A stretch of 64,000 nt of DNA from Okamejei kenojei (taxonomy: Eukaryota): contig CM069163.1 of assembly GCA_035221665.1 (NCBI GenBank), forward strand, positions 7,130,001 to 7,194,000, given 5' to 3'. The notes below the pieces were generated by a model that saw only the letters and a list, made by a program, of their open reading frames with translations, was not told the origin of the DNA and did not search any database. Positions 1 through 64,000 of this stretch are shown piece after piece; positions within the stretch are counted from its first letter, which is position 1, and each line of letters opens with the position of its first letter. Both the position numbers and the translations under genes were made by a program.

Positions 1-744
1 TTCAGCATCTAAATTGTTAGAATTTACTAAGATCCGCAAAGCTTGAAGGAACAAATTACAATGAAACAAGCTCATCCAAGATTAACATTTTAAATCACTA
101 CACAATTTCCAGGGATGCTCAAATCAGTAGAGTTTTACACTCACAAATCCAAAAGGTGAAATTAATGACATTTCATGGATCAGGATCCTGAGTTTGCCTA
201 AAATAGTACTCAGTTTCTTCACACCCTTCACTTTCTCTATGTTTAAAAGTAATTTTAATTGGTAAAAATACAGTACAAAATTGAGTTGCTGAAATTCCAT
301 GACAATCCTTTGCAGTTGTTACATTTTGAAGAGAATATTTCTTCAGAGGTGATGAAACCAAAAAATGTCCTCCCAGTCTCCCCAGAATACAGTACTACAG
401 TGGGGAGTGCCAAGGTCACATGGATGTAATTTCTAGCAGCCTGCAAAGGGTTGCTGACAGGCTAATGGAACAATTCATTGTTTGTCAATGTACTGGCTGA
501 GAAAAATAGTACTACGCAAGACAGCACCAACAAGGCAAAATTATTCAAATGAACAATTCAGAACGGTCGGATCAAAAAATTAGGACTATCCAGGGGAAAA
601 AACTCCCTCCTGCAAGAGCAATGATAAACTGGAATGGATCACGTGCAACTGAATGATGATGAGCCAGTTATAGAACCGGAACCAAAATTCTGTTCTTGTA
701 TGCCCTGTGCCAAACTTCAGCCCAGTATCATCAACAATTTCCAA

Positions 745-1300
745 TTACATAGTTTCTTTAATACAGCCAAGTATCCCAAGGCACGTTATAGAAGTGAATA
801 TACATTGAAACTATGAACACACTTCAGAAGGTGTTACAGCAGATGATCAAAATGTTAGTCAAAGACACGTGTGCTGATTTGAGAGAAATAGAGGGGAGTA
901 TAGAAGGAGGGCTTGGGGAAGGAAATTCTGGGGTTCATGTTCTTGGCAACTGATGGCAAATATCTATCATCGGGCAATCACACTACTTTGAAAATGATCA
1001 AGAAGTCAGAAGTAGAAGCATGCATTTAGCTGAAAAGAGAGAGTAAAGAGGAGGTTGCACTCAGATGCAGAGGTAAGATTACACTGTGATTTGAAAATAA
1101 GGGTGCAAGTTTAAAAACAAGAACTAATTTAAGATCAGTTAGCACAGGATGGCGACTTGGAGACTGATTTAGTTTGCATTAACTCTCTAAGGCAGCAGAG
1201 TTCTGAATGATGCTGTAGTTTACTGAGAATGAAATTACCCAGATGTTGTGAAGAGGTAATAAAAGAATGGATAAACGGGTTTCAGCAGACAAATTGGCTA
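745..1300 (-). mobile_element. Old L2-clade LINE 3' fragment
   Basis: Degenerate resemblance to the shark L2 3' region (gtatcccaaggcac...gatcaaaatgttagtcaaaga...ggggaaggaaattc). Confidence 0.5.
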
Positions 1301-1932
1301 TGTTGTCACAATACTCAGCTTGTGACCAAATTTCCCCTTCAGAGTTTTCCCTACCACTCTCTCAATGGCTGTTGTGGGATCAATCCACAAATGTGGATAT
1401 AGGATAAGAAACTGCCACTTATTTTGTACTTTGCTGCAGACACCACCCCAGGAAGCTCTGAAGAGATTTTAACATACATGTTTGTTCATTTTAGTGCACA
1501 ATCCTTCCTGAGATTTCATAATCTCTCTATAGTCTTTGATGCACACTATTCCACCTGCAAAGCCTCTATGTTGACAATGGTGGTGCTGCCCTTGCCTAGT
1601 ATGACATGTTTCCATCAAGTTATACAAGAATCTCTTCCAACAGGCTCCCACTTCAGTGTCAAACAGAACACAAAATTGGAAACAGGCTGCTTAGCCCGAG
1701 GGAGTGGAATGGAATCGACAGTGAGAGAAGAGAATTTGTGAATGTGGTAGAAGATTTTTTTGGAAAAGTTAACTGGAGGAAATTGTGGTTCAGAAGGCTA
1801 GATATCAAACGAGCAATCTGACGGTACCGGAGAATGAAAACTGGGTGTCACCAGCACATGATGCCGATTGGCAACATACAAATGAAAAATAGGAAAGGTT
1901 AAGACTGAAAACACAAAGTGTTGGAGTAACAA

Positions 1933-3364
1933 TAGACAATAGGTGCAGGAGTAGGTCATTCGGCCCTTCGAGCCAGCACCGCCATTCAATGTGATCATCC
2001 ACAATCAGTACCCCGTTCCTACCTTCTCCCCATATCCCTTGACTCCGCTATCTTTAAGAGCTTCTCTCTTGAAAGCATCCAGAGGATTGGCCTCCACTGC
2101 CTTCTGAGGCAGAGAATTCCACAGATTTACAACTCTCTGGGTGAAAAAGTTTTTCCTCATTTCCGTTCTAAATGGCCTACCCCTTATTCTTAAACTGTGG
2201 CCCCTGGTTCTGGGCTCCACCAACATCAGGGACGTGTTTCCTGCCTCTAGCGTGTCCAAATCCTTAATAATCTTATATGTTTCAATGAGATATCCTCTCA
2301 TCCTTCTAAATTCCAGTGTATATAAGCCCAGTCACTCCATTCTATCAACATATGACAGTCCCGCCATCCCAGGAATTAACCTCGTGAACCTACGTTGCAC
2401 TCCCTCAACTGCAAGAATGTCCTTCCTCAAATTTGGAGACCAAAACTGCACACAATACTCCAGGTGTGGTCTCACTAGGGCCCTGTACGATTGCAGAAGG
2501 ACCTCTTTGCTCCTATACTCAACTCCTCTTGTTATGAAGGCCAACATGCCATTAGCTTTCTTTACTGCCTGCTGTACCTGCATGCTTACTTTCAGTGACT
2601 GGTGAACAAGGACCCCCAGATCTCGTTGTACTTCCCCTTTTCCCAACTTGACACCATTCAGATAATAATCTGCCTTCCTGTTCTTACCACCAAAGTGGAT
2701 AACCTCACATTTATCCACATTAACCTGCATCTGCCATGCATCTGCCCACTCACCCAATCTGCCCAAGTCACCCTGCATCATCGTTGAATCCTCCTCACAG
2801 TTCACACTGCCACCCAGCTCTGTGTCATCTGCAAATTTACTTTTAAATTCTTTTTAATCCCTTCATCTAAATCATTAATGTATATTATAAATAACTGCGG
2901 TCCCAGCACACTAGCCTTTCAGTACCATACTAGTCACTGCCTGCCACTGCCCGGCGGGGGTTTCAACATCGACAGCCTTGATACAGCAGTTTGACTGCCT
3001 GGCCGCGCGTGGGGGAAGAAGCAGGGAAGAGAAAGAGTTTTTGCCTTCTATCACAGTGAGGAGGCGCCTGGAGATTCACTGTGATGGATGTTTGTGTTAA
3101 ATTGTGTTCATTGTGTGTTTTGTTGCTTTTTGCTGTCATGATTGCTTGGTACAAAATGTTGTTCAAACTTGCTTGAATGACAATAAAGGAAATTCAATCA
3201 ATTCTGAAGGGACCCGTTAATCCCTACTCTTTGTTTCCTGTCTACCAACCAATTCTCTATCCATGTCAGTACCCTACCCCCAATAACATGTGTTCTAATT
3301 TTGCCCACTAATCTCCTATGTGGGGCCCAATCAAAGGCGTCTCCTATATGGGACCTTATCAAAG
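1933..3364 (-). mobile_element. CR1-clade LINE 3' part (RT C-terminus plus 3' UTR), interrupted at about 2949-3200
   Basis: ORFs 2332-2805 (WQMQVNVDKCEVIHFG...RDLGVLV...LVRPHLEYCVQFWSP) and 2005-2301 (TRGHSLRI...FFTQRVVNLWNSLP) are typical CR1 ORF2 ends; LINE sequence resumes at about 3201. Confidence 0.92.
2949..3200 (+). mobile_element. 3' end of a GC-rich non-autonomous retroposon inserted into the CR1
   Basis: gccttctatcacagtgaggagg...ggatgtttgtgttaaatt motif shared with 8150-8602 and 35372-36105; ends gacaataaa plus a short repeat tail. Confidence 0.65.
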
Positions 3365-3573
3365 CAGATCAGGGAGCATCTGTGAAGGGAATAGATAAGA
3401 CACGTTCAGGTTGGAACCCTTCTTCTGATGAAGGTTGACTGATTTCTGACTGATGTAGGAAGAGTCCCAACCTGAAATGTCACCAAACTATTCTCTCCAC
3501 AGATGCTGACCTACTGAATTACTCCAGAACTTTGTATTTTGCTCAAGATTCCAGCATTTGCATCCCTTGTGTC
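3365..3573. mobile_element. Degraded fold-back PLE-terminus-derived element
   Basis: gcatctgtgaagggaatag...acccttcttc is inverted relative to cccaacctgaaatgtcacc...ctccacagatgctg...ccagcatttgca. Confidence 0.6.
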
Positions 3574-3883
3574 ACCAAAGGTTAAGACTAAATAATTGTG
3601 GTGGAAAGGTTGAGGGTCAGGGGTGGAGGTCGGGGTGGGGTGAGAATAGAGCCAAAAGAAGCCATCACCCATCACAAGGAATTATTTGTAGACTAGAGGC
3701 AAGAGAAGTAAGAGGCAAGCCCTCTCAACATAGTGTTGGAAGTAGTAGTTGGAGCGGTTAACTGTATTAAGAGTTACATGCAGTGCATGAACAGTAATGG
3801 TTATAATAAGCAGAACTATGTTTGTTATTTTATGTGTCAGGGCATATGGTGATAACTAAGGTAAGGGCAGCATAGATGCTGTG

Positions 3884-4220
3884 TCACGGACGGCAGTTAG
3901 CACTGCAGCCTCGCAGCTCCAGTCCTGACCTTAAGTGTTGTCTATACCAGTAGATTTCTAATATTTTGGAAGAATCATTTGATCACCACAGTGCGCACAT
4001 TCGCCCTATCAACTGCATGGGATTCTGCATCCGAAAGATATGGGTTAATTTGGCTCCTGCAAAAATTACCCCATGGTGCAATTAAGTGGTAGAAAGAGCT
4101 GAAGAAGAGTTGATGGCGTTAAAAAAAGAGAATAAATTGCAGGGTACACAGGACACAGGATTGAGACTGGTTGGGATTGTTCTGCTGACTCATGGGGTTG
4201 AATAGCATCTTACTGCTTCA
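3884..4220 (+). mobile_element. Degraded tRNA-derived V-SINE (HE1-like)
   Basis: gttagcactgcagcctcgcagctccag...cctgacct...gttgtct head and ccgaaaga...gggttaatttggc V-domain remnant. Confidence 0.55.
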
Positions 4221-4509
4221 TAGTGAGGACGTAACTTCTCTTTGCAAGTCAGACGTCATGTTTACTCCAGCTTGGTTAATTCAGTAGCTACTGATTGGGG
4301 CTATTTTTTTAAATTGTTGACACTCTGTGCACAGTAAAATGATGTAGGATTGGCCTATAGAATAATGCTGCCCATTGCAATGAGTTGCTTTACTGTCCAA
4401 CTGAACATGAGTGATCGAGGATGCAGGACCTCTGAAATGATGCCTGGAACATATTTCTTGAAGGTCGCTGTGTGGCTTGGAGGACAATTTCAGGGTGTGT
4501 AATTTGGTC

Positions 4510-4728
4510 TGGATTTTGCTAAAGATAGAAAAGGGGACAAGCAAACAATGTAATGGGGGGGGGGGGGGGACACAAGCAAACAAAGCAACCGAGTAGATTA
4601 GTCAGAGCATGAGATGTTTATGGTCCAGGCGAATTCTGTTCACTGTTTCTATTCCCCGATCTACCCCCCCCCCAAACCCCTCCATTGCTTTGTTTGCTTG
4701 TCCTCCTTTCTATCTTTTGTAAACTCCA
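4510..4728. repeat. Imperfect inverted repeat (about 55-65 bp arms), MITE-like
   Basis: tggattttgctaaagatagaaaaggggacaagcaaacaatgtaatg(G)n pairs with (C)n...ccattgctttgtttgcttgtcctcctttctatcttttgtaaactcca. Confidence 0.7.
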
Positions 4729-5121
4729 CTGATATTTATAAAAATGGAGGGAAGGACAAATAGGAACCACTCAAGAAAATGGGTAAAAAATACAAAATCT
4801 CTTGAGAAATAAACTTTTCAGAACAGCATCGTAAGCTAAATTCTGCATAGTATTAGACACAATTTTCTGAGAGTATTAAAGGAATAATAAAGATGGAAGA
4901 TAGACATATGGAGTGCAATTTTATCAACTTGATAGGAAGGAAAGCCACAGGATTCAGGGACTTCAATGGACATGTTGTATAATAGTGCAGCACTCAATTC
5001 CATTACATTTCCAAAGAGTGGATTGAGTTTAAAAATGCCTAAGTGTCATGGAGAGATGCAGCATGAAAAAAGCCCCTTTGGCTCACAGAGTCCACACTAG
5101 CCATCAATCACCCATTTGTAC

Positions 5122-5215
5122 GTCTGAAGAAGGGTCTCGACCCGAAACGTCGCCTATCTCCTTCGCTCCTTAGATGCTGCTGCACCCGCTGAGTTTCTCC
5201 AGCTTTTTGTGTACC
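5122..5215 (+). mobile_element. 94-bp PLE-derived mini-element with hammerhead-like core and 13-bp TSD
   Basis: gtCTGAAGAagggtctcgacccGAAACGTCgcc...ttttgtgtacc flanked by cacccatttgtac (5109-5121 and 5216-5228). Confidence 0.85.
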
Positions 5216-5287
5216 CACCCATTTGTACTAATCCTGCGTTAATCCTATATTCCTATCAATTCTCTCCAGATTCTATCACTCTATAAC

Positions 5288-5800
5288 ATCATCATCGGCG
5301 GTCACTAGAAACTAGTGACTGTCCTCTCCATAGTGTCGTCTACTTGTGGTTCTACAGATGTCTGTAGAGGCCGATCCGCGATCCACACACCTTGGTGCAA
5401 CGTGGGCAGTGGAGACTGGCGGTGGTCGGTAGTCGTCGAGCCCCCTTCTCTCCCTCTTTACGGTGCTGTCGTTTTGTCTCTGCGACACGGCGTAGTTCCA
5501 TTTTGTGAAGCGCAGCTCCTTCCTGCAAGGATTTCCTCCAGGAGCGCCTGTCCAGTGCAATGTGCTCCCAATTGCTCAATGTGATGTGGAATTTCTTCAG
5601 ACTGTTTTGATGTTGTCCTTGAAGCGTTTCTTTGGCCCGCCAGAGGCTCGCCGACCTTCCTTCAATTGAGAGTGTAGGATTTAGGGAGACATATGTTGGA
5701 CATGCGGGTGACATGGCCAGTCCATCGAAGTTGGTGCTGCATTATTGTGGTGCTGATGCTGGTCATGTTGGCTTCCTCCAAAACGCTGATGTTGGTGCGT
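5288..5800 (-). mobile_element. RTE (BovB-like) LINE 3' fragment
   Basis: Minus-strand peptides SLKKFHITLSNWEHIALDRRSWRKSLQEGA and HCPRCTKVCGSRIGLYRHL (RTE C-terminal Zn finger); (TGA)n tail at 5288-5296. Confidence 0.85.
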
Positions 5801-6134
5801 TTGGTAATTTGGTCATTTACACAGGTCAATTAATATCTCAATTTACAGATCTTTGAGATGTAGGAGTATACACGCATGGTTTCAGGTAGAACTTGCAAAC
5901 TCCACACAGACAGCACCTGATGTGTGCATTTAAGTGAGGTGATTGCTGTGAGGTGGGTCTCTGGCACTGTTGGGCAGCAACTTTACCAGCCGCGCAACTC
6001 TGCTGCACATTGTTACTACTTCATGTACACTCGTGCTGGTCAAAAACATTGGCAGAAAATCAGGAAAAGAATCTGCAAAGCAACTCCCCATCAATATCCC
6101 ATTTGCTGAAATACCAGTCAAAGGTTTCTCAGTT

Positions 6135-6530
6135 ATAGAGTAATACAACGCAGAAACTGCCCATTTGGCCCACCAAGTCCATACCGAGCCTCGTACCCAT
6201 CTATACAAATCCCATTTTCCAGCACTTTGCCCATAGCCTTCTATGCCTTAAGTGTACATATTTCCACTCCCCTTTTAGACAATTGTTCCAGGCTGCAACC
6301 ATCCTCTGCATTGAAAAATCCTCCATCCTGGTAAATCTCCTCTGCATCCTCTCCAGTACAACCTCTGTCGATCTATACTGTGGCTACTAGAACTACACTG
6401 CGGCTACTAGAACTACACTGCAGCTGAGGCCTAAATGATGTTTTATATAATTGTACCATAAGCCCCCAGCTTCTGTATTTTATGTCCCAGCCATTGAAGG
6501 AAAGTATCTTAAATGACTTGTTAAAACTAC
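6135..6530 (-). mobile_element. Decayed CR1 LINE 3' fragment
   Basis: 3' tail (acgcagaaactgcccatttggcccacc) and internal ctggtaaatctcctctgcatcctctcc; 20-bp tandem duplication at about 6382-6421. Confidence 0.65.
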
Positions 6531-7232
6531 CTTTGCATCCAGAATGCCCTCTTACCCCCCTAAGAAAATAGATGGTTGCTTAATTGGCTATTCCAGACTG
6601 AAGTTAAAAGAAATGTGGGGAGATTAAAATGGTATTGATGTAGGTTAGTATAGATTTGTTTTTGATAGTCATACAAGACCTCTTTCCATGCGGAAATAAG
6701 TACATTTTCATAAATGATCCAGGTACAAGAGGTTTAAATTCCTCTTAAAATTGGAATACTCATTTATAATTAGCAATTTTCTAACAGAACCACTTGATGT
6801 CATTTATTAAATATGGAAATAAAGATGCATGCTTTAAATATTTTGTTAAGTATAATTATACTCTAAAGATGCTTTTATGAAATTAGCAGCCAAAATCTCA
6901 TCAAATTGCATTAAAGTATGGTTGATCAGCTCTTCTAAGCCATTTTCACATTTGGTGGTTTCTGCTTTCTGATTTACAGCATCTGCTGCACTATTCGGGA
7001 CCCAGTTCTGGACAGATTGACTCTGATCACAATCTTGAAGGTTTGTGTATTTGCAAATAACATGAGTTTTCAGCAGTGTGTGCACGCATGGAAGTATTGG
7101 CATAAATCTGCAGTGGCATATGTCCATTCAATGAATGTTAATAAAGTTTTGGGCTCAGCAGATCAGGAAGCATCTTCACACCAACATAAGGACAATGTGC
7201 ACAGTAAATCTGCCATGCTTATCTTCAGATTA

Positions 7233-7580
<348 letters not shown>

Positions 7581-8149
7581 CTATGTACAATGCAATTTCA
7601 AATAAGGCTGATAGCCAGAAGTGTATTCCTACTAGTAACATTAACTGTACATTGCATCCTGTCTCAGAAATTCATGGAAATAAATTCCCAAAGCAACACA
7701 CGTGATGCTGGTACTATGCATATACTCTATTATTATTATTGACCAAGGTTAAATTTCAGCTCTTGAGATCTAATCCCTGCAATGGAAAAAGGGTAGGATT
7801 ATTTTGCGATAGCATTAAAAATTCCTGTTTTCCAAGCCTCAAGATCATACTTTAATTTTTCTTAATTTTATGCTCCAAGACTCCCTTTGTTTAAACAGGG
7901 TTGCTAAATTCATAACCTGTTAATTTTTCATGCTAAATTTCCTTTGAGGAATTGCTTAATACAAAATAGACAAGTCCACCTTTTTGCTGCTTCAAATTTT
8001 AGGCAATGATTTCCTGAATCAGAACCAAAAATAATTCTCAATAGCCATTCATAACATAAATCAAAAGTAAAGCCTTCTACGCTGCAGTATCTTTTTACTC
8101 CTATATCATGGTTCATTTTAGCAGAACCTTTGTGTTGTTAATTTATATA

Positions 8150-8602
8150 CAATGGCATCTGCGGGTGCTGCGAGACGGCTGCCCTGCCAGCAGCGTGTTC
8201 ATCAATTCTACTTTTTTTGTCTTTTTAATGTGTCCAAATGTGTGTTTTATGTATCTTGGTGTGTCTAGTGTGGGGGGTGGTGAGGGGGGGTGGTGGGGGG
8301 GGAGGGGGGAAATGCTTTTGGTCGCCTTCTTCACGGAGAGGCTACTTTTTCCATGTCGCCTCCCTCGTGGCCTAACACCGTGGATTGGTGCGGCCTTTCC
8401 TGGAGTCGAACCCGGAGTTTCAGCAGCGGGTGCAGCAATGGAGGAGGACTAACTGTACTTTGTGCCTTCCACCACAGTGAAGAATGCTGTGGTGGATGTT
8501 TGTGTTAATTTTTTATTGTGTATTATGTATTCTTTTTTGATTGTACCGCTGCTGGCAAAATTCATTTAATGAATAACTTGATTGATTGATTGATTGATTG
8601 AT
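8150..8602 (+). mobile_element. GC-rich non-autonomous retroposon with (TTGA)6 tail
   Basis: Shares ctcgtggccta, gcggcctttcctg and gccttccaccacagtg motifs with the minus-strand copy at 35372-36105. Confidence 0.65.
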
Positions 8603-10989
8603 CTGAAAATTCAAGTAAAAAGATGCAAAAAATTAAAAAAAGAAACATCGCAGATGTAACCAATACATTTTTTTCTAATTGATCTGATATCACAGTAATA
8701 CCCTCAAGGCTTTGTCTGTGCGGACTTAAAAAGGACAGAACCAATTTTGTACATTATCACAAAAATACATGACAAGGAACATATACAACATGTGCTGTAG
8801 TCGGAGGTTATAGTAGCTCAAGGACACCAGTGTTTGTCGGGGTACTAAATTTCAAATTCAGTGGTCACGATTCTAATAAAAGTTAGAGAATTCACTCAAA
8901 CAGTAATAATTTCCAGATGCACAGGGTGCTGAAGGCATTTCATTGCCCTGCAGTAAAGGTTAAGGGCAATCTGGCTCCGTGAGCCCCTGCTATCTAATGG
9001 TATAAGCTCCATTCCAACACCTGATTTACAGTAACTGCATTTATCAGCTCTCTCTAATAGCATGTCTGTAAATTCCCTCTAAGCAACATGCAACAGTTTC
9101 ACCCGCATGAGAGAAAGAACAATATATTTTTATAAATAGGGTTATTCCCGAGTATTCTTACACTTAGAATAGAGCAAGGAGAGTTGCTGAACTTCAACGA
9201 GGGCTCAAAATGAGCAACTGTAGGCCAGCCACTTGTCTAATTTCACGTCTAATTCCAACCCTTTCTGAGATTGCTAGGTTTCCGGCATGGACAAATTCTC
9301 CTCACCATTCTTCCAACTAATCAACTGAGAAATCCACATGGATACATATGTTATTTGTCCAGAGTGCGACTTTTAGTTTTTCCTTCATCAGAAAGTTATC
9401 AACAGCTAGAGTTTGGTAACTTGGCCTGAAATGTATGTAAAGCTGCTCCCACTAACATCTCCTCCAGAATTATCATTTTCGCTCACAACGTTTTACCACC
9501 CTCTTTCATCAGGTCATCTCAATTTTACCACAACTCTCTTCGGTTTTGTTATTTATTTTCAGCGACTGCAACATTTTGCTTTTGATTTAGCTTGTTGAGA
9601 TTACCCAGCAAGGAAACAAGCCATTTACCCAAAGGAAGCATTTTAGTGTAGTCCAGCCAGAACTATTTCATGCAAGTTTAGGGTAAGCTAGAGGCTAAAA
9701 ACAGGCTTACAAATACTGCTGATTTATCTGGCTTAACTATCCAATTACCTTCACCATTCTGCAATAGTTCCAATCTAGTCACCAGCCAGTCCATCTTGGA
9801 CCCAGCTATTCCCTTAAAACAATGCATAACCTGCCTTTCTGGTATTACTGGCAAAGGAAGTGTGAAGTATTATACCCCTGCTTACAGTGACAGGCAAGTG
9901 AAACCAGGCTTTGATATATGTGCTCAACATTATATTTGCTTTTGGATAACTTGTCACGGCAAAAAAAGCAAAACTGTGTGTTTAGCTGCTGATATATCCT
10001 ACTTAACATGATATTAGTTAAAAATGTATTATTTTATGAACTGGGCAGCTAAGGATATCAAGAGGTTTGTATACGGCACTAATACTGGATTGTTGATGCC
10101 AGTGGGTCAAAGAGTGCCTAACAAGTCCAATTTTGAGTGGTGAATGAGCAGTTGTGGATCACACAAGTGGGAATGAGTGCAACATTACAAAACAAAAGAG
10201 CCACTGCAAAATAAAGAGCTACACCTACATGTAAATATTAAAGACTACTTTGAATATGACTAGTCAAATATCATAAACGAGCAAATTTATGAATGCAAAA
10301 TGTGATTTGCTATTGGGCATTTTCCCAACATCACTGACGCATGCAACTCCTCTAAACCAGCAATTCATGTGTGATTAATTAGAATATTTCATTTATACTG
10401 TGTGCACTTTAGCTCATTACTCTAAGTAAAATTTGTTAAGTATTTACATTTAGATAATTAAAATCTGGTTACACCCTTAAGAAACATGTATGCTCTTCAG
10501 GCAAAAGCTTTTGTGACTACTTACAGTAAATTACCAATTTAAATTACATCACTGCCTGCCTCAATATAGTCTCATTGATGCCGCATTTTGTACCAGGGGA
10601 GACTGCTGTAAATCAGACAGCACTTGCCCTTTAAGGAGCTAGTTTTCCAACATCATTTCTTCTAACACTCTCTCAGATTTAAAAAGAAATAAATCATCAA
10701 CCAGTGTCACAGAGTTACTTCTGTGCAGAGTGACAGACTCAAAAGACAATGGAGGAAAGAAATTGGGATTGTTAGCGGCCATTTTATGAGTGCCAGGGTG
10801 TCCTAAGAGTTCCAAAACATCACCCTCAATACACACGCCTAATGGTGGGGCAATAGGCACCTGATGCCATTGTTGACAGCATAAATGACTATTCAATGTA
10901 TATACACATTGAAGGCCAATCATGGCATTAACCAGGATTCAATGTTAATCTAACTGCATAGCAGCATTCTGGAGTTCAGCTAACACCCT

Positions 10990-11079
10990 CTCTGAAGAAG
11001 GTCTCGACCCAAAACATCACCAATTCATTCTGTCCAGAGATGCTGCCTGTCCCACTGCGTTACTCCAGCATTTTGTGTT
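10990..11079 (+). mobile_element. PLE-derived mini-element (mutated hammerhead-like core)
   Basis: ctCTGAAGAaggtctcgacccaaaacatcacc...gagatgctgcc...actccagcattttgtg. Confidence 0.75.
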
Positions 11080-11090
11080 AAAATGCGGGT

Positions 11091-12012
11091 TTCCCTTGCC
11101 AACCGGAATTATATTTTCCTGGAGTGCGAGCTTTTTCTGGAGATTCGTTCTGACTGCCAGTAAGTGAATTTTTTTTTTTTTAAATCGCCCGACTATTTCA
11201 GCACTGCAGTAAAATAAAAGTTAGTTCCTAATGCCGTGAACGCCGACAGATTTTACGTAGGGGACAGGTAAGCGAAAGCTGTTTATTTTTTCATATAAAC
11301 TTGCTTGTTTAGATGACCTTAATCAACATTTCATGTTACGAAATGTTGATTTATTCCCCATATGAACCGGCAGTATTTTCCCTGCCGATATTGGGTTTAA
11401 ATTCACCGCAACCGCAACGTTCCAATCCATCGCGTTCGAGAAAATCCCACTCGCAATGGCCATTAATTTACGGGCATTAAACACTATATTCCTTCAATTT
11501 GGCTTATAAATTAATGATAATTAGATTTAAAAATCATGTTATATTGTGAATTCTTGTGTGAATGTTATTTGGACACTTAGGCTTTTAAAAAAATGTTAAT
11601 ATTCTCTTAAGAAATAGATAGATGTTTAGATCTAGTAATTGAATTTTGTAATTAGCTACAATTGGGTAACTAACTAATTAAATGCTTTAATTTCAGGTCA
11701 TCCAAGTAAGATTGTTTCATATTTGTTTCAGAAAGCTTCAATCTATAATAACTGAAAATGTCTTTCAGTTCTCTTAATTTTTAAGAAAGTTATGGGCTTT
11801 TGACTGTCCTCGATCACAACTTTTGTGTTAAGTCAATGGAAAAGCAATAGGGAACAAGATGCTAATTTCCGAGTATGAAAATGGCCATAACCTTTTTAAT
11901 ACTGAAGATAGGAAAGTGAATTAGGTGTCAAATTAAACTTCTTTTTATGCTTTATCTGATGGGATAAATTGCAGACTTGATTTTTTAAATCTCAAAATTT
12001 TATAACATTGCT
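11091..12012. mobile_element. Unclassified interspersed repeat, probably DNA-transposon-derived
   Basis: CpG-rich then AT-rich block distinct from its flanks; bounded by aaatgcgggt (11081-11090) and aaatacgggt (12013-12022). Confidence 0.45.
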
Positions 12013-12239
12013 AAATACGGGTAGGAGATTTAACTCCCTATGAACATTGGCAAATCAGATGCATTTTTACAACAATCATATAAATTTACAGTCATTAAAG
12101 CTAATCATATTTTCATTATGGATTTAAGTACGAATTTAAGCTTTCTAACTGTGTTGGGATTCAACATTTTGTATATCCTAAATATATTTAAAACAATAGT
12201 CTGGGACTTTTCCTACCCTATCAAAGACTTGTAGTTAGT

Positions 12240-12652
12240 TGTTGCTTGATTCCGATCAGTTATTTTCACAATTTGACAGATGCTCTCCACCATTGGAGCA
12301 CTGCAAGCTAAATGTTGAAGGACTTCTTGCCAATCGTAAGGCAATTGTACAAACCAAATGTCCCAAAATGCTTTCCTGCATCCTTCAGGTTCTTGTACGA
12401 ACCTGCACACCCCTAAGTCACCAATTGAACACTCCTTGCACTATCTAGGACTGGTTTTCTCATTATGTTTTGCACAAATGTCTCATTTATTTCAGACGTT
12501 TTTGCACTGTATGGTAGATGTTACATATAATTTATGTAGAATTTGTTTTATGTGTCGCCCAAATCTATGTGCCTGTGTTGCTGTGGCAAGCAAGACTTTC
12601 ATTGTACCTATGCCTCTCCATTCTTGTGCATATGACAATAAACTCAACTTGA
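12240..12652 (+). mobile_element. Decayed Rex1/Babar-type LINE 3' end
   Basis: 3' UTR-like tail tgtggcaagcaagactttcattgtacc...gacaataaactcaacttga. Confidence 0.5.
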
Positions 12653-12668
12653 GGTAAAATAAGAGTAA

Positions 12669-13262
12669 AGGGCCTGTCCCACTGAGGCGATTTTATTCAG
12701 CGATTGTCATAGTCGTAGCAGGTCGCCAAAAAAGCAGCGACTGGACCCCCCCCCCCCATGACAAAGTCTACGACAAGCTACAACAACCTACCACCTAGTT
12801 GACGTCAATCTACTGCAAGCTACCAACAACCGGCGACCCATTAGGACGTCCACCTACGGCCAATCTACGACCACACAGGCGACAACCTACGACAACCAAA
12901 GTCAACTTAGGTCCACCCGCGACAAGCAATGATCCTGTCAGCGACAAATGAGGACAACTGAAGTCAATTCAGTCGCCGGTTGACGTAGATAGTCACCAAT
13001 GGAATTCACCGACTTCAGCACCCGGCGACAATCAATGTCTCCTGGCGACAACCTGCGTCATCCTGGCGACAACCTACGACAGAAAAAGACAAGCTATGTC
13101 AAGCCCACAGTCGCCAAAAAGTTTTGAACATTTCAAAAACCAGCGGCGACCAGAAAAACTTTACCACTCTTTAGGCGACTTGAGGAGACCACTCACGACC
13201 ATGTAGCGACAGCCTAGTTCGCCTGTGGTCGCCGAAAAAATCGCCCAAGTGGGACAAGGGCT
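12669..13262. mobile_element. Non-autonomous DNA transposon (PIF/Harbinger-like MITE, about 594 bp)
   Basis: About 26-bp imperfect TIRs agggcctgtcccactgaggcgatttt / aaaatcgcccaagtgggacaagggct; TAA on both sides (12666-12668, 13263-13265); many internal cgacaac/gtcgcc repeats. Confidence 0.8.
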
Positions 13263-13279
13263 TAAGAGTATGTGTCAAC

Positions 13280-13575
13280 ACATAAGTATGGGGGTGTGAA
13301 GGAAGCGATTGGTTCAGGAGTCTGATAGCAATAGGGAAGAAATTGTTCTTATGTCTGAATGTACAATCTCTCTTCTATATCTTCTCCCAGAAGGTATATA
13401 AGAGCAAGGGGAACGGCTAAGGTGACAGGCATCCTTTATGGTACTTAAAGCCTTCCTGATGCAATGCACTGAGAAGATGGATTGGATGGAAGGAAGTGAC
13501 AAATCTGTGACGGACTGGGCTGTGTTCACCATTCTCTGCAGCTTCAGGCAGTCAAGAGCCGAGCAATTGCCTTAC
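13280..13575 (-). mobile_element. Rex1/Babar LINE RT C-terminal fragment
   Basis: ORF 13314-13532 VNTAQSVTDLSLPSIQSIF...IKDACHL...PSGRRYR, a typical Rex1 ORF end. Confidence 0.8.
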
Positions 13576-13814
13576 AGGCTGAGACTGTCTGCACAAATGA
13601 GGATTACTGAGAAAAATATATTTAATTTTCAGTGTGCAAGGCCACCATATGGCACGAGAAGGTGATGTTTAAGCTTCTGGTGAACATACTCCCAGAATGC
13701 TGCCGGAAAAGGAGGCTCAGTGGCAGTCAAATGTGTGACACTAAAAAACATTGCCAGTATCCAATGAACCATCCACAATTAGTCTGTGAATAAAGAGGGA
13801 AAGAAATGAGTGAA

Positions 13815-13955
13815 GATAGACAGGCACAGAAAATGCTGGAGTAACTCAGCGGGTCAGGCAGCATTTCTGGAGAAAAGGGATAGGTGACGTTTCGGGTCAA
13901 GACTCTTCTTCAGACTAAGAGTCAGGGAAAGAGAAACAAGAGATATTGATGGTAT
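13815..13955 (-). mobile_element. PLE-derived short element with hammerhead-like core on the minus strand
   Basis: Reverse complement reads agtCTGAAGAagagtcttgacccGAAACGTCacc...actccagcattttc. Confidence 0.75.
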
Positions 13956-15029
13956 ATAGAATTGAGCATGTGTGTGCGCGCATTTCTTTGGTTTTGGAAT
14001 GTAACAATGGGCCAAACCCATCAATTGAAAAAAGTATGTTTTTATTTCATCTGCAGTCCTTGCCATAGGTTCTCAAAAATAACTGCTCTAATGAAATGGT
14101 CATCGATAGTTATTATTCATCAGCTTTATAGATGTCACCATTACAGAAGACTACATGCCTGCAATTGATGAACGTTTTTCAGCCCAATGTACACAGTCAG
14201 AAATGGAGGTTAGAGGCATCGGCAACAAAAAAAAGAGTAAATTGCTCTCATGAATAAAAACAATGTTCATGAATAAAATAGTACATGCAGTTTAAATAAA
14301 CATACAGTCAAGTATTTCATAAGAGCACCCTGTATCTTCGAGCCTTCATTTATCTTCATTTTTGCTTCCCCCTAGTCCAAATATAATTGGCTAGAAATAC
14401 TTCGGAGGTCAGTGGCGCTAAATGCACTATATAGTTACAGCGGCGCATTGTACTTTACCTCCAAAATGTATTCATTTACAACTGCCGAATTTTTCAGAAC
14501 GTTCCAATCTAGTTGTTGAGCCCAGCTAAATAAGCGCAGGTACAACACATTACCACACAAAATTCAACAAATTTTAACTGCCGGAATTTGGTGTCCATGG
14601 TTTATTTTGTGAACATCAAAACATACTTTGTTACCTAATAAGAGGCAGCAATTTTCTGCCACTCAAGTATCACTACACAATTTGAACTGAGGGTGGTGGA
14701 TAGATGGTGTACAATCTCATATTTGATTTTTTAAAGAGTCTTTCATGGTTGTTGCTTGATTCCATTTTAGAAAAAAATATATTAAGACGCTAGTGTCGAT
14801 GAAAAGGGGGAACATTTCTGCTGAATATTTCATGCCATATTCCCATTTGAAAATATAGCTAACAATTTATTTAATGTGTGAATCCCGCAGATATGTAAAA
14901 AGGATCCTAAGTTATGCACCTTGACAAATGTCACCCACTATATCTGTCCCCAATGAATTATGGTTCTTGGTTCCAACCAAAGTGCTTGAAGTCAACCTGG
15001 ATGATGATATTGAATTGCTGTCTTGATAG

Positions 15030-15670
15030 TAACATAGAAAATAGGTGTACTAGGCCATTCAGCCCTTCGAGGTGATTATGGTTAATCATCCTAAATCAGT
15101 ACCCGATTCCTGCTTTCTCCCTAATCCCTTGATTTTGTTTCCCTATCTAACTCTCTTGAAAACATCCAGTGAATTGGTCTCCACTGCCTTCTATTACAGA
15201 GAATTCCACAGATTCACAACTCTCTGGGTGAAAAGTTTTTTCCTCATCTCAGTCCTAAATGGCCTACCCTTTATTCTTAAGCTGTGACCCCTGGTTCTGG
15301 ACCCAACATCAATATGTTATTTTCCTGCATCTAACCTGTCCAATCCCTTAATAATTTTATATGTTTCTATAAGAACCCCTCTCCTCCTAAATTCCAGTGA
15401 ATATAAGCCCAGTTGACGCATTCTTAAATCATATGTTAGTCCCACCATCCCGGGAATTAACCTGGAGAAGCTACACTGCACTCCCACAATAGCAAAAATG
15501 TCCTTCTCAAATTAGGAGACCAAAACTGCACACAATACTCCAGGTGTGGTCTCACCAGGGTCATGTACAACTGCAGTAGGGCCTCTTGCTCCTACACTCA
15601 AATACTCTCGCTATGAAGGCCACTCTGCTTTCTTCACTGCCAGCTGTACCTGCATGCTTACTTTCAGCAA
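15030..15670 (-). mobile_element. CR1 LINE 3' fragment (same subfamily as 1933-2948)
   Basis: Colinear similarity, e.g. agagaattccacagattcacaactctctgggtgaaaag and aaaactgcacacaatactccaggtgtggtctc. Confidence 0.88.
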
Positions 15671-16619
15671 CATCTCAATTGTTACAATGAGGCAAGTTGT
15701 AAAAGCATCAACATTTCTGAATGAGTAGGATATTTTCAACTGAAACCATTAATGCGACACCACGCAAAACATGGGTTACATGTACCAAATAGGAGTTGGA
15801 TTTGCCGATTAGTCAAATACAAGTGGAAGTACGTGGCTATATATCTTAAAAAAGTACTTTTCACAAGGTGAAAAGCATACTAGAAAAGATTGAATGAGTT
15901 ACAGTTGCATAAATTTGTGGAAACTAGCTAAAAAAAACAAAGATCATGTAATGAGACAAGATCAATTGCATGTGGGATGCCAATGATAAATGTGTAATCC
16001 TTGATGCTAATGCCAAAAATAGTACCAAAGGATCTGCAAAAAATATGAATGATACTGTTATAATTACGACATGCACAGATCGATTTAAAAAATATCTGCA
16101 CCAACAGTGGGGACCCTTTAATGCAAAATAGACATAACCTTAACCATCATGTAAGAGATAACTGTTTAATTTGAGTAAAAACATTTACATGGCGACAAAG
16201 AAAAAATTATGGTGCATTAATTGATAGCAGAGTTTGTTTTAAATTGATGCCTGAACGTATTGGTTTTGTAATGATGACCATTTCTTACAACATGTACTGA
16301 AATAGATGCAGTAACCTGAAGCAATGACAGACTGAGATCAGTACCAATGATTTTTTCATTACATGACATTTAGGGAAAGGAGTTTTTCAGATTAAAAATA
16401 TCCTTTAAGATGGCAATTATAAAAATGTACGTTAATGGGTCCAATGAAGCCCTCCGGCTTTTATTCCAGTTAAATCTTCACACTTCCTATGGTTGCTAGG
16501 TAACATTTCATTTACGGTGGCACGTGAAGTTTACACAACCAAGCAGGTTGATGAGAACTGTAATAAGGTTTACTTTAATGAAATACTCTGAGTGGGCTGC
16601 TGCACCCACCACAGGGCTC

Positions 16620-18250
16620 TAAGGATCGAAGTTCAAAGGATATAAAATGAGACAAAGTTGGCAAAAATGTAAAAACAGATAGTAAGAAATTCCATAGATA
16701 TTCTAAAAATAAGAATTATCAAAGTGTGCATTGGTCCTTGAGAAAGTGAGTTTGTGGAATTGATAATAAAAATAGCGATGAATTAAAACTACATTTTGTA
16801 CCGGTCTTCATTATAGAGGAAACAAGTAGCATCCCGGTTAAAGCTGTAAATCGGGAATTGGAAGGCAGAGAAATTCGTGACAATACAATCACCAGGGAGG
16901 TGGCTTTAAGATGGCATGTTCTAGACTCCTGAAGGACTTCATCTAAAAGCCTTAAAAGAAGTTGATGTGATAGTTAGAACGCTGTTTTTTTCCCCTCAAA
17001 ATTCCCTAGAAACAGGTAATATTCTTCTAAAGTAGCATTATTCAAAAATGGACAGGAACACATGACAGTAAACTACAGACTAGATGCCTTAGTAGTTGAA
17101 GCAGGGAAAATGCGGTTATCATTAATGATGTGGCAGCAAAGCACTTGAACAATTCAGGCTAATCAGGCAAAGTAAATATAGTTTTGTGACAGGGAAATCA
17201 TATTTGATCAGTTTATTGGTGTTCTTTGAAGTATTAATGTTCTGTGGATAAAGGAAAGGATGAATTTACTAAGATTTCTGAATTTGTTGCTGGCACCATG
17301 ATGGACAGGGAAGAAAGTTATAAAAAAAGACAAAGGTATATAGGGAAATAAGTAGGTTATGAATTGGCAGAGATCTGGCAAATGGTGTGTAATGTGGGGG
17401 GTGGGAGATTGCAACCTTCACGTGGTCCGCCCTGTTTCGACGAATGCAATCAATCTGGTGTGCACAATCAAGTATGATCAAATAGAACAAGATGTCCTCC
17501 AACTTTAGGCTGTGCACGCCATACGCAAGAAGAAGTGTGTAATGTGGGAAAATGTGAAGCTATATGGAAAAGGCATCCCAGTGCATGATTTGTGAAAGGT
17601 TAATATACAGACCGGGCAAGTAATAGAATGTTTTTTTTAATTGTAAGGGGCATTAAATACATCAGTTACCTGATGCACTGGTAAAACCACATCTGGAGAA
17701 GTGGATACAGTATTGATCTCCACATTTCAGTAAGTTTGTAAATCTGTTGGACGCACATATCAAAGTCCGTGCACAGATGTCATTGTAAGAATTTCTCCAG
17801 AAAGTGACTAGGTTTGTGGTGTAATAGTTTATATTCTTACCTTCAATATGTTTTATACAATACATTCATTTCAATGTAGGTGGATTAGAATTATACCTGG
17901 AAGGAGCAGATTAATTTATGAGAAAAGGTGGGATGGGCTAGGTTGACATTTAGTAGAATTTTAATTAAAAGGATGTTTCTTGAACTACAAATCGCTGCTT
18001 TACATTAGGGGTTACCCATTTACTGTAGAGATGAGGCAAATACTTTTGTTTCTGAAGGTGATCAATCATTAGATCTCTCGTCCTCAAAGGATGGTCGAAG
18101 CCGTGTCTTTGAATATTTGAAGGCAGAGGTAAATAGATTTTCAATAAGAAAAGGGGTGAAAGGTGTCTGGATGGGTAGGTTACAAATTAAGAGGAACAGT
18201 GATTTTACTGAGCAGCCAAGTGGCCTGCTCCTGCTCTTAATTCTTGTGTT
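16620..18250 (+). mobile_element. Old, heavily decayed CR1 LINE (ORF2 3' half)
   Basis: Remnants aaactacagactag (NYRP), cagggaaatcatatttgatc (GKSC), gcactggtaaaaccacatctggagaagtg (LVRPHLE) and the 3' stem ccaagtggcctgctcctgctc. Confidence 0.7.
17399..17534 (+). mobile_element. 136-bp short retroposon with (AAG)n tail and 14-bp TSD
   Basis: Flanked by gtgtgtaatgtggg at 17385-17398 and 17535-17548; ends ccatacgcaagaagaa. Confidence 0.85.
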
Positions 18251-18619
18251 GACATGGTATCAGATTTGATCTTGTGTGGGGAAGTTAGAAAAACATAATT
18301 TCAGTTGGATTTCCTGCCACTACTGACAACCATATTCCAGGCTTCGACTAACTGTGGTGTAAACATAAAGTATAAATTGAAACATTAATCTGTTAGATTA
18401 CTTTGTTGGGAAGGGCTTTCATATGTAAACAAAATATTTTTGTATTAGATTGACATAGTTTAATCATTAATACAGATGCAGATAACTAATTAGCCCATCT
18501 TCACTCGGGTATATAAAATTTCAAACAATTGTAAGTTGCTGATTTGTTCTACTCTAGTGATGATGCCAATACCAACAGCTCCAACACCAGACTGGGCAAC
18601 TCAACACTGATCACAACAG

Positions 18620-19186
18620 GATAGAGTCAGAGGGCAAAGAAACAGGCCCTTCAGCCCAAAGTGCCCAAGCCAATCAGGATGCCCCATCTACACTAGTCCT
18701 ACCTGCCTGATTTTGGCACATATTCCTCTAAACCTTTCTATCCATGTACCTGTCCAATGGGTTTTAAATGTTGCTATAGTATCTGCTCAACCATCTGCTC
18801 TGGCAGCTCATTCCATATACCCACCACCCTCTGTGTGAAAAGGTTGCCCTTTAGGTGCCTATTATATCTTTCTCCCTTCAACTTAAACCTATGTCTCCTG
18901 GTTCTCGATTCCCCTATTCTGAGTAAAACACTCAGTGCATTTACCTTATCTATTTCCCTCATGATATTATGCACCTCAATAAGATCACCCCTCATCCTCT
19001 CTAAAGGAATAAACTCTTAGCCTGCCCGAACTCTCCCTATAGCTCAGGCCCTCAAGTCCTGGCAGCATCCTCGTAAATCTTCTCTGCACTCTTTCCAGTT
19101 TAACAACATCCTGTCTCTAACAGGGTGACCAAAACTGAACACAATACTCCAAATGCAGAATCACCAACGTCTTGTACAACTGTCAC
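18620..19186 (-). mobile_element. CR1 (HER1-like) LINE 3' fragment
   Basis: ORF 18774-18995 RGDLIEVHNIMREID...TRRHRFKLKGERY...FTQRVVGIWNELP; 3' tail shared with HE1-like SINEs. Confidence 0.88.
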
Positions 19187-19321
19187 ATCCCCGATACAGA
19201 CTAACACTGCAACTTTATCCTCAAATTGTCCATGTTCCACCAATCTAATGATCAAGAGATTCAATTCCACCTACCAGGCATGAGCTACAATATTATAGCT
19301 TGATTTTCACCAACTTAAAAC

Positions 19322-19425
19322 ATTCCAAAGCAAATTAAAAGTCAATTAAGTATTTTGAAGTGATATCACTGTCGCAGGTTAGAAAAGCCGGTTGCTCATT
19401 TTGATACAACAAACTCCCATAAATA
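19322..19425 (-). mobile_element. Deu-domain SINE (SacSINE1/AmnSINE1-related) 3' remnant
   Basis: Reverse complement tttatgggagtttgttgtatcaaaatgagcaacc...acagtgatatcacttcaaaatactt...gctttggaat resembles the recalled Deu-domain end. Confidence 0.55.
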
Positions 19426-19879
19426 CTTCGTATCCTTAAGATTTCCTCCATTCAAATAATAAGGTGTTATTAGCCCAGGAAATGGAGACTGTTGCTTTCT
19501 TTTTATCCTATCTTTCCTTTCTTTAGGATTCTAATTATGTCAGCATATTAATAGATGAGAAAATAATCACAATCAGAAACAAAGCAAAGAGGCCATTGAA
19601 AATGCTGAATATAACACCCACAAAATTGTTTTTAAGGAAAAAAGGAAAGCATGATATAAATCCCAAATTCTAATTACATAAATATACTACCTAGCAGTGG
19701 CCATGTCAGAACAAAGATTAGCATCACTGAAGAGTGAATGAATTCTTCAAACTAGTTTTTCTCTGTTTTTCCCTAGAAGTCATCATCTGCCATTTCAGCT
19801 CAGGAATCAGATGCGGTCATTTAGTGAGATTAATCATACACAAGTGTCAGCTTAATTCAGCCAAGGCTCTCCAGCCTTG

Positions 19880-20075
19880 CGGTCAGAAGATAATCAAGAC
19901 TAACAGTGCAGTAGTGTCCTGCATTGTTGGAGGTGACATCTTTAACTCAGATGTCTAAGTGTGGCTCTGTCTGCCTGTTTGGATTCATGTAAAAGATCTC
20001 CCGAACAATATTTATCCTTTTACCAATACCACAAAAATAATTTGACTGCTTATTTATTTAATTGACGTTTACAGC
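19880..20075 (+). mobile_element. Deu-domain SINE remnant
   Basis: cagtgcagtag...tgcattgttggaggtgacatcttt...tgtctgcc...tgtaaaagatctc...atttatcc...accaataccac resembles the recalled Deu-SINE core. Confidence 0.6.
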
Positions 20076-20085
20076 ATTTTCCATG

Positions 20086-20474
20086 GCATAGGCCGCTGAA
20101 TGTGCCCACATAATAGGAATGACAACTCTTTATGCGTGTATTATGGTCGGATAGTCGGCGATTAAACCGTCTCCCCCACCTGGTTTGCCGGGTGAGGAAC
20201 GGGCTGTGGATCCCCAGCAGGACCAAAGACAAGACCTGTCAAAGGGCGGATGAGCTTCTAGTGAGTCATCCACACTTCAGTAGAAGTTGCGCTCACTGTC
20301 GTACATAGCATTGTAAGGAATGATGATAAAGCACACACACCAAAATCCTATACTCCCAGTGGCGGAAGTCCGCAGGAACTGAAGGACAGAGATGTGTGGC
20401 GCGTCCGTCACTGTTCCCGTTGGAAACTGGCACCAATGCGTCGCTAATGTTTTCAACGATGATGAATGAATGAA
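20086..20474 (+). mobile_element. Probable non-autonomous RTE-related retroposon with (TGA)n/(TGAA)n tail
   Basis: CpG-rich about 390-bp block; ends gacagagatgtgtggcgcg (RTE DRxxWR-like) ... gatgatgaatgaatgaat. Confidence 0.55.
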
Positions 20475-20814
20475 TTACATGGTTGTACATTATTTTGGGA
20501 CATTATGATTCTAAATATTCAATATCATCGTATTTCTTTCCAAGGATATATTTAGAACGCAAGTTCAGCTGCCTGCTCAACACTGGCCTATTATGACCAT
20601 AGTTTCCAGGTTTAATTTGTGGCCAGGGCAACATTAACCATTTTAAATTTACCATTAACCTCAGCATTTAGATTAACCAGTTAGTGAACAATATCAGAAA
20701 TCATTCGATTTTTGAAAGAATTTGGTCAAACACTCTGTTATAGAACACTGTTGCCTTGGACTTAGCCTTATCATCCACTATTATTGCATACAGACATGCT
20801 GACATAGTCCAACA

Positions 20815-21170
20815 AAAGCCCCTCACCTGTATCCATCTATCACCTCTCAGATGGACACAAAATGCTGGAGTAACTCAGCAGATCAGTAAGCATCTCTGGA
20901 TAGAAGGAATGGGTGATGTTTCGGAGAAGGGTCCCGAGCTAAAACATCACCCATTTCTTCTATCCAGAGATGCCGCCTGTCCCGCTGAATTACTCCAGCT
21001 ATTTTTTTCCACCTTCACCAGTCAGGCTTTGTCCCATCCCCACCTCTCCTTTCCAGCTTTCTTCCCCCAACTATAATACGGCTGAAGAAGGGTCCCGATC
21101 TAAAAGGTGCCAGTCTATTCCCTGCACCGATGCTGCCTGAGAAAACAAGTTCCTCCAGCACTCTGCGTTA
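20815..21170. mobile_element. Nested PLE-terminus elements: a fold-back copy (about 20849-21016) inside an older plus-strand copy
   Basis: Inverted gacacaaaatgctggagtaactcagc.../...gctgaattactccagc, then a pyrimidine tract plus gCTGAAGAagggtcccga. Confidence 0.7.
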
Positions 21171-21726
21171 GGCTAACATGGCCATTGCTCTCTACAAACC
21201 TCTGATTTCCCAAGCCTCATTGGAAAATAATGCAAACAAAGGCATGGCTTTTTTTCTATGAAGCAGTGAAACCTATTTGTAGAGATAAGAATAGCCTTTT
21301 TTCCCGCAGCCAGGAATCAAAGTTTCTCACTCCTTCTCTTTGCTTGTTTTACTTGCACTTCCAAATTTACAATAGTTGATACACATTTGCATACAGTAGT
21401 GTACACAAGAGGTGCTGGGGCAACATCTGCAGAAACAATGGTTTGATTTCTTTGTTCAGAAGTTGGCAGGAAAAAACTGCAGCTGGAGACTATTGTTCCA
21501 GGAAAGCACCGTTCCAGTTTGTTCAAATTCAAAATCAGTTGGTGATAATTAAACTGTACAGCGCTTTATGGATTTCAGCTGCATTCAGAGCGGGTCCATT
21601 TCTCACTATATAATATAATGAAGATATTATCAAAGCAAAGCTGCAGAGAATGTGCACAACAAATCCTTTCGGTCACATTATCACATACTTCAGTGCAACG
21701 CTTAAAACTAATTTTATTAATGTTCA

Positions 21727-22005
<279 letters not shown>

Positions 22006-22345
22006 TCATGCAAAAAGCGGTAACTTAAGGACACCAACTAGCATCCAACTAAATTATTTTGAAATCAGCAGTGAAGCAAGTGCTCATCGATCTATTACAC
22101 ATCAGCCTCAAAGGACATCAACTGTGGAATCGCAGAATCATAGGAGTAGTGACATGTGTCGGGCCAAGATGTGTGGCTGTGCTTATTTTACACTCAAGAG
22201 GCGTGGAATAAATCTTATATGACAACAGCATTGAACCCAACAAAGATTTAGAAATGCAAACACCACAATTGTGTAGATTCAAGCAACTGCAGTATGACTA
22301 CACTAACCAACTAAATGAAAGTCTGCTGAGGAAGAAAATAACCTA

Positions 22346-22580
22346 AGATAGACATAAAATGCTGGAGTAACTCAGCGGGACAGGCAGCATCCCTGGAAAG
22401 AAGGAATGGGTGACACTTTGTGTCACGACCCTTCTTCAGATTGAGTTACTCCAGCATGTATCGACCAGAAGTATCACGCATTCCTGCTCTCCAGAGAAGC
22501 TGCCTGTCCCACTGAGTTACTCCAGCATTTTGTGTCTATCTTTGGTTTAAACCAGCATCTGCAGTTCCTTCCTACACAAC
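22346..22580. mobile_element. Fold-back PLE-derived element with 11-bp TSD
   Basis: aaaataaccta at 22335-22345 and 22581-22591; inverted arms agatagacataaaatgctggagtaactcag / ctgagttactccagcattttgtgtctatct. Confidence 0.85.
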
Positions 22581-22859
22581 AAAATAACCTACTCAGGGGC
22601 AAGCAAGTTGCAACCATGGCATTAAAATACAAGCTGTAATGAAGTACATGGGAAGAAATCCATCTGTGGTCATTAGCGCTGAATGCATTTGAGAAGTGGG
22701 TGCCTGTTCTACTTACAGTTGGTTACTCAATTGCAATATCTCCACTGGTGGTCAATATTCTCGCATGCTTTGGCACTAACACCAAGGATGAATTTCTCTC
22801 TTATTGTGTTATTTACAGCTACATTCTTCTGTGGTAGTAGTATCTTTTTTAAAGACAAC

Positions 22860-23541
22860 TAGTAGACTCCAATTCCTGTACAGATGTTGTTTTAGTCTGG
22901 ATACATAACAACACATTGATAACATGTTCTTTATTCCTTCATCAGTGGAGTTTAACAAACAGCTTAACGTTAATATTACCAACGATCTGTGGTGTTTTAA
23001 CCGCATTGATGTGACAGGCAAGGAGGCACATCATGCCTCTAGAACGAGAGTAAGGAAAATCAACATGTTTCCAATGACTCTTAGCAAACTTGTGCAAATT
23101 CACCACATAAAGCATACTGTCAGGTTGCATTACAGCTTGGTTTGCAAAAGCTCTGCCCAAGACCGCAAGAAATTGCAGAGTTGCGGATGCAGCCCAGTCC
23201 ATCACACGGACCAGATTTCTCTCCATTAACTCCACCTACACTTCACATATCCTCGGAAAAGCAGCCAAGATAATCAAAGACTCGTCCCACCCCGGTCATT
23301 CCTTCTTCTCCCTGCTCCCGTCCGGAAGACTATCCGATTCAACTCAACTCCATTGCGGATGTTGGACACTGTCCATAGAATAGATGCGCTACAACGCAAA
23401 TAACTAAATCCTGCACTCTGTATCTTCCCCTTTGCCCTATCTATTGTACTCGAGTTAACTTGATTGTAATTTTATGTACGGTATTATCTGATGTTTTATA
23501 GCATGCAAAACAAAGCCTTTCACGTGACAGTAATAAACCTA
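22860..23541 (+). mobile_element. Rex1/Babar LINE 3' fragment
   Basis: Remnant peptides ILSGCITAWF, SSAQDRKKLQ, KAAKIIKDSSHPGHSFFSLLPSGR; tail gtgacagtaataaacct. Confidence 0.8.
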
Positions 23542-23764
23542 GGATAGGCAAACAAATTGAATCTGGTATTATCACCTCAAAACTGAAGAGCAAAACTTGG
23601 AATACAACCAAAGTTATATCGTGAGATAATGACCACTGCAAAATGGCACCAGCTACAAAAACAGTTTAAAACACAGCCTTCACATTGATACTAAACAATG
23701 CAAATACCAACATTTAAAGAAATGTCATAAGCCAATGACACAAAGCTCTTAAATTTGAAAGATT

Positions 23765-24312
23765 CTGATATGTATTTAAGATTATGAGAAGCATGGACAA
23801 GATATATAGGGGCAATTGCATGATTGGGGTAGCAAAACAAAAGGCCAAGGTTTAAGATTAGAGGAAGGAGTTTTAAAGAGGTTCTGAGGGATAAGTTCTT
23901 TCTTCACAGATGTGCTTAATATGATGCCAAAATACGGCGACTGTGCATTTGTGGGTTGTGCAATAGAATTTCACTCCACTCTGTACCTTCCCCTTTGCCC
24001 GATTGTACCTATTTTACTCGAGTTAACTTGATAGTATTTTTCTGTACAGTATTATCTGATGTTATATAGCATGCAAAACAAAGCATGCGGGACAATTAAA
24101 AAAACATTGAACATTAATATCTGGGACACTGCCAGAGGAGATGGTGGAATTTGGCACAATTACTATGTTTAAAAAGCATTTAGATGTCATGTATACAGCC
24201 ACGGCATTGAAGGAAACGGTTAATGCAGGCAAATGGGATCAATGTAAATCAGCAAAGAGGTTGGCAGGGACATGGTGGTCCGAATGGCCTGTTTCTGTGT
24301 GATATGACTCAA
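23765..24312 (+). mobile_element. CR1 3' fragment containing an insertion at 23923-24113
   Basis: gtatttaagattatgagaagcatggac...ggtttaagattagagg...ctgccagaggagatggtgga...aatggcctgtttctgtg. Confidence 0.75.
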
Positions 24313-24332
24313 ATGACTCATTTAATTAAATA

Positions 24333-24493
24333 GGTGAGGCAGCATCTATGGAGAGAAGGAATAGGCGACGTTTCGGGTCTCAACCCGAAACGTCGCCTAT
24401 TCTTTCTCTCCATAGATGCTGCCTCACCCGTTGAGTTTCTCCAGCATTTTTGTCTACCTTCGATTTTTCCAGCATCTGCAGTTCTTTCTTAAC
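24333..24493. mobile_element. Fold-back PLE-derived element (46-bp arms) with 14-bp TSD
   Basis: catttaattaaata at 24319-24332 and 24494-24507; arms 24333-24378 and 24383-24428 match at 45/46. Confidence 0.9.
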
Positions 24494-24663
24494 CATTTAA
24501 TTAAATATGTGTGCACTTATTTAAATGCGCATGACATCAAATCTCTCTTTATCCCGCTGTGCAAAATATAATGTAGCCATTGTTAATCTACTGTTGAAGA
24601 TCAAATTGCACACCTATTTTAATATGCCTGCACCCTGGCCAAAATAGAAATCCTGAAACATTG

Positions 24664-24861
24664 AGGGTACACAAAAGGCTGGAGAAACTCAGCAGGCGCA
24701 GCAGCATCTAAGGAGCGAAGGAGATAGGCAACGTTTCGGGCCGAAACCGTTCCCAAAACGTTGCCCATCTCCTTCGCTCCTTAAATGCTGCTGCACCCGC
24801 TGAGTTTCTCCAGCCTTTTATGTACCCTCGATTTTCCAGCATCTGCAGTTCCTTCTTTAAC
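24664..24861. mobile_element. Fold-back PLE-derived element (about 77-bp arms) with 15-bp TSD
   Basis: aatcctgaaacattg at 24649-24663 and 24862-24876; arms at about 24663-24740 and 24752-24829. Confidence 0.9.
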
Positions 24862-26076
24862 AATCCTGAAACATTGTTTAACAGTGCACTTGCTTTTCCA
24901 ATGATACCGGGTTTTGCTCATCTCTCAGCATATCCTAATTAACAGTCTTTCAATATGCAGCACACCTGCCCTTTTGGATAAAGGGAATGTGCATTTGCAC
25001 AGAACACTGCATTCAAAGGCCAATAAATAAATTACAGGTCAAAAATATTACAAAGCATTCTCCAAAGAAACTCACTTCCTTCTCCATTCGAAACACATGT
25101 GAAAGACACCTAAATCCCATCAAACTGCATGATTACAAAGGCATTCACGCTGAATAATCTGATTGCAATTCAAGAGATTTTCAACAGCTCATTAACAATC
25201 CATTAATACATGGAAAGCTTTTAATTTATATTTAAAAAAGATTAGAACTGACCAAAGATATATTGTTCCGTGGAACCTGAAACAAACATTTTTTTTGCAT
25301 AGACAATTTAGATTCAATCTCAGCCTTAATGGCATATTACAGCAGAGAAACTAATAAACATGTGAAATTGGATTTTCTTGCCTTCAAAATACTTTTTTGT
25401 GGGTAATTCCAGAGATCAAATTTACACAACAAAACTCCTGTTTTTGTTGGCTATGTTTCAGTTTGGCTAAGCAAGTACTAGAAAAGGAATCTGAGCTTCA
25501 CTGCCAGATGTGCTGAAGGGCCACGCAGTAAATATTTACCCACATTCTTCATTCAGATATTTATTTGAGCTGCCGCACATCTCCAAAACTTCAAGTTCAT
25601 ATCTCTTATCATCAATTATGGCAAAAAGCTTTTTAGCTTTAAAGTTTCATTCCTTCATTCTCCCCCCTCACCTCCCCATCCTTTCCTCTGGCATTCATCC
25701 AAATTTACAGTCATCTGCATATGAGCAATCCGGCAGCATTTCATTTCAGCAGATTCTTAAGAATGCAAGTCACAAAAAGGACCAGATTCTTGGGTGATTT
25801 TTTATGTACAGGACCATGTTCGATCTTATTTGGAGTTAATCGCAGGATAACTTTTCCCTCTCCTCCCTCTTCCATCCATCGCAGCAATTTTTTCTTGGGA
25901 AACCTTCCAGTCTATATTAAACTGCACTTTTGATCTAAAAATCTGTGCTCAGCTACATACTGCAAATTCTTTGCTACATTTTAAATAATTTTTAACGGAC
26001 AGACGATGGATGGATGCTGAGATTACAAATCTACAGATGAAATCATATTCCAAAGTAAAAGGTTCCTTCTACCCTA

Positions 26077-26271
26077 AAATAAAGACATGAGGTGCTGGGT
26101 CACTCACTAGGTCAGGCAGCTTCCCCGGAGAACAAGGATAAGTGATTTCTGGTCGGGGCCCTTATTCAGGCTGATCTATGTTCTCCAGGGATGCTGCTTG
26201 ACCTACTGAGTTATTCCAGCACTTTGTGTCTGTTTTTTGTAGATCAGCATCTGCAGTTCCTTATTTTTACA
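26077..26271. mobile_element. Fold-back PLE-derived element with 14-bp TSD
   Basis: ttccttctacccta at 26063-26076 and 26272-26285; diverged inverted arms. Confidence 0.85.
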
Positions 26272-28847
26272 TTCCTTCTACCCTACCTTCTGTCTAAAGT
26301 CAGTATTATGCATTGGTCATGAATATTAGGTAATCAAATATTACCCAATCGTAATGTATGAGAATATCATTAAAGTCTCTTACCCATTTGACCAATGTTT
26401 ATTGGAAATTAATTATCATATTTTTTAATACTTTCTTTCCTTGTAAATACTTTATTTCCTTATAAATACTTATTAGAATAAAAAGTTTTTTTTCCAGCAT
26501 CCAATTTTCTTCTGAATAAGAGTGTGTTTTAGGAACAATACATTCTATGCAAATCTGATCTGAATAGCTTTGAAAAGCCCAGGTGCTGCCTTCCTGTCCA
26601 AACCATTGATGGAACAGATGTGCATTGACAGCACTGTTAGCTGAACATACACTGTGTGAGTCTGAGAGCTAATGTCACTTTCACTCTTGCATAAAGCATT
26701 GGTGTGGTATGTGCACGCTTCTCATGTCAGGTTTATTAAGTATAACACATTCTGAAGCACTATGCATTCCACTTTCCGGGCTAACCCAGTTGTCACTTTC
26801 ACTTGTCTTGTTCTGTATGGAGGAAAAATGCAACACTGGGAATTTACAAGACTTTTCTGTTAAATGGCCATAAATCACAGGTTTCATTCAAACCGAATAA
26901 TCACTGGCCATAAAGAGCTACTTGTCTCTTACCATATATTACAGTCAAGTTCCTGTGAGCAATAATGCATCCATTCATAGAAAAGAAAAACAGAGCTAGA
27001 CATTAAGAATTGACATCTAATTCTGTTACAGGGGACAATGTGTAGAGTGTGGATGACATTTTTATCATACATGTCTATTTCCATTTGGAAAATAAACAGA
27101 ATAAAAATGATTACCCAACTGCCCAAACTCCAGCTTCCAAGAGACGTCCTCTGAGGTCTCTCGATACCAGTTTTATAATATTTCATTAAATGTGTAGGCT
27201 CGAAAGCAGAGACGAGTTCTGGCCTTGTGGAATAAACAAAGAAAATAAACCTGAAATAACTATGGATTAACCTCTTATGAATTATAAAATAAATTACATG
27301 CAATTTGATGAATATGAAATGTATGTTGCGGGTGGGAGGGGCCGCTGTGTTTTTTTCATCTTGTGTATTTCATTTATCTCCTTTATGTTCTAAGGCAGGG
27401 TGGAGAGAGGCAGCAAAAATGCTTGTTTTAAATCAGCCGTAACTGGCTGCTGTGCGCAAAAATCGGAATTAAATTGTTCATTATTCTAAAACATTGTGCT
27501 GTCCAAATTATTGGAGGATGAGGGCTTGCAATATGGACATGGGATGTTTCTACAAAAACAATGAAAGGAAAAAACACTCTGAAAAATATCATTTGTAAGG
27601 GTTTTTTGTAACAATTTGTTTCCATCATGTATACATATGTTTCCTTTTGGCACAACTCCTTCCACAGTCAACAGACATAAAGTACAGCCTTTATGACTGA
27701 ACTTCCTTTTAATATGAGTTTTACAGAACACTCTAATTAATTTCTACTTCAGAGCCTCGTGATCCAGGTTCTGCCAATCCAGTAAGTTGCCAACAAATAT
27801 TTCAGTGTATACAACGCAACAGTAAAAGTCATGTAAGAAACTTACAAGAAACATAATAAATCCGCCAGTTACCCCATTCTTTTCACAAAACCAACTTAAA
27901 TAGAATAGTACAGACTCTCTTGGTAGCTATAACATTGCACCAGGGGATAACAGAATAACAGGATCAGGTCATTGTGTTCCCACACTCTGGTCCAAAACCT
28001 TCATATGCAAGTTTATTAGATTCTAATCTGAAGCCTGTTTACTTTTACTCAGAGTTGTAAAACACCAAATGCTCTAAAATAAAAAGGTGATGAATAAATA
28101 TTTTATTACACAGTAATAATCATCAACATTTGTAGCACATGAAGCTGCCTCCAACTGTTTAAGAAAGACCTAGAGAGCATTCACTTTTGTCCGCTGCATT
28201 TGCTCATTTCACTTCAACAATTCAAGGGCATGGAAACTATTGGCCAGAAATTTAATTGCATAATAATCTCTGCTTTTGACAATATGCAAATGAAAAATCA
28301 ATTTTCTTGTTGGAGTAATATTCAATAATGACTACTGCTGGGTCACTCATGTCAAGGAAGAAATTTGGCCAAGCATGAAACACCTTAGTACCCTGACGGC
28401 TTCTACAAAGAGGTGCAGGAGGTGCCATCGTTATAATTACACCTGATCACATATATCCTACGCACCCCCAAGGCCAAGATCCAGACTCTCATCTACTTCC
28501 TGATCAACCAAGATCCTCAACGGAGGCCTCAATCCACCTACACCGCCACCCCCACCATCGATCTCTGCCCAATCCTTGGCATGAACTCCTTCCCTTCAGT
28601 CCCCAAATGACTTTGAATCAAAGGTCATCAAGCTGGAATATTACACCTATTTCTCCCTCCATATATGCTGCCCGATCTGAAGAATATTTCAAAAATTTCT
28701 GTTGTATTTCAGACTCTTTCAACTTTACAATGCATTGACTGGTGTTGCAAAAGCAAACACACACTTACTTTGTACAAACCAAGTTTCCACATAGCAATGA
28801 TATAAATGATCAATTGATCTGGTGTGGCTGTGTCAGTGGAAACTAAT

Positions 28848-29150
28848 GGCAGTGGCACAGCGGTAGAGTTGCTGCCTTACAGCGCCAGAGACCCAGATTC
28901 GATCCTGACTATGGGTGCTGTCTGCACAGAGCTTATACATTTTCCCCCTGACCTGCGTGGGTTTTCTCCGGGATCTCCAGTGACCTCCCACACTCCTACG
29001 ACGTACAGGTTTATAGGCTAATTGGCTTGGTATAATTATAAATTGACCCTCAGGCGTAGGATAGTGTTAGTGTATGGGGATCGTTAATCGGCGCGGACTC
29101 GGTGGGGCAAAGGGCCCATTTCCGCGCTGTATCTCTAAACTAAACTAAAC
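28848..29150 (+). mobile_element. Near full-length tRNA-derived V-SINE (HE1-like)
   Basis: A-box tggcacagcggtagag, B-box-like gattcgatcc, V-domain gggttttctccggg...cctcccacactcc, tail tgtatctc(taaac)3. Confidence 0.9.
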
Positions 29151-32100
29151 GAATGCTCTTCTTAAAAATGAACCTTTCTGGTTTTTGATCGCGACCTGAA
29201 TCATGGGAATTTTGAAACATTATTTAATATTTTGTTACGAAGGTAACCGAAAACCTCTTTGGCACTGGAGAGATGCTTGAACTTGATATGCTTCCTCCCA
29301 GTTCCCCTGCTGCCACGAAATTCTGTTGTGAATGAAGTTCTCGTTGTTTGTGGAAGGAGAGGGAAATGGACACATAGGGGAAAGACTCCTGGTGGATGTT
29401 TGTTATCCAGTGAAAAAGCCTAGCTCACCAAAGGAGCAGAAAGAGTTCAAATTATGAATTTGAAGAATGTGGGGGGGGGGGGGGGCAACATGTGGAAATG
29501 GTTGAATCAAGGGAGTTTGAGTGCCCCGAGAAGAATCACCTAGAGCAACATAATTTTAAGTGGGATTTACTTGCAGCTGCCTCCTGTTGCAGACTCTGGC
29601 CTGGAATCTGCTCTTCATGAGCAGCCTGTGACATTTCCAAGCCGCATATACATGATAGAAATGCATAGAATTGAGACACATGTTCTGCCTGGTTGTACAC
29701 TATAGGTCTGGGTTTCTCAGATGTATGGAGGGCCTGCAAGAAAAATGCAGCATCCTTGATTTTCCTTAAAGTATTTTCATAAAACTCTAGCACCTCAAGC
29801 CCAAGAGATTGTATTCCTGAATAGAATTGAGACCAATACAATTATTAATGAAGAACTGCGACAAACTACTTCACTTTTAATCTTCACACGCAGAGCAGTA
29901 ATTTTTCATTGTGCTTGGACCTCAATATAGTTGTGCACATGATAATAAATTCAACTTGACTTGACGTGAGAATATTAGGAAGTGAACTCACAATAATTTG
30001 CAGTTGCAAATAGGACTTAAGTTATTGATTAATTCATTTTATGCAAGCCCCTTCCTTTCCTCTCCCGCCCCTCACCGCCGACAACTTTCAGGTCAGCAAT
30101 AACGAACCGGATGAACTACACAGCCACAATACTTAAAATCAAAGAATACTTAAAATCAAATACCATCCTCCAACTTATTTTTTTACTCACAAGCTACCGG
30201 TTACTTGAAGTAACCAGTAACTTCAATAACTATATAAAATAAAATATAATAAAATGCCATTATTTGCGGTATGCAAGAATTTTTTTTCTTAGACAATTTA
30301 CAAATTAAATAATCCTGGAACAAGAGTATACTCTCTCCACCAAAAAAACTCACTGTCTACAAAGGACTCTGTCAGAATAGGTAGCTTCTTCCATGAGTCT
30401 TGAATTTGAGAATGTCAAATACAAGAGGCTGACAGTTGTGAAAGCGAGCAGAGGGATAAGATAACTGAAACAAACATCTTGTACATCAGGCACACAAAAA
30501 TTAATCACAGCCCAACTGAAATGCTGACATTTCTGGAAAGTGTCATTCGAAATGACAGCCCACTGGGAAATGTGATAATTGGTAAACAAGGTCTCTCACC
30601 TATTTGTGTGACCTTTTGCCCAAATGGGCACACAGCCAGTGAACAGTGGTCTACAGGCCACTGGCAGGCTTCAGTGATCACAAATAGTGGCAAGGGAGAG
30701 AACCATTACAAGCCAATGCAATCTCATTATGGTTTATTAGGATTTTCTTAAGGTGATTCTTTATTCAGACCCCAGGCAAAGATGCAAATGTGTTACTGAA
30801 AGCCCCTTAAAAAATACCCACAGGCTAGTCCTTGGTATAGTGTGTGGGCCAGGTCTTTTCTCGTGTCCTAATTAGACATGTAGGGATTCAGATGACTAAT
30901 GCAAAAACAGGTCAAGCAGCAACAAATGGCTGCACATGTACTGGCCAAGACCAGAGTTAATCGTATACTACGTGTGCACCAGTAGATGTACATCAGTTTG
31001 ATTTTTTGGTACAATTAATCTTTGGCAGCTGGTTCAAGCACTGTGTTTTCCGTTCCGTTTGGTTCAAGCATTGGAACATATAAGCTCCAAGCTGGAAAAG
31101 GGAACCAAGACAATAACATGAGGTGTTTGTAGGGAACATCAGGCTATATTTTAATTAGCAGAGTTCCTCATTGTTCATTAGAGCTCACCCCTCCCAACAC
31201 AACAGCCCTTCATAGATAGTTATATGACATGGTTCCTCAAGAACTCATGATATCGTTTTCAAATTCACATTCAGCTTTTTGAACACAAGTATCTATTGGG
31301 AATTAATACCTGCTCTTTTACCATTCAGGTTACATTATTTTAATAGATTATCTACAGAACTAATACACATTAAACTTTACGCTCCTTTGAAGTCGAGGCT
31401 AAAGGGAATATTTTTCTGTCTAATGTAATCTAAATAATAGATATGGTTTTATAAAATTATATTACCCTGGGTTATAATATTCCACGACCACATTCTGATG
31501 TAAAATACTCTGCCAGCATTTAAATAAAACATAGTAAACAAAGAAAAAGTATTGTGGAACGCAACTTCCTAAACAAGCTTTATTCCTTCGAGTCCAAAAA
31601 TAGTATGATGCCCATTCATTTTACGAAATTACTGAAAAAACATACACCGAGTCAATTCCGTGATCGTTGGAACATTGGAAAATTGTTTAAAATAATTACA
31701 GTATCCATCAACTGTACCTGAACTGAGCAGGAAGTAAAATTGGGGGAATTTTTATTCTGATCATTTTCAGGGCAAGTCAACACATGTTGGAACATGCTAT
31801 GCCGTTTGACATCAGGTGAACTAACAGCTGAAGAGGTACTGCACATAGTAACAATTCCTTGAACAAGGAATTGTTCAGCATGAAGCATTATATATCATTT
31901 TCCCTAACAAGGTTTAAAGTTATGGTGCTTTTGGAGTAAAACATTAACTCAATTGCAAAGTTGTAAAGTTTAATTGCAAAATTAATCACTTGTTGTTGAG
32001 CTTCCAAACTTTTCACCAGAATCTATTTAACGTTACAGTAGATCGGATCACTAGTATTATAAAATCAAAGACTAAACCAACCTCCATGATATTGCTCACC

Positions 32101-32663
32101 AGAATACAGTTTTAAACATTGTGATTAATGCTATTGACAAAACCTTACATCATCCAAATTATTTCATACTCCCACCTGAAGCTCCAACTAAATTGCAAAG
32201 AAGGCATTTAACATATCTGGGAGCACAATAGGCGCTTATGTCACCAACAAAATGTCCAGAACGGGAGCTTTAAGTTAATCACATTGGTCAGGAGAAGTAA
32301 CTTCTTGAGCCATGATTGATTCCATCCAAGAATTATGGCTGTCAAAGCAATAAGGTGGAATTGGCAAGCATGTACATAAAAGCAGAGAGCATTTGAGCTC
32401 ATCTGTGGTGCACTGCAAATATTGCAGCTTTTGATCTAATACTCATTCCTTTGAGCCGTGCATTAAATCAGCACTTTGTGAACTTTCTCTGAAAATGTGC
32501 ACCATTTGCTGACGATGGCCTTTTGGTAACGGGAATGTGCTAGAATTAGTGCGCATGGTTCCTGCAACTTGTGTGACTGTATAACCAAGAATTGGTGGGA
32601 TCAGGGGTGGAAAATAATATATTAACTCAGTCAAGATGATTATGGGCAGAGATAAGAGAGCAA

Positions 32664-32788
32664 CAGGGTCTCGACCCGAATCGTCACCCATTCCTTCTCT
32701 CCAGAGATGCTGCCTATCCCGCTGAGTTACTCCAGCACTTTGTGTCTACCTTCGATTTAAACTAGCATCTGCAGTTCTTTCCTAAACA
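32664..32788 (+). mobile_element. PLE-derived short element (truncated hammerhead-like core)
   Basis: agggtctcgacccgaatcgtcacc...gctgagttactccagc...agcatctgcagttctttc. Confidence 0.8.
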
Positions 32789-34134
32789 TAAAATCATGAT
32801 TGCTTTCAATGAAACAACAATTTAGATTAGAGTTTACTGGGCTCAATTCAAGGTTGTGAGAAGGTAGGTTCATTTAGTGATACAAGGGTGTTCTGAATGA
32901 AGAAGAAACTAAAGTGAAAAGTTGTCTTGAGAAGCTTATTTAATTTCATAGAATTTTAGAAAAATCAGGCAAGAACAGCAGGCGTAATGCTGCTATAAGA
33001 GCCCCAGAGGTTAGGAACTGAAAGATATGTACCATCTATTCAACCCAACATAAAAACTTCTCTTTTTGCAGCCATAAACTATTGTGCAATTTTAATATAT
33101 TACAATATTTTGTGCACGGCTAACCCAAACTTCAATCTGAACATCTGTGTAATATAATGTCTGGGCATGCATCCATGTTTTCCCACACTAATTAACTATA
33201 CATCAGCCAAAAATAAATGTCATATTCCTCACAGAGCACTGGCAACTGAGTGCAATTATGTGATTCTAGTCATTTGCCTAAATCAGTACAATATTTTCCT
33301 GAAAATAAAATCTGTAAAGCATTCATCCTAATGCTCCAACAACATGTAAAGCACTTTTCTACAGCGGCATGCTTCAATTCAACGAGAGTTTGGGGGTAAG
33401 ATAATTTGAAACATTTTCAACAATAATGATAAAATCTCAACGTTTTATTCTCGCAGCAAATTATTATATTCATATCTAAAATACATTAAGGGAGTGGTAT
33501 TCTGTTTTCGTCCCCAAAGGAAAATCATGTGGTTTTCAGGGTACCGCCTGCATTATTTGGTGGGTGATGTACTGGAAAACTTAAGGGAATGTCACAAGCA
33601 CAGGCAAGCCTGCAATACCAGCTACATTCAAGGGTGGCAGTGTGATGGGCATTTGAAATACCCAGGTTGACTCATCTTGCCCAGTATAGATTCATGGGTA
33701 GCTTCCACAAAGAGGACATCAAAATACACGGCCTAACACTGAATTGAAAATACTTCTTTAATAAATAACTTTACATGGTCATTTTTTTAAAAGGTTAAAT
33801 ATTTTTACATGTAGCTCCCTTTCATACATACCCTGGTTTGATCACCTAAGGTTTAATGAATAACCTTCTCCCCTGTATATCCTTTCTAAAAATTCCAATG
33901 GTACCAACACTTTATTCCATCTTCTGAGCGACCATTTCATTTAAATTAATGTGTGATTTGAGTAGAAATCTGTGGTTAATGATTAACCTTACGACTAGTC
34001 AGGTTGTCAACATTATCATCCATTGTGTTAACCAATTCAAGCTGTTAACATATTGCAGGTCAGTACTCGTTGAGCGCAGTGGAATAGCACTGGTCACTCT
34101 GATGGATATCTCATACTATTGCCCTGCCCAATCC

Positions 34135-34455
34135 ATGGAGGTAATTAAATCATGCGGGGCACTGAAAAGGTGAATGGTCAGAGTCTTTTGCCCTGGGTAG
34201 GGGATTCTAAAGCTAGATTTAAGATTAGATTGGAAAGATTTAAAGGAGATCTGAGGAGCAATCTTTGCACAGACAGTGGTGGGTATATAGAAAGAGCTGC
34301 CAGAAGTACTGGGAGAGGTGGGCACAATTACAACATTTAAAAGATATTTGGGAAGTAACATGGATAGAAGCAGCTTAGGAAATTATAGGGAAATGCAGGC
34401 ACATGGGACTAACTAAATCAACATGGTTGACATGCACAAATTGGACAAAAGGGTT
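34135..34455 (+). mobile_element. Decayed CR1 3' fragment
   Basis: gaggtaattaaatcatgcgggg...agatttaaaggagatctgaggagcaa...acaacatttaaaagatatttgg. Confidence 0.8.
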
Positions 34456-34754
34456 TCAAACACCGTCCAAACACCAAGTTTGATCCAATTTAATTCTTTA
34501 AAGAACAACCCTTTAAGGAACGACCGTGGCTTCAAAAGAAAGCACATCAATTGCTGCAATCTCTAGGGATGAAAGAATTGCTATGATGCTGTTCATTTAC
34601 AAAGCAATCTGTGATGAAGATACATGTCCAAACTTATAATTATGTGAAACCGGGGGGGTCATGATGTGCTCATCCAGAAAAAGCTGTTAGAGAAAGCTTG
34701 GCGAGTGGCTACAATATACTTTAATGCAACCATAGTACACTGATAATAAAGGAA

Positions 34755-35358
34755 ATCACTCATCAGCCAGGGCTGTGAGTACAGGAGGTCAGACATCCTG
34801 TTATGGCTGCACAAAACGTTGGGAAGAGCACATTTGACATACTGTACAGTTCTAGCTACCCTGCACTAGGATGGATGTCATTAAACTGGAAAGAATGCAA
34901 AAAAAGATGTACATGGATGTTACCATGTCTGGATGGGTCTGAGCTATCACAGGGGGCTGAATAGACTAGGTCTTTTTTCCCTGGAGCAAATGAGGATGTT
35001 GGGTTAACTGATAAAGCTGTATAAAGGGGCATGGAGATGGTGAATAGCCATAGTCTTTTCCCCAGGATAGGAGTGTTCAAAACTAGAGAGCATAGGTTTA
35101 AGATGAGAAGGGAGAAATTTTAAAAGAACCCAAGGAGAAATTCTTAAACACAAGAATGTTACTTCCCAAATATCTTTTAAATGTTGTAATTGTGCCCACC
35201 TCTCCCACTACCGCTGGCAGCTCTTTCTATATTCCCACCACTGTCTGTGTAAAGATTGCTCCTCAGATCTCCTTTAAATCTTTCCAATCTAGTCTTAAAT
35301 CTAGTTTTAGAATCTCCTACCCAGGGTGGTGCATACATGGAACGAGCTGTCAAAGGTA
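34755..35358 (+). mobile_element. Decayed CR1 fragment carrying an inverted 171-bp insertion
   Basis: gtgagtacaggaggtcagacatcctg...aaactagagagcataggtttaagatgagaaggg...; CR1 resumes at tggtgcatacatggaacgagctg. Confidence 0.75.
35156..35326 (-). repeat. Inverted duplicate of 34191-34361
   Basis: 171 bp, 8 mismatches and no gaps by manual alignment. Confidence 0.92.
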
Positions 35359-35371
35359 ACCAATCTCTAAT

Positions 35372-36105
35372 GAACAAAGGACAAAGGACATTTATTGTCA
35401 CATACACCAATTGGTGCAGTGACATTTGAGTTACCATGCAGCACACAAAAAGATAAACACAACACTATAGAATTTAACATAAAACATAAAAACATCCCTC
35501 CACAGCGGAATCAACGTTTCCCACTGAGACGGAAGGCAACAAAGTTCAGTCCTCTTCCTTTTCTTCACCCGTGGTCGGGGCCTATTGAGGCCTCCGCAGT
35601 CACCGCAATGGCGGCCCGATGTTTCAGGCCCTATCGCCGGGATGATGGAACTCCGGCGCTGGAAGAACACTCTCAGCGGCCTGGAGTTCCGAATCGGCCG
35701 CTTCCTACCGTAGACCGCGGCTGCCGAAGTCCACAGGCCGAGCTGAGCTGAGCTTCAACACAGGCGATCCTTGGTGAAAGATCCCAGGCCTCCGCGATGT
35801 TAAAGTCGGCAGTCCCAACACTCCAGAGCTCCAACACGGCGACCCCGGTAAGGCATCGCCCACTCCACGATGGTACTTCAGTGCTGCGCCGTTGCTGAAG
35901 CTCTGACCGGTCTCCGGCAGGAAAGGCCGCGCCAACCCAGATGGTAGGCCACGAGGAGGGGGCGAAGATGCGGTTCGGAGAAAAGACGCATCCTCGACCA
36001 GGTAGTGACTGAGAAAAACAGTTTCCCCCTTTCCCCCTACATTAAAAATACTAAAAGACCTCCAAAACAAAACTTTTAGACATACTAAAAATTAAGAAAA
36101 GGATG
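35372..36105 (-). mobile_element. GC/CpG-rich non-autonomous retroposon (family of 8150-8602)
   Basis: Minus-strand 3' tail gtgtatgtgacaataaatg; shared ctcgtggccta and gcggcctttcctg motifs. Confidence 0.7.
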
Positions 36106-39100
36106 AAATACTGACTATTTGAGAAATCATTTACCTGATGGACTAAGTAAAGTATGGACTAACAAAACATTTGTACCCAATAACATGATATCTAGTTAGA
36201 AAAATCTAGACATAATTTCCATTTTCTCATTCAGAATAGAACTCCAAATGGGAATTCTCGACTGAGGAAGACGATTTTCTGGGTAACACATAAGCAAAAT
36301 TAACAGAAAATCTGCAATTCTTTAAGTCTGCCTTTACCCAGTTTTAGCACCAGTATTTCTGTCAAAGAAAGGTAAAGATGGGGACGTGGCAAATGCCCCC
36401 TTTTACCATAGCCAGCAGCAGCAACAATAACAAATTGTACACAGTTTACACAACTCAGCAAAAAATAAATAAATAAATCCAAAAACAAGAACAGTAACAA
36501 AATCTTGAATTTCGAACAAGCTGACTGAAATAATTAGAAGATAGGTCGACATTGTTTCCACAATTAAATGTACAAAATGTATTGCAATTCACTTCTAGCT
36601 AACAATAAAACATGTTATATCTAAAGAAAGTATAATATTGAAAAGTCTTTAGTTGGGCTGTTAGTAAGTTGAAATTATCTTTTTGCAACTATTTGGTGTT
36701 GATCTCGACAGCACTCTAATGCAAGGGCATTGTAATATCAGCTGATGAGCGGTGGTTTAAAAAAAATCCGTCTTTCTTATTGGAGATCCTGAACACATCC
36801 AGTAAAGTTTACTTGAGAGTTGCTGCCATCTGCACTGTGAGTCAATGCAATTGCATATGGACAAACTCCGCATGAATGCAGCCAGAGCATTCAATAAAAA
36901 CATCAAGAGAATTCAGAGAAGGAATCTTAGGGCGAGACTGCGTCAAAACCCATTGTGCCAGTCATCTAGTTGGCCAAAGAGACTGATAAAGTAATCCAAT
37001 TTTTATTGCTCTTTAACTTAAAGATTACCATTAAGTTGGATTCATTGAGACTCCAAGAAGAGGTCAATCTTCAAGCTCCCACTCTATTATCATTGCTCTC
37101 TCTTCCTTGATCACCTCTGGCACATCTTATCAAGGTCATGTTCAATCCAATGATAAGTGGGTCTGCGTGCAGAATAGAATACTAAAGCTCTAGAATGTTT
37201 TTTTTTTTTTTTAAACTTTGGCTATCCTGCAGTTTTGCATATTAACGTTTTAATAAATTTATAAATTAATTGGGAGTCAGTACTTAATTTCAATTGAACG
37301 TAAATGCCACCAACACTTGCCCGAGTGCAGAGAGTGAAACATTATTACATGACTTGTCTATGTAATTCAGAGCATCAGACTGCTAAATGAAGCCCTCCTC
37401 TACTCCAGTCAGTGTTTGAATAGTGACACAACAGCATCAGGTTCATATTCAATACCCTGCCAGTAATCAAACCAGGAAAAGTTAATTAGGCAGCAGGCTA
37501 ATGAATTCAATGGCTCCAAGGCTGCATCTTACAATGATACGTAATTTGAACAAAAGATAACTGCTTTGTGGGCAAGTTTGAGATCATGGGCTGAAATATC
37601 ACACAAACAGAAAAAAATAATGAAAAATATGAGCATAAATGTTGTAACCAGATTAGTTGGTTCAATTTTAAATATTTCAGAATCAGTAACATTATGTATT
37701 GAGGTGTAAGCTTTGATTCTCTCCATTCCCTATAATTTAAATCACAATTTGTTCAGGCATGTTTTAAATGCGACTTTGATTTGCTCGCCTTCTTTTATTC
37801 TCCTCATATAAACTTCTTGGCTATCCCTACGAATGCATAAAAACACAAGCAAAGACTAATTCTACTGATGCTGTAAAATGTCATAATCACAACTTGTAAG
37901 AGAGCTCGATAAATGTCTCTGTAGACCTGATGCTGCCTTGTATCTTTTCCTCAATGAAACTGATGTGAACTGCTTATTTTCTAAAGCACACTATAAGATG
38001 ACAGAAGCATTATGACTGCTCATATGTTCTGACTAACATTTGCCACAAGCTATATCTGTCAGCATTAAATAAAGCTGCATTATAAATGTAAACAAAACAC
38101 CCACATCTACAAAATGAGCTGTCCTCTATGGCTGTAGGCACAAACCGAACCAGCTTATTGACTCAGCTTGCTCTTTTTATTTATTCTTGTACAAAGATGT
38201 GCATTTACTTTAACCCTGGAAGCTTACTTTGCTTAAAGGAAGTTGTTTGCTTCCTGCTGCATATTGAATGGACCAGTGATGACAAACATATACCTAAATG
38301 AGTATGCCATTAGATAATCAAACACTCCAGAAACTCGTGACTGATTAATCAAAGGTCAGCTGAGATCCACAGAGACTTGGGGGGGGGGGGGGGGTGCTGG
38401 GATTTTCCTTGCCTTTTGTTTTAAAATGCAGTCATTAGTTGAAACTAAATGAAAATGAACATATCATCCAAAACTAAAATTATAAACAGAATCACATTAC
38501 TTCCTTTGGAGCTTGTCCAATGTGCTGTACATTAATAGATTTCCGCATGCAGAATATTGCCGTGTTTTCCAAAAACACAAGGAAATCAACAAAACATTCA
38601 ATCTTCAGAATTTCACATCATAACAACACTGAAATAAACCTATAATTTATCGCTTTTTGCATTCATCCATTTTTTTTAATTGCAAACACTGTCGCTGTCT
38701 GTTCACCTCCCTAATCTTATTATGACAATCCATTCACATATAACCGTACAGCACATCTAAGTAAAGCCCCAGAAGTTGGTGCTTGCTGTCAACCTAATAC
38801 ATATTTATCTCTTACACTGCATGAAGTATCTGACAGTCAGTGCAGATTGTACATTTTTGGGGGAACGAACATGTACCAGACTGACATAAGAAGCACATTC
38901 CATCCCAAATTATTGCAGACAGTAGGAGCCAATACACCTAACACAAGATTCAGCAGATGATCTGAAACCAATATTCTTCCAATTGTCGTGTTCAGTTTTC
39001 ATTGTGAAAGATGCATTGCCACATTTGACCCAGTTTGTAATCAATATACCCTTCTTTAAGAAGCACAGAGCATCTCACAAGAATTAAGAAAAAAATTATA

Positions 39101-41341
39101 GAAAAGATAGCTGAAAATCTGAATCTCCGTCACAAAAAGTTATTTGTTATCACTTCCACCTGATCCACCAGGTGATTCCTGCATTTTCTGCATGGAAATA
39201 GGTTGTTACATTCTAGACAGCACGGGACACAAGCCCTTCAGCAAACTCATCCACACCAGCCATGAAGCTTATACAATCTCACATTTGGCCCAAATCCCTC
39301 CAACGTGTCTCCCAATGCTTGATAAATATTAATTGTACTTTCCTCTATCACCACCTACTTTCCCTTGGCTGCACCAAATAATAATTCATGAAGGAATTAA
39401 TTCTAGACATATAGAGCTTTGTACAAGCACAAATACAAATCTAAAACCAATGAGGAACGACTGATGTGTTAGTAACTTTGAATATTGATTATATCGAATG
39501 TAACATTCATAGGCCATCCCATTGCTCGTCATGATCTGAATCAATTTGGGTTTTTTTTACAAACAACATTCATACCATTTCTTTAAAGCTATACAGCAAT
39601 AGCTTACGTTAGCTTCGGTGTTTTATATGCTACCGTGTGAATACCAGCAAAAACCATCTATTCAGAAATGACACAAATACAGGTGATTGTGGATACTGGA
39701 TTTTTGGTAACGCTTTAAACTAAATTGGCTGGGGTGGGATTGCAGAAACATCTGTTCCACATGTATTGAGAAAGCTAAAGAGTGGGAAAAAAATGAGAGA
39801 TGATAACCAGACTGTCAAGAAAGGAGAGTCCATTCAAAAAGTATACAAATATTGGAGTACGGATACACCATTGATTTTCCGGCAAATGATGGTCCAGCAC
39901 AAACCCAACAAAATTACGAGAGCACACTTGAAATTCCCGTGATGGCCAGACCACAGAGGGCAATGCGTGCGACGCGCGCTCTTTTAGATCTTGTGCCTCC
40001 ATCACAAAATAATTCATTGTTTTTATTATTATACGTTTCCATGGTGCTTTAGGGGCACGGGAGAGATATAATTTGTGGGTCAGTGGTGTATTGTTGAATT
40101 ATTATTACATGATCTCAGTTGGTCCATCAAAATGGATAATCAAGAGTGGGGAGAAGTGGGAATGACCGGGGTGAAAATGTTCCTTGATTATGTTGGCTGT
40201 TTTCCTGAGGCAGCAAAAGTGTCAATTGGGGGGGGGGGGGGTGGGGTTAGAGGAAGGAAGGCCTAGTTTGTGCGATGGACTGGGCCACATCCACGTGAAG
40301 AAGAACTCAATTAACGTATACGATGATTTTCTAGATCAGTATGGTTAAGGAAGCAGTGAAGAAATAGGCCAATTTAGATGTAATGTGAAAGGGTTAATGA
40401 TTAATATGGTGCCTTTAGGAAAAAGTGATCAAAATATGATTCTATTTTGTTCAACCCGAAAGCCAAGGTCTCAACTCTAAACTATGCAAACTACAAATGT
40501 ATATGGTGTGGGTTGGCCATGGTAGACCAAGGAACTACATTAAAAGGTATGACACTAAACAAACAATGGTTGATAGTTAAAGAACACAAAGGAACAACAA
40601 AGGTTGTGGTCATTACCGTGGGGGAGGAAGGGAGACTGAGCAAGATGGGTAAATAATTAAATTGAAGGGGACCAACCCGGCCATTGCAGGGTAAGCAACA
40701 CTATTCCAAATTGGCCAAGCTGAGCCTGGCCAAAGAGGATGCTCTAAATCTTGTGAACTAATTTCTCCTGACAATGCTTTAAACAGGTGTTACATGGGGA
40801 ACAACATTGCTACATGCGAGCATGACACAGAAAGCTGCTGATCCACGCACGAGTGATTTGTGACAGCAAGTCAGCAGTCAAATTTCCAATGAGGTGTGAT
40901 TCAACAAGGAAACCACCACTACCTTGTTCACTCCAGGGAAAACTGATTTTCATGCACATCACATCAAAACAAAAATCACTGCACTATCTTATTCCTGGGC
41001 CAAGATTTCCACTCGTGGTTCAATGAGAGTCACCGCACCAAAACAAGAACAATTAGTTGAAAAACGATGGTATATTTCCTTGTGTAATACATTGTACACA
41101 AACTTGCTGTGCATTCAAAGATGCTTGCTTGCACAAATAGCTGCAGTTTGATTTGTTATAACGCGCAAAGGCACCTCGTTGGCATGGCACATAGTGGCAT
41201 GGTCCCATTCAAAGATCTTATTTCAGAAATCTGGACTATACGAAATAGTGAAAATATTCATGTGCTGCACATAAAATAGATTTACACTTTTATGTCGATG
41301 ACTTTTTTTTATAGTTATAAGATCTGGATCATTCTGAAATA

Positions 41342-41646
41342 TTAGTTTAGTTTAGAGTTACAGCATGTAAGCAGGCCCTTTGGCCCACCGGAACTGTGTC
41401 GACCGGCGATCCCCACAAACTAACACTACATTCGCTAGGGGGAATTTACAATTATACCAAGCCAATTTACCTACATGCCTCTACGTCTTTGGAGTGTGAG
41501 AGGAAGCCAAAGATCTTAGAGAAAATCCATGATGGTCATGGGGAGAAAGCACAAACTCCGTACAGACAGCATCCGTAGCCGGGACCAAACCAGGGTCTCC
41601 GGCGCTGCAAACGCTGTAATGCAGCAACTCTACCACCATGCCACCC
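41342..41646 (-). mobile_element. HE1-like V-SINE
   Basis: (tttag)n tail, ctttggagtgtgagaggaagcc V-domain, aaactccgtacagacagca and gcagcaactctacc head. Confidence 0.88.
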
Positions 41647-44600
41647 ACACCAATTGCACACATTTTAACCAAAGTTATTTTATTATCACAATGCTGAGTT
41701 CTTAATTTCAGTCATGTTAGTGCAGAGAAGCAAGAAGACAGATGCCATTTTAAGGGGAAGAATCGCCCAAGTTATTTTTAAGTTCCCTATCATTGTCAGC
41801 TTAGAAACAGTTTTAAAAAATGCTCTGAAGGCAGGCAATCGATCGACAGCTCCCAATGCAGTCTAAAAAGCATTAACAAGAAAATAGATTATTTCAAATC
41901 AACCAAAAAAATTGAGTTACCTGTTTACATTCAATGGATTAAGTCAATGTTACCTACATTTGATAGCAAGTCTCACTGGCCTGGTAACCTTCATCTTTGT
42001 AAATCTTCTCAAAGGGATCAGAGGAATCTCTAAGAAGCAGCTTTTAATCATCACTGAAACAAATTCCTATTTTTAGATTGATTAATTTATGCTAAGGGAT
42101 CAACAAACAGATGACACCAGAAAACATAAATGATGGAAGTAATGGCTACTTTGTTTAGTAAGATTACAATAATACAGTGTTTACACCTCTCAATGCATCA
42201 AATATGATTATAACTCAAGATCAGTGTGACGGGAGTTTTATATTTTCAGCACGAGAGATGGGGGCAGGAAAAGTGCGCAAGGAAAATTCTTGAACATTTT
42301 ATTTTGTCAAATAATTCGGTTTTCCTTTTCCCTAATTCTTCCCGATGTTGCAGGCCAACCAAGTGGAGAAAGTAGCAGAAGCCTCGAAACTCTGCAAATG
42401 CAGATATGAAAGCAACCACTGGGAGATGCCCAAGAGCAATCCAGAATGGTTGCCATTCCTTCTGGGAATCTGTCTGTCCTCCACTGAGGCAACAGCATTG
42501 TGGTAATTCACCATATCAATGGATGCGAACCAACACCATAGATTTCTGTGGTAGCAATAAGCTATAATGTTGTTCTATCTCAATGTTCTGGTGAAGAAGC
42601 AATGCACGCAATTGAGTGAAAAGGCAAGGAGAAAAAAAAAAATGAGCAACTTATTTTTCAATAAATTATTGTTTCTCCATCAAGGCTTTTGGAACTTTTT
42701 TTTTAAAGCACCCTGGAAAATTGAACTGCAATAATAGAAAAAGCCTGAGAAAGCATGTAAATGGCTGCAATTTTTACCATTAAATGTAATGGTTACTGAA
42801 TTCACAAAAGCTGAGGAAAATGTCTGTACTATTAATGCAATGTACTGTACTTGTTTCAACATTCAACTTCTATTTAAATAAGAAAGGCTGTTGCACTCAT
42901 ATAAATGAAGGCCAGCCACAAGGGAGCAACGCACAGTTCTGTGCAGGTTTATAAACACTAAGAACCCCCCTTTCCCCCAAACTACCATTATTGCTTGAGC
43001 AAAACAAATATTCAACCACAAACCTCTAAATCATTTCAATTCCCATTTCCAAGTATAATTTAATCTTCTTTTGTGACACTTGATGCTTACTTCATCATGG
43101 AGTAATGACAGATTAAAAAGTTGTTGAATTAAATATTGAAGAGGACTGCAGGCGGTTGTGCATTTTTAAAGAAATAACGCAGACTGAAGATGAAATGCGA
43201 GGCTAAAATGCCTGCTTCAAATCATACGTGTGAAATATTCTTGGAGCCCACATACTGTACTTTAAAGTGGGGCCTACTGTGATGTAACTGCTTATTATTT
43301 TTCTCATTAAAGTGCTCTGATAGCATAATTAGCAAGAGGTTATGTTTTTGCATCAATTTTCTCTGCCTTCCTCACTTCTGAGGATATTATGGTCTGACTC
43401 CTCAGGCAGAGACACTTTCCTTCTCTATTGCCAAAATTCTATTCCCAGGGGTACTACTCCTGCAGGCACTATGGGTGAAATCAGTCAACACAGAACATAA
43501 AAGAGGTGAAATTCCTGACCTTCTTGAACTGTAATGCTCAGCTGTTCATGGAGTAAAGCCACTGGATAATCAGCAAAACAGTTATTCTAATACATGGGCT
43601 TCTCTGATAGATCAGTAAGTTCACATATTAAAATCTGAGTCACACAGATAAGGTGCCAACTGCAAAGTCCAGTCCTTGCCTCATTGACAAATCTCAGCTG
43701 CAGTGACAGTCGGGGCAGTACTGAAGCTCGGACCAAAACGGAAAATTACCCAATGATCCCACTCATTGCTGTTAATTAACGTCTGCTGGGGAAGTGCAAA
43801 TATGTGAACATCAGGTGAGGTGGAGCACAGCTTTAACTGTAACACCGCGTGCAGCTCGAGAGCTTGCTTGGGGCATGGTCAGGCACACATAAATAATGGC
43901 CAAAGAGCAACTGATGCCAGTGAGACCTTCGAAATGGGGCACGAGTCAGAGTTCTTTGCAAGGAACTTGTAAATCAGCACAAAAATAAAATCAGAAAGCC
44001 ATGCAGATATTATGAATCATATAATTCTATTTGCATTCATGCACCTAATTTCTGTGAAGACAGACACACACACATGAAATGTGCACGTATTTCAAAATCA
44101 GCATCACTTTGCTTGAAATAATTGAAAGAACAAATTGAGTCATAAAATTGCTAATATTATATTTGTTAAACTGCTATGTTGCAGAACCTTTAATTGCATG
44201 CCCAATATTCTCTCCACAGTATACACTTTATATCAGGGTGCCTGAACATTAGAGCAAAACATTGCATTTCTGAGACTGCTGTAAGCTTCTCCTTTAAGCA
44301 TTTTCATATCAGATAAATATACAATAACTAAAAACAATCAGCAAATGTGTCCACTATGCCCTTCACACGTTCACTTCATGTTGTTGTATGTTCTTCATTC
44401 AGCTCTATTTAAGAGATCTCATTTATCGGCTTTCTAAGACAGCATTTTCTCACCAATACTGACTGCATAATTAATGGAAATGCACTCTAGTGTCATGTGC
44501 AGGGCCTTTTGGTTTACTTCTCCAAGACGTTTACAGCTGAATATTAACTACAGCAAGCAGCAACACAACAGGGTGGAAAATCAGCTTGTCACAGATCCGC

Positions 44601-46379
44601 TTTGATGCCACATAAAGAGCCCGCATCAATTCCTTTTCCCCTTCTCTCTCTTGCAAGATGATTAAATGCAAAGTCTTGTCTAAAAATATAACTCAATCAC
44701 ATAATATATACAAAGTGATCATTCACTCATATTATATGCATGGGAACAGGTTACAGACCACAATACATCCAAGGGAGATTATAACATTATTGTAACAATG
44801 AGGTCGATTTGAAACACTGTCCTAAGAATCACCAGCAGAAAAACTTGTTTAAACAGTTACTGTGAATTTTAAGGTGTGAAGGAGGAAGCAAACTTTATAT
44901 TAAGCGGCAATAATACTTCACACTTTGCAACATTTTGGCCTCTTCTTCTGAAAATAGGACCAGGAATTTCTCTTGGGATTATCCTGATTGGCAGCCAGAC
45001 GTTTGATGGAAAATTCAAATTGACTGCACAATCAAGAGAATTTCCACTGAATATATGCAGCTGATGAGATGCCCATGCAAACATCCAAGTGATTCGGCTT
45101 GAGGCTATGTTCCATGGTGCTAAGAATTCTGCCGTGCCTCTCTGAAGTGACCAAAGTTCATGTTGTAGGCTTGAAAGCAAATCCAGAGTATAAAAGCAAA
45201 TCTAGAGTATAAAACTCAACCATGAAGTAACAGCCACGATTGGAATCCATTCCACACCCAAGGTTCATATATGTCCCCAATACAGAACTGCTGGTGTTTC
45301 AGTACTGAATAGGAGTCAAGGAAAGAGTGTTCACGTACAAGATTGCCCTGTTTCCACCAATCTTTCCACCACCACGCACAAGACAGACACCATTATACGC
45401 AGATGTCGAGAAGTGTATTCAGCTCTGGCTGAACAACTTCTAATCTTGTGTGTGGACTCGATAAGAAGAAGTGTTGAATGGATGTCTCTCAGTGTGATTA
45501 TAGTCCTCACTAAACATGCTCTTTGAGACACCAGGAAAACAAGTGCAACCACTTTTACAAACAAAATCTTTGTAAGAGATGGGGAATTTATGTGGAAATA
45601 ATACCACTAACTCATTTATACCTACAGCTATGTAAAGCCCAGATAAGAGCATACATGTAACACTAAAGCAGTCTGGGCCACCACATCTAATAAGGATATT
45701 TTCCCCAGGGAGCAACATAAATTTACTAGTTTACATGGTTAGATTAGTAGGTAAGGTAACAGAAACTATAGGTTGTGGCTGCTGTATTTCTGATAGTTAA
45801 AGGGTGACACAATTCAAGTTCAAGATATCCTGGAACCAAGATGGATGAAAAAAAGCTGTTGCTACAAACCGTGGATCTACAACTTGAGACAAGGTAAAAA
45901 TTAGCGACAGTACTTTCAGAAGTGAAATTAGGAAATATTTCCGCGCAGACAGTAGCAGAATTTCTGAACAGCAAATGACAATTAATGTAGATCAACTATC
46001 AGTTGTAAAGTCAGGGTGATAGCATTGTACTTAAAACATTTCTCAGACATATGTCATAAAGTCCATCTTTTGCAACTGAGTAATGTTAAGTCACCCAGAG
46101 TTTAATTGCTATCCAGTTAACCTAGTAAATTACAATGTACTTGTTACTTTCAGATTGCACCTTTGAGGCAACCTGTAATTTTAAAATCAGTTAATGATCT
46201 GCAGCAGTGGGTAATGTCTGCAATTTGTAATCTGCAACAATCATTTTCAATAATTTAGATAGTATGATAAAGGAAAGCTGGGTGTAAATTGTGGAGCAAC
46301 TTTACTTGGAACCAAGGTGTTCAGAAGAGATCACTCACAAAGTCAGTGACTACTGAATCAGATCACAGGACATACATAG

Positions 46380-47320
46380 CACCCTAAGAATCATGAGCTA
46401 TCTAGCTATCTAGGCCATCTAGCTCTTCGAACTTGCTCCACCATTTAACAAGATCACGTGGTTATCAACCGCTGCACTATTCTCATTCCCCTGCACTAAA
46501 CTGATATTCCTCTCTTCCCATAAAACAGGGAAACGTCAATAATCCAGCACACCCAGGATTTTGGTTGTATCAGTCTGGTGGATTTTCAAGAATATTTTAT
46601 GTTCTCGAGCACACTTGAATTAGTTTTTATATGATGTCCCATAGTATTATTACAGATTATTCTTTGAACTTTTATTATTATTCACACCTTTTACTTCTCT
46701 GTTCCCATCCTCTCATAATATAAAGCAGCATACCATTTGCACTTCTAACTGCTTGCTTCGCTACGTTAACTTTCATTGACGTCCACAAGGACAACCAGGT
46801 CCCTGTGGTCATCAACAATTTCTCAACATACTCTGCTTTTCTATCTTGTGCACACCAAAGTGGTGACCTCAAAACATTTCCACATTGTATTCCAACTGCC
46901 ATAATCTTGCTTACTCACCCAGTTTGAAGCCATTTCTCCCACTCAAATTCCTGCCTATTTGGCTCAACTACAAACTTAGGTATTTTGTTCCCTTAGAAAT
47001 AGATTATGAATAACTGGGGCCCCAAGCAAAATTCCCAGGGAAAATGATGAAGGCCTATTTATTCACACCTTTTACCAGTTCACACTATGCATTTGCCCCT
47101 ACTCCTTTTAAAACAAACTCTTGCATAGATCCTTATCAAAAGTCTTCAGAAGATCCATGTACATTGGTTCCCAGTTATACATTTTATCAATCACAAACTC
47201 AAAGAATTCCAATTAATGTGACACCATTTTCCTTTCATAAATTCAGCTGCCTATTTATTCCTATTATTCTTTGCAAGTTTATTACATAATTCTCAATTGC
47301 AACACTTCTTATAAATGTTC
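46380..47320 (-). mobile_element. Old CR1 LINE fragment
   Basis: ORF 46678-46902 remnant (MKVNVAKQAVRSANGMLLYIMRGWEQRSK) parallels the CR1 RT peptide at 2332-2805. Confidence 0.65.
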
Positions 47321-47844
47321 TCATCTCCACCAAATATATCTTCCTAAAAAGGACAACATTTACCTCCATTGCACAGGGTACAAAAAAGCTACATTTCCAC
47401 TATCCCACTGGTGTGGTATAAACTTCTAGTGACCAAGCTGAAGTTGGACAGTCACACAATTTTTGTTCACATGAGCAAAATAAAGGTTTCTGAAATTCAA
47501 GATTTATTTAGGTTTTAAAAAATAAGAGAAAAAAAGAGATAATCACATGCAGCAACACATTTCAGCTGTATCAGCTTGGATTTTTCATGATTGCAATTCC
47601 AGGGATTGATAAGATAAAGCAAAATATCTGTGATAGCGGGGCCAAGGTTATTGTGCAATAAAGTGTACAGTCCTCTGTTAAAATGGGTTAAATGAGGTGG
47701 TTAACGGATGATAATACAGGCAAAGTGTAATATATATTGTTTCTTCAAAAACCTATGAAGAACAGCAGCGAATAAAACTAGTGGGAGAAAATTTGGGTCA
47801 AAACCATCCCTTTCCCACTTTATCTAAAACTTAATACTAACTTG

Positions 47845-49510
47845 TTTTCTCTCTTTCCTATTTCTAACAAAGGGTCTTAGACTTGAAACTTTAACTCTGT
47901 TTCTCTTTCCACAGATTCTGCCTGCCCTACCAACTATTTCCAGTATTTTATGTTTTATTTTAGATTCCATGCAACTTGTTTTTTTTATATTCATTTACTA
48001 TTTAATTCACTGCCAGGAATGACAATTTATCTTCCAGCAATGACAACTGGAAGTTCTCCTGCATTCTCTGACAAGAGTTTTGCCCTTTTGGTTGTGTAGT
48101 CCATCCTCAGTGGTTTCTCTTGTTCTTCCAGTTTTCACTAAGACGTTGACCAAAACTCACTTCCACGTGCATATTTCTTTCATTAGCAAATGTCTCCAAC
48201 TTACCCCATGTGGATTTTAACTCAAATTCCACCCTTTACTATTTACTCACCCAGGATCACAGGAATCTTCAAACTTGCCATCATTTCTCAAGACATTGCT
48301 CTCATCATATACCAAGATCCACATTTAATCCATGCACTCTCTTGACCTCTGTCAACTACTCTTACTCATCCTGCCTAAAGCTGTTATGGTCCACAATCTC
48401 TTCGTTCAATGCTGTAGCAGACAATTTATTATCTTTCTTTTCTGGTTTAAATAATGTCAAACTTGAACATCTTATAAATTCCAATACCCCTCCAATATCC
48501 CTCCAGACCTTTCAACTTTCCCATCTCTCCCTCCAGTTCCTCTCGCGTGTTTTCCTCTTCCCTTCCAATGGTCCCATTTCTGATCCCCAAACAGCAGTCG
48601 CCAAGAGGCCTCAGCTGCATTCCTCTACAAGCTTACTTCAATTAAGTCTGAGGACTCTTCTTCCGCCACCTCCAAATGCATTTCTTTGACCAGGCGTTTT
48701 CACCCGAGACTGCTGACTCTTGTCTCCAGACTTCCTGATTCACGTGGATCTCTCCCTCTGACTTTGTACCCTCTCTAGATCTACTCCTTGTGAACTGCAG
48801 ATGGGACATTGACCGCCTTGATTTTCCACTCCCCTCACTCACTCTAACCTATTCTCTTTCAATTTATACTGCTCTGCTCACAAAGAACTAGCCCTGATAT
48901 CATTGTAAACCTGCCAACAGGGTACTGTTGTAACCTGGTGAACTGACCTCAAGGTTGCAGAGGCCAAATATCAGTTCACAGACACATTCATATCTCACTC
49001 TCATCATGCCCAACCAATGAACATCAGATCATTGCCTCCAAGAGTTACGAACCTCATTTCTTACATAAATCTTCCCTTCACTGCATCCAGTCTTGTGCTG
49101 CCTCAGCCTCACACAACAGTGTACAAAACACTGGGCACTGATGGCTCCTACTCAAGACCCTACTCTCACCTTGACTCCATCGTGGTCTCCCCTAGTCCAT
49201 GGAACTCGTTCCATATACATCCCCGAACTTTCAGATGCCCTTTGCCACTTTAACAGTTTCCAATTCTTTGGTCCCAAACAGCTAATTGTTACCAAAAACA
49301 TACACTCTCTCTGTACTGCCTCACATCAGAAGAGTCTGAGGGTCCTCCACTTCTTTCTTGAACCAGAGAACCAATCAATTGCCCACCACAAATACACACA
49401 TTCAACTAGGTGAACTTGTCCGCACTTTAAACAATGTCTTCAACCCCATTTACTTTTTTCTTCCCCAGATCCAAAATTTAGTATTTGGAACTCTCAAGGA
49501 CCCAAGCAAC
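47845..49510 (+). mobile_element. Decayed Penelope-like element: terminal-repeat remnant (47845-47975) plus N-terminal/RT region
   Basis: Frameshifted remnants resembling PLE RT motifs: cttcttccgccacctcc (FFRRL), gaactgcagatgggacattgaccgcc (NCRRDI), gatatcattgtaaacctgccaacaggg (IVIKPADKG), SDALCHFNSFQFFGPKQLIVTKNIHSL (TMDVxSL). Confidence 0.7.
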
Positions 49511-50984
49511 AAATCAAATCGGTTAGTGCTGCACGAGAATTAGTTTATACTTCATGCTGAAACTCTAAAAGATATTTGTACATTTTAAAAAAATTGGACA
49601 AAAGATTCATAAAAAAGACAATGGCTTGCTACTATCTATCGGATGAAACAAGTGTGCAGGGATAGAGATCCATACATCAAAAAATTAGATCTATTTGTGC
49701 ACATTTTTTTTGCAGGATTTGTGCTCAAGGCCATTTTGCACACAGTAGAATTTACTACCAATCATTTCCAAGTTAGTTAGCAGCCATCTGAAAATTGACC
49801 TGCATGCTTCCAGGCAAATCACTTTAACATGTCTGACATGTTCCCAGGATAAAGTGGATATCTAATAACATCTTTTAGTGAATAGCAGCTATTTCCATAT
49901 TTACTCAGAAAAAGCAGTTGTTACAGTTCCGATCCGCTTCTCACTCATATCATAAAAAAAGGAGCAAATCCTTTGGAGCAAGTTACGCAAAAGACACAAA
50001 TTAATGGGTTCCCATGGGGAAATCCACATTCTGCCCACAACCTCTGCCAGACATTTGTGCGCTCCATCTATTACCACAGCCAGTGCTGATAAAAATGTAA
50101 ACATCTTTATATTTAAGTGCAACATGTTACAGCACTGGTCCATACTTCAAGTATCTTGGGGAAACATTTGGCACGAGGGCTCTTGAGGCTCCACCATCAC
50201 AACAGGCGTGGCTACATCTGGGCCCTGGCTCTAACCAGAAAAATACAATCTCCTTTATTCTCCTGTGCCAAGCAATGACCACATCTAATACCAAAAGGTA
50301 AATTCCAATTTCTAGCCATCAGCACAAAATGAAATATGCATATTTTAAAGGGCATAAAATTAACAAAAAGCAGGCATCTTGTGTATGTAAAACATTAGGT
50401 TTCTTGCAAAAAGTTGATAACTTCTCCTTTTCCATTTTTATCAGTACATTTTCTTCTGTTCATTTCTGATGACTGACTTGATTACTTGTGAAACTTCTCG
50501 TTCTTCTACAGGTAAAAGCATAATTTCTTTTGCCCCAAGCTGCATCTATTTAGGTCATTCACCCAATTCTTATGAAAGATCCTGCACTGAAATGTTACCT
50601 GTTTCCCTTTCCACAGCTGTTGTGTGGTATGGAAAGTGTTTCTGGTATTTTTAATTTATTTTTATCTGCTCACTATTTATTCATACGGGTAAATTCAAAC
50701 AAATTGCTTGTCAGACAGGTTTTAAAGTGTCACAGTTGTAAAAAAGTCAATAATTTCCTGCCCACCTAATAATACAGGCTTGATAAACCCACATTATTCC
50801 CTGTATTAAATTAGCTGATCTCAATCAGTGACCCAATTGTTCTTGCACTCTGGGTGAAAACAGCCAGACTTCCCGCTCTATGCTGGAAGCGAATATGTTT
50901 GGATACAAGGGGACAAGATCAAACAAAGCGTCAAAGCCCCTGGAGTTGAACAGTTTGTTGAGGCCCACTGGAAATGACATTCAC

Positions 50985-51619
50985 CACTGACCACATCTTC
51001 ACATCTCCTCCTCTTTCTGCTTTCCGCAGAGACCGTTCCCTCCGTAACTCCCTGGTCAATTTGTCTCTTCCCACCCGAACCACCCCCTTCCCTGGTACTT
51101 TGCCTTGCAACCGCAGGAAATGCCACACTTGTTGCTTTACCTCCCCCCTCGACTCTATCCAAGGACCCAAGCAGTCTTTCCAGGTGAGGCAGAGGTTCAC
51201 CTGCACCTCCTCCAACCTCATCTAATGCAGCCGCTGTTCCAGGTGTCAACTTCTCTACATCAGAGAGACCAGGCGCAGGCTTGGCAATCGCTTCGCCCAA
51301 CAACCCCACTCAGTTCGCAATAACCAACCTGACCTCCCGGTGGCTCAGCACTTCAACTCCCCCTTCCATTCCGAATTCGACCTTTCTGTCCTGGGCCCTC
51401 GCCAATGCCAGAGTGAGGCCCAGCGCAAATTGGAGGAACAGCACCTCATATTTCGCTTGGTCTCCCACAAGCCTACTGTCTCCGCCTCTTCCTTTCTTTT
51501 TCTCACCCCCCCCCGACATCAGTCTGATGAAGGGCCTCGACCCAAAACGTCGTCTATTCCTTCTCTCTATAGATTCTGCCTCAACCACTGAGTTTTCCCA
51601 GCATTTTTGTCTACCTTCA
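50985..51619 (+). mobile_element. Penelope-like element 3' end: GIY-YIG endonuclease remnant followed by a terminal repeat with hammerhead-like core
   Basis: HIFTSPPLSAFRRDRSLRNSLV...PGTLPCNRRKCHTC...QRFTCTSSNLI*CSRCSRCQLLYIRETRRRLGNRF...VAQHFNSP...EEQHLIFRL, then agtCTGATGAagggcctcgacccaaaacgtc at about 51520-51551. Confidence 0.9.
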
Positions 51620-51699
51620 AATAATGTGCACTAATGAGGAAGAAAGCTTCAGCGGAAGAAAGGTATCAATGGATGTCACAAGAAAGTGGTGATAGAAGG

Positions 51700-52090
51700 T
51701 AATGTGGATATATACAAGGATGTCGCTGAGATTGGAACATTTATGTTTTAGGGAAAACATTAACTAGCCCGAGTTGCTAGCTTTGAAACAGAGGAGATTG
51801 AAGGGGAATTTAACTGAGGTAAATAAAATCATAAGAGATAGATTTTTATGCAGGAAGTAATTGATTAACATAGCAAAATGGATTGTACGAAGAGGGCATG
51901 AATTTTTAATTAATCAATAGAAAGGGGAAGTTAGGGATCTGGAACAATACCTAATAACGCAGCAGAGGAAGAAATCCTCATCACAGTTAATGTACACAGA
52001 CGATCATCTGAACAACCATAGAAGGCCATGAACTCTTCTTGTGGGTGGCACGGTTGGGATGGGCTGACTGGGTCCAGTTTGTGCTGAAAA
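51700..52090 (+). mobile_element. Old CR1 3' fragment
   Basis: acaaggatgtcgctgagattgg...gaggagattgaaggggaatttaactgaggtaaataaaatc (RRLRGDLIEVYKI-like). Confidence 0.55.
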
Positions 52091-54069
52091 TGTCACAATA
52101 TTCTACAATTTAACATCTTCAGAATATAAACCAATTAGCAGGAAAGTTAACAACTATTTTTCAAATCTTTTGTCATCAGATGTTTCCTCCAAGAACCCAA
52201 ACACAGGAGTTTGCATTTGTTTATATCAGTCAATCAACAGATTAATATTCACATGTGGTTATTTAATGTAATGGGTTGTGCGTAATTACAATAAAAAGTT
52301 AAATGAAAGGGTTTGTCCCACATCCACAGGTAATTAAACGCACATTATCCATGCTGAGATGATCTTGCTATTCTGGATAAGTCAATGCACGAGTCAGGTG
52401 ACTGTTAATTCATTTTGGCCCTTCTCAAAAGGCAGCAAATGCCTATAACATGAAAGAAGAAATATATGATGATTGCATTTGATCTTTCTAATAAAAGGCA
52501 ACAAAGTCTCTTATTTCCACATTGAGTTTTAAGATCCTGCAGTTTCCCCCCATTTTATCCAGGCAGTAACAAAGGAAAATGGCAGTGTGCTCAGCTGGTC
52601 GACTGGACAAAGAAGGCATCCCACTCATCCTTACGAATGGAACAAATGTCATACATTTTCTAAACAATCTACAGGAGAAATATATTTAATGTTCAAGCTG
52701 AAAAATATGAGGTTTTAAAATAAAAGCATTGATATTGCAATGGTTCATTTTGTAAGTGATGAACAAGTGAAAAACCCAATTTAAAGTGTAGGAAGGGGAG
52801 ATTGGTACAAAAAGGTTTGATACTTGCAACTGCAGAGCTGAAAATTCATACACCAAATATGACAATTACAAAGCATGGATATTAATTGCATGACTTTGGA
52901 TGTTTTGTGCAATTTTATTTTGCTGGTAGCCTTTATTATTTAAAATGAACAAGTAAATCACTACCACCAAACAAGTCAATTGATCAAAAATCCTGTTACA
53001 AATTTTGAAATTGTCATTCTTTTTAAATAAAGATATATAAAGTGCAGAAGCCTTAAACAAATAACTTGCTGCAAAAAAAAAAAATCCTGCTCCCCATAAC
53101 ATTAAGATGACTTGATACGGCAAATATTCAAGGAATTCACCCCCACCAAGGGGGCAAAACAGAGGCCAAAAGTTCACTTTACAAATGCTTCACCATTAAC
53201 CCCTTCAACACAAACTGAAGCAGATGTTCTACTCGCAAGAAAACATGTGTGAAAACACAGCAACTTTTGGTGCCTAGAAAGAACTTTTGGTGCCATGAAT
53301 GCACTTAAATGGCATCTTTTTTTTTCATGGCCTACTGCCACAAAATTTTATAATATACAAGTTCTAAGCCATACACAATTAACGTGCTTCACCGCTGTGG
53401 AATGTACAAAGGAAAACAGATTGGTCACTGGTCTGGACAGAGTGTGGAAGAAATCAGAGCAGCGGATTAGACGAGGGTGTTGATTTTTGGGTGATGCAAC
53501 ATTTGGGTGGGATTGAAACTTGGTAGGAGAAATAGAATGTGGTAGTTGAGCGATTCCAAGAAAATCCACCATGAGGAGCAAGTATCTTGTTTAAAAAATC
53601 TATCTCCCGTGTTGGATTCAATGACAGAGCTGGCCACATTTAACGTAAGCTAAAGCAGACCACAATTGTGCTGTATCGGTGATCCACAGCATCTACAGAG
53701 CACGCATGCTAGAAAGTGAGCAGTCCAATGGCATTACTACACATCTGGGTGCACAACGGATTCCAAGGATACAAAAGAAAACAGCATGCTGTAAAGCACA
53801 ATTCAATCTTTTATGCACACAGATATTGCTCCATGTCACTAGCTTGTTAGATCTTGAAGTGGGGAATTCTTAGCCTTGGGAATTCCTAGAGGTAGCAGAC
53901 CACTGAAGCCAGCAGCTGCAAAATAAGGTGTTCATTTTTGTAAAATCAATTTTTTTTTTTTTAAGTCCAATAATGGCAGATAAGACACATGACAAACATA
54001 TATTAGCCTATTTATCAATACATTTCAACAATTCAAATCATCCCATCCAATTTTACAGAATTGCCACTT

Positions 54070-54356
54070 TGGCCCGGCACCTTACAACGGCAGACACCCG
54101 GGTTCAGTCCTGACCAAGGGTGCTGTTTATATGGAGTTTGTACATTCTCCCTGTGACTGCATGAGTTTTCCCCGGGTGCTCAAGTTTCCTCCCACACTCC
54201 AAAGATGTGTAGGTTTGAAGGTTAATTGGCTTGAGTAAAATTGTACATAGTCCCTAGTGTGCAGGGTAGAGCTAGTGGATAGGTTGATCGCTAGACAGTG
54301 TGGACTCGGTGGGCTGAAGAGCCTGTTACATGCTGTATCTTTAAAGTCTAAAGTAA
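54070..54356 (+). mobile_element. HE1-like V-SINE
   Basis: acccgggttcagtcctgacc B-box, gttttccccgggtgctcaagtttcctcccacactccaaag V-domain, tgctgtatctttaaag tail. Confidence 0.85.
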
Positions 54357-55485
54357 ATTAAAACCTCCTGTATGTGTTGAGGTGTTGCAAAAAGTAACTT
54401 TCATTTTGCACGACTGCAAACAGGCTGACTGTTTTGAATAGTTTTTTTTAATTCCTTATTTTGAATCAGAAGATTACAGCAATATCTGTAGCATTCTCTA
54501 TTAAAACACAATCTCAATTCCAAATAAAATGGAACCATGCATTTCTAACTAATTTTCAATGGCTGATAGAAGCAGTATTCCATCTGCATGCAAACAAGTC
54601 GCAGTAAACCTTTGGCTTTGTAAGGACTCAAGCTAGACTGTGTATGCCCATCACAATGAAGAGAATATGTGGAAAGGAGGAAGTGAATTATACAGCAAAT
54701 AGTGCACATATCAAATTCAGATTTTATATCTGATCACATATATAAAACATGTTTTGTACAAATGAAAACAGGCTAAAATAATGTTATATCATTTACAAAA
54801 ATACTAGCTATAGTAATGAAATTAGTTAACCTTTTCCACCACTCGGTAAATATGAAACGGTGAGCATGACAATGAGAGTCACATACCATGTTTTCTTCCA
54901 TAAATCTTTCATAAAAATGGGTGAAGAATTTTGCTATACTGCTTCTATCTTAATTTAGTTACTGATTTGATCATTTTCACCTTTTACATTATAGCAAGTT
55001 AGCAATGGAGTCAACTTTACAGCTAGTCTGAATTGCTTAAATTTCATACAGAACACAAACCACTGAAAGAACCATGAGAGGATTCAGAACAGGGCTAACT
55101 TAATTCATCCTATCTGTAGACCATGCTGACATTTAAATGGCGATTGTGCTCATTTGAGAAAGTGACATTCTGTGTGTGTGCATGTATGGGAGGGTAGAGG
55201 ATGGAAGGTTATAAAACAAAGCAATTAATTTAGCCTGGGGCACAAGGTCTGTTTACCTCCTGCAAGAAGGCGAGAATGGAAAATGGAGAGAGCAGTTCAC
55301 TCTGTGCAGTCATCATCTGAGAAGGTGCCATGATGTGGTAATTTTTTTTTCAATACAGCTGGATTGCCCGAATGGGAGAGGAGAGATCTGAATGATCTGC
55401 ACAAAAGCCAATTTTATTGCTGCCCAATAATGTAGTTTTTTAAAAGTCATTGTTACTATTGCACCAAGCCAGACAATAAGTTGAA

Positions 55486-55585
55486 AAGAAGGTCTGAAGA
55501 AGGGTCTCGGCCCGAAACGTCGCCTATCTCCTTCGCTCCTTAGATGCTGCTGCACCCGCTGAGTTTCTCCAGCTTTTTGTGTACC
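55486..55585 (+). mobile_element. 100-bp PLE-derived mini-element with hammerhead-like core and 17-bp TSD
   Basis: ccagacaataagttgaa at 55469-55485 and 55586-55602; 93/94 identical to 5122-5215. Confidence 0.9.
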
Positions 55586-57991
55586 CCAGACAATAAGTTG
55601 AATTTAGTTGGAAATGGTAGGTTCATGACTCTCACATTAACACGGAAATCCCATTTACTGGTCCAGCCTCTCTGTTCATTTTGAAGCTGTGGTCCAATGG
55701 TTGGTTTACTACCCACATAAATCAGCGGCAGAGCAAAGTTTTCTGTGACTCTATGTTTATGTCGAGGAATCTGCTTCTGAACCATGTGGAACTTTCGATC
55801 AGACACAGGATCCTTGAACCCATTCACTTGCACAGGTGTGTGGGCAAAGTAAAGGAAGAATGAGTTTAGGCTACATTTCTTTATTTACTATGTTTATTAT
55901 TATTGTCATTTAAATGTCCTTCAAAATATGTTTTAAATGTGTGTAGTTGTAAATAAGTAAATGCATGTAACTATGTATTTATTTTCCAATTTAAACAGAG
56001 AAAGCTTGGCACCCCTGACAACTGGCAAAAGCTGGACCATGCTTCGCAGATGGTTAAAGGTTTCCAGGGGTGTTTTGTGATATAACTTGCTCTGACTTGT
56101 CCATATCACTCCATTACATCATACTACACTTAGGGCATTTCCAGGCAGCTCAGGGACCATCTGGACAACGAGATTGTCTTCCACACTCAGCAAAAGGGAA
56201 TGGAGACGCAGTTGGCGAGTGCAGGTGGTAGGTCCGACTCAGAAAAATCCAGGCTATTGAGAAGGCTGGGATGAATTCTGCATCTTTTGTTTAATAAATT
56301 AAAGTAACTCACAACATTTACCTTTTTATCCTTGTATATTGTTCTCTACACGTGATTTTATATTATTGCTAATAGCATTGGAGGATAATATACTTTGTAC
56401 TTGATTGTAAAGAATACATGCATGACAACACATACGCAATAGAACCTGCTCCTTTAAAGCAAATGTGTCACTGCTAACCTTTTAGTTTGTACAGAAAAAT
56501 ATTGGGATCTCAAGAGAGGCAGAGCATTATTACCTTAGCAAGCTATTTCTTTTTCACATTATCCAATTCAATCAATAATCAAGCAGTAGGTTTTAAAAAT
56601 AAATAAATACAGCTCATTTCAATTCAAAGAACAAAAGATTCACTCACAACAAGCAATGCCTATACTAAAGCACACATTTCCCTTCAAGAGAAACTGATTT
56701 TTCACTCACTCTGAACATCCTTGGCCTCTCTCTGTATTAGCCTAAAGGCAGTCTGTAAATTACACTCTCTTTAAATTACAGTAATTTGCCTGTTTCTGTT
56801 GAATTCGCTCCTTCAGACATATACAAAACCCATTTCCGCAGATCAAATTCACCTTCATAGATGTCAAGAGCAATCGATGGTCAGTGATTTGAAATACTTT
56901 TGCACATCAAATAATGGAAATAAGGAGCTTTATAAATGCAGTTTTTTCTTCACCTACTCAATGTTACATAAAATATGGCAAAGGGCAGATTAGGTTGGAA
57001 TAATTAGTTAATTACAAAAGCACTGAAACCAAACTCTTCTCGTTAACAGCAATTTTGAAAATCCCTGCCATTCATCACAGCAGACGTTACTTTTCTTGAC
57101 AGATTTTTAAAAAATGCTCCTAATGCAGGCCAAAATAGATAGGGAAACTGGAACAGATCATTTTCAATATTTCTCTACAGTGCTGAGTTTTCTCATTGGT
57201 TTTGATTCTCAACACAAAGTCATTAAGTCAAAATCTTAGAAAATAAAATATCAAACAAAACGGTTTTAATAAACCGAGTAGAACCAGAATGTAACCAAGG
57301 TACATTAAACAAGGCAATAGGATGGTCACTATGGTAACTGTGGGCAGTAATCTGCCAATAACACATGGGCAATGGAGCACCAACTCTTAAATGCAAACGG
57401 TTTCATCTATTCATCAAATTAAATACTGAATTTGTTTAGATTGAGTTTAGGCAGGCAAACAACTATTAATCCTGTCAAAAGAAGATTACTTTTAAATGAG
57501 TTTTTCCTGTCCATAAAATTAACACATAAGTCAGGGACATCAAAATACACCATTGAAGGAGTTACTGTATCCACATTAAAAAGTTACAAGAGGTGAACCA
57601 CCATATATATCCATCCCATCCAAAATGTGTTTATACCGCAAGTTATTTTGATTGCTTTCAAACTTTTTTAGACACAAAATACATTTCATAAACTGTCACA
57701 TACTGTATAAACAAAACAGACTCCTTCATTCTGCCAACATCGCTGCATGTTGCCACACAAAATTGAATTGATGTTTATGTGCTAACTCCAATATCCAGCA
57801 AACAAATGCACTTTGCTACATACAGCTGCCCGAACAAGTGTCTTGCAGAGTTTCAGAGCTAAAGCATGTAAACCTGGTGCCGCTAGAAGTGCTATTAACT
57901 CTTGTCCCACCCAAACTCTCCAGCAGAAATGCCATCACTGCTAAGTACTGCTCATCCTAGTAATGCTATCAGTAATGGCACACTCGCTCAG

Positions 57992-58187
57992 NNNNNNNNN
58001 NNNNNNNNNNNNNNNNNNNNNNNNNNNNNNNNNNNNNNNNNNNNNNNNNNNNNNNNNNNNNNNNNNNNNNNNNNNNNNNNNNNNNNNNNNNNNNNNNNNN
58101 NNNNNNNNNNNNNNNNNNNNNNNNNNNNNNNNNNNNNNNNNNNNNNNNNNNNNNNNNNNNNNNNNNNNNNNNNNNNNNNNNNNNNNN
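57992..58187. other. Assembly gap (196 N)
   Basis: Run of N. Confidence 1.
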
Positions 58188-60289
58188 CTATCACTCAGCC
58201 CTGAAGCGAATCCGTGCACTCTGTTAAAGAAATACTCCATGTCCCTCAAATCAGCCATTTTTTCCAGGTAAATGACATGTTGAACAATGGAGCATGTTTC
58301 TTATTCTAAAATGACAAACAGGTCACAATGACAAAAAAACCAAAACAAAATGAAGCCATGAAGTGGGAAGAATTTATTGTTGACACTAAAATACTGTTTA
58401 AACAGACCCGTGAAGTTGTATCAATACAACTCTTACTTTCTAAATGCTGCCTGGGATTGTTCTTTTTAAACAAAGCAAAAATGTTTAATTATGATGATGC
58501 TGCTTTTTGCAGCAGACTGATGCACAAAATGTTTTAATTTAGATACATAACACTGTGTCTCTGATTAAAACATTTATGTTAATGGACCTTCTGTCGGGTA
58601 TTTAACATACCACAGACTGCAACATTATCTACAGCTCTTTTATTACTGTACTTCTGTATGGAATCTGCATTAGACAAAGGAATTTTACAAAGCGGGCATT
58701 AACCTAAACGAAGAGATCTGACCAAAGTACCAACCTAATCTAAGCATCCCAATTCTCTTTGCAACATGTTTAGCAGTATTCAGTTGCTTCAATGCTTCAA
58801 AGTCCAGAGTAACACAGTTATTGGTATTGTGACCTCCTCCCTCCATTTTAAAGAAGAGCTTTTCACAAATGACAATATAAGAAACAAATACACAACGGAA
58901 ATAACTACCTCTTGCAACAACTATTTTGAGATTTTCATCAATCTTTTGATCATTCAAATTGAATCATAAAATCTCCAAATTAGATTCATTGTCATCCTAA
59001 TTTTCACCTTAGCGCAGTGAGTAAAGCTAATATTTTACGCTAAACGATCGCTCTTTATATTCTGAAGAAATAAGAAAGCCATTTGTAGTATAGCAATGTA
59101 GAAATGTTGTGCAAAGAATTGACCTTATTCAGCATTAACTGAACTATATGGAGCACTACTGGCTACTAATGTCTTGGCAGATCCGAGGATCCTTGCCTCT
59201 TCTATGTCTGGTGGACTGACTATATCGGTTTCCATTTGCAACCATCATCAGGTTGGCTGTTAGGGTGTTTGTGGCTCAGGTGAAAATCTGTTGAAATCCA
59301 GTTGGGAAATCCTTCTGATATTTAACAGTTCACTGACCACTGGGTTAACAAGCCAAATGGCCACTTCAACAAGACAGTGTCAAGATAGTTTGTATCTGCA
59401 CTGGCACCTATTTCAGCACAGCACAAAAGAAGGGGGGTAAATGCAGCAAGAAAACAAAGAAAGAAATAAGAGTAAGTTTTAAATAAACTACAACATTTAT
59501 ATTTTCACATCTTCAAATTTAATTGAAATATAGATGACCAGGCTATCTGTTGCTGGAATTTATTTTTGTCTTTATAATAATCATACGACCATACTGACAG
59601 ATTTCTATATTCACAAATAATTGATTGATTTCTTTCTTCACAAAGTGTTATAAGTTTCTTAATTCTACAAGAAATAAACAATCAAATTAACACATTCAAA
59701 GTTTTTGTGATGAGTTCTCGGAGACTTTCGATCGGTATTCAGCTGGACTATTCCATTCAGACAAGGTGGACTATGCTTTGTAATCAAAACCAATTTCTCC
59801 AGTCAAATTGCTTTCAGTTATAATTACAATGGGAACCTCTTAATTAGAGCACCCTGTGGTGAGCAAAGTGTTTCTTTTATCCAAACACTCCTATTAACTA
59901 AGCAGTGTAGAATGAAAAATAACTTGGCTCCCAAAATTATTTCTTTATCGAACACTAGCGCCAAGCATTATATCACTTTATATTTACTGCACATCATTCT
60001 AAAAAAGGCTGGGTTTCCACTAGGAGCATTTGGATTTAAAATGTCATTGCTCCTATAACAGTAGAAGTTCATCTGATACTTTTACGCAAGTTCTTACTGC
60101 TTTTTCTTTTGTTAGCAAGAAGGTGAAAATAACGTAGCCCTAGCTGGAAATTTTCACCAAAATGCAATCCCTTCCCATTGTTATGAATAAATTAATCTCT
60201 CTATGCACTTCTTGCATGCACTGCATCAAATTTGTTAGTACTTATGTGAACCGCGAGAACAAATCCCTTCCTTTATTACTCACTGAAGT

Positions 60290-60544
60290 TACACTAGACT
60301 GTGGAACAACATCCCTCTTCTCATCAGAACTGCCCCCTCCATCGACTCTTATAAATCTAGACTTAAAACTTATTTCTATCCACAAGCGTTTCTTGAGGTC
60401 CTTTGAAGGAATGCTGTATGAATGTATCGTTAGATCTATGTACCACTGTATGTGGCACGTTAGTACCTGCACTAATGTAAAGCACTTTGGTTAATGAGAG
60501 TTGTTTTTAAATGTGCTATAGAAATAAAACTGACTTGACTTGAC
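60290..60544 (+). mobile_element. L2-clade LINE 3' end with (GACTT)n tail
   Basis: Remnant WNNIPLLIRTAPSIDSYKSRLKTYF, then tgtaaagcactttgg...aaatgtgctatagaaataaaactgacttgacttgac. Confidence 0.8.
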
Positions 60545-60579
60545 ACTGACTCCTTGCTTGTGCACACCAAATAACTCCA

Positions 60580-60703
60580 TGTGTAGGAAGGGACTGCAGA
60601 TGCTGGTTGATACTGAAGATACACAAAGTGCTCGAGTAACTCAGGCAGCATCTCTGGAGAAAAAGGATGAGTGACGTTTTAGGTCAGAACCCTTCTTCAG
60701 ACC
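60580..60703 (-). mobile_element. PLE-derived short element on the minus strand
   Basis: Reverse complement ggtCTGAAGAagggttctgacctaaaacgtcac...gagttactcgagcactttgtg...cagcatctgcag. Confidence 0.8.
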
Positions 60704-63700
60704 ATCTTGCGTTGATTATGAATACCAAACTCTCTACATCTTATATTACTTGTGGATTCATGTTTTTTCATTCATAAATGTAAAGGCAGAAAAAATATAT
60801 ATAAACCTACAATTTTCTAAACCGTTGTAAAAATCCAAGTTTTGCACAGTGTTTCACGTGCATAAAAAAGTATCAAAATGAAAACAACTTAAACGTTTCA
60901 ATTTTAGCAAGGTGTTTGAGGTTATGCAGCCCTTAAGCCTTTAGACACACACTGATAATGATACCTAAAGCTGCTAAAACACTTATCATCCCAGTTCACA
61001 GATGCATTACCATCAATGTCTTCTAATTGATACTTTCCTATTTATCGTCACCTTGCCACTCAGCCAGCTGCCGAACAGTGCCATGTCACTTTCCATTTAT
61101 GGACTCCCAACTCCCTTGATCTGGGTAATTAGAGTTTATGTGTTAATTGGTGTAAATACATAGATGGGGCTCGCAGGCATAAATTTCAAACCCAAGCCAT
61201 AAATTGTGTGACTGATGAGCAAGGAAAATGCTTAAACCGGAACAAGTGTCACGTCCACTTCCATCATGTGAAAAATGCCGATTTGTTTGAAGACAAAATT
61301 GGAATGTTTATGTTTTGTTGGGATTTAACGAGCAGAACAGTATCTTCAGCTATTTAAGATGTATTGCAGCACGTGAGGGCATAAAATCATTTCCTGATAC
61401 AAAACAAAATTGCTGGTGAACTTCATTGGCCTTTCTAACTGTGAGATTATTCAGTCTGTGTGAGCTTCAATGTACACCTCTTATTTATAGTCATAATTAC
61501 AATGCGGCAGGATTCTTCATCACAAAAAAGTTAAAATGAGTGAATGCTATAATTAAAGAACAATATGCTTCGGCTTTATCCTTTGTGGCAAATTGTTTGA
61601 AGCGGATTTTTGACTTATTTCAAATTGGTAAAGGGAAATATATGACTATTTTTGAAACAAGGGTTGATTTAAACTGTGGTATTAAACCCCCAAGGAGAAG
61701 TACCAAAGCCACTCTCTTAAAATTAACAGATGTCTGCCAAACAGTTTGAAACAAAGAAATGCAGATGCAAATGTAATCAGCATCCAAATGAGCTCCTTGC
61801 AAGACCCTTTAAGGCACATCTGAGTGCAAGCACTGCCTACCTTTCAACTTGCAAATGACAGTGTCACTGAAAGCCATCCTTCCATCAATAAACCTGGGTC
61901 ATGAATATACAAAAGCCAGCAGCAAGACTGCATACCTCCTGCCGTTAAACTTGGCCTAATTATCCAGGCATTTTTTCCTCTTCATTTTATCCAAAGGGTA
62001 CACTCTCAGTCAGCTGTTGACCAGCCTGAGCATAATTAAGGTAGGTCATGCACACTGACCCCCATGTGGACAACTAATATAGTTAAATGTGGACACCAAA
62101 TGTCATCTTTCTTATTCATCAGTACAAAGTTCCCCACCCCTTTAAAATACCAATCTGCTGCCATTTTTAACATCCCCCTCTTCAAGCTGTCATCTCACAG
62201 TGGTCGCTGCCAGCAGAGTGAATTAGCATTCTAACTGATGTGCTGCTATTCTCAGATGATTTACTGTGGTAGGATAACTAATGGCCTCCCTACTGGAAAT
62301 GGAACCAATAATCAATGTCTCATCAATGTAAGAGTACCAATTAGACCCTCTGTTACACAGCCACAATACCAGAACATTCCAGCCAAGGTCAGAAACTGTT
62401 TCAAATATACAAACCTGGTTAAAAGAACTGCCCTATCTATCATTTGACCAATCTGATTAAGCATGCTAAAAAAAGAGAAAAGAAATGGCCTGCACGGCGA
62501 GATTAAATGAGAAAATGTTCTTTAAACAACATTAGAATCTTATAAGCAAAGCAACATTCTGTCCGTAATAATTTATAGACAGTCATGATAAATACTATTT
62601 GTACATGACAGACACATGAAATAATAAACCTTGCTGCTATAAACATTACCAAATACTGACACTATTGATTTATTAAGTCCAACAGTGACATCAAACAGAA
62701 TAACTGACACAAACAATGTCGTTGCTTTAAGTGCCGTTTGTCAGCGATTAATTCTGCCAAACAGGTTTAGTTATGCTGTGACTGCTGTCTAGCACTTGTC
62801 AATCCAAGCAAGAATTACTAGCGCCACACGCGTGGAAACTCATGCTCAAAGCTGTGCTGTTAGCCCTCATTACCCCAGTCATTGTAACTGAGAAGCAAGT
62901 CTAGCCCCTGTTTAATATGCATGTTAATTATGTAAATTATTAATTGGGCTGGTGCTTTAGGTCTTGTAATTTATGCCTGGATTAAGTAAATAATTGTATC
63001 TAGCATCATTTTAATCCTAACCTGTGAATGACATGAACTGGTCTGAAACTGACATTCATATGATTTGGCTTCTGCACATCAGCTCCATTAGGTTACATGT
63101 GTAGGCCATGCTCATGAATATCTGCATGCAAGACAACGAGAGTACACTTTAAGGGAAACTGCTTCTAGGCATTCTTGAGCTATAGGACTTGGAAAATTTG
63201 CTTTCAATACAATAACTGCACTTTACCGGATGGATTTGCCCAATATTACAACATTATCCAAACCTGACGTTCAGGAACTGTCTTAATTTAAAGGAATATT
63301 CTTTCTGGCTGGAAAAGAAAATAATAATTTTCAGTAATTTCTAGGAAGTTAAGTAAAAAATATTGCTTCATCTTAGGCAGTCTCTTGGGATCGAGGGTAA
63401 TTTGCTTCCACTCAGTTTCTGTGGGTTCTAAGGTGACTGATGAGGCCAATATTGCTCCTGCAGAGCCGTTCACAGATGGGGCAGGAAATGCCTGACAAGA
63501 CAGGTGTGTTTACGAGATGATATGCTCCTTCTTCTGTTCATCTGCTCATGATATGGAGTCTTCAGGTTCTCAATGCCGCACAGAGAAGCTCTCTCCATTT
63601 TGAGCCATCTTAAGCCAGGGACTCCCAGGAGTATGTGGGTTTGCTGCAATTTTTTAGGACACATTTAAATATTTTTTTATTTGTCCCCCTGATAAAATCT

Positions 63701-64000
63701 CCTCTTGGACAGAGCTTGGAATTCAGCACCTTTTTAAGATTCTGTTGGACTTGATCTGCTCTATCACGATGGTTAGTGTAATAAGAACCTCAGTGCTGGG
63801 AAAGTTTGCATAGAAGACAAAATGGCCCTTGATTTTGTTTTCATCTTTCCAGTGTATTTGGAGCATTTTGAGGAAATAGTACTGGTGGTATTTCCCCAGT
63901 TTTATGTATAAGTAATCAAAGACTCAGAAACAGATGGGAAAGCAGTAATCAATGATGCACGAGTTGTATGTCCAGTCTGAGATGTTGATTTGCCAACACC

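Follow-up and report, generated by a model that had tools for sequence, protein, structure and literature searches.

Abundant 94-base insertions in the Okamejei kenojei genome are very probably terminal stubs of a young Penelope-like element

Results

The window, that is, the whole 64,000-nucleotide stretch analysed here, holds 16 pieces matching a 94-base module, some of them being the two arms of one fold-back insertion (Table 1). Two insertions of this module, copy 1 and copy 2, differ solely by an A or a G at element position 19 (5140 and 55510), and each is flanked by a perfect TSD, for which the rough chance levels, with offsets of ±12 allowed, are 3e-5 (13 bp) and 1e-7 (17 bp). This confirms the initial annotation, which had described two insertions at 93/94 identity, and its view that both are young is upheld. 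The 5′ end of copy 1 lies 30 nt upstream of where its hammerhead motif is predicted to cut, and its 3′ end is at the short RT start site. The A11.4>G variant of copy 2 recurs in a long ORF-bearing copy (L186), and the six additional nucleotides at its 5′ junction probably arose, judging from their letters, by slippage that repeated the beginning of the element itself, AAGAAGG.

Table 1 Features of the window related to the 94-base module
Feature	Position	Strand	Remarks
Left TSD of copy 1	5109..5121		13 bp
Copy 1, pLTR stub	5122..5215	+	94/94 to both ends of the intact PLE L320
Minimal type I hammerhead motif, predicted	5122..5153	+	From sequence; features follow PMC4209133
Right TSD of copy 1	5216..5228		First C also matches the parent, which leaves the end ambiguous by 1 nt
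Older fold-back insertion	22335..22591		One tail arm; 11-bp TSD
Older fold-back insertion	24319..24507		One tail arm; 14-bp TSD
Fold-back insertion	24649..24876	short arm −, tail arm +	About 92% to copy 1; one 15-bp TSD
5′-truncated older-subfamily copy	50983..51615	+	GIY-YIG fragment, shortened 3′UTR, hammerhead motif at 51522
Left TSD of copy 2	55469..55485		17 bp
Extra nucleotides at the 5′ junction of copy 2	55486..55491	+	6 nt
Copy 2, same stub	55492..55585	+	A11.4>G variant in stem II
Right TSD of copy 2	55586..55602		

The hammerhead motif is of the minimal PLE type, as first annotated, and all its parts were located in copy 1: the core CTGAAGA (5124-5130) is followed by an extra A (5131), stem II (GGGT/ACCC, 5132-5135 and 5140-5143) encloses a CTCG loop, and GAAA (5144-5147) leads into the palindromic ACGT (5147-5150) and C17 (5151). 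It combines the CUGANGA, GAAA and UH signatures of the minimal type I PLE hammerhead with the extra nucleotide after A9, the G10.1-C11.1 pair and the palindromic 15.2-16.2 positions. The A to G difference of copy 2 keeps stem II paired, with a U.G pair resulting, whereas a stem I of 2–4 bp was borne out only in part, its length being 2 bp in the parent and reaching 4 bp only through the extra bases of copy 2. The core is intact in 172 of the 192 young copies that span the motif. Stem changes across the copies are one-sided (U2.1 with G/A, U10.4 with A/G), and the recurrent two-sided changes that were looked for among them were not seen. In an Rfam search of the window, the hammerhead models gave no match at E<=5 and neither copy was covered by any Rfam match; the Rfam matches on the fold-backs are miRNA-like only. 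For a dimer, the computed folding energy of the hammerhead-modelled form is −6.7 kcal/mol, compared with −19.7 for the best dimer fold. The expectation that the core would be better conserved than its flanks holds between subfamilies, with 0/32 differences in the hammerhead segment versus 11/64 elsewhere (p=0.014), but not within young copies, where changes amount to 18/1916 in the core and 50/8443 in the 3′ part, a comparison biased by selection on the 3′ part. The C and A of a CAG that precedes the hammerhead are 97–99% conserved in both young and older copies, though unpaired in the hammerhead.

An intact PLE of 3,954 bp (L320) was found in the same genome, bounded by a 14-bp TSD and containing an open 1185-aa ORF between two 94/94 copies of 5122-5215. 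Both L320 and a second element, L319, have a module copy at each end, spaced 3,954 bp apart, an arrangement corresponding to partial-tandem pLTRs with a hammerhead motif. Pfam detected RVT_1 (E 4.5e-6) and GIY-YIG (E 0.004) in the ORF of L320, both below the curated cut-offs, and found no domain in two short ORF pieces. A single ORF with RT plus GIY-YIG at its C terminus is the hallmark of EN+ Penelope-like elements; their optional 30–40 bp tail is present in 29 of 99 sampled copies (see below), and an inverted partner was flagged in 27. The linker that precedes the EN reads CX4CX2C and fits the CX2-5CxxC zinc finger between RT and EN that serves as the Neptune criterion and is common to Nematis (PMC8557442). 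By linker type, the parent is likely a young Neptune-like Penelope element. The CTGATGA motif at 51522, which the initial annotation had used to tie the family to a PLE terminus, does follow a GIY-YIG fragment (50983-51474), but the copy containing it belongs to an older subfamily, only 82% identical, and was rejected as parent of the 94-mers. Its GIY-YIG fragment is 76% identical in amino acids to the young ORF, its hammerhead has U at N7, and a search around it for a TSD found none.

Genome copies were located by exact sequence patterns. A 42-mer of the module occurs 35,645 times in the genome, and 99 copies, the first matches on one contig, were picked by exact identity to a 42-mer starting at the cut, which makes starts downstream of the cut invisible in this sample. 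Fifty-seven of them start 21–35 nt upstream of the cut, 8 at 10–20 nt, 34 beyond 35 nt and 0 below 10 nt; none begins at the cut site itself. The cluster spans 15 nt and not a single base. Expressed per nucleotide, about 5.6% of copies end at 21–35 nt upstream, 0.42% at 36–100 and 0.13% at 101–500, which confirms the non-random 5′ ends expected in the initial annotation. The 34 longer copies extend into the parent's upstream sequence, namely the 3′UTR and, in some, the ORF. The clustered copies comprise 29 solo-short, 9 solo-tail, 12 inverted-short and 7 inverted-tail forms; about 3–4 of the 57 lie behind EN sequence, 2 pairs are duplicates, and 16 have lost part of the catalytic core (C3 or more). 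Throughout the genome, exact matches extend to 26 nt upstream of the cut in 27,664 copies, but to 46 nt in only 11,609. The median TSD length is 13 bp.

The same cluster is found in longer copies. Among 68 copies with sequence beyond the tail, 19 start at 23–34 nt upstream of the cut, 27 begin downstream of it and 1 at it; of the 15 that run at least 400 nt toward the ORF, 5 start at 23–34, and L176 is a further example. The five commonest haplotypes occur among short and long copies alike. A UUCG-loop haplotype was seen in 8/165 short and 0/115 long copies; one carrier, L078, has EN sequence upstream, which points to a sister parent. Among the matches listed, the base before the start is G in 47/100 at −26 versus 16/100 at −28. 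Inspection of 60 loci showed that the base before the start often duplicated the first base (G-G, C-C) or fell in the TSD; microhomology or first-base repeat would account for the excess equally well as a cap-derived G, and it is given no weight here as a sign of transcript 5′ ends. Contigs of three public runs cover the element, the end module at about 1000 times the depth of the ORF interior; they are probably DNA and hence silent on RNA starts. Their loose ends mark the divergence of the older subfamily.

At the other side, the copies have two fixed 3′ ends, which are the two known RT start sites of PLEs (short, or plus tail). Of 31 inverted pairs, 25 have the tail on exactly one arm, and at two polymorphic sites the arms match each other in 28/31 and 30/31; many of the junctions use CAG/CTG or the stem II palindromes. 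A head-to-tail trimer lies within a single 12-bp TSD, its three units all beginning at the same base, G5, without C3-U4, and joined from RT start site to G5 instead of cut end to cut end. Such identical unit starts are expected if RT runs off the end of the template and then restarts. A direct tandem neighbour is present in just 2/99 copies (one dimer). One odd junction is common to two fold-backs with different TSDs, so that a short unit may on rare occasions be copied again. Amplification of the fold-back unit as a family was rejected: this junction is present only twice in the genome, and the common CAG/CTG junction is seen in either polarity.

Discussion

The 94-mers are very probably stubs of a PLE and not a separate family, and PLE RT/EN is upheld as their likely mobiliser. 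We consider it likely that the stubs are copies of the terminal module made as dead-end by-products of the parent's own copying, in cis, the cDNA running off at the RNA 5′ end. In more than half of the sampled copies the 5′ end lies just upstream of the hammerhead, likely as a result of the element's RNA beginning at that point, and we regard the 5′ cluster as a transcript start with moderate confidence. In this scheme, the PLE protein would nick the target and begin RT internally on the RNA, either at the short site or, about 35 nt beyond it, at the tail site (based on PMC11167929), while the transcript would begin in the upstream pLTR, at the hammerhead edge. This edge carries an initiator-like YCAGTCT whose A lies 31 nt upstream of the cut, and promoters within pLTRs have been reported for PLEs (PMC2377424, PMC6765202). 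Priming at the start sites of the 5′ pLTR would end in run-off after about 90–130 nt and yield a stub; priming at the 3′ pLTR would yield ordinary 5′-truncated copies; and priming of both target strands, one per site, would yield a fold-back pair. Neither end of the insertion would then be set by hammerhead cleavage. The 15-nt width of the cluster and the UUCG haplotype seen among short copies alone count against this account. More tentatively, the stubs may record a PLE cycle in which a dimeric RNP primes two strands at the two RT sites (short and tail) and the cDNAs run off and join; either the same RNA or sister RNAs, transcribed from the 5′ edge of the hammerhead, could serve as template.

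The initial annotation had favoured a discrete SINE- or retrozyme-like family, whose transcripts, made from solo copies, are processed by the hammerhead and mobilised in trans through PLE RT/EN. That reading is largely refuted, and we regard it as very unlikely, although the clustered ends, the tens of thousands of copies and the hammerhead segment that is unchanged between subfamilies are all in its favour, and vertebrate retrozymes have been reported to be pLTR-derived (bioRxiv 10.64898/2026.07.22.740005). Against it, the 94-mer is letter-identical to the end module of an intact PLE, and short and long copies share the five commonest haplotypes, where a SINE would have a lineage of its own marked by diagnostic changes, the short-only UUCG haplotype having a carrier behind EN sequence; all 94 nt being PLE sequence, there is no Pol III head (tRNA, 5S or 7SL) either. 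None of the 99 copies starts at the cut, 16 of the 57 clustered ones have a damaged core, and in young copies the core is conserved no better than the 3′ part. A retrozyme would be expected to form tandem units with complete hammerheads joined at the cut, but only 2 of the 99 copies are in tandem, the one trimer examined is joined at the RT site, and the form with the shared odd junction is limited to its two genomic copies.

The stubs could also derive from a PLE and yet owe their 5′ cluster to an RT stop or a resolution point on a longer RNA, caused by the folded pLTR domain (tail end plus the 5′ strand of the hammerhead), by a bound protein or by the CAG-N-CTG near-palindrome annealing cDNA ends. 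The predicted fold pairs the tail end with UGAAGAAGG, so that a closed domain extends from about U4 as far as the end of the tail, coinciding with both stub boundaries, and through this pairing a structure or a bound protein could halt RT at the cluster; palindromes are used at many inverted junctions, and the hammerhead of the Poseidon element PAc of Anolis carolinensis is reported to need protein for folding (PMC11167929). However, the z-score of the fold is only −1.6, a hairpin should stall RT on its 3′ side whereas most ends lie 5′ of stem II, and tail-primed copies, in which the closing stem is opened first, still cluster like those from the short site; we consider such a stop unlikely. 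A third origin, highly improbable in our view, is splicing, with the CAG before the hammerhead acting as a 3′ splice site and a spliced RNA or a lariat intermediate as the template. The conservation of its unpaired C and A and the pyrimidine-rich sequence upstream would suit such a site, and in Drosophila virilis Penelope a 3′ splice site lies at the edge of Helix I (PMC4209133). Nonetheless, short copies have no common upstream exon, inverted arms and duplicates aside, the branch-point-like motif is only a few nucleotides from the AG, and a spliced, ORF-less template was rejected on finding 0 donor-acceptor junctions in the loci examined (about 1 Mb).

In its overall organisation the element resembles canonical EN+ PLEs, which have RT with a C-terminal GIY-YIG, a pLTR hammerhead motif, a tail at one end, an adjacent inverted truncated copy, TSDs and solo pLTRs (PMC8557442, PMC3846280). 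Unlike in described EN+ PLEs, more than half of the sampled copies measure about 90–130 nt and have tightly clustered 5′ ends, a clustering of which no description was found in the PLE literature searched. In PAc, too, the tail is flanked by two internal RT start sites next to each other and a hammerhead lies just upstream, with no sign of cleaved RNA as a substrate (PMC11167929). The element described here, known from sequence alone, differs from PAc in its linker of Neptune/Nematis type and in its main ORF, which starts about 135 nt after the cut, beyond the tail, whereas that of PAc starts at stem II (PMC11167929). The motif shares with metazoan PLE minimal hammerheads the additional base between nucleotides 9 and 10.1, the G10.1-C11.1 pair, the palindromic 15.2-16.2 and the absence of stem III; it differs in stem II, of 4 bp, and in stem I, which has 2 bp, as in D. 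virilis, instead of 4–5 bp (PMC4209133). The majority of PLE minimal motifs were reported to occur singly, with a probable relation to truncated PLEs (PMC4209133). Non-LTR retrozymes are similarly non-coding, with a type I hammerhead related to PLE pLTRs, and form tandem repeats with a complete hammerhead per unit and circles of about 170–400 nt (PMC7229834; bioRxiv 10.64898/2026.07.22.740005), unlike the copies studied here, which are scattered and seldom in tandem, and whose core is often incomplete.

As a class the stubs are ordinary, truncated PLE ends that bear minimal hammerheads, tails and inverted partners being already known. The value of the present case lies in a very large, young and clean data set, with tens of thousands of near-identical copies and their intact parents, that bears on how PLEs start, end and resolve RT and on the role of the hammerhead. 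The one-short-one-tail rule of the fold-back pairs and the 5′ cluster lead to specific predictions about the in vitro PLE system that has been published. If the dimeric-RNP cycle is correct, one mechanism would cover tail, inverted pLTR and ~90-nt stubs alike, and the hammerhead would be a structural switch paired with the tail, not a cutter that defines the ends of the insertion.

Results

The two near-identical insertions of the initial annotation were recovered with 93/94 identity, and each lies within its own perfect target-site duplication (TSD), far above chance level. Six additional bases are found at the 5′ junction of copy 2. The minimal hammerhead of Penelope-like element (PLE) type that had been proposed is also recognizable as a predicted motif, with one additional base following A9, G10.1-C11.1 and a palindrome at 15.2-16.2, three traits listed for minimal PLE hammerheads by Cervera and de la Pena (PMC4209133), and it received no score in an Rfam scan of the copies. 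Its stem I, described as 2–4 bp, is of 2 bp in the source element; the 4-bp form is due only to the extra bases of copy 2. The wider family is represented in the window by 16 matching pieces, several of which form the arms of fold-back insertions, each flanked by a TSD of its own. One further motif copy does follow a GIY-YIG fragment, as reported, but belongs to an older subfamily.

Features of the window
Feature	Position	Strand	Description
Copy 1	5122-5215	+	13-bp perfect TSD
Copy 2	55492-55585	+	17-bp perfect TSD
Older motif copy	51522		82% identity
Degraded stretch	48546-49362	+	29-43% amino-acid identity to N-terminal and RT part of young PLE ORF; ~1.6 kb upstream of EN fragment at 50983
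Open frame	7230-7580	-	presumably contains exon of PBX-type homeobox gene
Two related fragments	2005-2853, 15151-15667		pieces 81-95% identical; translate like what we take to be RT end of CR1/L2-type LINE
Second dispersed short repeat family	28877-29148, 41342-41610, 54157-54323		at least 3 copies; presumed likeness to vertebrate SINE body
Inverted repeat	34191-34361, 35156-35326		171 nt, 95% complementary, 794 nt apart

Searching the 2.76-Gb genome, whose repeat content resembles that of a cartilaginous fish, for an exact 42-mer of the element gave 35,645 matches, and full-length elements were reached by stepping upstream through long copies. At locus L320, an open 1185-residue ORF is flanked by two copies of window copy 1, each 94/94 identical and 3,954 bp apart, the whole inside a 14-bp TSD. 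The ORF has RT and GIY-YIG matches, both under the Pfam curated cut-offs, and carries a CX4CX2C linker, a type that marks Neptune/Nematis (PMC8557442). The 94-mer thus represents the terminal module of a young autonomous PLE.

The majority bases of the young and older subfamilies differ at 0/32 positions from CAG to C17, the base after which cleavage is predicted, versus 11/64 downstream (p=0.014), so that source elements retain this segment. Individual copies decay; in 23 of 112 older copies, G12, which lies in a CpG, has become A. The covariation check revealed one-sided stem changes only. For the dimer, the hammerhead fold is predicted at -6.7 kcal/mol versus -19.7 for the best dimer fold.

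The main sample comprised the first 100 places listed for the 42-mer, corresponding to 99 distinct copies from a single contig. The copies form a continuum of lengths with two kinds of 3′ end, short or with a tail of ~35 nt (29/99), and a TSD of at least 9 bp was detected for 55 (median 13 bp). Among loci L189-L258, the 3′ ends of many copies fall 40-180 nt beyond the tail, and therefore additional RT start points may exist there.

The tabulation of ends shows that 5′ ends are not random. With C17, at the predicted cut, as position 1 and numbers rising upstream, this sample, blind to starts downstream of the cut, contains none at <10, 8 at 10-20, 57 at 21-35, 8 at 36-100, 11 at 101-500 and 15 at >500, the 57 including ~3-4 copies behind EN sequence and two duplicate pairs, all kept in the counts. 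Per base, this amounts to 5.6% in the cluster, versus 0.42% at 36-100 and 0.13% at 101-500, and the start point falls inside the catalytic core in 16 of the 57. Genome-wide, 27,664 exact copies extend to 26 nt upstream of the cut versus 11,609 to 46 nt, from which, at ~1% divergence per base, we estimate that roughly half of the copies stop in between. In a second sample, 68 distinct copies drawn from roughly the first 70 of 486 matches to sequence past the tail, 19 copies start at 23-34, one starts at the cut and 27 start downstream of the cut; among the 15 copies that extend at least 400 nt toward the ORF, 5 begin in the cluster.

Inverted pairs at the retrieved loci join a tail arm to a short arm in 25 of 31 cases; the other six comprise one with a decayed tail, one that is not a true pair, one with two tails and three that entered the sample because they continue beyond the tail. 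At two polymorphic sites, the arms match in 28/31 and 30/31 pairs, versus ~59% and ~69% for independent draws, which traces both arms to a single RNA or a single source locus, gene conversion being also possible. Two fold-backs 55 kb apart (L321 and L322; G000:C1 834,629 and 890,055) have different TSDs and the same odd junction, which has no other occurrence in the genome; they may reflect a local second round of copying or a pair of products from one aberrant template. Another fold-back insertion is present, with almost identical flanks, at two distant places on this contig (L093 and L282) and is probably carried within another repeat; match pairs with a similar 36-nt spacing recur in genome pattern searches.

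A head-to-tail trimer of ~90-nt units lies within one 12-bp TSD at L323:360-650 (G000:C1 near 85.813 Mb), with a few additional purines at both inner joints. Since every unit begins at G5 and finishes at the short site, the pattern is, by its boundaries, that of RT running off and then restarting rather than of a ribozyme-made circle; a difference at the +53 site in the third unit suggests restarts on more than one RNA.

Discussion

We consider a transcript start the probable, though far from certain, origin of the 5′ cluster. The transcript would begin at the 5′ edge of the hammerhead, at YCAGTCT, which fits the initiator consensus, and from a start so placed RT priming at the 5′ terminal repeat (pLTR) would run off the RNA end after 90-130 nt. 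A G just before the first base, as a cap would leave, is in excess at the -26 start (47 of 100 matches listed versus 16 of 100 at -28), but microhomology or repetition of the first base would account for this equally well. Promoters inside the pLTR have been reported for PLEs (PMC2377424, PMC6765202), and the internal RT start sites are adopted from the literature (PMC11167929). In that work, on an anole PLE, Frangieh et al. describe RT beginning at two internal sites that flank the tail, cleavage and extension of both target strands, and a hammerhead that cuts only with protein and whose cleavage is dispensable for insertion in vitro. The cluster could instead be a structural or protein-induced stop, which we regard as rather unlikely; when the tail is present, the 5′ strand of the core is weakly predicted (z -1.6) to pair with the tail end. 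A splice-related end seems very improbable. Neither the cluster nor the strict short-tail pairing was found quantified in the PLE literature consulted, whose supplements, or other papers, may contain it.

A separate retrozyme-like family, as initially suggested, is not borne out: the retrozyme features tested, as described in the sources consulted (PMC7229834; bioRxiv 10.64898/2026.07.22.740005), are absent from these copies, a direct tandem neighbour occurs in only 2/99, and the trimer units are joined at the short site. Nor were the tested features of an independent SINE found in what is a PLE end module. According to Cervera and de la Pena (PMC4209133), most minimal hammerheads occur singly and are probably part of truncated PLEs. 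The insertions work like, and are, the truncated end of a canonical EN+ PLE.
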